Assembly (NCBI GenBank): GCA_026770705.1
Contig: JANJGN010000018.1
Coordinates: forward strand, 51,522,001 to 51,586,000
Direction: 5' to 3'
DNA length: 64,000 nt
DNA from: Isurus oxyrinchus
Lineage: Eukaryota
The position numbers and the translations under genes were made by a program. Shown here in pieces: positions 1 through 64,000 of the stretch. The notes beneath the pieces were generated by a model. That model was not told where the DNA came from. It saw only the letters and a program-made list of their open reading frames with translations, and made no database searches. How positions within the stretch are numbered: the first letter of the stretch is position 1; each line of letters starts with the position of its first letter.

Positions 1-502
1 AAATTTCTAAGAGAATGTCTCACAATACAGGTCCAGAAACTCCAAAAGCTTTTCATGTCTTCCAACGTAAATTCTAGGTCCAATCAGCAATTCGTGCACC
101 CAAACACCTCTGTTCGAAAGTGGGGACAGGTAATGGGGTAGTTGACACTAAAATCAGTCCCAAAGAGTCTTTATACATAACTTGTAATTAGCTAGTCCAA
201 AGGCTATAGCTGTAATAATAGAGATTAATAGTTTTATGCTGCATCATACCTATCAAAGAGCAACAGTACTGTACTTCCTAATTTCTCAAGTGGGCAGGCC
301 CAGACCACAACATAATTTACAGTAACTGGAGTCACTTAGATATGTGAGTGAGTGTGTCAATATAGTAAGAATGTCAAATCTAACTGGAGAAGATTGTCAG
401 ACCAGCAACATATTGCTCTAGCAAAAGAAAGGAAGCGCTAGAACAGCCAATATGCTTGTGGGACTTCTTTTGGCTTTCAACAGTAAGCAATAAATCTTCT
501 AT

Positions 503-1106
503 GGGCAGAATTTTACATTTGGCATGTGGGGGCGGGCCTGACATGCCGGAATGTAAAATGACACGTGATATTTCATTCGGTGGGCGTGCGCCAGAATTGG
601 CTGCATGCCCGCCAATAATTGAAAGGCCTTAACTAGGTAATTAACCTTAACTTTATGCTGCCCATCCAACCTAATTGTTGGCAGCAGGCGAAAAGGCCAA
701 GCCGCCTTTACATTTTTCAGGAAACCTCATCCACGAATGGGATGAGGTTTCCTAAAGCTAATACAACTTAAATAAAAACCTTTTTTGAAAAATGGAAACA
801 TGTCTCATCTCATGTGATACAGTCAAATGAGGGGACATGTTTCATTAAATTTTTACTGCAGTTATTTATTTTTTAACAATCGCTTCAATCTCCCTGAGGC
901 AGCTCCGTCCTGGACCTGCCTCTCCCTCCTCCCTCTGCCCGTACAGGTAGCGCTCAGCGCTACCGCTCGCATTCCATACTGGGTGGGCCTTAATTGGCCC
1001 GTATGTAAGAAATCACGATGTGGAGCTGATCGCGGGCGGTGGTCGACTCCACAACTGCCCCCACCTGCTCCTGCCAAGCCCGCCCGACCAATGAAAATTC
1101 CTGGCC
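503..1106. mobile_element. Harbinger-type MITE
   Basis: TIR GGGCAGAATTTT...AAAATTCCTGGCC, 3-bp TSD TAT. Internal sequence shared with other copies. Confidence 0.8.
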
Positions 1107-1989
1107 TATGGGATTGGCTAGCTTTCAATAGCAATGGTTGAGTTTTTCTAAAGCCCTCACACCAGCTGACAGTGGACAAGAATTCTCCATAGATCTTGAA
1201 AAGTGGGGGTTAGATGGAATTCGCTTGGTAGCCTGGGTAACTCCCCAGACACCCTTTCTCTCCCACACCATTGATATATGACGGAAGATGCAACCATGTC
1301 TCCTAGGTGGAAGAAATAGGGCTGAACCTTGGTGGAATTGGTTTGAGCCTGAAAATCAAGCCACAGGCAGACAACCCACCTGCTCTCTGCCCAGAATCGG
1401 AGTTTTGGGGCTAAGAAAAAGAGGAGCTAATGCGAGCTGACCAATATTCTGTAAGTATAAGCATAAAATGCCTTTTTATATTGAGCGTGCAATGCTTCCC
1501 TAGTTAAAAACAGACCTGACCAGTGAGTTATTTCTTTCCTTTTGAATTTGTGGATTTAAGGTTCATTCTTCCTGTGTCCAACCATAAATAACAGGAAACT
1601 GACCAGCTTCCTCTTTGAGGTTTGATAAAGGTTAATGGGAATTCCAAAGAAAACCCAAGCTGAAAACATCAATATTAATTTGCACCACTTTCCTCACTTC
1701 TGAAAGGACCAAGACTGCAGCAATTTAACTCTTAGACTACACTGGTCTCCTTGGACTGGTCAAATTAGTACATTTTTAGTTCACATATGTAATGCTGACA
1801 AACACTGATTATGAAATTGTATAAGACTCAAAAACAGATTCAGGGATCGCAACGTGTGATTAACCCATGTCTGTTGCTTCTGCTGTGATAGTACGCAAAC
1901 TTGATGCTACCAGCTCATTTAAATGATTTGTGTGTGTAGCCAGTGGTGGGTGCACTGCTGAATGGCTGCATGCCTGAGAAGGGGACGCA

Positions 1990-4100
1990 AAATAGTAAGA
2001 GACTCGCACCACTTAAAGCAAGCCTGCACTTCTTAAACAGGAAGTGAATTGTGGCTGCAACAGGTGCTGGCACTGATTACTAAAGATAATCTAAGCAAGA
2101 AAAATAAGAAATGCTGGCACAACATGCAAAGTGCTGGCTTCAAGATTTTCCTATGCTGTACTGGAGGTCCTGGTCGAGAAGGAGTATAGGAGGAGAGATA
2201 TTGTCCATTGCATGGGGCAGAAGGCCCTGCGGACAACCGATCTGAAGGCAGTGGGAGCAGATAGCTGTGGTGGCTCCAAAGATCTGGGTGTAGTGGTGAA
2301 AGAAGTTCAATGGCCTCAGATGAGTGAGGTCAAATGTCATATCCCAACAACTACATCAGTAGCCTCAGTCACTGCTCAATTCACTTGCTACCCAATAACC
2401 TCTATCAATCAGAACTCATACCTAATATTTATAGCTTCACCTCACACGTAGCACTTCTGCAAGCCTTACATGCATATCTCAAAACTTGCACATACTGCCA
2501 GCTGTTCATGACAACTATATCAGCCAAACACATAGCACCACTGGAGGCAACAGGAGCTAACCTGAAAGGGGCAGGCGAGTCTGCATATCAATGGGAAAGA
2601 CAATGTTCACCATTATTGGAGCAGCCATAATTGAGGCCGTGGTCAGCAATGGGGCTGAAACCATTGAATGTGACAGTATCTTCATATCAACTTTTCCTTC
2701 TCGCATCCCACTTCCTCCTCATTCCACAAGCTCTTCATATTTACACAGTGCAGATGGTGTAACCATGCACCTATGTCAACCCACTCCATTCATCATAACC
2801 TTTGTGCTTTTTTCCATTCATATATCCAAGAGCTGCCATCTGGCCAGGCAGTGGTGAAAGAAAAGGAGAAGGAGAAAGAGAAAGCAGCGTAGGAAGAAAG
2901 TGAAGTAAGCAGGGAGTGATGAGGATGAAACAGTGTCACTCACCCCCACACTCATAGCTGCCAGCCCAGATACTGACACAACAAGTATTTTAGAGGATAG
3001 CATAGAAGTAGGATCTGTGTATGGTGAGACACTGGGTGCAAACAGTCTGCATGGGACAAACAACGTGCCAGCTCATTGGAGCGCAAGGCTGCACATGAAT
3101 TTTTCTGCAGAGTACTCAGCTGAGGACTTCAATGGGACTTCAATATGGATATACACGCAGAAAAGCTTGATGCACAGACCTGCCAGAAAACCTGTGGTCA
3201 TGTCAAGAATATGGAGGAATCCCACATCAACTTGTCACAGGGTTTTGCACAGAGCTTGTGCCGTCCTTTCCAGCATGCGAATGGTGGCCAATCCTGTGAA
3301 AACACTTGCAGACCGGACCATGATGCAGAGTCTGATGGCCGATGCCTCAGCTTCCATTGCAGCAGAAACAGAAGCCAGTCAACTTTGGAGTGCTGCAGTG
3401 GAAGGTTAGACTGAAATCATGCAAGTTCAGACTGCTCATTGAACCTCAGCCTGCTGCCATCACAGTTGTGGATGCTCATGTTCAAAAGGGTTTCACAGCA
3501 TTGCAGCAATCTGTCCTCTAAAACATTGAGAGGTGCTGCACCGTGGGAGTAGCAGTGGCTCCTAGAAGCATAAACCTGTTGCCCTCTCACAGGATTGCAA
3601 CATTCATCCTCCTCCTAGTACACCAGTGCCCTTGCTGCTGCCTGTCAGCCAGCCAGCCCAGGCTGCTGTCACCTATATTGAGGTGATATAGTCAGAAACT
3701 AGGACCAGACCTGGTTTGAGAAGAACCTTTGAAATCAGGACAAAGTCTTTCACCAAGTGCCATGATTATGATATTGAAATATAGTTTATGCTAAGTCCCT
3801 TTACCAATAGATTTTCTTTGCTGCAAACTGTAGCGTGCTGTAGCAAATGTAGCAAACTCAATCAGGGAACAGCAGGAGATGGGTGTTGGTCCATAGTTAG
3901 CAGGCAGATACCAGAGTTTCCAGGAGCATAGGCAGGGTCCTAAGGTGCATCATGGTGACAAAGGAGTTGCCATCACCATACAGAGCAGGTGCCTTCCTAC
4001 TAAGCACCATACCCTGGCACAATAACACTGATGGTAACCAGCATGAGAGATCCTATGGCCATGACCAGGACCATGCCACATACAATTCTAAATTATGATA
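1990..4100 (+). mobile_element. Decayed Harbinger remnant (Myb/SANT-like ORF fragments)
   Basis: SRFSYAVLEVLVEK...RRRDI trihelix-like motif at 2131 and downstream coiled-coil-like fragments resembling the Harbinger ORF at 31391-34285. Confidence 0.5.
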
Positions 4101-4489
4101 CTGTATATTAGTAACACCAGTCCAATGTCTACAGTACTTTTATACACTTGTAAGTTTAGGAGAAATAAACATTTTTTCCACCTAAGTAATGGTTAGGTTT
4201 TGGTGCCAATACAATCAACATTGTTGTACAAACAGGGCAGTAAACATAACAATAGAAATTAATTCCACTGGATTTTTACTAGTTTAAAGCCTCATCACAT
4301 TATACAGCTAGGAAGCGCCCATCGGAAGCGTGTAGGAGTGTCATTAGTCTATCCAACAGAAGGCAGGAAGGACACTCCCAGGGCCTAGGTATATGGGAAC
4401 CTAAAGACTCCAGTATGTCCAAGGAATCCTAGCATGGTGGAGGTCTCATGGCAAGTCTTTAAATGGAATATCCTTTAAATGGCTCACAA

Positions 4490-5657
4490 ATATCAATAGC
4501 AAGTGTTTATAGGCTTTTTGGTGGAAGGAGTGAATGTTTAAGGTGGTGGATGGGGTGTTAATCAAACGGGTTGCTTTGTCCTGGATTGTGTTGACCTTCT
4601 TGAGTGTTGTTGAAACAGCATTCATCCAGGCAAGTGGTGAGTATTCCATCATATTCCTGACTTGTGTCTTGTAGATGGTGGATAGGCTTTGGAGAGTCAG
4701 GAAGTCAGTTATTCACCACAGAATTCCCAGCCTCTGGCCTGCTGTTTATGTATTCATGTGGCTGGTCCAGTTGAGCTTCTGGTCAATGGTGACCTGCCCT
4801 CAAGGTGTTGATAGTGCGGGATTGAGCAATGATAATGCTGCTGAATGTCAAGAGGTGGTGGTCAGATTCTTTTTGTTTGGAGATATTCATTACCTGACAC
4901 TTGTGTGGCATGAATGATATTTTCCCCATATCAACCGAAGCCTGAATGTTGTCCATGTCTTGCTTCATGTGGGCACAGACTGCTTCAGTATCTGAGAAGT
5001 TACAAATGGTATTGAACACTATGCAATCATCAGCGAATAATCCCAATTCTGACCTTACAATGGAAGGCCATTGGTGAAATAGCGGAAGATGGTTGGGCCT
5101 CGGAAATTGCTTTGACAAATTCCTGCAGTGATCTAGGACTGAGATGATTGGTCTCCAACAACCACAACCGTCTTCTTTTGTGCTAGGTATGACTCCAGCC
5201 AGTGGAAAGTTTTCCACCTGATTCTCATTGACTTCAGTTTTACTAGGATTCCTTGATGTTACACTCGGTCAAAAGCTGCTTTGATGTCAAGGGCGGTCAC
5301 TCTCACCTCACCTCTGGGAATCAGCTTTTTTATTCATTTTTGAGCCAGGGCTGGAAAGCAGTCTGGAACTGAGTGGTCCTGCTTTGGCAAATGTTGTGCT
5401 GATGGAGGCTCTTGTTTTATTAAGAACGGTCTTGCAAGTAGAAAGACGTTTCCCACTACCTCTCAGCAGATTTATGGCTTTTTACAATACTAGTAAGCGT
5501 CTCCCTTCCTAACAGTACCATGGGTGTACCTACACCATATGGACTGCAGTGGCTCAAGGGGGTGGCTCACCACCACCTTCTCAAGGGCATTTTGGGATGG
5601 GCAATATATGCTGGCCTAGCCAGAGATGCCCACACCCAGTGAAAGAATAAAAGAAAA
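4490..5657 (-). mobile_element. CR1/L2-superfamily LINE RT fragment (minus) plus 3' tail fragment (plus, 5505-5657)
   Basis: LFADDC RT motif and MEYSPLAW motif. 3' end aagggca..gggatgggcaat..gctggcc. Confidence 0.75.
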
Positions 5658-6729
5658 TATATTAATTTACAATGGAGCTACCAAGGTAATCAGTTGACCA
5701 GTTTTACTGGACAGCAGAGTATTTAATTGGCCTTAGGGATTTACATACATATGTTATGAAGTCTCAAACTTACCTTCCAATTCATAGAATCATTGAAACA
5801 ACATAGCCATCAGCCAAATGGCCCAGTGTTTTTCTTCACTTGAACCACTTCTCATTTTCTATTCTCCTGGTGACACCCTATTGTAGTTAATATTTGTGTT
5901 TAAAGCAACTGTCTAATTTCCTTTCAAAATAATTAATATGAACTCTACATGAACATTGATACCATATTTTATTATTAATAGACAATCAATTAATCAATGC
6001 TGGGTGGAGGAGTGGAGCAGATCCAGTTGGGATGAAGCTAACTGTTAAACACACTAAGAAGTTTGCATTTAAAATTACTTACCAGAGAAATAAAAACACG
6101 TGCTAATCTTATAAGCATCAAACCATAACACTTCTTGTAAATCACTCAAGCATATTCTCAGTTACTCAAAGATACACTCAAATATATACCCCAAGTAAAA
6201 AAAAGGTTCTGCTTTCTGAAAATAATTTTGAATTTGCAATTAAGGCTTTAAGCTTGTTTACAGATTCAAATCTAAGACATGAAGCTACAAGGAGATTGCA
6301 GTAAGGGTGGGAGTGGGTTTAAAAAATGTGAAGCAAAAACACTAAATTGCAGAAGCAAATAATAGTTCCAGGAATATTAATCTTTCTCAAACAAATGCAT
6401 TACTGAAGTTCAGTACATACTGTTTTTATGTAGATATATACATGCTGTATACCCAATTAAAACGTATGTTGATGAGCATAATCTCACCCGTGGGCAGCCA
6501 GAAAAAGTGACATATACTCATTAACTGGCCACCAGGGCACTAGAGTCAACTCCACCCTTCACAAATCAATTATTTCCACCCTTTCCAGTGATAGAAATAG
6601 ACTCGACAGGAACCACAGTGGGGCTTTGTAGGTGCCAACTCAGTATCATATTTTGTTTTATAATGTTCCTGCGAAGCATCTTGGGATGTTTTATTAATAT
6701 GCTATATATAAATATAAGTTGTTGTTGTG

Positions 6730-6975
6730 TTCTGTTCAATATTTAGTCCTCAACCAAGATCATTAAAACAGATTATCTGATCATTATCTGATTAGTCATA
6801 TCACTATCCATAGGTCCTTCCTGACCTGTTGAGTATTTTCAGCATTTTCTATTTTTATTTTAAATTTCCAAATCTGCAGGATTTTGCATTTGATCATAAG
6901 CTCTGTTGTTTGTGGGAGCTTGCTATGTGCAAATTGAATGTTGTGTTTCCTACATTACAAGAGTGACTAAACTTC
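6730..6975 (+). mobile_element. SacSINE1/DeuSINE 3' fragment with an embedded Penelope-end piece
   Basis: aaaacagattatctg...tttgtgggagcttgctatgtgcaaattg matches the SINE at 20444. Confidence 0.6.
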
Positions 6976-7099
6976 ATGTGATGCTTCTAGTGTGTGAGTG
7001 AAGCGTGCTAGCATGTTATCCACTTTTGTGTCCTAGTTTGCTTCTCATTTTCAGCCTGCACCACTGCCAAAGTCTCTCCATCCGTACCCAGCCTCTTCA

Positions 7100-8040
7100 T
7101 TACCAATTCCTCAGCTGTGTTTCCTTAGGGCGACACACATAAACTGGGTCCCTCAGCCTCAGGCTAAAGCTTTAGAGGAACTTGGGGGAGGTGTGGGCCC
7201 CAGACATGCAGAGTGCAGGCTTACCGGCATGTAGACACCCCCTGGCATTCATGAACCAAACTCCTAGCAATGGAAGAATGGTTGTGGATATGCTGGGAGA
7301 GTTGAAGGCTAAAAGGGAATAAAATCCGACAAATATATTTGGTGTGGAGCCCAAAGATATGTCTAAACATGTTATCTTTCCAGTAACTCCTTCAACCAAG
7401 CTGGTGCCAGACATGGTCTTTTGCATTCCTTTAGAATTAACCAAGGGAGCTGAGAGGGGGGGCCCTGATGTTTGGGCAGCACAGGGTCTCCATATACCTT
7501 TTCCAGGCTTGTGCCCTGGAGAAGACACTCCAGTTTCAATGCAGAGCATTAATGCAACACGAGAGACAGCAATCACAGGTGATAAGCACAACTCATTTGG
7601 CGTAGAGAAAGGGCAATATGGGCTATCCCTGATGGTGGAAGGGACCATCGTATCCCAGTGGTCAGCCACCGCCCACCTCAAGTCAGGCAGCTTCCTGACT
7701 AGGAAGTTGCTGACCCACCACTGTCCATCTGCTTCAAATGGGTCTTGGAGCTTAGATACCCTGTTCAACAAACTGACAAAATCCATCACACCAGGCAAGT
7801 GACAAAAGGAAAGAAGATGCCAACTCTTTGATTGGTAAGCTGGAATATCAGGACCAAGTGCACAGGACTGACAGACAATTTGCCGCTGGTCAATAATGCG
7901 CACAAAACATGGAACTTGGGCTGTAAAGTGACATAGCTCCTCAGGCTAACTGAGAGATCATTGAAAGAAAAACACGACACATTCATCTGAAAGGGAAAGG
8001 GTTCTGAGGAATCACATGAGCAAGGTGTAGGCTTTGCTAT
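7100..8040 (+). mobile_element. RTE-clade LINE 5' region and start of the endonuclease
   Basis: TWN...EQGVGFAI AP-endonuclease N-terminal motifs at ~7900-8040; degenerate. Confidence 0.5.
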
Positions 8041-8668
8041 AACTTATAACATACAGCACATGTCAACACAATAGTTTATGTAAGAAAATTAACATGTAAG
8101 AAAGAAAAAGTAAAAACATTGGGAAAACAGAGAAGAGATCAGGCTTGATAATAATCAGTCTAATTTTTGAACATAAAACACAGCCTTGCAGCCTTGTGTC
8201 TCTCTCTCTCTATGAAGCTTCATTTCTACAAATTATAATAACAAAGAAGGCAAGGCAAAGGAAAAGATAAGTTCAGAATAGTCCAGACCCAGTGGAACAA
8301 CTGCCAAAATACCAACACATCGGGCAGATTTGCATGTTTGCAGCGAGCAGCCTGTAAAATTCACCAGGTGGCCATCTCGCCACTAACCCACCTGCCCTCG
8401 ACATGTAGTTCCACTAATCAAGCACACTGATCTCAGTGATCAATTTTTCCAATTTGTGCCCATGTTAAATGGGGGCTTTACCTAGAATGGGCCCTTGCAA
8501 AATTCACACGTAAGTGTAATCACACACCGTTATGCCTGCAACAACAATATTAGATGTCATTTTTGGTGCTCATGCATCCTCTAAAAGAAAAGAACTGAAT
8601 GAGAGTCATTCCAGTTTCTATTTCAAATAGTAAGATCTTCTGATAGAATATCAGAAAATTTACATCTT

Positions 8669-8674
8669 TTTATT
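8669..8674 (-). terminator. Polyadenylation signal AATAAA of the CD200-like gene
   Basis: tttatt on the + strand just past the predicted stop codon. Confidence 0.5.
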
Positions 8675-8696
8675 GATATGCTTCTCCACTACTTTT

Positions 8697-8769
8697 TCAT
8701 ATTACTTCAAAAGGGTTTTTTCTGATATACGGTTGTATAATTGGCTGATATTCTTTTTTACTTGACACC
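8697..8769 (-). CDS. Terminal coding exon (VSSKKEYQPIIQPYIRKNPFEVI*)
   Basis: gtgtttcagcag acceptor (NAGNAG), phase 2, TGA ending at 8697, AATAAA about 23 nt downstream. Confidence 0.62.
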
Positions 8770-9693
8770 CTGCTGAAACACATTCTGGGGAAACCAAGTG
8801 TACAGATAATCTCACTTTAACATGTTTTCAATATTACTAAATGGTGAGTCTACTAGTAAACTAAGCCTACAATAATAACCACTTTTTAAGATGTTTTACC
8901 CATCACAGCATAACAGTTAAAATCTAGTTAGAGTCCCTTTAACTTATGCTTTCAATCTCTTGAGACTCATTACTGAATTTTCCCAAATATATCCATCCAC
9001 CCAAACAAGTTTCCCCAGCTGAGTGAAAAACAATGGCTCATTCGACGTTGATGGGGTTTCTGTACAGGGGCTTTTGAGTCAGGAAACTCCAAACAAGATT
9101 AAAATTGAGCCGGCACAAAACCTGATTTTCACGCTCTGTATATTTTTCCTTTTCTTACTTTAAGAAGAAAAATAAAAAGTTAATTCATTTCTGCTGGATA
9201 TGTCTATCTATTCCCAATTTTCTTCTCTCATTTCTTGGATGCAGTGTACAAGTGGCCATGTTTCACGGACTAGATTTTCCACTCAAGTTGGGAGCACTGA
9301 TAAAACTCAAGTTAGAGTGAGAAATACAATGGAAGCTGATCCACTGGCTTCTGGTTTGTTTCTGCTGCTTCTAGGCCTTTTCTCCACATGTCAAAACTCT
9401 CTCCTGGGACCAATTATTTCCAACGCATGTATCTAAGGGGTTCTCCAGTCCCACTGGCAGGGGGTAATCATCGCAGGCGGGACGGAAAATTTGACAGACC
9501 AGCCAAAGGTCCGTCGATTTTGGATGGAAGTTTCCAGTCCCATCCAAAATCCCAGCCCTAGTGTTAGGTTGCATTTGCTTTAGTCGCTTAGTAATTCATG
9601 TTGAATTAATTCAGCAATGATTTAATTTTCACATTGTCTTCACTCTCCCATTTAAATCTTGTTAAAACACAAAGCGGAAGCATCAGAGCTAAT

Positions 9694-10483
9694 GGGGAGA
9701 ATTTTCTCCCCGTCGGACAGGTCGGTTGGGAGTGGGCTGTGCGCTGGCATTTTACGTGGGCGGGCCAATTAAGCCTGCCCAGCATGACATGCGCCCAGTA
9801 GCGCTATCTGTATGGGGGACGGAGGGAGAGTCGGGGCCTATGCTCTTTCATGCATGCATGCAAAAGAGTGCAAAAATCTCCCTGAGGCACAGAGCTGCCT
9901 CAGGGAGATTAAGTTCAGTTATAAAGATGAAAAAAAAATATTCAGGCATGTTCCCTCATATGACAGTGTCACATGAGCTGGGACATGTTTAAGAATTTTC
10001 ATAAAAAGTTTTATTGAACTGGTAAACCCTTCATGAAACCTCATCCTGCCTGTGGATGGGATTTCATGAAAAATGCGAAGGCCGCCTGAGCTCTTTGCCT
10101 GCCCGCCAACCTTAAGGTTGGACGGACAGCCCTGACAATTACTTTAATTAAAAGCAAAATACTGCAGATACTGGAAATCTGAAACAAAAACAAAAATTGC
10201 TGTAAAATCTCAGCAGGTCTGACAGCATCTGTGGAGAAGAAGACGGAATTAACATTTCAAGTCTGAATGACTCTTCATCAGAACACTTTAATTACTTTAA
10301 TTAGTTTACTAATGGCCTTAACAGGCCTTTGACAGTTCAGGGGGTGCGCAGCCGACTACAGTGCTCGCCCGCCGAAAGGAAGATACGTGGTGATGTCGGG
10401 ATGCACGCCTGATGTCACTGCTCGTCATTTTCCGTATCGGTGTGCGGGGCCTGCCCCCACATGCCAATCAGAAGATTCTGCCC
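9694..10483. mobile_element. Harbinger-type MITE with a nested Penelope-end insertion (10151-10284)
   Basis: TIRs GGGGAGAATTTT/AAGATTCTGCCC, TSD AAT. The nested piece is flanked by duplicated ACTTTAATTA. Confidence 0.8.
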
Positions 10484-10507
10484 AATGAGTGGTACAGCAA
10501 CTATTAC

Positions 10508-10568
10508 CTAAAGGCGATGAATTTTGGTGAATTCTGAATTACGGCTGCCCCATCATGCCATGCAATCT
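10508..10568 (-). CDS. Cytoplasmic exon B (61 nt, EIAWHDGAAVIQNSPKFIAFR)
   Basis: Long polypyrimidine tract ttttcttttattgtgttctacttgtcag, TTTAG|gtaata donor. Phase 1 in and phase 2 out, matching the terminal exon. Confidence 0.6.
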
Positions 10569-10664
10569 CTGACAAGTAGAACACAATAAAAGAAAATCAT
10601 AACATGGATGATTCAATATCATAAGAGGCAGATGGTCAGGGTTCCCTACTCTAAGGATATGGGC

Positions 10665-12440
10665 ATAGAATCATAGACTGCACCGGAGGAGGTCATTTGA
10701 CCCATTATGTCAATGTAGCCCTCTGCAAGAGCAATTCCACTAGTCCCACCCTCCTGCTCTTTCCTTATAACCCTGCAAATTTTTATCTTCAGGTGATTAT
10801 CCAATTCCCTTTTGAAAGCCATGTTTGAACTTGCCTCTGCAGCTCAGCTTCAAGCAGTGCATTCCAGATCCTGTCTACTCTTCGCATGAAAAAATATTTC
10901 CTCATGTCGCCATTGTTTCTTTTGCCATTCATCTTAAATTGGCGTCCTCTGGTTCTGGACTCCTCCCCCAACAGAAACTGATGCCTCCTACCTATTCTGT
11001 ATTGACCACTGATGGTTTTGAACATCTCTATAAAATCTCGTCTCAACCTATCCTTTTCTAAGGAGAACAGTCCCAACTTCTCCAACCTATCCATGTAACT
11101 AAAATCTCTCATCCCTGGAACCATACTTGTGAATCTTTTGTGCACCCTCTCTGAAGCCTTCACTTCTTCCTAAAGTCCCTGCCCAGAATTGGACACAAGA
11201 CTACAGTCTTTTACAAAGGTTCATAACTTGCTCCCTTGAGTTACAAAGCCGAGGATCCTGCATGCCTTTTGACCACTTTCTTAACCTGCCCTTCCACAAT
11301 CGACAGTTTGTGCACATGTACCCCCAAATCTCTCTGTTCTTGCACCCCTTTCAGAACTGTAACCTTTAATTTATATTTTCTCTCCCTGTTCTTCCTAGCA
11401 AAATGTGTCACTTCACATTTCTTTGCATTAAATCTCATCTGCTCAGTGTCTACCCATTCCACCAGCCTGGCTACGTCCTTTTGAAGTTTATCACTATCTT
11501 CCTCACAGTTCACAATGCTCCCAAGTCTTATGCCATCTTCAAATTCTGTATTGTGCCCTGTAACCCAAGTTGAAGTCACTAATATATATCAGAAACTGCT
11601 TGTACAGACTCTTGGGTAACCTCACTATATGACCCATGTACCTTCCTCCAGTCCAAAAAACTATAGAATGAGAGATAAGGCTAAAAACAGCTGAGTCTCA
11701 TGTTCTTATCTCCTTTTGCAGTAAGTACACAAACTGGGATACTGCACCTGCTGGTAGTCAAAAGACAGTCCAAAGCAGTGCACTTCTGCTTTAGAGAAAT
11801 GAGGCATTCAACTTTTTCCCAATCTCTCAAATTACCCCTCATCAGCATATATTTTTCAAGTCTCACTTTCCAATACAATGTGAATACTGCAGTTAAGCCT
11901 CATATCAAGATCTCAGTGACAAATTGTGTAAAAGTAAGTTTTGCCTCAACGGTGGTGTAACCTCAGATCAATACCACTTCCTCGGACTAGATCTGCAGCC
12001 AAGCAGCAATATCTGAAAGCCACTGTCAATGCAAGTGAAAACTGTACTCAACTTCCTTCACACTTGACTATTTCAGGAGCCAGCAGAAGATGACATTCAG
12101 ATCATGATAATGTTCAACACGACATTACTGCTGTAATTGATGCCATATGTTGGCATGAATCTAGAAAGACATAATTTTGCCAAACATGTTGCATCTGCTG
12201 AGTGCAAGATGCCACTGCTTGTATTCACGTGCCTCGTTGCTAATCCAGAACATTTATCTATGCACAGAGAAAAGGTCACAATGCAGCCCTTGAAAAACAT
12301 TACCAACTACATTCTTGCCATTTCAAGGAACAGATATTTACTTCTACTCACTGCTTTGCTTTATGCCCCCCCTATCCATGCCACCAATTTATCTTTAACA
12401 CCATGGGTCTTAATGTTTGCCATACTTCTCCAAAGTGGCC
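10665..12440 (-). mobile_element. CR1 LINE 3' fragments (two ages)
   Basis: ORF2 C-terminal motifs RLEKLGLFSLEK..LRRDFIE, QMRFNAKKCEVTHF, QRDLGVHVH, THGVKDKLVAW. Confidence 0.85.
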
Positions 12441-12525
12441 AGCTTTTTGCATAATGAAAGTGAAACTGATAGCCACAGTAAGCCCATCTGACTATCATTG
12501 GTGTAAACCAGGACCATTGTCATAC

Positions 12526-12600
12526 CCATAAAGTTGTGGTCCTTAGTGACACTTCTGAGGTGCTGTGAACCATGACTCTTTGTAAAGCTGGCCTGACTCC
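12526..12600 (-). CDS. Cytoplasmic exon A (75 nt)
   Basis: ctctgcaattttcag acceptor, TGG|gtatga donor. Open in phase 1 (SQASFTKSHGSQHLRSVTKDHNFM) and in phase 0 (GVRPALQRVMVHSTSEVSLRTTTLW). Confidence 0.55.
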
Positions 12601-13562
12601 CTGAAAATTGCAGAGGATTAGGACATGTCTATCCCTGCAATGGAGCTGGCCAGGGCATATGACGCGAACTGCATCCTTAAAAAACCCTGGTGAAAATTGG
12701 AAAGCCTGGGAATGGGGTCGGAAATCCAGGAATCAAGTCCTGACCACCCTTTTGAAAGGTCCACGGAGTCTCCATGACTAAAAATCCAGCCCCTAGGAAT
12801 TAAAATAGTCCAAGCCACATTTCTGTAATAGCGAGTTAGTTTTTAAATCACCTTGTTACTTGGGCGAAAATCAGGGACTGTGATTTTCCTTATTAATGTG
12901 TAAATAACCGAACAATTCATGGCAAGAAAGATTTGCATCAAATTGCGAATTGCCATGAATTGCAGGACAATTTGCACCATCTGCCATTAGCCTTGTGAAA
13001 AAGGGACAATCTCCTAGTGAGTTAAGAAATTGCTGTATTTGTGCTGTTCAAATGAATTAAACTTGCTGCAGATGCTTAGGCCTTATACATAATAACAACG
13101 TAAGATTCTTAATGATGAGATTTATGTTCCTGCAATGCCATTGAACCTCTCTCAGCCCAGAAAGGCAATAACTGAAACTGCAGTTTCATTCCTGTAGATT
13201 CCTTGAGATTTTTTAAAAAAACTAAATTTTGTATTTTCTCTTTTTCTGTCCCTTTTTTCTGACTCTTAATCTAATCTTTCTTTGCCTTTCTTTATCTAGT
13301 TTGACCTATTTTCTTCACTGTCAATTCTTTGTTTATTTCTCTATCATTACATCTCATGGGTTTAGGAGATACACTATTGATTCCATCATTCACCAAGGTT
13401 ACCAAATGCCCTATTACTAGTGACAGCTCACACTTTCACCAATTTTTGACCCAAACAACTTTCAAGCTGAAGGATGAGGGAAAAAATCTAACAGGAAAGC
13501 CACTAGATGCCCTATTGCAGAAAATTCTGTACCATTGTGTAAAGCAAATAAACTTTCCTTAC

Positions 13563-13678
13563 CTTTCTTTGTTGGTGTCTCCCCTTTTTGTACCAGTAGA
13601 AGCTGAATATAAATATAGCTATCAGAATTATTACCAGTACTAAAATAATCCAGACATGGAGCTGCGATTTTGTGTGTG
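13563..13678 (-). CDS. Transmembrane exon (AHTKSQLHVWIILVLVIILIAIFIFSFYWYKKG...)
   Basis: tttttgcag|CA acceptor (phase 1), ~21 hydrophobic residues then basic residues, AAG|gtaagg donor. Confidence 0.85.
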
Positions 13679-13728
13679 CTGCAAAAACACAAAAGGGAAA
13701 TATGAATACCTTTGGTGAAAGCTGGGAT

Positions 13729-14411
13729 GGACAGAATTTTATGGTTCCCCATTGGTGTGTTTGCAAGTGAGGGGTGGCGAGGGGCAATAAAATTTGATGG
13801 ATGCCCTCCCACCTGCCCCAACATGTCTGCAATTTCACATGGGTTGGTGGTAGGGGGAGAGGTGGACCTGGAGGTCAATTATTGGTCGCTTAAGGGCTGC
13901 TAAAAGCCCAGCAGCAATTTTGAGGCTGGTGGGAGCAGTTCAAGGATGGGAAGTCCGGCAGATCATCCTGCTTGGGTCTCAGGCAGGAAAGAGGGGGAGC
14001 CCCTTCTGCCCAAGTTCCCCCTTGGATACTCCCTCTCTGCCTGGCCTTGCCATCACAACCCCACCCACCTCTCCCCACCACCCCAGGGGCTCTCCTTCTG
14101 CCTCCGCCATGAGACCTTGCACCTACCTGGTCCTGTGGGCTCCAGCACATTGACTCTGGGGACTGGGTGTAGTTCCACCAGTGGCCATTGCTCCCCGTGG
14201 TACTGCTGGGGCTACAGAGCTTGTGACCAATTAGATTGATTGACAGATCTCTGAAATAGGACTTCTGCCTGAGTAAGGGGCAGATGTCCCATCTCCAGCC
14301 AATTAATGTCCCTCAAACCATTAAATGACTGTGGGGCTGCCCTGATCAGCATTCTCTGCTGATTCTTTCAGTGGCTGGATGGGAAACACTGCCATTCAAA
14401 AATTCCTGCCC
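13729..14411. mobile_element. Harbinger-type MITE
   Basis: GGACAGAATTTT...AAAATTCCTGCCC termini. Confidence 0.6.
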
Positions 14412-14899
14412 CTTGTGTTCTTTTTTCTTTTTGTAGTGTTGTTAATTATGAATTTGGATCAGATAGTCCTGGTTTTGTGTGAGTTGTTCAGAAATATTAA
14501 AAAAGTAAAGATAATGCCAGAAGTCTCTTTTTAAGGGAAATCAGTTATTCCTGTCCACCTATTTCTGCATTTTAAGGTTATTAAGTTTTTCAAAGAATTT
14601 TGTTTATTAGAAGACAAGCAAATATCAGAACTTTAATAAAAATCTAACTTGTCCCCAATTTAATCTTGTATCCAGTCGATTGTATGCAAAGATATAGGAG
14701 CCTGCATTAAGCAAATTTTTAAAATATTTTTAAAGCAAATTTTCTGCCAGGTCGAGAGGGATGCTCAGAATGGTGGACCATGAAATGTGCCAAAAGGTAT
14801 TTTGTGTTCCCTCATTTACATGAAATATAGATTAGAAAAGTACTGAGAGTTTAGAGGCCCTAGGGGAGATGGATTCAGAGCAAGAGGCTAAAAATGCAG

Positions 14900-15215
14900 A
14901 TGCAATTCCTTAACGAGTCATCTGCACTTCCTCTGAAGCAGATTTTTGTACCTTAATTTTTGTGCTAGGTTTGTTGGAGGACGAGCTGGAAATTTGCAAG
15001 TGCTTTGGGCGGTCAGCCTATTCTCATACAGAGCCTCAGAAGTTATGTTGATGGAGGCGATTCAAAGGAGAGCTGCCACTTTTGGACCCTCTCCACAAAA
15101 GGCATCTGTCAGGGCTGCATGGGAAGAGGTGGTGAATCAAGTCAATGCAATTTCTAATATTAATAGATCTTTTTTCTAGGTGAGGAAATAAGTTCAACAT
15201 CATAAGGAAGATTGT
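14900..15215 (+). mobile_element. Harbinger Myb/SANT ORF remnant
   Basis: AAWEEVVNQVNAIS..NRS trihelix motif. Confidence 0.5.
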
Positions 15216-15949
15216 TGCTTGAAGTATATGCTTTATGTTGTTTTTTGGCACACACAAATGCACCTTGGCCAGTTGCATACTCACATGGCACGCTTCATCT
15301 TTCCAGGCCCTTTCCAGTCTAACATTAACATAATGCCACCCATTTTCAGGCATGCCATTGCTTTCACATATCCCAGAAAAACTAAATCTATGATGGCAAT
15401 ATGATTGTTTGGCGTTGAAAGCCATTTAGTTATTTTAAACAAATGCAAAATATTGTGAATATTGGAAATCGGAAATGAAAATAGAAAATACTGAAAATAG
15501 TCAGCATGTCAGGCAACATATGTAGAGAGAGAAACAGAATTAACATTTCAGGTCAATGACCTTTCAACATAACTTGACCTTCAGTATAACCAACTCACTT
15601 TACTTTAGAGCTATCCTTGCCTTAGTTCCATTTTAGTAATTGCTTCATCCAAAGCTTTAATAAAGCACTTATCTTTTACTTCAAGTATCAAGGACTGCAA
15701 GCTTCAATGATTTTTAGATACCAACCACACTCCATCCTTCTTCATCTGCAATTTCTTTTGACCTCATTCCTCCTTCCAATCTTAACCTTTGTAGTGTTTT
15801 TACTATGCACTATGACCTTCCTGCCTGTGACCCCAAATGTTCACTCCTCAGCAAAGGCCTCAGCTTCATCCCCTTATTCTCCCACCTCAATGGCTCAACT
15901 CTCAAGCTCGACATGATGCTGAGATCTTCTTCCAATGCCTTTGCAAGTT

Positions 15950-16908
15950 TATAAGATTATTATATTTTGGACTGTAGCTTAAATTTAGCATAAATGAAGG
16001 GATCATGTGACCTTTACTGAAGTCTGCCTGATAGTAAGCTTGGGTGGTTTGATTGTTAGAGTTTGATGAAAGGCTTAGACTATTTTACTGAGAAGAAGGT
16101 GCAAGGTATTTATACTTGGAGAAAATGGCAGCAGTTCCTGAATTTACCAAGGGCTGACCCAGAGTCTCCCAAAGTCCCAGAAAAGTGTTGTAGGTATCAG
16201 GTTGAAAAGTTAAGTTGCAGATTATCCATATACTTCTAAGATGACAGCGAGCTGGGATCAAGGATAGCTAATTAGCATTTTTACCTAGATACAAGGTTAA
16301 TGTGTTTCACTTTGCCATGTGGAAGAGGACAAGGAAGCCATTTTTGAGGTCAAGTTACAGGGCTCCCTACAACTCAATGAATATCTCAGATAGACAGCAG
16401 TTCTGTGTGGTCAGCAGAGAGAAGAGGCTGCTTGACCTTGTGAGCTACTACAGCCAGATGTGCAGGGAAGATGGTCTCTAGTCAAAAAGATGCATCCTGA
16501 AGCCTTCCACAGATTCTGGGAGATTTGTTCTAGCATGGCCAGGGGGTAGAAAAATCATCACAATGGGCTTTACTGCTGCTAGTGGCACCTGCAGATGGTC
16601 ATTTCAAATTACTACTGGGCGAAGCAGGGATTCGGGAACCCATTGGAATGAGCTATGGACTATTTGCTACAAGGACTAATTCTGTGAGGAGTGTAACGTG
16701 TGATAATATAAGAGGAGTATATTCCTCTCTGTAACTTAAAGTATAAGTTGCCTACAGAAGGAATAGGGTGTTTAGTCGATGGTACTTTTAGTTATTTATT
16801 ACAGTAAAAGTTTTAAAATGTGCAATGTTGTCAAGTCATTCTTTCAGCTATCAACTGGAAGTTTCAATTTCTCATTAAAAGTTATTGATCTCAATGGAGA
16901 TTGTAACA
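15950..16908 (+). mobile_element. Probable solo LTR
   Basis: Ends ...TTGTAACA with LTR-like composition. 5' end and TSD not resolved. Confidence 0.3.
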
Positions 16909-17103
16909 GCGCTCATATCTTTAACAAGAAGTCCTCACCTGCAAAGTAGACAATAGAGTTCTGATGAAAGGTTAACAATGTGAAATATAAATGCTGTTCT
17001 CTCCCTAGCATTTTTGGTTTTCATATAACTCATTGATATTGATAATGAAGTTCATTTTCTTGCCTTCAAGCTTTATTTATATTCTCATTTGTATCAATCT
17101 TAC

Positions 17104-17439
17104 CCTGCACTGTGAGGCAGGTCTTCCCAATGTCTTTGCTATTTCTGAATGTATAAAAGACACACTGATAACATCCTTCATCTTCAAGCTTCACTCCAGA
17201 CAGTACAATAGTGGACACTTGTACCTTTGATGATATGGAAGTAGCTCTACCAATAAAGGACCCAGAAAAATTCGCTTCAAGTTTTCCACTGAATGTCGCA
17301 ATATTGTCCTCAGATTGACCATTCAACTTTTGCCACGTGACCTGTAGAATATCTTCTAAATGTGAAGTACAGCTGAAGGTAACATTTCCACCTAAAACTG
17401 CTGTCATATTCTCCTGCGTCTCCACATTTATATCCTTTA
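17104..17439 (-). CDS. Ig V-set domain exon 2 (tandem duplicate) of CD200-like gene
   Basis: tttgacag|TA acceptor, CAG G|gtaag donor, 336 nt, phase 1/1. Highly similar to 19984-20319. Confidence 0.92.
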
Positions 17440-17554
17440 CTGTCAAATGGAAAATGAATACAGTAAAACATCAATTGTTTCACAAACATTTTCTGTAAAG
17501 TATTTATCTCTGAAGTACTCAGGGGTTTACAAACTACAGAGGACTTTGAATGCC

Positions 17555-17860
17555 AATGTGGCTTTGATAGTACTTTTATCTCTGAGTCACAGAGTTGTTG
17601 GCTCAAGTTGCACTTCAGAAATTGGCTGCAAACTCAATATACTCTGACACTTGCAGTGCAGTATTGAGAGAGTACTGCACTATTGGAGGTGCCATCCTAC
17701 GGCTGAGATGTTGAACATAGGCCCCATCAGCCCTCTCAGGAGAATGTAAGATATATCATATTTGATCAAGAGTGGGAGAGTTTCCCCCAGTGTTTGGTCA
17801 ATATTAATACCTCAGTGAACATTAATAAAATAGATAATTTGGTCATTAATTGGTTGGCGC
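17555..17860 (+). mobile_element. SacSINE1/DeuSINE copy (duplicated with the V exon)
   Basis: tRNA-like head and Deu-like core (ggaggtgccatcc..ggctgagatgttgaac). Same position relative to exon V2 as the 20444 copy is to V1. Confidence 0.7.
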
Positions 17861-18416
17861 TGGGCCCTCAATTTTCTCTGGTCCACAGCAGCCACACCAA
17901 AGGGTTTTAAAGTGTCTGTTCAATGCTGTTACCAAGGATAGCTTTTTACTTTCCTGAATATGAAGTCAGGAGGGGTGGGAGTACTGATCTTCATCTTCGG
18001 TCTGGCCATTGTCCTACCCATTGTGATGTGACTGCCGGCCCACCAGTCACATCCTGATCACACGAGGACCAATTATACCTGATTCTCTTCTTCAGCTATG
18101 GCATGATAGGTTATGTTTGTTGCAGAGTTTGCTGGGCAAGAATCAATTGGTAGGCTGTGTGTTTGAAATACTATCCACTCCATATTTCAGTTTGCATTTG
18201 GTCCCTGGTTGCTGTTTTATAATTCATCCCTAGTATTCTTGCACTTTAAACTGCAACATCTTAATTTTTAGAAGGTTGTTTGTACTATTTTTTCCCAGTT
18301 CTAGTAGCAAAAATGGAAGAGATGGACTGGATGAAAATTAGATGGGAAGTACAATCGTTTTTTTTTCTTTCTTGTGCTGCTCACCATTTCCTGCCCAAAG
18401 TTTGAGGGGTAATATT

Positions 18417-19234
18417 GGGCAGAATCTTCTTGAAATGTCAGGGGTTTTGCCTGCCAGCTGGATAGCCAGTGAGAGGCCTGCACAGCCTCTCTTCAGAAGG
18501 CTGACTGAACCACACGTGAATCAAGCAGTAGCAAGGCCAATGGGGAGCCTTCTCCAGAATCAAGACTCTGGGGGGCGGAAGTCTCACCTACAAAGAGCTG
18601 CCAGTCAATCAGAGGCTGGCAGCTCTTGTGCTTAGCAGCGCCACTTGGTAGTAGGTGGTGGCGGCTGCTGCAAGGATAGGCACCAAAGACCCAGGGTTGA
18701 GGAGTGACCCAAACCACAGGAAAATAATTGGAGGGGGGGTGCAGGGGGAGGGGGGGCAGTGGTGGAAGGAGGGGGGAAGGGTGCAGAAAGGGGGGAAGGG
18801 GGGATAGAGGGTGGTGTTTCGCAGGGTGGAGGTTGTGGGGAGAAAGGTTGGCAGCAGCAAGGGTTTGGCTTTGAGTGGGCCTCTCCTTCTCAATGACCAG
18901 TTCTGGCAATGCCTTTGATTGAGAGAACACCTTTCTCCACCCCAGGAGATAACAAGCTGGCCATGTGGTTATAGCTGCTGTGCACTCTGCATGGTGACAG
19001 GCCTACCTACCTCTGGGTTAATACCAGCGGCAGTGGAATGAGGCCCTTAAGTGGTCATTCACTGGTAACCTAAGGGCCTTAATTGACAGTTGAACAGGAA
19101 GGCCTTCTCATCCAGAACTTCATTCTGGCAGAGGTGGGAAGGTGGCAGAGCTCAGGTATGTCACCAACCCAACTAATTGAATGCACTTTCCACCTGCATG
19201 CTTGTCACCAGAGAGAGAGCAGAAGATTCTGCCT
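18417..19234. mobile_element. Harbinger-type MITE with a G-rich tract
   Basis: TIR GGGCAGAATCTT/AAGATTCTGCCT, TSD ATT. Confidence 0.75.
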
Positions 19235-19983
19235 ATTGGCGCTACACTTTGGAAATTTAGCTGCTGTTTGTTAATTTTGTTAGTGAGCTATGACAGAAAT
19301 ATATGACAGTATTCTATTGCTTTTAAAAATCAGTTTTAAACATGCTCTGCTATGCCCTCTGGGACATAACTCAGCAACAGCCCACCTGTGGTCTGCTTAA
19401 ACTGATGAGCAGTAAAGTGTCAAAAACCTTTGATTCAATACTCAGCTGTATACTTTACTCCATGGCAAAACAGACATCTCAAATTCCAATCAATGAATCT
19501 TTACAATTAAGTTGGAACCAAAAAATTCACTTAAGTGCAATTTTCAATACAAATAGACAATGTACAGAACCTTCCAAGGTGTAAAATATAGTTTAAATGT
19601 TGTGCTTTAAAGTAATGCAAGGTAAAGATAAGATAGGTTATTTATCTCAAATAGGAAGCACAGATTTCACAAGTATCTTGCAAGATTCCTCTGTCAACAT
19701 GAAATAGTGGATTTGTGGGACAGACTCCCAGAGAAGCTATTAATTCAAAGCCAAAGATACAGTTAAAAGAAACTGGGTCAAATAGCCATTGAGGAAGAGT
19801 TGTAGAGGTAGTAATAAATCTGTTTAATTCATTTGAGAATTTGAAAGAAAGTACAGGGATCTTGGGTAAGAAACTCACGATTAAAGTAGCCATATATGGA
19901 CAATGGAAGGAGATGGACTGATGAGATGAACAGCCGTTTTTGGTTTCAAACTTTTTTTATATTCTTATTTGTATCATTCTTAC

Positions 19984-20319
19984 CATCTACAGTGAGGCAG
20001 GTCTTCCCAATGTTTTGGCCATTTATAAATGTATGGAAGATACACTGATAACATCCTTCATCTTCAAGCTTTACTCCAAACAGTACAATAGTGGACACTT
20101 GCATCTTTGATGGCATGAAATCAGCTCTACCACTAAATGACCCAAGTATATTGGGCCCATATTTTTCACTAAATGTAGCGATATTGTCCTCAGATTGACC
20201 ATTTAACTTTTGCCACGTGACCTGTAGAATTTCTTCTAAATGTGAAATACAGCTGAAGGTAACATTTCCACCTAATACTGCTGTCATATTCTCCTGCGTC
20301 TCCACATTCAGAAGTTTTC
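19984..20319 (-). CDS. Ig V-set domain exon 1 of CD200-like gene
   Basis: tttcacag|GA acceptor, GAT G|gtaag donor, 336 nt, phase 1/1. B-strand Cys (TFSC), C-strand Trp (VTWQK), DEGCYQC and the extra G-strand Cys (KTCLTV) typical of CD200. Confidence 0.92.
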
Positions 20320-20443
20320 CTGTGAAATAGAAAAATATAGTAAAACACATCACTTGTTCCACAAACATCATCTGTGATGTATTCGGCTCTAAGGTGTTCA
20401 GAGATATTCATAAGGTATAAGGTATTACAGTGGACTATTCTGT

Positions 20444-20810
20444 CAGCCGTGGCTCAGTGGTAGCACTCTCACATCTGAGTCAGAAAGTTCTGGGTTCAAG
20501 TCGCACTCCAGAGACTTGACTGCAAAATCTAGATTGACACTGCCAGTGCGGACCTTTGGAAGTGCTGTCTTTCAGATGAGAAACTAAACATCTGTCAGGT
20601 GAATGTAAGGAATACCACAAAGAGCAGGGAAGTTATCCCCAGTGCCCTGGACAATATTGATCCCTTAAACAATATCGTTAAAGCAGATTATCTAGCCATT
20701 ATCACATTAGTGTTTGTGAGACCTTTCTGTGCACAATTTGGCAGCTGCATTTCCTACTTATATTCAAATGCATTTTTAACTGGCTGTAAAGCACTTTGAG
20801 AAATTCTGAA
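20444..20810 (+). mobile_element. SacSINE1/DeuSINE-type tRNA-derived SINE
   Basis: A-box TGGCTCAGTGG, B-box GGTTCAAGTC, Deu-like core and 3' tail (ggctgtaaagcactttg). Confidence 0.8.
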
Positions 20811-22706
20811 ATACTGAATCAACTGATGCTAATGATAACATTATTACATTATATTCAACTCACAAGGAATTAAATCTAAACAATCTCTACTTCTTGAAAC
20901 ATGATTTGATTCAGAAGAATCAGCTGGAGAACTTTTGCTTCGTGTACACTTATTCAGCTTGACAAAATTGGGAGCAGTGGTTATTTCATTGTCAATCATA
21001 ACTGATATGTCGGAAATCGTTTAATTCAAGTGAGCACACCTTAAGTTCTTATCTGAACAGCTGTGTAAGAGCCACATAGAAGATTTCTGATTCATGGTAG
21101 CAGCCTTGATTGTCAATCTGGGCAATTCCCAACCACAAGCAGCATGAGGTCCCTGCCTAATTGGGACTCAGGGGCTGGGATTATCCTTCCAGCACCAGTA
21201 TTTTAGCGGAACAGGACTTCCGCTTGACCCGGTTTCGCAGTCTGGGGTTCAAGCCATATGCACAGCATGCTTCTGGCAGGATTCTCCCCACTAATAGGGA
21301 GCCTGCCATTGAAATTCCAGCAGTTATGTAGAAGAAGAGGTAGCCGGGCAGTTACTGGACCAGAAATGCCTTGAAGGTGGGAAGATATGTAACAAGGGCT
21401 GGAATAAAGTTGTTAATATTTGGATGTATTGCCACTTCCTTTTCTCAAATACTTTTAGAACTAATAAATTAACGTGCTTGAGGAAAATAATTTTCCTTTC
21501 AACATTGTTATGATTTTTTTCCCCTGGATTTCTCTCAGCAACATTGTGGGGATTAATCTTTAATTCCTGGAGACTCCAGGTCAACCCTGGATGGTTGGCA
21601 GCTGCAGACTGGAATGGAGGCATTCTGGAGGGTGGTGCAACGACCTCCCATTGCAGCAGGTAACTGGCGTTTTCTCAGCAATTTGTCCAACTCTTCACGC
21701 AGACTCTATTCCTGCAATTCTAGATGACTACTCATTCTTTCTTCCCTCTGTTCTTTCAGACACCACACCTTATCTGTCAGGACTTCTCTCCCACAATTTC
21801 TTCATCATATTATTTTCATGGTCATGTCATACTTGAAACATAATTACTGCACTTACCTGTGTTTACACATATTCAGAGGCATGTGTTTGCACATCATGAA
21901 AGAATGAACCAAATATTAAAGCAACAGTCCTGACTAAATTGAACAAACCAGCAATTTTGTGTATATTTTTGTGCAAAGACTATGTGCAACATGGTGACTT
22001 TGAAGTGAAACTCCCCTGAAACACAAGATAGAAAATTATTGGGATTTATCATCAACTATAATAATACAAAAAGTCAGCTCCATATATTGATCGAGTTTTG
22101 TTTAAAAAATAGCCCATTAGTTAAATGCAAATTCTAAGACATTTTTGATATTTTGTGTATTTCTGTTATGCATTAAGACATTTTTAATATGTCTTGTATT
22201 TCTGTTTGTGAATAAAATGTTACCGGTTGTGGTGTGGACCAGCATGCAGAGCTTAACACCGGATGGGGGGAATATGGAGTGCGGAGGACATTGGGACAAA
22301 GGGAGAGGAATTCTGACCAAAGACATCACTGCTGAGGCTCATATTGAACTTTTTAAAAATAAAGACAGTTTCAGCTAAACAGACAGATGCACACAGACAT
22401 GTCAGCACTTGTCACTGGGGTGGTGGCTCACCGCCAGGCACCCTGCCTACAACAGATCTCAAATGTTGCAAGAATGGAGAATGCAAAGGAAGCTTTAAGT
22501 TTTAATGTGTTATTTGGCACTTTGAGTTCACATTTCTAGGTTGTGTGGAAATGTGGAAGTGTGGATGTGATTGCTAAGTGTGTCTTGTCAATCACCAATG
22601 TGTCAGCAGAGATTGCTGTTTGAGGTTTTAACAATCTGTAAAGACAAAGCACTAATTGCCCTGTTCTTTTATATGGAAGCAGGATTCCTTTTGTTTTAGA
22701 CTAAAT

Positions 22707-23288
22707 GGGCAGAATTTTTCCGTCGGCGAGCTGACGCAGGATGACATCGGGCGGAACCCCTGACATCATCCCGCCCCATTTAAATATTCAGGAAGGCAGA
22801 CGGACAGCGCGATCAGCTGTCCACCCACCGACCTGTCAATGGCCAACTGAGGCCATTGACAAGATCATTAAGCCAATTAAAGGACCTGCCCGTCCAACCT
22901 TAAGGTTGGCGGGCAGGCCAGGAGCGTGGGCTTCTGAAAAAAACATGAAACCTCATCCACTGGCGGGATGAGGTTTCATGTCTGTTTTAAAAAAGTTTAG
23001 TAAAGTTTTTGTGATATTTATTAACATGTCCCATCTTGTGTGACATTGTCACAGCACTTAGTCTCAGGGAGATGTGTGCTCTTTCGTGCGCACTCTGACA
23101 GTTGGGGAAGCCCTCCCCCTCTACACAGGAAGCGCATAGCGCTTTCCGTTGGGTGGCCCACTGGGCGGGCCTTAAGTGGACCGCCCACTTAAAATGGTGA
23201 CAGGGCCCGTTTTGGTGGCGGCGATCGGCTGCCCGCCCACTGCCAAGCCGGTGGGGCCTGCTTGCCCATCAAGGACAAAATTCTGCCC
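22707..23288. mobile_element. Harbinger-type MITE
   Basis: Perfect TIR GGGCAGAATTTT/AAAATTCTGCCC, TSD AAT. Confidence 0.85.
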
Positions 23289-23432
23289 AATATGTTAAGT
23301 TTTTTTTTAGCAATTAACTTTGTTTTGAGATTTTAATTTCGGGAGTTTAAGACAAGACACGTATCTGGCTTTATTTGAAACACATGCTATTTTTCTCTGC
23401 TTGTGTGTGGAATAAATGTAATTTGTTTCCTT

Positions 23433-24120
23433 GGCTAGAATGTTGCACTTGGCGGGTAGGCTCGGTGGGGGCAGTCGGGAAGCTGACCGCCACCTGTGAT
23501 CGGCATCGCACCGCGATTTCACGCTGGTGGGCCAATTAAGGCCCGCCCAGCATGAAATGTGAGTGGCAGTGCTCAGCGTGCCTGTGTTGGAGGTGGACAG
23601 GGGTGTTGGGGTGGGTGGGGGGGGTAGAGGGCAAGTATGAACTTGTGCATGCGTGCGAAATTGCGCTGCATAATCTCCCTGAGGCATTGAAGCTGCCTCA
23701 GGGAGATGAAGAAATATATTTTAAAAATAGCAAAAATTAAAATGTTATAAAACATGTCCCCTCATGTGACCTGTCACATGAGCAGGGACATGTTATTAAT
23801 GAAAAAATAAAAGTTATTATTTTATTTTTATTTGCTTTTTGAAACTTCATCCTACCTGTGGATGAGGTTTCCAAAAAAATGCAAAGGCCACTTGGCCTTT
23901 TCGTCTGCCTGCCAACCATTAGGTTTGACGGGCAGTGAAAAATTTGCATTCATTGATTACTTAATGGCCTTAACAGGCCTTTAACTGTTGGCAGGCATGC
24001 TGCCGGCTCTGGCGTGAACCCGCTGACTGAACTATTGCATGACTGCGTGTTGACATCGGCATGCTTGGCCAACATCAATGCGTGTCATTTCATGCTCGAG
24101 TGAAGCGAAAAACTCTGCCC
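23433..24120. mobile_element. Harbinger-type MITE
   Basis: Degenerate TIRs, TSD CTT, homologous to 503-1106 in the opposite orientation. Confidence 0.75.
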
Positions 24121-24491
24121 CTTGTGTGAATGATGTTTGTGTGCTTCAACCTTTGATGACTGTAATGATGATGTACTGGACAGGTTTCTACTTGAAACAG
24201 AAAACTTTATTACAGAGAACTCTTTCAGAAGCTACAGGATCCATGACTAGAAAACCACAACCCTCGCCACCCAGATTACCAGTGCCTCGGGCTCATTCGT
24301 CAAGAACGAACACTTAACTCCTAATAGGCAGTAGGAAAAGCTATACCTTCAATTACTACAGCGATTCTATTCCCCAAATTATGGTAGTAGTTTCAGTTTC
24401 AAGTTTGAAAGCTAACAAAAGGGAAGAGTAATTAATAAAGTAAATTTATCAAGTTATGAACCTGGAGTCATGATTAATGGTTAGAATCATG

Positions 24492-24964
24492 GGGCAGAAT
24501 TTTGCCCTTAGTGGCATGCGGGTGGACAGCTGACCCCCGCCGTTGAAACAGAGCACACTGCTCCCTGAGACGAAGTGCTGTCTCAAGGAGATCAGTGACA
24601 GTCTGAAAAACTTAAAAAATAGAAAAATAAAAATATTATTAACATTTCCCCCTCAAATGACAATGTTACACGAGATGGGACATGTTAATAAAAATGACAT
24701 AAACTTGATTAAACTTTTTAAAAATGGACATGAAACTTCATCCTGCTGGGGCTCCTGGCCTGCCCGCCAGCCTTAAGCTGGGACGGGCAGGTCTTTAACA
24801 ATCTCAGTTAGCCTGGCAGACGGCTGATTTCGCTGTCCGCCCACCTTCCTAAAAATTTAAAGGGACCGGGATGACGTCGGGAGGAACCCCCGACGTCATC
24901 CTGTGTAATTTTCCAGTCGGCGAGTGGGCCCCGCCCCCAAATCGCCGACGGGAAAATTCTGACC
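24492..24964. mobile_element. Harbinger-type MITE
   Basis: GGGCAGAATTTT/AAAATTCTGACC, TSD ATG. Confidence 0.8.
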
Positions 24965-25499
24965 ATGATTCCAGGTTATTTTGATAAGTGCGCAAATTCT
25001 AATCTGGATATGAAATTACACATGTAAAAATGGAGTAGTTTTTAAATGTTTGATAGGGCAAATTGGAATCAGGATTAGAAACCTTTTACCAACATTAAAA
25101 GGTTCTTTTTTGCTGCAGGAGCCATTGGAGTTCTTCCTCTAAAATAAATCGGGAAAGGAATACGTAAAAATTTAAAATACCTTTCTTTGTCCAGAAGGAA
25201 ACAGCTTGAACTGGTTTGTGTTCGTGGGATGCATTTATTTCCTGTTTTTAAAAATACACTTGGGAGGAAAAAAGAAGAGCTTGGAATTTTGAAACAATTG
25301 GAAGAGTGATTTAAAATATTGAGCAGAACATCCTGAAATCTGAAGGAGTTGTAGGAAAAAGTATATCACAAGAGATCGAAACCAAAAAAAGTCTAAAGGG
25401 AGAGATTCAGGTAATTTTCTTTGTTTAGAATAAAAACCCAGTTCAAACTCTAGCCACAGAGTATGGCAATGTTTTTGTTCTCTTTTTAAGAAGAGGGGG

Positions 25500-25720
25500 T
25501 TGATGAAAACAGCGCTAGTCCATATGAGGGCTTTTTTCCTGCCCTCTTTCAAACCAGCAGGAATGGTGCAGAGGTGACCAGGTGATAGTTTAAAACTGTG
25601 AAGGTATGTGTGTTTGAATGCCTTTACAAAGGACTCTATAGCACAGTGGACATGGCTAGCCCTATGGTGTACAGTTGCCCAAGTAGGCAAAATAGTTCCA
25701 CGTTAACCAGATTAAGTTAG
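25500..25720 (+). pseudogene. Integrase C-terminal (GPY/F) remnant
   Basis: Frameshifted translation GDQVIV..FECLYKGLYSTVDMASPMVY..K*FHVNQIKL. Confidence 0.6.
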
Positions 25721-26849
25721 CAACGTTTAAACCAAGGCACCTCACCGACCAGAAACTGTTATGTGCATGATGGGTCAAATCATACCAATAGTGTGCAATT
25801 GTAGGGAGCCTCCACAAGTGTCATAACAGGGTGATTTTGATAACGGCGGTGACAGTGTAAAAGATGCAAATGCAAACCCACTACTGCTTGTGAGATTCCA
25901 GCAACAGCTATTATGATCTTTGAACGGAATTAGACCCTGAGTGCTTCTGGTTGCCATCTCCATTCTAGTACCCTCAGAGGGAAGAGTGGGAAGTACAAAG
26001 AAAATCAGCAAGGAAGCTCGAATATGTGGAGGAGGGGAAGGACATCGAACCACAACAATATATGGCCGTTGTGATCCAAAGGGATCATTACAAACACCCA
26101 GTCGCGACATCCCATGGTGCATGATTATTCGGCTCCAGTTGCTCCCCTGTTGCACATGTGACGATCCTAAGCACATCAATCCGAGACTCATTAGCCTTCA
26201 GGGGGAGATCTCTGTAAATTCCCTACGTCACTGGCAAGTGGGACCCTTGTTGCTTAAGGCCACAGCAACCAGTGAGGGGAAGGTGCCAGCACAACAAGCG
26301 TTGAAGATTTGAAACCCACAACTCCCGGTCCGTTGGGCAAAAATTATATTTCTCGACTGGAGGAAAAGGGGAAGGGAGACTCCCAAATGACAGTCACGAG
26401 TGTTGTGGGTAGGAGGGCAATATTAAATAATTGCTCTAAAAAGACAGTTGTGAGTCGAACTGATGTAGATGTGGAATGGGGAAAACTGTTTTGTACACAG
26501 TGCTCCCCATGTACAAAAGAGAGGTGTAGGCCTGAGATAATATTCTGGGGAGGGGAAAATGCCCCCAAGGCTGCAAATAATAAGAGTCAGAGATATGGAG
26601 ACTACTGGATTATCAAAGGGTGGGAATTCTTGGTGACACCAATAAGACATTTTGTTGGAAGCAATTCGCAGTTGAAGGGGTAGGCATCTATGTGTGTGAG
26701 GAACTGTGCTGCTCAAGTAGCATGATGAGCACAGTGTGGGGCATCCAGGTGACACTGCCTAGGAAGCCTTTCCTCACACAAGTAGTAATGTGAGATGCCC
26801 CAAACCATACCCCAGGGCCAAAGAATGGACTGGTTGTTATACCCACACG

Positions 26850-28866
26850 AATGGTACAATATCACATATGCACCACGAGGTAGTGCCAGTGACGATGAAT
26901 TCAGTGGATATGGGACTACCCCCCAGGCATAAACATAAAACCTGAGCATTATACAAATGAATGCTGCACCCAGTTTTGAGGGAATTCTGGGAACGAACCA
27001 TCATTGCAATTGATGAGGATGAGTGCGCTAGTCTGTATGAGGGTTCATGGAATCAAACAAAATCTCACTCGTAGGCAGGTATAACATAGCTCGATTAACG
27101 ATATTTAATGAACCATATTTAACACCGGGACACAACCTGTAAATAGTTTTTAATTCAGCTACTTTAGGCAAAGTGGTAATTAGAAATAGGTTAGAAGTAG
27201 GTTCAAGGAAAATATTATATTGGATAAATAATGTGGAACAGAATGAATTAGATGAAGAACAAATTATGACCATGCATTTGCAAGATGCAGTGGTGGGAAT
27301 TGGAAAGGCATGACTACCGCATGAATGAAATTCTAAGGAAGGATAAAAATGCCTCTGTGGAAACTGCTGAAAATTATGTTTGCACAACATCTGGTTCTTG
27401 GTTAGTGGAACAGGCCCATGAAAACCTCCAAAGGGTTGTAAAAGGGAAATTGCCTTTCCGGGTCACTGATAAACATCTTAGGGCTGTTTCCACTTACCAA
27501 GTTACCACTGATACCTGTAAAATCAGAGGACTGGTGCAGGTATACCCAGTGAAACGTGATTTTTTATTATTCATTCATGGGATGTGGGTGCACTGGCTGG
27601 GCTAGCATTTATTGCCCATCCCTAATTGCCCTTCAGAAGATGGTGGTGAGCTGCCTTCTTGAAACACTGTAGTCCACAGTGCTTTTGGGGAGGAAGTTCC
27701 AGGATTTTTACCCAGTGACAGTGAAGGCATAGCAATATATTTCCAATTCAGGATGGTGAGTGGCTTGAAGGGGAACTTCCAGGTAGTGGTATTCCCATAC
27801 ATATGCTGCCCTCATCCTTCAAGACGGTAGCGGTTGTGGGTTTGGCTGTCTAAAGAACCTTATTGATTTCTTGCAGTGCATCTTGTAGATAGTACACACT
27901 GCTGCCACTGTGCATCAGTGGAGGAGTGTTTGTGGATGGGGTGCCAATCAAGCAGATTGCTTTGTCCTGGACAATGTCAAGCTTCTTGAGATTTTTGGGA
28001 GCAGCACTCATCCAGTCAGGTGGAGAGTGTTCCATCACACTCCTGACTTGTGCCTTGGAGATGATGGACAGGCTTTGGGGAGTCAGGGGGTGAGTTACTT
28101 GCTGCAGGATTCATAGCCTCTGACCTGCTCTTGTAGCCACAGTGTTTTGTGGCTAGTCCAGTTCAGTTTCTGGTCAATGGTAGTCCCCAGGGTGTCAATA
28201 GTGGGAGATTCAGTGATGGTAATGTCACTGAATGTCAAGAGGTGATGGTTAGATTTTCTCTTGTTGGAGATGGTCATTGCCTGGCACTTGTGTGGCGTGA
28301 ATATTGCTTGCCACTTGTCAACCCAAGCCTACACTGGATGAGTGCAATCAAGGGAACAGTGGCATGGACATGCTAGGGTTGGTTCTCTATTACCCTGTTT
28401 TAAAGGAAGGGGAGAAACCTATCCTCATTTTAGAGTTGAAAATGTTGGGGTAGAAAGTCAGGGTCACATACCACATTATGACCAACACCCTAGGTATGTG
28501 GCACAAGTGGACGAGATTACTTGGGTAGCCCCAGATTTGTGTGGGTGCACTCGGAGAGGGGATGCTTTTGTTTGCCCATATAATATAACTGAAAAGGCAG
28601 CACCAACCTGTGGGTTCACTTGGAATAAGGAAGGGTCCAACATGGTGACCCAGGGAGCAGAGTTCCCTGCCCATGTGGCATATAAAGGGAAAAGGCAATG
28701 TTCTATTACAACCATACAACGGGAATACCAGTACGAGGATCTGATCTGCCCTATCCAGGATGGAATGTTTTGTTTTACCCAAGCTTCACCTGTCAGATTG
28801 GGTATGCATATATTCTTGAATGTTTGTGCTTATGGACAAGTGAATATTACCAAAGGGACGGGATAA
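26850..28866 (+). pseudogene. env / class I fusion glycoprotein remnant, split by a LINE and lacking a TM anchor
   Basis: Decayed furin site RRQV*H (27070-27087), heptad region, then RVENVG..HPRYVA..DLCGCTRRGDAFVC..PTCG. Confidence 0.65.
27558..28328 (-). mobile_element. CR1/L2-superfamily LINE 3' fragment inserted into env
   Basis: Begins with a T-rich tail on + and carries MEHSP..W and IDQKLNWTSH motifs. env-like sequence resumes after it. Confidence 0.8.
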
Positions 28867-29218
28867 GGTGAATGGATTAGATTCACAAGTGCAGCAATGT
28901 TCGTATGTGAAATTAAACACTTAAGGGTGGATGCTATAAGACATTTTGATATTTTGTGTATTCCTGTTATGCTGTAAGGCATTTTTATTATGTCTTGTAT
29001 TTCTGTTTGTGCGTAAAATGTAACCAGTTGTGGTGTGGAGCTCAAAACCGAGTGGTGAGAACATGGAGCGCGGAGGACATTGGGACGAAGGGAGAAAAAT
29101 TCTCATCCAAGACATCAATGCTGATGCTTATATGGAACTTTTTAAAAATAAAGACTGAACAAGGATATAGACAAGTCAGGACATATCACTGGGGCGGTGG
29201 CTCACCAACAGACAGTAT

Positions 29219-29373
29219 GGGCGGGATTTTCCCACCCCCACCCATCATCAGGATTGCCAGGTCCCACCCATCATCAGGATTGCCAGGTCCCACCGAAAGT
29301 TAATGGACTTTTGGCTGAGCCGCTGCATCCCCCATGGTGAGACCCGCCATGGCGGGGCTGGAAAATCCCAGTC
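29219..29373. mobile_element. Short Harbinger-type MITE inside the 3' LTR (related copies at ~9438-9557 and ~49163-49292)
   Basis: GGGCGGGATTTTCC/GGAAAATCCCAGTC, TSD TAT, internal ~26-bp tandem duplication. Confidence 0.7.
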
Positions 29374-29445
29374 TATGTCAACCGAAACTGACCAAGACAA
29401 TGGCCTCTTGGGTACGTGTGAATGGCTTTCTCCCTGCCTTACCAA

Positions 29446-30510
29446 GGGGAGGTGATGACATAGTGGTAATGTTGCTGGACTAGCTATCCAGAGAACCAGA
29501 GTAATGCTCTGGGGACACAGGTTCAAATTCAAATTGAAGTTAATAAAAATCTGGAATTAAAAGTTTAATGATGACCATGAAACCACTGTCAATTGTAGTA
29601 AAAACCCATCAAGGAAGGAAACCTGCCATCCTTACCTGATTTGGCCTACATGTGACTCCAGACCCACAGCAATGTGGTTGACTCTTAAATGCACCCTGAA
29701 ATGGCCTAGCAAGCCACTCAGTTGTATCGATCTAGGCACCGGAAACAACAACGGCATTTTCAGCCCTGTCGATCCTGCAAAGTCCTCCTTACTAACATCT
29801 GGAGGCTAGTGCCAAAATTGGGAGAGCTGTCTCACAGACTAGTCAAGCAACAGCCTGACACAGTCATACTCCCGGAATCATATCTTACAAACAATGTCCC
29901 AGACACCATCATCACCATCCCTGGGTATGTCCTGTTCCACCAGCAGGTCAGAGGTGGCAGCACAGCAGTATACAGTCGGGATGAAGTTGCCCTGGGAGTC
30001 CTCAACATCAACTCTGGAACCAATGAAGTCTCATGGCATCAAGTCAAACATGGACAAGGAAACCTCCTGCTGATTACCACGTACTGCTCTCCCTCAGCTG
30101 AAGAATCAGTGCTCCTCCATGTTGAACACCACTTGGAGGAAGCACTGAGGGTGGCAAGGGTGCAGAATGTACTCTGGGTGGGGGACTTCAATGTCCACCA
30201 CCAAGTGTGGCCCAAGAGCACCACTACTGATCGAGCTGACCGAATCCTAACTAACATAGCTGCTAGACTGGGTCTGCGGCAGGTGGTGAGGGAAGCAACA
30301 AGAGGGAAAGCATATTTGACCTCATCCTCATCAACCTGCCTGCCACAGATGCATCTGTCCATGACAGTATCGGTAGGAGTGACCACCGCACAGTCCTTGT
30401 GGAGATCAAATCCTACCTTCCCATTGAGGATACCCTCCATCGTGTTGTGTGGCACTACCACTGTGCAAAATGGGATAGATTTTGAACAGATCGAGCAACT
30501 CAAAATTGGG
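29446..30510 (+). mobile_element. LINE 5' end: tRNA-derived head followed by an AP-endonuclease domain
   Basis: A/B-box-like head (TAGTGG...GGTTCAAAT), then ORF 29722-30564 with ESYL, GG.AVY and VGDFNVHH motifs. Confidence 0.8.
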
Positions 30511-31390
30511 CATCAACAGCAGCATAAATGTACTTGTCAAAAAATGACAGCTTTCTATGAGTAAAAAACAAAATTAAATAACTTTGATTACCACTGCATT
30601 GATTATGAGAAAGCATTGAAGCAGCCCAATTTTTGTTTTGTTTTGTTACTTATTTGAAGACTTCTTGTGATAAGAGGGACACCCACATTTTGAGGAATTC
30701 TTTGGGAAAAACCCAGCTTCATAAGCAAGATGATGTCACATACTCACACAAAAAATTAAAAGTCCTAATATTGTTCACGCACCAGTGTACCCGCTGTTTA
30801 GATATCACTATGAAGATTTAAATTGTCAACACTTAGAGGGCCTTAGGTCAGAACAATTGTTTCCTTACAAAGAATATTCACCCTTTGTTTTGAACATTAT
30901 TTGTGGATATCTGTCAATTAAACAGAGAGAATTCAAGAGAACAAATTAAAAAAAAATCACTGATAAAGAGATTCAAGAATTTCAAGCACAAATGTATAAA
31001 CATCATACTCTGATGTTGACACATTTGGCCATTAGAGACCTTACTGACTCCAATATCATAACATCCTTTTCCCATTTGGAACATCTAAGAATTCTTTCGA
31101 ATCAAGAGGGGCTTGTTGTGGAATTCACTTAGTCCATGAAAGGGTTAAAAATTTAGCTAAAAAAAAAATACAGCTAAAAGTCTTCTGTGAGAAATACACA
31201 TTACTTTCACAGAAACAGGCCAGAATTTTGCCCTTGATGGGCAGGCGGGCCCGACCGACTTGCTGGCGGGCGGGCAGCTGATTGCCGCCGCCAAAATGGG
31301 CCACGCCGCTATTTTCCAAGGGCGGGCCAATTAAGGGGAACTGGCAGTCTGTAAAAAGAGTGGCCAGGCAGCCTACTTGAGGCATGCACC

Positions 31391-34285
31391 ATGGCCACTC
31401 ATGGACAGAGGGAGGGAGGACTGAGTGGAGGACAGCATGAGCAGGAGAAGGGGGTCAGGCTGCAGGAGAGGCCAGCGGGGGGCCACTGTGACCCTTGCTT
31501 CTCCAATGCATGCCTTGCTGTCCTCCTCCAAGTGGTTTCCAGCTGTCGGGAGGTATTGTATCCGGATGATGGGAGGAGGAGTGCTCCCCATGTCACCAGG
31601 CAGGCATGGGAGGAGGTTGGTGATGCTGTTAGCGCCCATGACGATGTGCAGCGCACAGCAACACAGTGCCGCAAGCACTTCAATGATTTGCTGTGCTCTA
31701 GAAGGGTGAATACCATGTCAGCCTTGGCCATTTGACCCAGCTGGTAGCCTTAGCCTTTGAGCCCACACTACCGCCCCCCCCCCCCCCCCCCCCCCCCACC
31801 AGCCCCCCACCACCCCTCCCACCCCACCTCAGCCCCCACGTTTTACTGTCGTTACTGCATTGGGCATTTGGTGCACGCTGGGGTGGGCAAACAGATAGTG
31901 ACCATGCTTACATCAGCCTTAGCGGTTGAGGAGAAGATGGGTTCTCCTCGCAGCATATGTTAGTGTTTGTTGCATTTGAGTAGTCTGGGGGCAACCTGCA
32001 GGGGAGGCAGCTAGACACATACTCAGAACTCCAATACATGTCTTATTGATGGTGATGAGATGGTGGAAGGGGAGCCTCAAGGTGTTGTGGCCAAGAGCCA
32101 TCTGCTGGCATCAGCGCCACACCTAGTTGCACCTCCTTGCCATGGGCGCTAAGACCTGTGTGTTATTCAAAGTGATGGACACCAAATGTGTCCAAGGTGG
32201 CCATTGGGGGAGGGGATTGGGAGCAGCCATACTACCTTCTGGTGCCTGATGACCGCTGGAGGCCTCAGATGGGCCAATGTGGTTGGGGTGTGAGTTGTGC
32301 GTGCAGAGTACATGAGCGATCAGCCCCATAAATCCTCTTCTCTGTTCTGCAGGCAAAAACTGAACACAACCTCAGGGGGTGCCAGAGGATTGGTGGTGGG
32401 CACACCGTGCTGCAGCACGTCACCACCTACGAGGAGCAGGTCATGGAGCTGGGAAGGAGGCAGGCAGCCAGGGCGGCAGGTGTCGGCAAGGCTGGGGTCC
32501 AGCGGCCAGGTATTTGAGGGCCACAGTCCCATCCACTCTGTCTGCCCACCATCCAAACCACTGATGGCTGCTGCAATTTTTAATGCTGAAACAATGCTCT
32601 TGCACAGACTGAGACACTCTGACGTGTGGGTCATACACAAAGGTCCCTCGTCCCCTTGAGGAAAGCATCTCCACCACCTTCCAAAGTCACCTTATCCCAT
32701 TTGTGACCACGATCAGCATGGCCTAACATGCCAATGGTATCGCTGCTGCACATCCAAAGAGTTATTGCATCTTAGGGGGTTTGGGACCTCCAGCACCCTT
32801 TCAGCCAGTGTGCCTCACAATACTCTGTCCAAAAGGTCCTCAGCACTTCAGCTGTGAACCTCATGGCACTCAAGTTAAATAAATGCCACCACGTTACTTA
32901 TCCCTGCGCCAAGGGGAAATGTTGCCTTCTGTCCACCCAGTCTATGCCCCTCATAACGGTATGAAGGTCAATAATGTGACCTGTCAATCTCCTGTGCTCC
33001 ATGGCAAATGTCGCAAGTGTTTGCGATGTTTCCTCATAACTCCAACTCTCCAGGCCAGCATGTATCCAGGTCAGGAACCTCTGCACTCTCTCCACTCCAA
33101 TGGCACATAACATTCCATGTGGCATTTCTGAGGCCATCTGACCAGCTTGTCTGTATGCGCGTCTAATGTTTGGGCCTCCTCTTGACTCTTTTCCATCCCA
33201 TCAATGTTCGTCTACTTAGGTTATTGAAGGGTGAGCGACTTATGAGGCTGGGAGGAGAAAGGGATAAAAGGTGTTAATGACTGAACGCTAACTGATGCAC
33301 TGTCCTTGTTGTTAATTTCAGTATCACCATCGCATGGCCGCGGCCAACAAGACCGGAGCCCCCCCTCCACACCTGAGGGCCAAGACGTGCAACTTGCGGC
33401 ACATCATTTCAGCCATTAAGGCACAGCGCAGCCACAAACACTTCTGTGGGGAATGTAACGTCAGCTCATGTCCCAGGTCACTGTGGAGAGGGCACTTCAG
33501 AATTGCTGGAGGAGATGGCAGGAACAGAGAGTGCCAATGGCGCCAGCAGCCAGAGGGCTGCAGGGGACCAGGCACATGCTGAGTCTGGCAATGATGATGT
33601 GCCTCTGGAGATGTCATCAATGCAGCAGCTGCAGGGCAAGCGGCAGGAATCGTGTTTATATCTGGCAGGGTTGCATGAGGGTATGCTTCAGTAGGTCTCT
33701 GTGGTGGATGAGTCCAAGCAGAGTGCACGTGAAGGCATGAACCTCAGGGCAGAGCTTCAGGTTTCCTCCACTGAGAGATTGGCGGCTCTCATGGAGAGGG
33801 GGTTCGATCAGATGGAGAATCTTCTGTTTGGGTTACGTTCTGACCTGCAAGCCCCCACAGCGGTAATGGCCACGGCTGGTCATTCCCAATGTGGGAGATG
33901 TTGTGGGCACCAAGTGTCGGTGCTCGGTGCACATGCATCTGTGTTGAGCAGGGAGGTCCAATATGACCTCACGTCGGCGCAGCAGTTGCCTGTTGTTGCT
34001 GCAAGCTCCTCTCAGGGCGCTCCGGATGAGGGCAGCAGCTCCTTCGCCCCTCTGCCAGTCAACGGTGCTTCCGTTGAGGCTGCGACAACTGGAGCGGTGC
34101 CAGTTCTGGAACTGGCCACTCCCTCCCACACGGGGCCATCCCAGACTCCATGGGCTAGAGGATGCCCACCAAGGTCATCGAGGCCAACAGGACAGCAGAG
34201 TCAGCAGGCTGTCTCACAAGCCACTCCGAGCGATGGGGCGGCACCTAGACGTAGCACCCGAAAACGTAAGCATAAGGCACGTTAG
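31391..34285 (+). pseudogene. Harbinger Myb/SANT-like DNA-binding protein (spliced, disrupted)
   Basis: FSNACLAVLL..V...REVLYP..AWEEV..AVS..RTATQCRKHFNDL. Donor at 31706, acceptors near 32352 and 33321. C-terminal basic RRSTRKRKHKAR. Confidence 0.75.
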
Positions 34286-34573
34286 GCACTCCATGGCTAT
34301 GTCACTGGTGATTTTGTGTTGGCCTTAGAATAGGCAACAATATACTTATGTTTGAAATGGAGAAGTTTCTGTTATATTTTCTGACCATGGCTGAGGGTAT
34401 TTCCTTTGTGCTGCATTTTTCTTTTCCACAGGCATATCATGAATGTTTGAGTGGACATTAATGTTTCTGCACTAAGCCCTTAGTTGCAGTTAATGAGGTG
34501 GAAGATGTAGCACCTAAATGCCATATGTGGAAGCGCCAGGCAATGCTGCTCCTGCTGATCCATGTGTGTGGAG

Positions 34574-35790
34574 CTAGCTGAAGGTTGTTTGGATTAAATT
34601 GTCCCGGGTATTCCTGCCTCCTTGGTGTAGTAGCAGGTCGGCGTGCTGCCCCTCATCATTTCCCTGTGCTTCCTCATCCTCTGAGCCACTGCTGGATACA
34701 TCATGTGCAGCCTCATCCACTGTGTCAAGGTCTTCATCGTCAACTGCATCCCCCCTTTCCAGCGCAAGATTGTGCAGAGTGCAGCATGCTACCACTAACA
34801 GAGAGACGTGATCTGGGGGGTACTGCAGTGCGCCCCCTAAGCAGTCCAGGCAACAGAAGTGCATCTTGAGAAGACCGATTGCTCTCTCCACCACAGCCCT
34901 TGAGGTGCCCTGGGCTCCTATTGTAGTGTTCCTCAGCTTCTGTTCTTGGATAACAGAGAAGCGTCATGAACCACCTTCTGAGGGGATAGCTCTTGTCACT
35001 CAGCAGCCAACCATCCAGCCAGGCTGGAGCACTGAAGAGCCCCGGCACCTGGGAGTGTCTGAGGATGTAGGCGTCATGGGAGCTGCCTCAGTACCTTGGA
35101 CAGACTTGCAGAATCAATATCCTGTAATCACTCACTATCTGCACGTTCATGGAGTGGAAGCCCTTCCTGTTGACAAAGGCACCGGGCTCACCTGCTGGCG
35201 CCTTGATGGCCACATGTGTGCAGTTTATTGCACCCTAGACAAGGGGGAAGCCAGCAATGGCTGCGAAGCCTCTGGCTCGCTGTGCCTGACTTGCCTGGTC
35301 ACAGCGGAAGTGGATGAAGGTCAATACCCATCTGAACAGAGCGTCTGTAACCTGCTTGACACAAGTGTGGACAGCTGATTGGGAGACACCGCAAAGATCA
35401 CCCACCGAGCCCTGGAAGGAGCCAGAGGCACAGAAGTGGAGGGAAACAGTGAGCTTCAGAGCCACTGGCATGGGGTGTCCACCCACACAGTTAGGGGAAA
35501 TCTCAGGGCCTATCATCTGACAGATATAGTTGACTGTCTCCCTTGAGAGTCGGAGCTTCCTTCGGTACTGCACCTCAGTCATATTGAGGTAGCTGCTTCA
35601 CCGCCTGAATACCCTGGCAGCAGGATAGTGGAGTCTTCTGTGGCCTTTTCCACCTTGAATAACCTCTTGGCCCTGCGCCTGTCCTCCCTGGAGGCTGATT
35701 GTCCAGTCCTGGCCTCCTCCTTATTCTATCCCTCCCTTCCTCCTCAAGGGAGATGCCTCTAATGGAGATGTCAGAACCTATACCCCCAAG
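34574..35790 (-). pseudogene. Harbinger (HARBI1-like) DDE transposase, disrupted
   Basis: [60 protein letters not shown]. Confidence 0.88.
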
Positions 35791-38049
35791 CTAAATGGAG
35801 GCCTCCGGAAAGCTACAGGCCCGATAAAGATTATTGTCTGCAGACTGGTTTCAAAGTGCACAAAATGTTCTTGCAAATCGATATGAACTACAAACAATCA
35901 CACAGGCAAGTTTAAAACACTTTCTGCAATTAAAACTTCGTGGAAAACACGAGCAACCCCTCTGAGTCTACATATCCCACCAATGCATGACTTTTATTTA
36001 AAAAATCTACCTGCCTGCCCGTTGGGCCCATGCACGACCCGAAGTTTGCCTGGGCCCCTCAAAATCCTGGACAATTGGCAAGTTAAGGGCCTTAACGGGA
36101 CCTTTAATTAATGGCGGGCACGCGTCCCATTGCTGTGCGTGCCCGCTTACTGAAATATAGCAATGCCACACGCTGATGTCGGCATGCTCGTGCGATGTCG
36201 GTGTGCGACATTTTAAGTGCTGATGTGTGGGCTACACCATCAGCACGTCAGCCAGAAAATTCTGCCCAGAGAGACAGACAGAAGCCTTGAAAGTAAGGCC
36301 TTTCCAAACAGCTCACCAAGCTTAAACTGACGACATGACACCTGTTTACTGAAAAAAATAAGTTGTTTTGATTCTAAAGAATTGCTCAAGACAAAGAGGT
36401 CTAACTGTAAAACAGACAATAGTCATGTTATTCATATGCAATAGATTTTCTTTATATTACAAACATAGGAAAACAAGTAGTCAAATCTACAAATTCCAAG
36501 AGGAAGTCACATCTCTGCAGTTAGGCGGTTGAAATCTTATTAGATCTCCCCGTAAACTGAGACAAAAATAGCTGAAACTACGCTTTATTCTTTGGATTGT
36601 AAGTATAAACCTAGTTAGTTTTTGGTTGTACATCCTGACAATTTTATTACCCAAGTGGATTTGAAGTTAGTATTTTTTACACTTTGTAGTTTTCAAAACA
36701 ATATTATAATGTAATCCAAGATTTAAGCTTAAAATAAAGTATTAGACAGTAACTATTAAAAAGGTTGTAATCTCAATCTGTAAACCTCACTAACCTAACT
36801 CTTCTAGAATGCTGAATGATAAGACTCTTAGTCTAATAGAGGAGACACTTTGAGAGAGACAGATCTGTTGTACTGTACTGTGTATGTTTCTTCCTGAGGT
36901 AATTTTGTTTAGTTTGAAAACTTTAGTTTGAAAAAGAAAGGCCATTTATTTTAAGACCAAATTGCTATCTGGCATAGCTGATTAAGCTCTTATGATATTT
37001 TAGAATTTCTTTTTAGTTGAGGTTTTAATTTAGCAATAAGTTCAAAAGGAAGATTTACCATTGCTGGGGGAGGCGGAGGGGAAAAATTACACAACTCTAA
37101 TAGCAATACATCAATATCTCTTGGGGGTTCCTTATGCACTGTCTTAACAAGTCCCTCAGAATTTCATTAAACTCCCACTCACATACAGACATCATGTACA
37201 TCAGTCATTATGAAGAAGATTGAAATCTCTCAGGATAACAAGTCAGTCATCTGTCTTATTGTCACTTACAAAACGACATTAACCTCTCCTGGGTTATTTA
37301 GTGGCCGCCACATATTCCTATTACTAACATTTTCCCTTTACTGATTTTTTTTTTACATTTTATCCAGAGACCCAGTTCCAATTTTGCCAATCTTCCATTT
37401 TAACTATTTTCTCTCTAATAAATGTTGCCACCAAACCTCTTGCCTTATCTTCCTGGGTCTTTTTAAAAAAGAAATACCACAAGGTAATTCTCCAATTATC
37501 ATGAAATTTCAACTAGATTCCGTCTATCTTACAACATTTATTTCTTCTCTACGTACCAGTGCTGCTAGCTCATCCATTTTACTTCTTATATTCCTTGCAT
37601 TCATATAAGTACAATCCAGGTTATCCTTTAATAGCCTTACCCTCTTTTCTCTACTTACATATATGTTCTGCTTTCCCCATCCCTCCTATCAAATGTATTT
37701 AAATCAATCCATTCTGCCTTATTTAAACTTCCTACAAGCATACACATTTGCATCCTGGCATAGTTTTTCCCTGTTTTAGACAATGAAGCTATAAACACTA
37801 AACTTCACAGCATAGAGTTTCCACTCAACTGTGCTGACTTTATTCAGTGTAACTCACTCAAAATCGGTATAAGCTGCACAAGAGATCATGGAATTTTAAG
37901 TGCAAATTTCATCCAATGCAAGCTGAGTTTCCGTCATATTTTGCGCTAATTTAAAAAGCAGCTCAAAGCCAGCCCCATCCACAAAACTGGACATGCACCC
38001 AGAACAAATTAATCACCATTAGGAATTTCCACTATTTGCAGAATTGTGC

Positions 38050-39270
38050 AGCACAGAATTGATACAGCACAGAAGGAGGCCATTCGGCCCATTGTGTCTG
38101 CACCAGCTCGCTGAATGAGCAATTCACCTAGTGCCATTCTCCAGTCTTCTCCCCACAACTTTTCACATTGTTCCATTTTAAATAACAGCCTAGTTCCATT
38201 TTGAATGACTTGATTGAACCTGTGTCCACCACATTCTCAGGCAGTGCGTTGCAGGCCCTAACCGCTTGCTGCATGAAAAAGTTTTTTCTCGTATCGCTTT
38301 TGCTTCTTTTGCAAATTACTTTAAATCTGTGCCCTCTCCTTCTCGATCCTTCCACAAGTGGGAACAGTCTGTCCAGACCCCTCATTATTTTGAATGCCTC
38401 TATCAAATCTCCTGTCAACCTTCTTTTCTTCAAGGAAAAAAGTTCCAACTTCTCCAATCTTACTTCATAACTGAAGTTCCTCATCCCTGGAACCATTCTC
38501 CTAAACCTCTTCTGCATGCTCTCCAATGACTTCACATCCTTCCTAAAATGTAGTACCCAGAACTGTATGCAGTACTGCAGGTGGGCTCTAAATTGTGTCT
38601 TATGCAAGGTCAACATAACCTCCTTGCTCTTGTACTCTATGCCTCTATTAATAAAGCCTAGGATACTGTACGTTTGGTTAACTGCTCTCTCAACCTGTTT
38701 TGCCACCTTTAATGACTTATGCACTTAAACACCCAGATCCCTCTGCTCCTGCACCCCCTTTAAAGTAGGCCCTTTATTTTATACTGTCTCTCCATGTTCT
38801 TCCTACCAAAATGTATCACCTCACATATCTCTGCATTGAACTTCATTAACACCTTTATCTGCCCATTCCACCACCCCATGTCCTTTTGAAGTTCTACAAT
38901 ACTGTTCTCCTCATAGGTAACAATGCTGCCAAATTTTGTATTGTACACAAATTTTGAAATTGTTCGCTGCACACTAAGGTCTAGGTCATCTGGAAAAGCA
39001 AAGATTCTAATATTGACCCTTGGGGAATTCCACTACAAACCTTACTCCAGCCTGAAAAACATCCATTACCATTACTCTCGGTTTCCAGTCACTCAACCAA
39101 TTTTGTATCCGTTTTGCTAATGTCCCTTTTATTCCATGAGCTATAAGTTTTCTCACAAGTATGTCGTGCAGCACAGTATCAAATGCCTTTTGGAAGTCCA
39201 TGTACACCACATTAACAGCATTGCCCTCATCAACCCTCTCTGTTACCTCTTCAAAAAACTCGAGCAAGTT
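38050..39270 (-). mobile_element. CR1 LINE ORF2 3' portion
   Basis: VYMDFQKAFD, MKFNAEICEVIHFG, LQYCIQFW, LELFSLKKRRLTGDLIE. Confidence 0.9.
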
Positions 39271-39949
39271 AGTTCATTGTGCCTGTTTGTGGACAAGGAA
39301 TCTCTTATGATTAAGTTTTATTTGGGTACACAAGACTAATAGGTACATTTGAAAAGCTTTTGTTTTTTAATTTACTAAGAAACTGAGTACTGAGCCATAT
39401 TATAACCAACAAATGGTTCTGTGTATCTTTCAAAAGTAAGTGAGTAATCTAAAAATTAGGTTACTCATGGGTGGTGGATTGAAACAGTGACTAAAACTCA
39501 TTTTTCAGCTGATTATTCAACGTTATAAGTTACAACTCTTAAACATACCAAGGAATATCTTTAAAAACAATTTTAAAAACTTACATTATAAAATATTGCC
39601 TGATTGCACTGGTTGACAGATATTACATTTGGTGATAGCCAAGTGAGTATGAGCAGAAACTTGAGAAAAGAAACGCTTCTCAAAACTGACACAATTGGCT
39701 CCAGAATCATCTATTACTCTACCCTGTGGTAAAAGAGTTAATTCAAATTCTTAACTCTGGGAAAGCCCTAGGACCTGATGGTTACCCATGAGTTTACAAA
39801 GGTTCAATTCAACAACAACTTATATTTATATAGCACCTTTAATATAATCAACTGTCCCAAGGCACTTCACAGAGGTAGAGAGTTGGAAAGGTTGAAGGAG
39901 AGTTTAGGTCAGGCAGCTGAAGGCATGGCTGCCAATACCTGGTGGCACC

Positions 39950-41070
39950 CTTCTATCTCATAAGATGATGGTTTGCGCCGTGATGGTCAACTCTGTGTTA
40001 AGCATCGCTTTGTTCCATTCTGGCATGGCAACCTCTGCTGCATTTTCTGCAGATGAAGACAGTAGGCTGAGAAGGTGTATGATTCCCTGACCTCTGTTTT
40101 CTCTGGACTCTCTTCTCGGCCAGCTGAACTTTTCGTTTCTGTTTGCCTCTTCCAATACCCTTCCAAACAGTCAGCCTCCAGAGATCATGTATGTCAGCAA
40201 CTGTTTCCAGTTGTCAGCGTCAATGTCCACCATCTTCATATCTCGCTTTCAGGTGTGCTTGTAAACATGGTATGGACGCCCTGTGGCCGGTTCACCATAT
40301 AGAAGGTCTTTGGGTGTATGGTCACCATCCACCCGATAAACATGACCGAGTCAGCGGCTTAACAATGAGTGTATGCTGATGGAATTAGCACACTACAGGA
40401 TCTCCGAGTTGGTGACCTTGACTTGCCAAAACATTCTGACGATATGTCTGAGACAGCAAACTGAAAACTATTCAGCCTTTTCTCCTGCCTAGCCTTTGTT
40501 GTCCAGGCCTCGTCAATGTAGAGGAGTGTGCTGAGGATGCAGACCTGGTAGACTCACAGTTTGGTGCTCTCAGTCAGGTCGCTGTTGTTCGTCTTCCTGA
40601 GGCCGATGGTTAAACCAAACTTTTTACACGTGTGAGAGAATCTATCTATTTGCTGCTGAAGATGTTCCTCAGTATGAAATGTTACTGCAACCTCATCAAT
40701 GTAGAGCAACTCTCTGAAGAGGATATGGTGCATCTTTGCCTTGGATTTCAGATAAGCAAGGCTGAACAGTTTCTTGCAGTTCTAGTATGTAAGTAGACAC
40801 CCCCTGTAGACGACCTGAATGAATATATCAGCGGCACATAGAACAATATGCCAAAGAGAGTTGGTGTCAGAACACAACCCTGTTTAACACCACTGCAGTT
40901 CTCAAAGGGTTTCGATGTTACCCCGTCATAGCTGACCTTACCCATCATGTTGTCATGCAAAGAGGAGATCACATTCAGCAGCTTCGATGGGCAGCCAATT
41001 TTCTCCAGCAGCTTAAATAGACTGTCTCTGCTCACATGGTCAAATGATGGCATGACAAAAGACAAATCTG
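39950..41070 (-). mobile_element. RTE-clade LINE RT fragment
   Basis: FDHVSRDSLFKLLEKIGCPSK..GVKQGCVLTPTLF. Confidence 0.85.
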
Positions 41071-41762
41071 GACTGGCCACCAATGATAGAGCAATTAAAA
41101 TCAGGGATGCTCATTTGACTGGCATTAACCTCCCTGAACTGGCAATATTCCTACAGGAAGACTGCATCACACTGAAGGTTTTATACAGGGCTGACACTCA
41201 GGGCATAACATCTGAGACATGCTACAATAGCACTAAACCCTTACTCAAATACATTTTCTGGATGAACAGAAGGTACTTGACCAAATAGCACCAAGAAATG
41301 GATACCTCTCAAAGTGATTCCAAAAGCACCCAATCCCCCAACCCAGCCAGAGGCTTAAGAGAAACTGAAGAAATCGTAGACAAGAGCAACCTTCAGTATA
41401 GAGAGAGGATATAGGTAAGTTGGAAGTACTGCTTTTATTACTCCAATGTTAAAATGCTCCACTTAATTTCACTGTCAAGATAAACTTAGGTCTTCATGAT
41501 AACATCTGGTGCATTCATCTGAGTTGTTTTTTAATGTAAATATTCGACCATATTATTACAGTAATTTTCATAATTACATTTATTTTAATTAATCTGATTG
41601 TCATTTATAATCGTTTTAGTTTTTTCTGTAAGCATGTTGATACGTTGCTAGATAATAACGGAACAATGTTTTCTCCAATATTTTTTTCCCTTTAATTTCC
41701 TATTCACATCGATCACTACAGCCTAGAATTCGATGAGTACATAAAAAGTAAAGGAGTCTCAC

Positions 41763-41805
41763 CGTCTGCCACAGCGGCCAGTAGTACAAGGGTAAAGAGT
41801 TTCAT
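41763..41805 (-). CDS. Exon 1, signal peptide MKLFTLVLLAAVAD(G)
   Basis: ATG, then a hydrophobic core, ending GAC G|gtgag (phase 1). Joins in frame to the phase-1 V1 exon (G+GA=Gly, KLLNVETQ). Lies in non-repetitive sequence. The link across a 21-kb intron is inferred. Confidence 0.7.
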
Positions 41806-41829
41806 TTGCAGATCGTCGCACGGCTGCAG

Positions 41830-42390
41830 AAACACCTATTTTTTAAAGCAAGAAGCCTTTAAAGGCTGAGTTCTCGGCACTGGAAAGCCCCTGCTCTGTA
41901 TACCAGCTTTGTGAAACCGGTAAAACGGCAGGTGCTGTCACAATCTCACTGGGTGCTTTTGCTTCACATACAGTACTCACTGTACTCTCATGAACACTTT
42001 GTATTGGAATAAATAGCGCCGTCATGTGACGCCGGCATTTAGCCAAGAAGCTGGGGGTGAGGTGTGGAGTTGAACGTGGTGGGAATTATTAAAACTGCTG
42101 GTTAAAAGAAAAACACAAACTTCTATCTTTTCACAGGCTTTTGTTTTGCAGCAGCAATCACGCAACAAAAAATCTGTCCTTTCGGCCGATCCCACCAAGT
42201 GAAAAAAACTCGAAGATTAAAGGGACCACAGCTGTTAGCACTCAGTCCCAGCTCCAGGGCAGACTTTGCTGCGTCGGACCCCCAGATCTCCCCTGGGTCA
42301 CATCCCACCATTTGGGAAGCCCTGTTTTAAGGAATATCTTGGAAAGCAAGTTAGAGAGCTGGAGAGGTTTGGGGGTGGGGGAATTCCAGA
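41830..42390 (-). promoter_or_regulatory. Putative proximal promoter of the CD200-like gene
   Basis: Mostly unique, somewhat CpG-retaining sequence upstream of the ATG. TATA-like TTTAAAAAATAG (~41837-41848), near-palindromic GTCATGTGAC E/M-box (42021-42030), GGGGAATTCC kB-consensus (42378-42387). Confidence 0.35.
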
Positions 42391-45300
42391 GCTCTTGACA
42401 CAGCCACCAATATTGGACTGATTAAAACCAAAGATGGTCAGGAGGTCAGAAATAGAGGAGCTGAGGTATCTTGGAGAGTTGTGGGCTGGAGGAAATCACA
42501 GAGATAGAGAAAGGTGGTGCAATGGGGGGTGTTTGAAAATAATGATGAGAATTTTAAAATCAAGGTGTTGATTTAACCAGGAGGCATTGTAGGTCAGTTA
42601 GCACAGGAGTGATGGGTGAGCAGAATTTGGCACGATTAAGAACATAAGCAGCAGAGTTTTGTTTGATCTAAAGTACATCCAGGGAATAGCCCATGCAAGG
42701 CTGGCCAGGAGTGCATTGGAATAATGTAATCTAGAACTAACAAAGGCATGGAATGAGGGTTTCAGCAGCTAATAAGCTGAGTTAGGGCAAAGTTGGGCAA
42801 TGTTACTGAGCTGGAAATAGGTGGTTTTCATTGTGGCACGAATATATGGCTGAAAATTCATCTCATTCCTTCACTGTCACTGGGCCAAAATCCTGGAACT
42901 CTCTCCCTAACAGAACTGTGGGTGTACCTACAACACATGGACTGTAGCGGTGTAAGAAGGAAGCTCACCACCACCTTCTCAAGGGCAATTAGGGATGGGC
43001 AATAAATTTTGGCCTAGGCAGCAATGACCACAACCATGAAACAAATTTAAAAAAAATCTCTGCCAAGGCAGCAACCAGCCTGATTAAGCCACAGACAGTT
43101 GCCAGCGAGAGGGATGGAGTCAATAAACATTAAGTTTGTGATGGGGACCGAAGACGCTGGCTTCAGTTTTACCAATATTTAATTTGAGAAAAAATCTGCT
43201 CATTCAGGTCAAGCTTTCCAATTATTCAGAGGCAGTGAAGGGGTCAAGAAGGTGGTGATGAGGTGGAACTGGGTGCCATACATGTGAATACAGATGCCCT
43301 ACTCTCGGATGATGTCACCAAGGAACATGTAAATGAGAAATAGATGGAGATGAATGATAAATCCTTGGGTAACATGAGAGGAAACTGTGTGGGATTGGGA
43401 AAATAAATCATTGCAGGTGATATTCTGGATACGATTAGATAGCATCTAAGAATAGAACCAGATGAGAGCAGTCCCACCCAGCTGCAAAACAATGGAGAGG
43501 CATTGGAGGATGGTGTGATCAACCAGCTCAAGGGCTGCAGACAGGTCAAGAATGATGAGGAGGGAAAGTTTACCTTTGTTACTGTCAAAAAGGGTTTCAT
43601 TTGTGTCCTTGATAGGAGCTGTTTTGGTACTGAATTATAGAATCACAGAATGGTTACAGCAGAGAGGAAACCATTCAGCCTGTCAAGTCCATGGTATACT
43701 TTGCAAGAGCTAACCCAGCTACTCTCACTCTTCAAGTACCTACTCCATTCCCTTTAGAAAACAATGACAGTATTTGCCTTCACCATGTAAAAGGTTTTCC
43801 TCATGTCGTCTCTGGTCCTTTTGTCAATCACCTTAAATCTGTCTTCTCTGGTTCTACACCTTTCTTTCAATGGGAACAGTTTCTCTCTTTTTAACCTGTC
43901 AAGAGTAGACCTCATTGATTTTGAACACCTCTGTCAAATCTCCTCTCAACCTTCTCCAAGAAGAACAACCTCGGGTTCTCTAATCTTTTCATATAACTGA
44001 AGTCCCCCATCCCTGGAACCATTCTCTTGAATCTTTTCTGCACGATCTACACTTCTGAGTTTTGAGCTTTCTGCAGATTTTGAAATTATGCTCTGTGCAC
44101 CCAAGTCCAAGAAATTAATAGCAGTGGTCCCAGTATCTATCTCTGGAGAATCCTAATGTCTACCTTCCCACAGACCAAAACAATTCATTACTACACTCTG
44201 CTTCCTGCCTTTTAGCCAATTTTTGATGTGTGCCACCACTGTTCATTTTATTCCATGGGCTTCAACTTTGCTGACAAGCCCATTATGTGGCACTTGGTCA
44301 AATGCATTCTTATTCTTAAGCTTTGTATCGTTGTCAATGGTTCACATCTACTGCCCATCTTTCTGAATCTTCAAGTGGGAGTACAGCCCTACTTGAGTAA
44401 GGCATTATAGATTGCAGTGTAGGTCATTATTCATTGAAGCTGGGGCTATAGCCAAATGTTTCTTCCTGTGATGCTTTTCTGAGACAATCTGAAGATAAAG
44501 TTCTTTAAATTTCTGGGATCCAGTGCGGAGATTTTGCCACCAAGTGCTTTGGCCATGTATTGACTGTTCCTAGTTAGTGAGGTCAGTCTGACATGAAATG
44601 ATGTCTCGCTTGCATGAATCTTTGTATCTTTGTTTTGGCCATCTAACAGGTCTACTGGTACCCTTAAACTCTCTATTAAGTGCACCTTTTGGTAGGCGAC
44701 CATTCTAACAATGTGGTCTAGCCATCATAGTCAATGTCGCTTGAGCATTGCCACTGTACTTTCTGAGTTAAGAATTTAGTACTCTTGCGTTGTGGATGCT
44801 ATGCTGCTAATGGATCCCAAGGGTATTTCTTAAGCAGCGCAAATGAAATGAGTTCAATCTGCCTTCCTACTTTTGATATGTAGTCGCATTTTCAGCCCAT
44901 ATTACTTTGCACAAAGGCATTATAAATTCTTAACCATGTGGCAATTTTGTATTTGGGATTTTTCCAGGTTTCTGCATGTTACCTCATCCAAAAACTAGAT
45001 CAAGTTAAACACAATATACCTTTAATAAGTCCGTGCTGGCATTCCTTAATTAGTACACACTTAACCATATAAGCTTTGATTTTTTTCCCAAATGTGGCAG
45101 GAGCTGCAATCTGATTGGAAGGGTTCAAACATGAAGTTCAGGGAAAGGTGGGTATGAATTTTGGAGGTAACAATATGTTCAAGGACTTTGGAGGGGAATG
45201 GAAGGTTGGAGATGGATGGTAGATTGTAAGGACAGAGCAGTCAAGTGGTGGAGTTTTTGAGGACAGGTATGATGACAGAAGATTTAAAGAAGAGACAGGA

Positions 45301-46240
45301 AGAACCTAAGAAAAGAGAACCATTAACAATATCAGCTAACTTGGGAGCCAAGAAAGGAAGCTGTGTGGTCAGAGTTTTAGTCGAAATAGGGTTGAGAGCA
45401 CAAGAAGTGGGTCCCGTGGACAAGATGAGCTCAGACAGGGCATGAGGGGAGATAAGAGAGAAACTAAAGAAAGTTGTGAGTTCAGGGCTAGGGAAGGGAG
45501 GACCCCTAGAGGAAGTTTGGCCTGGAGGACTAGGGAATGGAGGAAAGTGGTAATGGCAGTTGATCAGATGGCCTCAATCTTAGTGACAATGAAACCTATG
45601 AGCTCCTCGCACTTGTTGGAGATGAAGATGGATGAAGCAGGGGAGCCAGGGTTAAGAAGATGGCTGCAAAAAGAAAAGTAGAGAAAAGAAGCTGAGCATT
45701 ACCTTTGTATTACAGGATGATCCTGGAATGGTGAATAGTTTTTGCTGATGAGAGCAGGACTCAATAGTGCTTTAAATGGCCCAGCCAGGTCTGGCAGTGA
45801 ATGACTAAACCAATTTTCCACCATATCCTTTCAAGTCTGTGCCTTTGGGATTTAAGGGAATGGAAATGAGAATCGTAACAGGGGCAATGGTCAGAGAGAG
45901 AGTAATGATTTTAATTGGAGTGGGCATCGAAAGTGGATGTGAGAGTGTGGTTGAGCAGTTTGGTGGCTGCTGACATGTCATGGTGAATAGAGACCCAAAG
46001 GCTAGATCGTTGGGATTTTGAAAGTGCAGTTTTAAATGAACTGGAAAAGAATTTTTTCCAGGGGTGGACAAAGAAGGAAGTAGGGCTTGGAGGCGGAAGT
46101 GGTATATGGGTGGATACAAGGCATTGATCAGAAATGGCCTAATCTGTGATTGATATGATGGGAGTTGCCAGGTCATGTGAGATGGCAAGGCCAAGGGGTT
46201 GGGTTTGAATATGTGTTGGGGAGTTCACATGGAGGGAGAG
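42320..46240 (-). mobile_element. L2 LINE fragment interrupted by CR1 (~43635-44310) and other pieces
   Basis: PTSCALNPISTKTL..LADIVNGSL..FKSSVIIPVLK L2-type RT motifs, with a purine-rich + strand. Confidence 0.7.
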
Positions 46241-46261
46241 ATTATGCGTGACACACAATGT

Positions 46262-47592
46262 TGTTATGACTGATCCCCGGGCGAGGTCCTCCAATTTGTT
46301 AACTTCCTGAACGGGAGGCCAATTTTGTTGTGCTCCTGGGTGAGGAGGGATGAGCTAGCTCCCCTTCTTTATTCAATCTCTCCCCTTGGTTTGTCGCAAC
46401 AAGGTTAATTTAAAATGGATCCCTTCCCCCATTGATACCTTTGCCCAGTCCAATGTATTTAGATTTTAGAAGGAGCCAATTTAACCCAGATTTCTTGATT
46501 CAAAGAAAGAGTAAGTTTATTAGTTACTAAAAACCCGAGAAAAGATAATGAAAATGCAACACACATACACTCAGATCAGAAATGATAAGTTGAGTCCAAA
46601 TAAAAGCTAAAGAGAATATACAAATCAGTCTTTTGCTTGTCTGTGAAGCATAGATGGTGAATAGTTGCGGCCGTTAAGTTGGGTGATTCTGGTAGAACTG
46701 ACTTGGGCAGTTTAGCACTTGGTTTGGAGACACTATGTTCTGCAGCTAGGCTGAAGAAACTGTTCTATTTCCTTTTTGATTGTGGTTTTGCTGATTTCCT
46801 CCAGCAACAGAGTGAGAGAAAGAACCTTTTGCCTCTAAGCTGCAGGGGTGCCTACTTGATCGTCTACTGCTGTCACAGCACACTCACCCACGAGGACACT
46901 AGCACACACAGGTAAGGTCTGCAGCTAATTTTTTAACCCATTTCCTTGTGTATCCTAGAGGGAAAAAAACAAACATGTCTTTCACCCAGAGTCTGTTTTC
47001 TTTCAACTCTGATCATTTACACATTCTGAGATATGAATCAACAGGAGATGATTTTGGATGTCTTGTTGAGATGAGGCAATCGGTCTCCATTGCTTCCACA
47101 ACCACAGGAGATTAAAGTTCAGTCTTTTGCATTTCATCTCTTCCTTTTAATGTCTCTGCTTGAAGTTGGCCTTGAAACCTCTTTAGGAGCAACATTCCAT
47201 GTTCTCTCAGGACTAGTCAATCAAGTGTAATCCACATAGGAATTTTCCAGAAAGAGGGTACTTTGCATTCTCAGGCATCTTTTGCTCATTGCCTTTGCTT
47301 GTATATCTTCCTTTAAAAGTTCAAAATGCCCGTAAGTAATTCAGGGCTTTAAACCACTGTCTGAACAATGTAAATCCTCTACCTTGTCCATCCGCAAATA
47401 AATGGTATTCTTTTTCTTACATGGCACCAAACTCTTGAGGCGTACCAATAGAAGTCACTGGCATTTCCTCTGTTGTCCATCCAAGATGGGACAAGGAGCA
47501 TGGTTTGAGTTCTAATGTTTGCTTTGCTGTGCACAAAAATTATTTGAAAATTCTGTAATTCTTTAAAACCTCCACACACAAATGTCCTTACA
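46262..47592 (-). mobile_element. Probable solo LTR
   Basis: TGTTATGAC...GTCCTTACA termini. No clear TSD. Confidence 0.4.
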
Positions 47593-48367
47593 ATTAGACA
47601 GGAGGGTCTATGTGGCTGTAGGCACCCTCAATATTGGCAAATGTAATGCAGGTACTGCAGGGGTACATGCTAGATAGGCCTCAGCAAAGAACAATATTTG
47701 TGGAGGTGGAAGCTCATTAACAATGCAATCACTTATTAGATCCTGGAAGTAATGATGGATTGTTCAGATGGCATTGATAATAGAAATGAAAATGACAACC
47801 AGACTAAAATTTAACACTAGTGTATCCAGTCAGGTGTCAGCAGAATAGGGTCAATCAAAATAGGGCTACTGCTGCATCACAGAGGCAATGTGTGTGATCT
47901 TCTATCTGCTTACTTAAACCAGTCTTTTTCCGCAGTGATTCTTCCCATATGGAAGATCAGTGGAAATCCTGAAGGAACAATATAACCCTGAAGAAACAGC
48001 CATTTCTATCAATCTCCTGTTCAAGCTAAGGGTAGGAAATTGAGGAACTCTGGTGGAAATTTGACTCCAGAAAATATTAACAAGATGCAGTATTAGCTGC
48101 AAAGGAAGACCTAATTATTTGGGTTATATGGCATTCTCACTATTTATAGTCACATGGAAATTTATGCACCTCTATGTTCTATGAAGAGTATACTATTCCG
48201 TTAGCCCGCATGGCACATAACCATTGCTAAATGTTGTCCTTGTTAGTGGCTGTTTTGCACCCAGTACATACAATCCACATATGGTGATCCAATCAAGCAT
48301 TTAATACAATAAAACATTTGTATGGCTTTATAAAGCAACTTTATTGATGTAAAGGCAGCTCTGTGGC

Positions 48368-49159
48368 TGTTTTATGATGTTATCTGGAATGAATTAGAGA
48401 GCAATTGTTTCATACTACAACTTACTACACTTCTTTTCTTTGTGGTATAATGACTTAACTAAATTAACATAGCAGCCATTTTGTGTTTTTGAATTATAAA
48501 AAGGGCTGTAAGAAGTCACTTTGTATGATGGTTTTCAGAGACACTACCAACAGACAGCTCTCAGCCAAAACAAATGTGAGAGCTGAGGTTCCTTGCCGTC
48601 TGGGGCTACAGAGGGAGATGCCCAGAAGAAAAACATCACAGTTCTGCTGAGAGAGGAAACCAAGCAATTTTCAAGCGTTATACTGGCAGAACCCATGAAA
48701 ATAGGGGCCCGTGCTAGCTCTCAAAAGCTTTTGACCTGCTGAGTCCAGCTGTACAGGTAACCTCCAGACAGTCAACAACAGAGGCCATCACAGTTGCTGA
48801 ATCTGACTTCAAGTTTCAACCCTTCACTTCAGAAAAAAGGAATTCAAAGCAACAGACCCACAATGATATTTCACAGAGACTGATCCGAAATCTCATCTTT
48901 AAGTTTTTTTTCCCTTTATTTGCATTTTAATCTTTGCACATGTATTTTTAGTTAATACCTTTATCACTTTTACCTAAGTAACTTTCAGCAGTAGTCTTTA
49001 CAATAAACTAACCTTTATCCTGTTTAAGATTAGAGCTTCTCCGCTGGGATTATTTTTAATTGAATCACTCATAAATTAAAAAGTGGCGACATATACACAT
49101 GCAAATTCTTAGCTCATGCACCACTTTAAGGAAATGCTGTTAAGGGAATGGTTGTGACA
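48368..49159 (+). mobile_element. Probable solo LTR (related to 55315-56134)
   Basis: Ends GTTGTGACA. Segment 49033-49070 is a diverged reverse complement of 55399-55436. Confidence 0.4.
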
Positions 49160-49299
49160 ATGGCTGGAATTTTCTAGTCCCGTCATAGCTGCACCTGCTG
49201 CAGGATATTCAGTGGCCCAGCCAAAACACAGCCATTGACTTTTGGTGGGACCGGATGAGCCCAATGGCAAGTGGAGCTGGAAAATCTCACCCTATGTCA

Positions 49300-50410
49300 A
49301 GGGGAGATAATTAGATTCTCCTTTGTTGGAGATGGTCATTGTGTGATGTAAATGTTACTTGTCGATTATCAGCCCAAGATTGAAAGCTGTCCAGATCTTG
49401 CTGAACATGGGCACAAACTGTTTCAGTGTCTGAAGAGTTGCGAACGGTACACTGTACAATGCTCAGTGAACACCCCCACTTCTGAACTTATGATGGAGGA
49501 AAGGTCATTGATGAAGCAGCTGAAGATGATTAGGCTGAGGACACTACCCTGACAAACTCGTGTAGCAATATCCTGGGCTGAGATGATTGGTTTCCAACAA
49601 CCACAACCATCTTCCTTTGTGCTAAGTATGATGCCAACCTATGGAAAGTTTCCTCCCTGATTCCCAATGACTTCAATTGTGCTAGTCTGGAACACAAGTT
49701 TTCAATAGAGTTAGGGTGTTGTCAGGGCCCATAGCATTTACTGTATCCAGTGCCTTCAGCTGTTTCTTGATATCACGTGGAGTGAATTAAATTGTCTGAA
49801 GACTGATTTTTATGATGGTGGGTCTTCAGAAGGAGATCAACATGGATCATCGACTCGACACTTCTAGCTGAAGATGATTGCAAATGTTTCAACCTTGTCT
49901 TTTGCAGTGATGTGGAGCTTCCTCCTCCAGTTAGCTGTTTAGTTGTTCACTATCATTCATGAGTGGCTATAGCAGGACTGCAGAGCTTAGATTTGATCCA
50001 TCGATTATGGGATTGCTTTGCTCTGCCTTTAGCATGCATGTAATCCTGTGCTGTAGCTTCATCAGGCTGGCATCTCATTTTAAAGTATACTTGATGTTCC
50101 TCCTGGCATGTCCTCCTACACTTCTTATTGAATCTGATTTGATCCCCTGGCTTGATGGTAATGTTGAGGGATTTGGCTTGCCAGAGGTTACATATTGTGG
50201 TTGAATGCAGGACATGGCCAACTCAGTCAGTAGTGGTGCTACTGAGCTACTGTTGCTGACAGACATTGAAGCCCCTCATCCAGAGTACATTTTGTGCCCT
50301 TGCTACTCTTAGTGCTACTTCCAAGTGCTATTCAACATGGAGGAGTACTGATTGATCAGCTGAGTGTAGGCAGTGGTAATCAACAGGAGGTTTCCTTAAC
50401 TGTGTTTGAC
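49300..50410 (-). mobile_element. CR1/L2-superfamily LINE fragments
   Basis: Homologous to 4490-5380 and to the endonuclease region at 29722. Confidence 0.65.
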
Positions 50411-51589
50411 ACTGTGTAAAAGCACTAGGTCAGGCAAGGGCACCCACAAGACAGAAACTAAGAAATTGCAGAAGGGTAAGTAGTTGAGTTCAGTTGTATA
50501 ATTGTGTATTGTTGGATAAAGATGTTAATGAGAAGGATTTTGTGGGTTGCCTTTATTGATGAATGATGATGAAGGGGACTCTATGAAATGACATCCCAAT
50601 TGGATGTGGTAATGGGGAATGGCAGGGCCTTGGTCAGGGGCAGTAACTTCATTGAAAACATAGTTTGGGTATGCCTCTCTTTCTCAGCCTGTCCAGGCCA
50701 AAAGGGTCTGCAATATCTCTCTGCCTCCTCATCTTCTTTCTCCATCCTTTTCTTTTTCTTGTGCCTCCATATCCTCCTCCTCCCAAAGTAGCCTCTGGAT
50801 TCCTGGGAGTAATGGCTGTATCCACGTAATGGAAATACATGGAGGATGCACCAGATCGTCATGAGCTTTGAAACCCACTCTGGTGTGTACTGTAGGGACG
50901 CTCTTGAAAAGTCAAGGCAGCAGAACTATTGCTTGAGCAGCTGGAGCCTTAACTACCACTTTGTTTCCTGCTCTTGTCTAGTATATCAAAGTCCCCTCAT
51001 AAGCCCTCTTTTGTACTCTGCTTACAGCAAGTTACTGGTTATACTTGTATTAACAAATGAGTTGGTGAAACTTCAAAAACATGTCAAACACTCAAACCTT
51101 TCGGGAACCCATTTGGGTTAATGTGAAGCAATTAATAAACATGCTTGTAGGTAGCTATGGAAGATAACTGACAGTCATTCGCATTTCATATCTTTGAAAT
51201 TTTCTTCAAATTATTCCATCACAGCAATGTGCAAAACTATAAAGTTCAAGCCTTGTTTTTGAGCGAGGCTGAAATATATGCTTATTCTTCAAATAAAAGC
51301 TTCAATGAAGGCATTGAACAACAGAAAATCTAACTTATTAGATGAATGTAATCAAGTTATTGTGAAGTTTGTATTCTTTTCTATTTGTTAAAAACTTATT
51401 TTGAACATTTGAAATCTCAATTGCCAAGGTAAAAATAGTGAATGAAATGCTTTAACAGAAAGTATTTTGAGTAATTTGTGAAGGAAAGGTAATATGGAGC
51501 CACCTGGTGGTGTGACAGTTGCTGCAGCCAGTGTTATGTAACATTGGCACACACCATGAGGATGCCACCAGGTGGTGTCGCCGGACAAC

Positions 51590-52380
51590 TGTCATTTAAC
51601 TTTGGACTTCCCATCGAAGCAGCATTTAGTGGTATGCCAATCTGGGACTAAATGGGTAGTTCTATCAAAGAGCTAGCATGGGTATGATGGGCTGAATGGC
51701 TTCCTTCTGTGTAGCAATATGAGAATAATAGAATCGGGAAAAACAGAAAGGTAGAATAATTTTTAAATGGTGAGAGACCAAAAAATGGTGGCATACAGAG
51801 GAATTCCTTGTACAGGCATGACAGAAAGCTAACATGCTGGTACAGCAAGCAATTAGGAAAGGTATGTTATTATACCATTGTTAATTATAAATGTATAAGA
51901 ATATAAGTATAAAATGTATGAGTATAAGAATAAAGAAGAATAATGGAGTATTATGTGCTGCTTTGGTTTCCATATCTAAGGAAGGATATACTTGTCTTAG
52001 ACGGAATGAAATGAAGATTTAGCAGACTGAGTTCCAGGGTAAGGGGATTATCCTATGAGAGGGATTGAATAAACTAGACTATATCTATAGAGTTTAGAAG
52101 GATGGGAGGTTATCTCGTTAAAACAAAGGCATTTCTTAAGGGGTAGATGCTGAGAGGATGTTTCCTCTGGCTGTGGAGTCTAGAACTAAGCATCGCAGTT
52201 TCAGAGTAATGGGTTGACCATTTAAGACTAAGTTTAGAATAAGTTTCAGTTATTTAGTATTTGAAGATAGTTTAGAAAAGATAGTTGAGTTTAAAGATCA
52301 ACAATGATCTTATTGAATGGAGGAGCACACTTGAGGGATTGAGTGGCCTACTCCTGCTTTCTTATATTCTTATGTTCTTA
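51590..52380 (+). mobile_element. CR1 LINE 3' remnants
   Basis: gggctgaatggcttccttctgtg and aaggatatacttg..tagagtttagaagg CR1 3' motifs. Confidence 0.6.
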
Positions 52381-52601
52381 CAGAATGTTACAGTACAGAA
52401 GGAGGTCATTTGGTCCATCATGCCTATGCTGGCTCGTTGGTTAAGTGGTCCAATACATTCCATACTTCTGCTCTTTCCCCATAGTCTTTCATGCAGTTAT
52501 TGGAAAATTAGTGTTGAATCTGCTTTAGTCTCCCCATGTCACCTCTGGTTCTTTAGTCAACTGTGTCCTCTAGTTACTGACATTTCTGCCACTAGAAACA
52601 T

Positions 52602-53690
52602 TGGGCTGAATTTTAGGCTCCAAGATTGGAAGTGTTTCCCGCTTTGCAGAGCGTATTATGAGGTGTGAGGATGTTGGGCACTGTTTATGATGTCATCAAG
52701 GCAGTTTCCAGAAATGCCACATATGGGCGGGCCATAAAGCCAGGAATCTACCCACGTTATTTAAATATCAATTTAAAAGGCAATTCAGCTAATTGATTGC
52801 CCATCTCACTGCAACAATACAATCAGAAGTCAATAATACACCTTCAGGGTAAGCTTTATGACAGGTGGGGAATCTTTTTTAAGGGCAAGCCTGTTTGGGC
52901 AGATTTTAAAACTGCTGCTGATAGCAGAGTCTCAGCTTTGCAGTTCAAATCTACTGACTGCTGGGACTGCTCATTTGAGTGGACAGATGAACCTTTTGGA
53001 CATTCACAAGGAGAAGTCTCTACTGATTCAGAGGGCTCTTTTGATGGAATATTTTCCTGTCTGTTGCCCAGGGGTGAGGAGTGAAAAGCATCTGAGACAG
53101 ATGGGGATTGTTGTTTAACTGGAGACACAGCCTCCAGTGAGGAGGAGAGAAGGATTAGGAGGAGGAGAAGGCTGAGAGGAAGATGATGACACAGGGAGGT
53201 GTGGCTCCTCAGGAAGGGGACAGAGCTGTGCCAGACCCCGAGGGTCAGGAGGAACCCAGAAACCCTCAGTGGAGGCACAGATGAACTTATGCCACCCCAA
53301 GGGTATACAGGTAGAGATCTAACTGACCTCATAAGGTCATTGAGCCTTTTGTGGCACTGGGACCAAGCCCTCCTCATCAGCTCAACACTCTTGATCTCAT
53401 TGGCCACCCCTCCCACGCAGCAGGAACCTGCCTGAGCTTCTTCCTCTCCTCAGGGCTCGGTATGAGCTGGTGCTGTCTATCATGTACTACAGGGAGGAGA
53501 GCACCAAGGGTGGCCTCGCTGAATCTGGAGGCAGTTTTTCCCCTACTAGAACACCTCTCCCCTTGCTGTGATGGTGCAGACATCTATACATGGCAATATG
53601 TTATAAATGTGCGACTCCTCAATGCCAAAAGGTGGGAGACTTGCAGAATTTTAAAACTTCTGCCACCTATGAAGTTTGACATGGTTGGTA
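52602..53690 (-). mobile_element. Harbinger non-autonomous remnant with Myb/SANT ORF
   Basis: RFSEATLGALL..AWE..VANEI..RAWSQCHKRLNDL. TIR-like GGGCTGAATTTT at ~52603. Confidence 0.6.
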
Positions 53691-53702
53691 GAGATTAGTT
53701 AA

Positions 53703-54985
53703 AATTTAAAATAAAACAGGAAATGCCGGGAAGTACTCAGCAGGCCTGGCAGCATCTAAGGAGAGAGAAACAGGGCTGATGTTTTGAGTCCATATGATTC
53801 TTCTTCAGAGCTGAAGAGAGGTAGAAATGTGATGAGGTTTATACTGTTGAAGAGAGGGGTTGGAGCTTGTGGAACAAAATAGAAGGTCAGTGTAATGACT
53901 TTACATACTGGACAGGATTTAGCTAGAAACAGATAACTTTATTTCAGCACGATTTTCAAATGCTACATGCTTGAAACAGGCCCTTGACAAGAAAGCCCCG
54001 CCCCTGGGATTAGCCACGCTTAGGGCTCATTGGTTGGAGTCTCCAAGAACAATCATGTGACCCCTGGTAGGCAGGCTATACCTTCAGTACTACAGTCAGG
54101 AATAGGTGCAAGTGCAGGAGAGATTTGACAAATATGCCATGGATAAAAGACAAAGGCCAGTTGCTAAAAGTTGCATAAAAATCAGAGAGCAGAGAGTGTT
54201 AATAGCAGAATAAGTGTCAGTGCTCTCTGAAAGCAAAACATAAGCACAAGTTACAGACTGGCCTTGTGGGGGTAGTGGGTTGGGGAAAAATATCAACATG
54301 GAGGACAGAGTTCATGGTCTGAAGTTGTTGAAGTCATTGTTAAGTGTAGAAGGCTGCAAAGTGCCTAATCAGAAGATGAGATGCTATTCCTCCAGTTCCC
54401 CAAAGCAAAGCAAAGAGGATCAGTGCCTCATCTTCTGATTCGGCATGTTACAGCCTTCTGCAGTTAACAATTAATTCAACAAATTCAGACCATGAACTCT
54501 GTCCTTCATGTTGATACTTTTCCAGTCTGTAACTTGTTCTTATGTTTTTGCTTTCAGCCAAGACTGTAGTTCTGCTATTAATGCATTCTGCAGTCTGACC
54601 TTTTGTGTCACCATTAGCACCTTCTTTATTCTTTAATACTATCATTGCTGCTCCCTTTGTCTTGCATCCATGACATCTTTGTCAACTCGTTCCTGGGCTC
54701 CCACCTATCCCTGACCTTCTCTTTTCCCACCTGCTTCAATAGTATAAAACCAATCATATTTCTACGTCTACCTTTTTTCTATCTTTCCACCTGTTTTCTA
54801 CCTTTCTACCTTTTTTTTTGCATATTTCTACCTCTCTTCAGCTCTGAAGAAGAATCAGACCGACTCAGAACATTAAGTCTGTTTCTCTCTCCACAGATAC
54901 CTCCAGACTTGCTGAATTTTATCAGCATTTTCTGTTTTTATTTCAGATTTCCAACATTTGAAGTAATTTCCTCTAATTTTAGATA
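53703..54985. mobile_element. Penelope-like element ends arranged as an inverted repeat
   Basis: 53703-54385 is a diverged reverse complement of 54425-54985. Both arms carry the ctgaagaa..gatgctgcc..ctgctgag terminal motif. Confidence 0.7.
53891..54094. mobile_element. 204-bp TG..CA element (mini solo LTR) with 5-bp TSD
   Basis: GTCAG|TGTAATG...TACTACA|GTCAG. Confidence 0.7.
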
Positions 54986-55314
54986 AAATTTAAATTGACT
55001 TATCTGACCACACTGGAAGAGGCACAAATCTTCACTATGTATAGTAGATGCACTTGATTGATCATTTGATACTCAGCCCATTCCTTCCTTATTTACTCTA
55101 TCAAGACCATTCATGATTTTGAACACCTCTATCAAATCTCCTCTTGATCTTCGCCGGTCTAAGCAGACTAATCCCAGACCTTCCAATCTCTGCACATTAA
55201 TGTGGGCTTATCCCTGGTACCATTCTAGTAGATCTCTCCTGTGCCCCCTCCAAAGCTTTGGCATCTTTCCAAAGACGTGCTGCTCAGAATTGAACACAAT
55301 ACTCCAACTGAGGG

Positions 55315-56134
55315 TGATTACGGACAATTTTAAGGTGTTATCTTTTATTGCCCGAGATCGAAAATATTTGTATGTTTTGTGTGCATTACTTACATTCAGA
55401 GTGATTGAGTCAGCTTAAATAACCCAGCAGCAAGCTTTTCTCATATTTAAAAGGAAAAGGTTATTTTATTTTTCCACATCCTTGCCTTAGTGGTTAATAA
55501 AGAAGTCTCACTCACTCTCTCACTCACATTCTCACACACATGCAAAACTAGGTACAGGTGAAGATAAAAAATATTATAAATGTGGAATTTAACTCAGTCC
55601 TTGTTTTGGTGCAGGCTTAATGCCTCATAGTTGCATTGTTACGTTGTCTGAAGTGAAGGCTTTGAAACAATACCTCAGCAACTGTGATGGCTCCTAAAGT
55701 TGATGTGCCAGGGGTTGGTTTCTCAGGTAGGCTTGAATTTTCTGCTGTATATTTAGCACGGAACCAAGAAGACCCCTACACCATATGACTTTACATCCGC
55801 GTCAAGTCATGATCCCAAATAAGGCATTGTGGTAATTTTAATTACAGTCTGATTCCTTCTCCTACCTGCAATAGTCAAGTCCTTTCTTCTGGCCAAGGTC
55901 AAATTTGCAATCTTACAATGAGTATTGATGGAATTTTGTTAACCTTGTGGTCCAACAAACATTGCATCAAATTAAAGAGTGTCTTTGTCCTCTCTAAAGT
56001 TAACAGCTGGATCCACAAAAACTGTTTGGTAACACGCAGCCATTTTTAAATTCAGTCCCTTATTTTTAAAAATGTAACCTTTAAAATACAGTTTTCAAGA
56101 TTTATAATACCATCATACAAAAACTGTCATGACA
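55315..56134 (-). mobile_element. Probable solo LTR inserted in a minus-strand CR1 fragment (55080-56360)
   Basis: CR1 sequence resumes after ...GTCATGACA. Confidence 0.45.
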
Positions 56135-56211
56135 GGCTGAAACATTATTTTGTAAAGGCCTAGAATAACTTGTTCGCTTTTGTACTCCAATCTTCTACTT
56201 ATAAAGCCAAG

Positions 56212-56301
56212 GAACCCATATGGAATTTTAACTTTCTTCTTAATTTATTCTGATCAGAACCCATATGGAATTTTAACTTCCTTCTTAATTTATTCTGATC
56301 A
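56212..56301. repeat. ~45-bp tandem duplication
   Basis: gaacccatatggaattttaactt(t/c)c..cttaatttattctgatca occurs twice. Confidence 0.85.
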
Positions 56302-56360
56302 ACGATTTGTGCACATACACTCTCCAATTTTTCTGTTCTTGCACCCCTTTTAAAATTTTA

Positions 56361-58223
56361 CTATTGAATTGAACAAATTAGCATTGAGAGGGAGGAGGTA
56401 TTAATGGTTTTAGTGGGCTTAAAAGTGGATAAATCCCCAGGCCCAGATGAGATGTATCCCAGGTTGCTATGTGAGACAAGGGAGGAGATTGCAGCGGCTC
56501 TGACATGAAATTTCAAATTCTCTCTGGCCACAGGAGAGGTGCCAGAGGACTGGAGGACATTGAATGTGGTACCATTATTCAAGAAGGGCAGTAGGGATAA
56601 ATCAGGTAATCACAAGCCAGTGAGTCTAACGTCAATGGTAGGAAAGCTATTGGAAAAAATTCTGAGGGACAGGATTAATCTCCACTTGTAGAGGCAGAGG
56701 TTAGTCAGGGATAGTCAGCATGGCTTTGCCAGGTGGATATCATGTCTAACAAATTTGACTGAATTTTTCGAGGAGGTGACTAGTTGTGTAGATGAGGGTA
56801 CTGTAGTTGATGGACAGTTAACTTTCAATTATTTTTCTCCTTTGATTATTTATCTTCTTTACAAACTGTAAAACATCTTTATGCATATGCTCTTATTCTA
56901 CCAGCTGCACTAGTGTGTGTGTGTAAGGGTCATGGGAATGTGTATGACATATGAATGGTGGTTGCAATTTACCTAGTTTTATTTGTGGGGGGATTGGGGA
57001 GGGGAGAAGTAGGGTCAATAAACTTATCTTGTTCTTTGTTCAAACTCAGAAAACCTGGACTTCAACAAGGCTTTTGACAAGGTCCTGCATGGGAGAATGG
57101 TCAAGAAGTTAAGAGCCCATGAAATCCAGGGCAATTTGGCAAATTGGATCCAAAATTGGCTTAGTGTCAGGAGGCAGAGGGTGATGGTTGAAGGTTGTTT
57201 TTGCAATTGGAAGCCTGTGATGAGTGGTGTACCACAGGGATCGGTGCTGGGACCCTTGCTGTTTGTAATGCACAATAATGATTTAGACAGGAATAGAGGA
57301 GGTTTGATCAGTAAATTCGCAGATGACATGAAAATTGGAAGAGTCGTAAATAATGAGAAGGAAAGCCTTAGATTACAGGGTGACATAGATGGGCTGATAA
57401 ATTGGGCAGAGCAGTGGCAAATGGAATTTAACCCTGAGAAGTGTGAGGTGATGCATTTTGGGAGGACTAACAGCAAGAGAATACACAATGAATGGTAGGA
57501 CCCTAGGAAGTACAGAGGATCAGACGGACATTGGTGTACATGTCCTTGGATCCCTGGAGGCAGCAGTACAAGAAGGGACACTTGCCTTTATTAGCCAAGG
57601 GATAGGATATAAGAGCAGGGAGGTTATGTTGGAGCTGTATAAAATGCTAGTTAGGTCACAGTTTGAGTACTGTTTGCAGCTCTGGTCGCCACACTATAAG
57701 AAGGATGTGATTGCATTGGAGAGGTCGCAGAGGGGATTCACCAGGATTTTGCCTGGGCTGGAGTGTTTCAGCTTTGAAGAGGGACTGGATAGGCCAGGGT
57801 TATTTTCCTTAGGGCAGAGAAGATTGAGGGGAGACCTGATAGAGGTATACAAAATTATGAAGGGCATAGAGATAGTAGATGGGAAGAAACTTTTCCCCTT
57901 AGCAGAGGTGCCAATTACCAGGGGGCACAGATTTTAGGTAAGGGGCAGAAGGTTTAGAGGGGATTTGAGGAAATAGTTTTTCACCCAGAGGGTGGTTGGA
58001 ATCTGGAACACACTGCCTGAGGGAGTGGTAGAGGCAGGAACACGTGCAACAGTTAAGAAGTATTTAGATGATCACTTGAAATGCCATAGCATACAGGGCT
58101 ACGGGCCAAGTGCTGGAAAATGGGATTAAAATAGATAGGTGCTTGAAGGCCAGCGCGGACACAATGGGCCGAAGGGCTTGTTTCTGTGCTGTATAACTCT
58201 ATGACTCTATGACTATGACTCCA
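56361..58223 (+). mobile_element. CR1 LINE ORF2 (RT) with 3' microsatellite tail
   Basis: KSPGPD, GVPQGSVLGPLLF, KFADD, QMEFNPEKCEVMHFG. Tail ctatgact repeats. Confidence 0.92.
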
Positions 58224-58517
58224 TGAGTTCATACTGTCTCTTCTCCTCTTCCTACTAAAAATGACTCCTCTATTATACCACTCCAATTCTGACCATAACA
58301 GGTTTTTTTGTGAATTTAGCAAGGGCATGTTTTGCAATACTGCAGGAGTCTCACTATGTATGTTTTCAAATGATAAAGAATCAGCCAGATAGGTTTTCTG
58401 AGTTTGAACAAAGAACAAGATAAGTTTATTGACCCTACTTCTTCCCCCCCCCCCACTTCAAACAAAACTAGGCAAATTGCAACCACCATTCATATGTCAT
58501 ACACATTCCCATGACCC

Positions 58518-58518
<1 letters not shown>

Positions 58519-58549
<31 letters not shown>
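58519..58549. repeat. (CA)n microsatellite
   Basis: Direct observation. Confidence 0.9.
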
Positions 58550-58553
<4 letters not shown>

Positions 58554-60408
58554 GCAGCTGGTAGAATAAGAACATATGCATAAAGATGTTTTACAGTTTG
58601 TAAAGAAGATAAATAATCAAAAGAGAAAATAATCAAAAGTTAACTGTCCTTTGGCTGATTTCAATGGGGTGATTCCATGTGGGGACAATTTCGTTCAATT
58701 GGCTTCCTGGGTCTGGTTGTATGGAGCAGAATTCCACATTTTATTCCCGATAGATCTCAGTTTTGCTGTAGATTCCTCTTCTCAGGATCGTTACTTTGCA
58801 AACCTGGGCACAATACTTTTGAGAAAGAGAGAAAGAAACAATTTTGTGTAGCTTCTCAGTACAACATTCTGATCTCTTCTCGTTCACTGGCTTGGTTAAA
58901 AGGTTTTTAAAATCCCTGATGGCTGTATATTACAGAGGAATTTGATTACCCTGTCTGCTGCAGTAATTGTTTGGTTAAACAGATAATTGCACTCATGGGT
59001 TAACTCAGAAGCTTTTGACGAGTTTGAAGATAGTGTGAAGGCCAACAGGAGATGTGGTCTTTCATATTCCACAGCAGGGTTGGAGTGTGGGGTGTGTGTG
59101 TCTGTCCCATTTTCATCCCACTTGGCAGGTGTGCAAGTTGTATATTCTGGGCAGAATTGTCTGTGCCCGCTGGCGCGGGGGTGTTCGGTGGCGTAAGCGG
59201 AAAATATGGCGAGAAGGCCAAAAATTGGTTTCATGGTGTCGTAAAACTAGTTTGCGATCACCTGTTCCGCCTGCTGATGGCAGGTCGTGTTTCCCACCAT
59301 TAGATGTTGTGAACCTTACTGTAATACATTTGCATATCATTATAAGCCCAGCCCACTGGAATCATGATTGCATGCCGACGTGTTTCACAACAGCATATAA
59401 AAGGCCTACAGTTGGCGAGCTGCACTTTGAGGGGAACCCGGAGGTGAGTACACAGTAATATTGTGGAGCGGTTGTCTAGCTCACCTGTTGGACTTAGAGA
59501 TTGAGGCGACTTGTAGGGGTGTGCAAGAGCTGCCCTGCATTTGAGGTGCATTGGGGAGGGGCGAGGGGGTGGTGCACGTGGGGGCAAGGGTTGCCCTGTG
59601 GCTGAGACGCGTTGAGGGGGTGTTGACGAGTGCCCTGCTGTTGAGGCGACTTGGAAGCGGGTGCATGGGCTGCCCTGTGATTGAGGCATGTCGTGGGTGG
59701 GGGGGGCAAGGGTTGCCCTACGGTTAAAGGTATCGCAAAAGCACATGGGAGTGTGGGGTGGGAGAGCCAAGCGGCCATGCATTAAGGAGACCTTGTATAA
59801 AATGACCATTCCTCTGCAGCTGAAACAGTTCAGGCACAGCCACAGTGATATAATTGGATATATTAGGTCTTTAGCTTCTGTGCCCACTCAAGCAACGCAG
59901 AGGCATCAAAGTGCCACCAAGTGCTCCAGAGCTTTTCACTCCTTGAGCACAGATTGCAAAGTAATGAGCATTTTAGTGGACTGCAGAACAGTTGGGCGAC
60001 TGGGCACGTTGTACAATCTCTTTGCTAAAGGTGGCCATGGAGCAGTCACTGATGGAGGCCCTCACAGCCCCTTGCAATGTCTCGGTTTGGACCAGACTCC
60101 CCATGGTTCAAGCTAAGAGTGCAACCTTGCAGTGCGGGTTAGGAGAATGCCTGTGCCTGAGCTTAGAGCACAGCATGCAGTCCAGTGGGCAAAGCTGCCA
60201 GCAATTGGTTGGGTGGTGTGGGGCTGAGGTGGGTGGGGATTTGGGCAGCCACGCAGTGCACTGACCTCTGGTCATCCAAGTGGTGGCCAGCACGCTCCGG
60301 GATGTGTTAAGGGGACTCAAACTAAACCAAGAGATGTCCTTAGTACACCCATGCTAACCCACGTGTCTCTCTCTCTCTTTCACCCCGCAGGAGGAGTACG
60401 TCAGGATC

Positions 60409-61620
60409 ATGGAGTCTGGTAACCTAGATGTATGCCTCATGGCTTACAGAGGGCGAAGACGACTGAGAAGAGAGCGACAGAGGAGCCCGGCTGCACAGAG
60501 GGAGGAGCAGCACCCTCTGGAAGAAGGAACGGCTGGGCTCCCATACAAGCTGCCGAAGAGCCACAGCAAGCCGTTGGTAGTTGGCGCCTAGCTAGACCCA
60601 GGGTCTATATATTGCCACCTTTCATTCCTGAAGATGACTGAGAACTAGTGTCGCGCATGTCCAGAGAACTGGTCCGTCACATCTGCCAGCTACTCCAGGA
60701 TTTGGCACCACGGGGTAAAGGAGGGCATCCACTGCCAATGGTCATGAAAGTGACTGTGACACTCAATTTCTATGCCAGTCGCTCCTTTCAGGGCTCCACA
60801 GGTGACATCTACCCACAAATGCATCCATGAGATCATGACTACCATCTGCAACAGCAACAACTTTGTGCACTTCGCCCAGGACCAGGACAGCCAGGGTATA
60901 AAAGTGATTAGATTTGGCCAGATCTCAGATTTCCTACAGGGGCAGGGTGCCATCAACTGCATTCATGTGGCGCTCAGATCTCCATGACAATACATTGTCA
61001 ACTATGTCAACCGCAAGGGATTCCATTCGCTGAATGTGCAGCTGGTGTGCAACTATCGCATCCTGCAGGTGTGTGCACGGCTTCCAGGGAGTGTCCCTGA
61101 CTCCTACATTCTCAGTCAGTCAAAGATCCCTGTCGTCTTCCAGGGTCCACAGAGACTTCAGGGATGGCTCCTCGGGGATGAGGGCTGCCTGCAGAGGACG
61201 TGGCTGATGACAACTGTGCAGCAGCCTCAGACTGCAGCAGAGTGACGGTATAATGAGGCTCATGCTGCAGCTCGCAACTTAGTGGAGCAGATCATCAGGA
61301 TGCTGAAAATGCAGTTCTGGTGCCTGGACCGGCCTGGTTTAGCCTTGCAATACAGTCCGCAGAGGGTGTTATGCATCGTTGTCGCCAGCTGTGCCCTTTA
61401 CATCCTAGCATTGCAACGGAGAGAATACCTGGCTGAGGAAGAGATGGAGGAGCTGACGGTCTCCTCCGATTAGGAGGATGCCGACAAGAATGAGGGTGAG
61501 GAGGTCTTTGTAGGCAACAATGATGGAAGTGAAGCCCTCACACAGGCCAGATGAGGTAGGTGCGCTCGGGAGGCTGTCATAGTTGCTAGATTTGTGGAGG
61601 ATGATGATGGCATGCAGTGA
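60409..61620 (+). pseudogene. Harbinger DDE transposase, disrupted
   Basis: RMSRELV, LNFYASRSFQ, GAINCIHVA, NRKGFHSLNVQLVC, WLLGDEG, EQIIRMLKMQFWCLD. Confidence 0.85.
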
Positions 61621-62355
61621 GGAGGCACCATAGATCCTCACATTGCACCTATGAATGCTTGACTCCAATCTGGCTTATGCCATGCACCTATCCTCTGTGA
61701 TAATGCTCCTGCCATGGAGATGCAATGGAGGTCCTTATAGTCACCCGTTTGGAGGAGAATGATGATGACATGCAGTGAGGACACTTGAGACCTTCACATA
61801 GCCTCTGCGAATGTCTGAGTCCTGCCTGGCTGAGGGCAGCTCACTTGCACACTGTGATCAGAATCATATCATGGAAACGCAGGCATGAAATTTTAGAAAC
61901 ATCTGATTCTTTGTCCACCTTCAGCCCCTGAGCCCCTCAGGAGCACAGTGTCACAGGTCACAGATGCTGAAGAGATGGGGGCCAGACCAACCTTAAAGAT
62001 GATGAGAGCACACAAAGAGAATGACAGAACTCTGTGACGTCTGCCTACAACATTCCGGCAGCAATGACAAGCACCGTCGAGGTGCAGACATCAGTAATGT
62101 TTCCAGGGAGTGTGAGGCCAGACAATCACTTTGGTCTGAAGGCTGCACAAAGCACAGGGAAAAGGCCCTGGACTAAGACATCTGACTTTATCTTGTGCAG
62201 AAAGTTTTCACATCTGAGTGACACGAACTTTGCTCATCAGAACAAGGAGCCATAGGCAGGGAGACATTCTTGGGAGTTTAATGACAATAGTGAACAGTAT
62301 GTACAAGTGATTAATACCTGTGCCCAGGCTGTGCAACCACATGTCCTTAACTTTC

Positions 62356-63841
62356 CTATCCCTGCCACAACATATTGGTGCTCCCTGGCGATCCACACCA
62401 GGTGGAGGCAGCCTGCTGACTGTGATGCCCTGTCTGAGCTGAACTTTGAAGGCGTCCTCTGGAGGGCCGAGACTTGGAGGGCCCCGGCCTTCTGTCGGGG
62501 TCCTGCTGTGTGGCAGTGGCATCTTCCTCGGCCTGTGGAGCTGGAGCTGCTGACATCACAAGAGGAGGAGTTTCGGATGGGCTGGACAGTCCCACGGAGC
62601 AATGCAGATGTAATGTCCTGGACCAAGGTCTCCTTGGCAGACGCCATCCTTCCAGTGTTGACCTCGGTGCGTTGGCATGCCAGCATTATCACCTTAGCCT
62701 GAAGGTGGATGGACTCCTCCATCATGCCTTGCAATCTGAGGAGTGCAGCGGACATCCCTTCCTGGTGCTCCCAAGCTTGCCTTTGCAGCTCCAGCAACTG
62801 ACATGACCGAGCCCAAAGGCTCGTCATCTGACTTGGACTCAGCAAATTTTTGGCCTCCAAGAGTCGTCCAGGTGCCAGACTCCTCATGAAGTCCCTGTTG
62901 TCACCTGCCACGGATCAGGCAATGTGCTCACCAGATTGTGATCCCAAGGCTACTCTAAAGCTAGGTCTCACCGAAGTGCGTCTCTCTGCACTGGTGGAGG
63001 GTGTGGGTGAGCGCTGTGACGGGACTTCAAGAAGAATGCCTCCAGATTCCTCTTCAGAGGTTTCCTTGGGCCTTGATTGGAGGCCCTGGGTCATGGACTC
63101 TGTCGGCTGTTTGGCAGATTGCCTGCGAAAGCAAGGAGGCATAATTAGTGCATGGCAGTGGCCTGTGAAAAAGGACACATCCCTCACAGCATGTCTGTCT
63201 GATGGATGTTGCACTGCTGGATCCTCACTTGGTAGAGCATCACCAACCTCACCGTCAGCACAGGACCAGTCCAGATCCTCGCCTGCCAGCTGGATGGCTC
63301 TGTTTTCAAAGTCTGTGAGGACTTGATTTCAAGTATGCCTGCATCAATCTGTGACCTATCCATCTTGTTGTGTGCCAGCTTGTCCTGCATGAATAGCGAT
63401 GGAGAGAGGGTAAGCAGGATGCTTGCCAGGCCAGATGATAAATATGCCTGGCATGTGTGCATGGTGACTGGCCAAGTGGATGGGATGAGGACAATGAATG
63501 TGAGTGTGAGAGAGTGAATGTGATGTCCCTTGAAACGGCAGTAAGCGAGGGCCCTGTGGGTGTGTAATAGTGTGTGTGAGTTGAGAGTGATGAGAACTGG
63601 CGGTACGGAAGAGATCATTCATCCTCTTGAGGCACTGGGTGGCTGTCCTCTTTTGAAGGGCATTGGTGCTGATACCTGCTGCCACCATCTCCCAAGCTGG
63701 ATTGGTGAAATTGCTGCCTATCCTATGGGCAGAGTGGGGGTAGCGGACATCACAGCGAGCCTCCACTGTGTCCAAAAGGCACTCAAGGGACACATCATTG
63801 AACCTGGGGGCTGCAGTCTTTTTGTATTTCAGGGCCATGTC
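62356..63841 (-). pseudogene. Harbinger Myb/SANT-like protein, disrupted
   Basis: APRFNDVSLECLLDTV..AWEMVA..RTATQCLKRMNDL, plus downstream exons. Confidence 0.75.
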
Positions 63842-63911
63842 TTCTTTACAGCAGTTGTGTGCTGGAAGCACTGAGAGGTGTGCACATGGCTGGATGTATA
63901 GTCCATAGGTT

Positions 63912-64000
63912 TGGGATAGGGGTATTCCATTCTTGTTATTTGCTATTAAGGACGCTCCTAATGCATTGACTGGTTTTAGTCCTTTTGAACTAGTTTATGG
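63912..64000 (+). mobile_element. Ty3/Gypsy integrase fragment (continues beyond the window)
   Basis: WDRGIPFLLFAIKDAPNALTGFSPFELVYG. Confidence 0.75.

Follow-up and report, generated by a model that had tools for sequence, protein, structure and literature searches.

A very probable CD200 gene of Isurus oxyrinchus with tandem V domains, no recognised C2 exon and a likely short, motif-free tail

CD200 is a cell-surface ligand that restrains immune cells. The mammalian CD200 gene lies near CD200R, ATG3 and CCDC80. Nectins are built as V-C2-C2, and CD226 and JAML carry signalling tails. The F-G disulfide is conserved in CD200 and is unusual among Ig domains (PMC3664923), and the CD200R tail follows the consensus EEDExxPYxxYxxKxNxxY, the last tyrosine of which is fully conserved (PMC8007030).

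The locus described here lies in a 64,000-nucleotide stretch of Isurus oxyrinchus DNA (the window). A first-pass annotation had proposed a CD200-like protein with two V domains, no C2 domain and three cytoplasmic exons encoding a tyrosine-bearing, CD200R-like tail, and hence a ligand/receptor hybrid. The V-V protein stands, but the tail is unsupported. The gene is read here, with a probability of roughly 0.85, as CD200: a type I membrane protein with tandem V domains and no C2, with a likely 11-residue tail free of motifs, and a predicted ligand via V1. It is very likely an elasmobranch CD200 variant in which C2 was replaced by a V copy, and it does not match the canonical V+C2 form; it was filed as a V-V variant because there is no C2 exon and V2 is joined directly to the TM exon.

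Exon structure and placement among CD200 genes

AG/GT ends were confirmed for the signal, V1, V2 and TM exons, all of them on the minus strand (Table 1), and both V exons exceed the Pfam V-set cut-off. The V1 exon is covered by contigs from all four runs compared, and the TM exon, identical to white shark P0002 at 39/39 positions, is matched at both ends by contigs X3 record 9 and X5 record 18. The signal-V1 and V1-V2 junctions rest on annotated orthologues, the signal-V1 splice lying outside the contig-compared stretch. It should be noted that the four runs are guessed to be RNA (none is on record as RNA), that assembled contigs drop rare isoforms, and that contigs were aligned at 88% likeness over 17 kb; the gene's own joints were read from the aligned pieces because repeats swamped the joint tables.

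Table 1. Exons and candidate exons of the CD200 gene (window coordinates unless stated otherwise)
Feature	Position	Strand	Remarks
Signal-peptide exon	41763..41805	-	43 coding nt, phase 1 donor; ATG and GT donor; fits white shark P0002 N-terminus
V1 exon	19984..20319	-	membrane-distal CD200-type V; likely receptor-binding; Pfam V-set E 2.3e-10
V2 exon	17104..17439	-	tandem V1 copy at the place of C2; Pfam V-set E 2.9e-11
TM exon (stalk, transmembrane helix, basic stop-transfer)	13563..13678	-	116 nt; phase 1 in, phase 0 out
First proposed tail exon, conserved and optional	10508..10568	-	after TM exon: 9 residues, then stop
Second proposed tail exon, candidate in last intron	9122..9157	-	splice sites present; membership of membrane form unsupported
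Third proposed tail exon, EYQP...NPF reading	8697..8769	-	candidate; unsupported as end of membrane form
Likely alternative acceptor, last-exon region	244..249	-	reads V-stop
Likely main last exon, just beyond window	starts G000:C18:51,521,624; L049:9624	-	reads G-stop; 625 nt past the 244..249 acceptor

The absence of a C2 exon, as first annotated, was borne out. A CD200-family C2 profile run over 464 kb and then 664 kb found nothing significant inside the gene (best E about 2-3), and it recovered a control nectin C2 at E 8e-14 and a C2 in the neighbourhood at E 1e-10. No C2 exon or remnant was found in the gene by tblastn with P0016, P0024 and others, and contig X3 record 9 has V2 (17104) spliced directly to the TM exon (13678). 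Genome searches with V1, P0016 and P0024 queries for a second CD200, whether V+C2 or long-tailed, found none among the best candidates; one of these searches had a stricter prefilter, and only the top candidates were scored.

The description of the V domains as CD200-like was likewise upheld. In a tree of 109 columns, in which a platypus OX-2-like row alone represents mammalian CD200, V1 and V2 joined Callorhinchus CD200 in a chondrichthyan clade of 28 rows (100/98), and this clade is nested among CD200/OX-2 rows (88/85; node unstarred), apart from nectin-like and CD200R rows. Neither V1 nor V2 groups with CD200R, whereas the V domain of an adjoining gene does (93/96). Furthermore, the F-G cysteine pair is present in V1 and V2, as it is in 4BFI_B; it occurs in 47 of 49 CD200-group rows and in 0 of 13 others.

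There is very little probability that the gene is instead a CD226/TIGIT/nectin-type V-V molecule that binds nectins. Its V-V layout does resemble that of CD226, public names for its relatives include nectin-1-like, nectin-3, nectin-4-like and CD226-like, and a PDB sequence search with V1 scored nectin-3 (56.6 bits) and nectin-1 (52.3 bits) on a par with mouse CD200 (52.2 bits). A fold search with the white shark model also returned scFvs, CD226 and JAML; however, that search merely reflects tandem V domains and does not separate the families. The tree sets the gene apart from the nectin-like and TIGIT/CD226-like V domains encoded in this genome, all of which are without the F-G cysteines; V1 and V2 fall outside the nectin/CD226/TIGIT group by both lineage and cysteines. 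In addition, the sawshark relative P0117 is V+C2 with the same TM exon, and the gene adjoins a CD200R-like gene. Assignment to CD200 corrects several shark models misnamed 'nectin-like'.

The proposed tyrosine tail and the likely C-terminus

Plausible splice sites flank the three proposed cytoplasmic exons (10568-10508, 9157-9122, 8769-8697), the last of which contains the EYQPII...NPFEVI reading, but their frame does not match that of the TM exon. Because the TM exon ends in phase 0, exon 10568 reads RLHGMMGQP-stop after it; when joined to the TM exon, exon 9157-9122 opens with TAA and exon 8769-8697 reads GVK-stop. The proposed frame can be reached only if the TM exon is skipped or if splicing uses another acceptor, a GAG, 2 nt later (10566; 65-aa tail).

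The RNA-like contigs spoke against the proposed path. In both X3 record 9 and X5 record 18 the match extends by a single G beyond the TM donor before the sequence departs from the intron. This G is absent from the start of the proposed next exon, which the contigs therefore exclude as they leave the TM exon. X5 record 18 continues for 228 letters off exons 9157 and 8769; this continuation is counted as evidence against those two exons, whereas the lack of X3 cover there is not. Had X5 record 18 lain in bins 8201-8767 and 8768-9334, it would have given depths of 2.1 and 1.2 there, but the X5 depth is 0 in both. X6 record 24 (depth 2.2, unjoined) covers 8525-8767.

The motif itself had been likened to CD200R in the spacing of QPY and NPF. 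The reading lacks an acidic stretch and a second tyrosine at +3, and its asparagine is not followed by a tyrosine, since F replaces the final Y. Across 664 kb, 13,394 pseudo terminal exons included 2,597 with YxxPhi and 16 with YxxPhi plus PY and NPF/NPY/NPxY; about 0.17 would be expected in this 14-kb intron, and the motif set is therefore not clearly beyond chance. Such a tail was present in none of 24 TM-bearing shark relatives. When the tail was compared with the C-termini of 13 relatives, P0110 was clear (57), P0040 scored 34 (reached by 2% of shuffles) and the other 11 were at chance; there was no similarity to the Callorhinchus CD200 tail (score 23, shuffles 26.5), and exon 8769 DNA compared with the tail exon of the adjoining CD200R-like gene was at chance level (19 against 19.6). 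Exon 10568-10508 has homologues in other sharks, where such an exon encodes short DCQT/NCKT ends and also occurs in P0110, a TM-less isoform of Chiloscyllium. Taken together, the frame, the contigs, the relatives, the failed CD200R consensus and the existence of a separate CD200R-like gene argue against a ligand/receptor hybrid.

A hybrid made as a minor isoform (TM to 10566 to 9157 to 8769), in which YxxI and NPF in a 65-aa tail would signal or drive endocytosis, is highly improbable as well. The path is open across all three exons, X6 record 24 (2.2) ends near the 8769 acceptor with slight X1 depth in the same bin, and the 150-aa, five-tyrosine tail of Callorhinchus CD200 means that long tails exist in the group. 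However, the isoform requires splicing at a GAG that follows a strong CAG acceptor by 2 nt, both contigs exit the TM exon with G where 10566 starts with A, and X6 record 24 is at intronic-piece depth and unjoined to any exon; its tail would also be the one lacking in all 24 relatives, dissimilar to that of Callorhinchus, and devoid of the acidic stretch and final tyrosine of EEDExxPYxxYxxKxNxxY (PMC8007030).

Less improbable, but still unlikely, is skipping of the TM exon to give a secreted 294-aa V-V form with the motif outside the cell, which would coexist with the membrane form and serve as a soluble CD200 decoy or agonist. From V2 (phase 1) the exons 10568, 9157 and 8769 are open to the proposed stop, Chiloscyllium P0110 omits the TM exon and translates the first of these exons in that frame (local score 57, exceeding each of 300 shuffles), TM is absent from 3 of 42 elasmobranch sequences, and soluble CD200 is known in humans (PMC5413580). 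No V2-10568 junction was seen among the contig pieces, however, and P0110 continues into a different, repeat-like exon, leaving the last two exons unsupported by relatives.

The cytoplasmic part of the membrane protein is likely about 11 residues long and free of tyrosine motifs, with a last junction that we infer. The C-terminus is probably encoded by an exon 376 bases past the window edge; as this exon is outside the contig-compared stretch, its junction with the TM exon was not directly seen. With this exon the protein has 278 aa and shares 272/278 positions with the white shark model. Two last-exon acceptors, 244..249 and -376, reproduce the white shark isoforms X2 (P0100) and X1 (P0002), respectively, each with 272/278 identical. 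The -376 acceptor has a long pyrimidine tract, begins GG and yields the white shark C-terminus; ATTAAA at +198 and +205 of its exon is compatible with a 228-nt 3' part, and its phase-2 reading VN*FGD* aligns with AYSFGN and IYEFGG, the C-termini of Heterodontus P0003 and Mustelus P0103, respectively. Other GG-stop acceptors are found at 12634, 11114 and 7628, with four more beyond -376; X5 depth is compatible with the 11114 acceptor, which sits in a repeat.

An adjoining CD200R-like gene and predicted binding

Synteny with the CD200/CD200R cluster was recovered. A CD200R-like gene, probably the true receptor and located through its C2 exon, lies 193 kb upstream on the same strand (the sturgeon CD200R V domain, used as a whole-genome query, gave no match), and its tail carries Y-x4-NSIY, as in sturgeon CD200R, without the first PYxxY. 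ATG3-like (C18:43.70 Mb) and CCDC80-like (43.8 Mb) genes lie on the same contig, 7.8 Mb off; TTMP was not found with a single query, which gave two weak matches only. Because CD200 and CD200R-like genes lie side by side in a cartilaginous fish, the inhibitory pair likely dates to the first jawed vertebrates.

A predicted complex of V1 with the CD200R-like V domain scored 0.68 against 0.00 for the best control, with runs agreeing on at least 98% of contacts and a partner pLDDT of at least 79. Among microbial pairs, 51 of 78 solved complexes attained the mark used, against 2 of 108 mismatched ones; the corresponding counts for eukaryotes were 71/105 and 2/126. All 11 mapped mouse contact positions lie within the predicted V1 interface, although the score may reflect memory of the solved mouse complex (4BFI). 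Seven of 11 mouse interface residues are identical in V1; N94, which mouse CD200 needs for binding, is H in V1 (H or Y across V1/V2). On this model, V1 would bind the adjoining CD200R-like receptor, with CD200 as the ligand; the receptor would signal through a tyrosine tail of its own and would restrain myeloid cells, as it does in mammals.

The second V domain and comparison with known systems

The V1 and V2 exons are identical at 289 of 336 nt and have similar flanks. A quick tree rejected one common origin for every V2 domain (p-AU 0.014), but independent duplications are not thereby established, because gene conversion between tandem exons would give an equal result. The V copy would have assumed the job of C2, keeping V1 at a height of two Ig domains over the membrane, which would let the CD200-receptor pair bridge a synapse-sized gap. 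F96 is retained in 13/13 V1 and 4/13 V2 domains, a pattern that would fit decay in rays and several sharks; in Isurus oxyrinchus, V2 keeps 7 of 11 mouse interface residues, equal to V1, and for this reason a pure spacer role for V2 is at most tentative there. A tentative scenario is that sharks and rays rebuilt CD200 more than once, substituting a V copy for C2 at constant two-domain height, with V2 decaying to a spacer in rays and several sharks and keeping a binding face in mackerel sharks, where it may engage a second CD200R; rays would be tailless and maybe GPI-anchored, and the chimaera tail long and tyrosine-bearing. A lineage with V in place of C2 and an unchanged count of two domains provides a natural way to ask whether the second domain of CD200 is only a fixed-height spacer. 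A hybrid would have mattered; with its failure, the remaining significance is modest.

Compared with CD200R1, the locus shares just the letters PY and NP in an unused reading; its V domains group differently and the proposed tail departs from the consensus. CD226 (DNAM-1) and JAML also place two V domains in tandem before the membrane, but their V lineage is different. In TGF-beta receptors, an unrelated family, the ligand-binding domain was repeatedly duplicated lineage by lineage, with one copy later diverging (PMC13187141); there a domain was added, whereas in shark CD200 C2 was replaced.

Closer at hand, elasmobranch RefSeq models (white shark XP_041067777.1, basking shark XP_078415919.1 and others) share the V-V-TM-short-tail layout, and two V domains were present in 40 of 42 elasmobranch sequences examined. 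These models are automatic and carry conflicting names (OX-2, nectin-1-like, nectin-3, nectin-4-like, CD226-like), and a literature search with limited reach into subscription journals found no papers on shark CD200 structure or elasmobranch V-V models. Callorhinchus milii CD200 (NP_001279700.1) and Pristiophorus OX-2-like (P0117) have V domains in the same starred clade, but both retain V+C2, and the tail of the former (about 150 aa, 5 tyrosines) is unrelated to the proposed shark tail. Tail length varies across the group: rays have no tail at all, and the chimaera has a long one. Finally, mammalian CD200 (OX-2; mouse 4BFI, PMC3664923) resembles the shark gene in its V domain with F-G cysteines, two Ig domains, single TM and short basic tail, and the equivalents of mouse contacts T33, Q35, N44, T47, L30, T95 and F96 are kept; it differs in its second domain, which is C2 in mammals and a near-copy of V in the shark.

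Exon structure and family placement

The first-pass annotation described a CD200-like protein with a V-V ectodomain and no C2 exon, and this architecture was upheld. In addition to the two exons that Pfam recognizes as V-set, a C2 profile made from eight family members, which detected a positive control C2 at E 8e-14, gave no significant match inside the gene, and a contig from a read set guessed to be RNA (X3 record 9) passes from 17104 directly to 13678, spanning the 3.4-kb intron between V2 and the TM exon. The V1 and V2 exons are identical at 289 of 336 nt and have similar flanks. In the AlphaFold prediction for the white shark protein (mean pLDDT 76.7), two V folds are accompanied by a single TM helix, and a fold search with this model matched other tandem-V proteins; the nearest public proteins are those of basking shark and white shark (96%).

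Contig X5 record 20 extends V1 into the intron (19804-19993) at an exon-like depth of 18.6, and this read-through would yield a secreted single-V form with a stop 13 codons into the intron. An exon-like segment with a strong acceptor and donor lies 5' of V1 (21857-22015, minus strand) and is closed in the frame that V1 requires; alternative first exons are present in other sharks. An in-frame upstream GTG lies in 41806-41835; at this place, ten codons ahead of the main start, the model from basking shark carries ATG.

A V-domain tree (62 rows, 109 columns) placed V1 and V2, together with Callorhinchus CD200, in a starred chondrichthyan clade that has 28 domains. This clade is nested among CD200/OX-2 rows from birds, turtle, platypus and fish (88/85) and is separate from CD200R and from the nectin-like and TIGIT/CD226-like domains of the same genome. 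The F-G cysteine pair, according to PMC3664923 a conserved feature of CD200 that other Ig domains seldom have, was present in 47 of 49 CD200-group rows and in 0 of 13 others; the tree and the cysteines support placing the V domains in the CD200 family. The protein already appears in RefSeq models of many elasmobranchs under conflicting names, which are mixed because plain sequence scores fail to separate nectins from CD200 for V1. Monophyly of the V2 domains was rejected (p-AU 0.014), which reflects either repeated duplication or gene conversion.

Two V domains were found in 40 of the 42 elasmobranch sequences examined, the other two being sawshark isoforms with V+C2. The gene is very likely a CD200 in which a V domain has taken the place of C2. 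Three queries, with the best candidates scored, found no second CD200 in the genome, and literature searches, covering few subscription papers, listed no paper describing the shark architecture.

Multi-V CD200-like models that retain C2 occur in paddlefish, turtle and perch-like fish. Pristiophorus P0117 combines V+C2 with the same TM exon as the present gene, and its C2 looks as if decaying, the first C2 cysteine apparently being replaced by phenylalanine.

Features of the CD200-like gene and its neighbourhood (window positions unless a contig is named)
Feature	Position	Strand	Remarks
Signal exon	41805-41763	minus	AG/GT-type splice ends
V1 exon, 336 nt	20319-19984	minus	AG/GT ends; passes Pfam V-set cut-off
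V2 exon, 336 nt	17439-17104	minus	AG/GT ends; passes Pfam V-set cut-off
TM exon, 116 nt	13678-13563	minus	AG/GT ends; phase 1 in, phase 0 out
V-stop acceptor	249	minus	acceptor scan
G-stop acceptor	-376 (376 bases beyond window)	minus	acceptor scan; long pyrimidine tract
CD200R-like gene	G000:C18 (same contig):51,756,900-51,788,500 (+234,900 to +266,460)	minus, as CD200	V, C2, TM-like and tail exons
CD200R-like V exon	~+266,300	minus	groups with sturgeon CD200R (93/96)
CD200R-like C2 exon	+255,500	minus	identity 42% with paddlefish CD200R and 27% with Callorhinchus CD200
CD200R-like TM-like exon	+251,200	minus	
CD200R-like tail exon	+234,900	minus	Y-x4-NSIY, as in sturgeon CD200R
TIGIT/CD226-like V exon (L006)	G000:C18:52,336,289-52,336,579		0.75 Mb from gene; best solved matches CD226, TIGIT

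C-terminus of the membrane form

Three cytoplasmic exons (10568, 9157 and 8769) had been assigned to a tyrosine-bearing tail of a ligand/receptor hybrid. Translation of the joins from the TM exon gives nine residues and a stop for 10568, an immediate stop for 9157 and GVK-stop for 8769. To reach the proposed frame, splicing must use a second acceptor, GAG, at 10566, which gives a 65-aa tail, or leave out the TM exon. The 10568 exon is real and old: Chiloscyllium isoform P0110 reads it in that frame, but only with the TM exon skipped.

Contigs from four runs guessed to be RNA were aligned to 6500-23500. Two records from different studies, X3 record 9 and X5 record 18, stay on the TM exon as far as a single G beyond its donor and from there diverge from the intron; the next exon therefore starts with G but not with GT. 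This rules out 10568 and 10566, which begin with A, and 9157, which begins with T. X5 record 18 (depth 17.1) continues 228 letters past the TM exon, and X5 depth is 0 in the bins with the 9157 and 8769 exons, where this record would give 1.2 and 2.1. Speaking against this reading, X6 has one unjoined contig (depth 2.2) on 8525-8767, X1 is slightly covered in that bin and rare forms get dropped from contigs. All three exons are out of frame with the TM exon, and a minor isoform joining the tyrosine tail to the TM exon is highly improbable. The contigs supported the V2-TM join and not a junction to 10568, 10566 or 9157, and the three exons are not supported as the membrane-form tail.

CD200R signals through EEDExxPYxxYxxKxNxxY, the last tyrosine fully conserved, according to PMC8007030; measured against that consensus, the proposed tail is without the acidic stretch, the tyrosine at +3 and the tyrosine after asparagine, and its claimed CD200R-like spacing does not hold. 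The same three motif types occur in 16 of 13,394 pseudo terminal exons (664 kb), or by arithmetic ~0.17 expected in this intron. Nor do shark relatives carry such a tail: in all 24 shark sequences that have a TM, 13-34 residues follow the hydrophobic window, and PYxxY and NxxY are absent. Three shark isoforms are without a TM, and all 15 ray and skate sequences (P0010-P0015, P0122-P0130; seven are assembled-read proteins) stop in a short hydrophobic segment and lack any cytoplasmic tail, as a putative GPI signal would. Sequence comparison found no similarity between the proposed tail and that of Callorhinchus. Frame, contigs, relatives' tails and motif consensus all fail to support the hybrid.

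White shark models end RKG-stop (isoform X1, P0002) and RKV-stop (isoform X2, P0100), and the basking shark model ends RKG-stop. The G-stop and V-stop acceptors lie 625 nt apart, and both yield 278-aa proteins, 272/278 identical to the white shark isoforms. The -376 exon carries ATTAAA at +198 and +205, which fits a 228-nt 3' part. Because its phase-2 reading, VN*FGD*, aligns with the Heterodontus (AYSFGN) and Mustelus (IYEFGG) ends, we infer a phase-2 exit from the TM exon in other sharks and a gain of four donor bases in this lineage. Further G-stop acceptors lie at 12634, 11114 and 7628, with four beyond -376. Judging from its acceptor and the white shark models, the -376 exon is likely the real end of the membrane form.

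A common repeat at ~10150-10230 (minus strand), with an acceptor at 10228 and a reading resembling carpet shark isoform ends CCQHC/CCQNC, suggests an exonised repeat.

Proposed ligand role and the neighbouring CD200R-like gene

As to synteny with the CD200/CD200R cluster, the 600 kb around the window hold a CD200R-like gene 193 kb upstream on the same strand, and ATG3-like and CCDC80-like genes are 7.8 Mb off on the same contig. Fragments at ~33,700-35,600 and 59,300-64,000 are look-alikes of what we take to be Harbinger-type transposon genes, and reverse-transcriptase LINE fragments lie at ~10,800-11,600, 38,100-39,300 and 56,300-58,000.

V1 keeps 7 of 11 receptor-contact residues as mapped onto mouse CD200. 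Modelled together as a complex, V1 and the V domain of the neighbour scored 0.68 versus 0.00 for the best control (run agreement at least 98%, partner pLDDT at least 79), passing a mark reached by 51/78 solved and 2/108 mismatched microbial pairs and by 71/105 and 2/126 eukaryotic pairs; all 11 mapped contact positions fall in the predicted interface. As a like complex is already solved, this pass may show mere likeness to it. The best reading is that shark CD200 is a conventional ligand: V1 would bind the neighbour's V, and the signal would run through the neighbour's own tail.

The CD200-CD200R pair spans about four Ig domains, ~12 nm in a model and near the synapse's 14 nm, as stated in PMC3664923, and a V copy in C2's position would preserve the two-domain height of CD200. 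F96 is kept in 13/13 V1 versus 4/13 V2 domains, and in rays only 2-5 of the 11 contacts survive in V2, which agrees with a spacer role for V2; V2 of this species may bind the receptor too, because it keeps 7/11.

Compared with bony fish CD200R, the neighbour's tail is without the upstream acidic PYxxY stretch in the one tail exon traced. Callorhinchus CD200 (P0024, P0118-P0121; five sequences) has V+C2+TM and a ~150-aa tail with five tyrosines, and is a better candidate than the present gene for a CD200 that signals through its tail.

Follow-up and report, generated by a model that had tools for sequence, protein, structure and literature searches.

The stretch of Isurus oxyrinchus DNA analysed here (64,000 nucleotides, hereafter the window) contains a real but dead, non-autonomous provirus, which is ordinary as a locus (Table 1). 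We read it, with a probability of about 0.7, as one internally deleted endogenous retrovirus (ERV), likely of a deep, SnRV-related group with a predicted F-type fusogen, in a subfamily that likely spread with RT and integrase borrowed from complete relatives. The initial annotation had reported two diverged LTR-like repeats in a single LTR retroelement, and both observations held. The direct repeats at 22135-22440 and 28937-29214 are 86.6% identical over 277 aligned bases (K2P 0.148). The full LTR, seen in the pair of a fuller copy (C11a), is ~800-830 bp long with TG...CA ends. Each window LTR consists of the initial ~300-380 bases only, and the remainder of either was not found in the 64-kb window. 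The purine-rich run AAGGGTGGA lies directly 5′ of the 3′ LTR and at the equivalent position in sister copies; it is the PPT that had been proposed, but a short and imperfect one. The integrase remnant was also recovered: in a search of the 64-kb window it matched a fuller relative at the GPY/F region (E 0.007).

Table 1. Parts of the provirus and adjoining repeat DNA, in positions of the window.
Feature	Position	Strand	Remarks
5′ LTR, first ~40% only	22135-22460	+	Remaining LTR, primer site and gag deleted in this copy
AT-rich filler without long ORF, at the position of pol	22461-25460	+	No RT homology; three later insertions
Filler segments common to subfamily-A copies	22461-22700, 23293-23435, 24121-24491, 24975-25460	+	
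Nested short repeat, SINE/MITE-like	22700-23292		Ends approximate
Nested short repeat	23436-24120		Ends approximate
Nested short repeat	24492-24974		Inverted relative to the repeat at 22700-23292
Integrase C-terminal (GPY/F) remnant	25561-25731	+	Stops and a frame change
Subfamily-A-specific stretch, integrase to conserved env	25732-26799	+	Putative spacer and probably variable env N-terminus
Env remnant: F2-like part, decayed cleavage site, fusion peptide, HR1	26800-27559	+	Several stops and frame changes
LINE-like fragment within env	27560-28337	-	Inserted
Env remnant: Cys-rich beta domains	28338-28850	+	Ends at a ~330-bp deletion removing HR2 and the membrane anchor
Polypurine-tract-like run, short	28923-28931	+	
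3′ LTR, first part only	28935-29447	+	Interrupted at 29215-29380 by a short insertion; resumes at 29381-29447, where it is cut off
Later repeat DNA with LINE endonuclease remnant (PF14529)	29448-30564	+	Abuts the cut 3′ LTR; outside the provirus

The two LTR pieces could instead derive from independent insertions, or the copy could be a recombinant of two proviruses. In an LTR tree the pieces are nearest to each other by path, yet they do not form a clade, and a solo LTR resembles the 3′ piece just as closely (86.7% vs 85.6%). However, the 5′ piece continues directly into internal sequence, the 3′ piece comes after env and the PPT, the order of the parts is the same as in sister loci, and the divergence is within the range of other LTR pairs (K2P 0.10-0.23). 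We consider a composite origin improbable. Taken as the LTRs of one provirus, the pieces give an age of ~340 My at the rate assumed in PMC4422223 and ~75 My at an assumed 1e-9 per site per year. With estimates this far apart, the sole safe dating is that the provirus is old.

The env peptides quoted in the initial annotation are all present, and they match in order an intact relative, P0002 (727 aa; E 5e-14 and 5e-13), which lies in a provirus whose LTRs are 82% identical and whose pol is broken. Env homology begins at 26800 and not at 27088, where the annotation had placed the start. The furin site it had seen as decayed is homologous in position to that of P0002; it is decayed as described and is interrupted by a stop codon. 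In relatives the two halves of env directly adjoin, and thus the LINE-like fragment between them is a later insertion, as had been supposed. The minus strand carries V-set Ig exons at 19984-20308 and at about 17.1-17.4 kb, to which the element therefore runs antisense. The further claim that it sits in an intron of the immune gene is unproven: the upstream exon of the Ig gene was not located in the contigs of four runs, which leave 25576-26239 uncovered and prove nothing.

In the host genome the env fragment of the window matched all 150 of the candidates scored, out of 957. The relatives fall into three groups. Subfamily A has its whole interior in common with the window copy. Subfamily B has the LTR in common, an env ~75-80% identical in DNA to that of the window, and more of pol. 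The more distant, fuller elements carry PR, RT, a tether with a second RNase H, IN and env, according to a tblastn map of the fuller loci and Pfam on P0063, and LTR pairs are present. RT homology was found neither in the window nor on the sense strand within the 11 subfamily-A loci that were fetched. Nine of these reach the end of env; six have the ~330-bp deletion that takes out HR2 and the anchor, two keep the segment and one keeps part of it. The segment is absent from the window. The four copies with a visible 5′ LTR start (the window copy, C18b, C7a and C11a) all have different flanks, and the window copy additionally lacks a primer site and gag.

A history can be proposed for these copies. 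It would start from complete relatives in the same genome, which carry an LTR, an Arg-tRNA primer site, a CCHC gag, PR-RT-tether-RNase H-IN and env. Their Env is predicted to be cut at the furin site, exposing the fusion peptide and HR1 and leading to F-like membrane fusion. Subfamily A has no RT, and most of its copies, at unrelated sites, have in common one deletion that removes HR2 together with the membrane anchor. We infer that it was mobilised in trans after env lost the anchor, and that such an env would no longer have worked as an anchored fusogen. Following insertion, the window copy lost further sequence and took up five repeat insertions, and as a virus it is inert today. Homologous envs are present in gene models of Heterodontus, Mustelus, Chiloscyllium, Pristiophorus, Heptranchias, Scyliorhinus, a skate and three frogs. 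With P0002 as query, a word-indexed search gave no matches and a full HMMER search gave 42, of which 18 were looked up for names; P0031 had none.

The initial annotation had held that the env is F-type and not gamma-type, and here it was right. Neither ISD nor CX6CC was found in three frames of the window, in P0002, or in P0001, a second intact env considered below. The AlphaFold model of P0002 is modest (pLDDT 58, pTM 0.43, residues 1-197 unreliable), and in a Foldseek search of the PDB its best 10 rows were all F proteins of RSV, hPIV3 or NDV (E 2e-11 to 8e-10). The top matches of the model in VIA were NDV F (Z 11.2, rmsd 15.8, 360 aligned), measles F (Z 9.1, rmsd 10.4, 285 aligned) and foamy Env (Z 9.0, rmsd 5.5, 272 aligned). 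Matches in BFVD included models of baculovirus F and of the WEHV-1 and WDSV Env. The 153-aa env fragment of the window itself had no Foldseek match at E 0.001, but F proteins made up the top 14 listed rows (best E 0.064); in VIA no match of the fragment reached Z 5. Pfam detected no fusion family, including PF00523, on the window fragments, P0001 or P0002, and a weak Baculo_F match in one of 19 homologues. A profile of the family aligns with the envs of L133 (WDSV; 96%, 459 columns), L105 (SnRV; 86%, 342 columns) and foamy virus (48%, 139 columns), while a gamma env used as a control aligns at the anchor only (15%, 41 columns). When 121 reference frames were searched by HMM, the best were WDSV env (E 3.5e-8) and foamy env (1e-7), and SnRV was weak (E 0.094). 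In the profile alignment the family env matches the envs of WDSV and SnRV better than it matches foamy Env. The model leads us to predict that the family Env is an F-type class I fusogen with a furin site, fusion peptide, HR1, beta domains, HR2 and an anchor. With the F proteins of paramyxo- and pneumoviruses and of baculoviruses and errantiviruses it would have the fold in common; it differs from them in sequence (9-14% identity, no PF00523 match) and in being carried on an LTR element. The WDSV group (Epsilonretrovirus) gives the best env profile match, end to end, but its RT and IN are unrelated at the level of the clade.

The window has no RT, and its placement rests on relatives with an env ~75-80% identical in DNA or more distant. 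In RT trees the copies of the host genome form a clade (100/100), joined (98/95) by frog, coelacanth and unnamed sister proteins. This clade lies inside Retroviridae (100/98) and outside the lokiretroviruses, and it includes L100, L035 and L034, copies whose env is close to that of the window. SnRV falls in another starred group (96/98, 98/98) with foamy viruses and ortho-retroviruses, and no RT tree joined it with the shark clade. The last RT tree dropped 13 of the 48 rows of the one before it (three short or poorly aligned copies from the host genome, P0064, and nine redundant rows) and added seven of class II. P0064 had shifted position between the earlier trees, and its gene model is probably chimeric. 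In AU tests on groups picked after the tree was seen, grouping the clade with the lokiretroviruses was rejected (p=0.017), and grouping it with SnRV (p=0.125), foamy viruses (p=0.139) or a Huo-like set (p=0.116) was not. Apart from L105 and P0085, the names of the reference viruses are ones we presume from motifs and genome lengths. L105 agrees in length with the SnRV genome of PMC12193657 and carries the same RT as the SnRV row in the supplement of PMC7947760, and P0085, our lokiretrovirus anchor, nearly equals the Loki-Oja row of the latter. The frog and coelacanth 'NYNRIN-like' matches could be taken for lokiretroviruses because the hosts fit; the sequences of PMC7947760 disproved this.

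By similarity, the RT of SnRV is the closest among the reference viruses compared (42%, 181 bits), followed by foamy, gamma and WDSV (31-36%, 116-140 bits) and lokiretroviruses (30-33%, 114-122 bits). The primer site of the relatives matches tRNA-Arg(TCG) of the host genome (16 genome matches, against 0 for a control pattern), and ARAGORN called Arg(tcg) in one of four loci, with no resolved call in the other three. SnRV, whose primer site is visible in its sequence, likewise uses an Arg primer. A CCHC knuckle is present in 7/12 of the fuller loci and in SnRV gag. In tblastn SnRV gag did not match the gag of the clade; its sole match was the knuckle of L023. Because of the RT similarity, the Arg primer site and the CCHC knuckle, we favour the SnRV-like group; the clade is probably SnRV-related. 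The single CCHC motif in gag and the layout of env are likewise common to both. SnRV differs in lying outside the clade in trees, in using a different Arg isoacceptor and in its env, a 1134-aa frame vs about 720-760 aa in the clade. The clade also has a loki-like integrase, and the subfamily A of the window, unlike SnRV, is without RT. SnRV-like ERVs correspond to clade Huo (PMC6001957) and to CmiERV lineage I of the elephant shark (PMC4422223). The group is already known from that animal, and the suggestion of an undescribed shark lineage was only partly right. A gag zinc knuckle and a GPY/F tail are reported for some Ovex1/SnRV relatives in PMC4299795, which describes ERV4 as having neither zinc finger nor GPY/F. 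The clade has both, the knuckle in the relatives counted above and the GPY/F region as the remnant in the window.

The integrase of the clade is closest to the CGIN1-related one of lokiretroviruses (42-44% identity, 213-218 bits; other references 160 bits or less), and in an IN tree that left out CGIN1 the lokiretroviruses fall within the group of the clade, with unstarred supports (82/84, 84/85). Alternatively, the clade could be a lineage of its own, unrelated to SnRV and branching at or close to the root of Retroviridae, which keeps a loki-type integrase and an F-type env or passed them to the lokiretroviruses. The rooted RT tree agrees with such a position: it leaves the shark-frog-coelacanth clade of 11 rows (98/95) outside a starred group of 24 rows that contains SnRV, foamy, gamma, epsilon and class II. 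We nevertheless find it somewhat unlikely. The IN supports are the unstarred ones given above, the long branches of SnRV (1.2), foamy (1.4) and class II (1.5) may attract one another, the Huo-like grouping, which includes SnRV, was not rejected, and the RTs of ERV-L, Ovex1, ERV4 and fish foamy-like elements are missing from the trees. The same env family also sits on a second pol lineage (L023), which indicates that env-pol swaps happen.

On our preferred SnRV-related reading as well, this is a lineage with a canonical RT, a predicted F-type env that aligns with the envs of SnRV, WDSV and foamy viruses, and a loki-like integrase. This combination makes an ancestral F-type retroviral env testable. 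It has been argued from the lack of env similarity that lokiretroviruses and canonical retroviruses acquired their envs independently (PMC9040795). If the basal position were true, the first retroviral env would have been F-like and retained in SnRV, WDSV and foamy viruses. Taken furthest, the shark-frog-coelacanth clade would be the earliest-branching surviving true retroviruses, tied to lokiretroviruses by integrase and with an ancestral F-type env, and P0001 would be a domesticated, F-fold counterpart of syncytin; we regard this whole proposition as unlikely. In the literature we found no F fold for the envs of SnRV-like or shark ERVs, no loki-like integrase in the shark clade and no conserved shark env gene; subscription papers, bioRxiv supplements, Repbase and a 2020 survey on co-option of retroviral genes may cover these points.

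The initial annotation had leaned towards a foamy or lokiretrovirus lineage, which was mostly wrong. We think it very doubtful that the element is a foamy-like ERV related to spumaretroviruses. The F-like Env fold and the Cys-rich TM core are common to both (Env 8RM0/8RM1, PMC11468914), the envs align, RT alone does not reject the grouping, and a GGGTG near the PPT is reported likewise for fish foamy-like ERVs in PMC5210030. However, that paper describes the gags of foamy viruses and fish foamy-like ERVs as without the CCHC knuckle seen here, the Arg primer site and the shorter env of the clade differ, its RT and IN are distant, and the envs of WDSV and SnRV match over more columns.

A shark lokiretrovirus is extremely unlikely and already largely refuted: an F-related env with an RXKR site, the tether with dual RNase H and the closest integrase lend the resemblance some support (PMC7947760), but the RT grouping was rejected, the RT motif is PQG...QYVDD instead of PFG...IYVDD, and with a lokiretrovirus RT as query none of the 150 host-genome candidates scored, out of 13,720, exceeded 37% identity. 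The envs of the two are likened here by predicted F fold. PMC7947760 places the lokiretrovirus RT clade as sister to all retroviruses, whereas the clade described here falls inside the canonical ones, and reports 0/6 cartilaginous-fish genomes as positive.

What seems worth following is the mixed RT, integrase and env make-up of the family together with a conserved env gene of the host. P0001 (C11; L021:1576-3870, minus strand) is an open frame of 765 codons with an RKRR site. Neither an LTR pair nor a pol remnant was found in 20 kb, and its next best match in the host genome is 64% identical and contains stops (48 matches, with 104 of 1208 candidates scored). It is identical at 683/754 positions to a Scyliorhinus torazame model and at 634/739 to GCC29952.1 of Chiloscyllium punctatum, both without gaps; an intact env gene is thus 85-91% identical across three sharks. 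This intact, LTR-less and apparently single-copy env is a candidate for domestication that the host has likely co-opted. The gene (754 aa), conserved from the catshark to the bamboo shark lineage, is of a type that would likely be missed by screens for gamma-type env. In simulations of frames like P0001, none of 2000 stayed open after 9% random substitution, and 9/2000 did after 5%.

The host genome carries two intact frames related to the F-type (paramyxovirus-like) envelope remnant of the window, both on the minus strand. The frame at L021 is 91% identical to a Scyliorhinus torazame model and 86% identical to one from Chiloscyllium punctatum. In the 20 kb around it, no LTR or pol was found. 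The frame is a candidate for a shark env gene domesticated by the host. The frame at L023 lies in a provirus whose LTRs are 82% identical to each other and whose broken pol belongs to a different RT lineage. This env is a second candidate for selection acting on env.

Features of the window, host loci and snakehead retrovirus (SnRV)
Feature	Location	Strand
Intact F-type env frame, 765 codons	L021:1576-3870 (contig C11)	minus
Intact env frame, 727 codons	L023:1651-3831 (contig C40)	minus
Ig-domain gene	window 13462-20407	minus
GC-rich stretches with frames	window 31300-35600, 52800-53700, 59000-64000	
SnRV pol	L105:2194-6390	

Outside sharks, 16 Mantella aurantiaca gene models of the env family (among them P0041 and P0046-P0059), most of them 677 aa long, fall within a single 90% cluster, which suggests a young, recently active family in this frog. 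Some family envs (P0008, P0031) may carry an Ig-like domain at the N-terminus, as suggested by a weak V-set match (E 0.045) and a UniRef label.

Among the matches listed, dozens of decayed env-like sequences (37-43% identity), most with stops, crowd on host contig C26 and form a locally amplified array. On contig C18 (L071, 37.62-37.63 Mb), an inverted LTR is inserted within a copy of subfamily A, whose members share the whole interior of the window's provirus.

The Ig-domain gene of the window, possibly CD200/nectin-like, has two tandem V-set exons that are about 75% identical; another exon, at around 13.6 kb, probably encodes a TM segment. The frames in the GC-rich stretches bear a likeness to Harbinger-type transposase and to Myb-like proteins. 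In SnRV, an insertion between the RNase H and integrase of pol contains two HxT/S-like motifs and may be 2H phosphoesterase-like.
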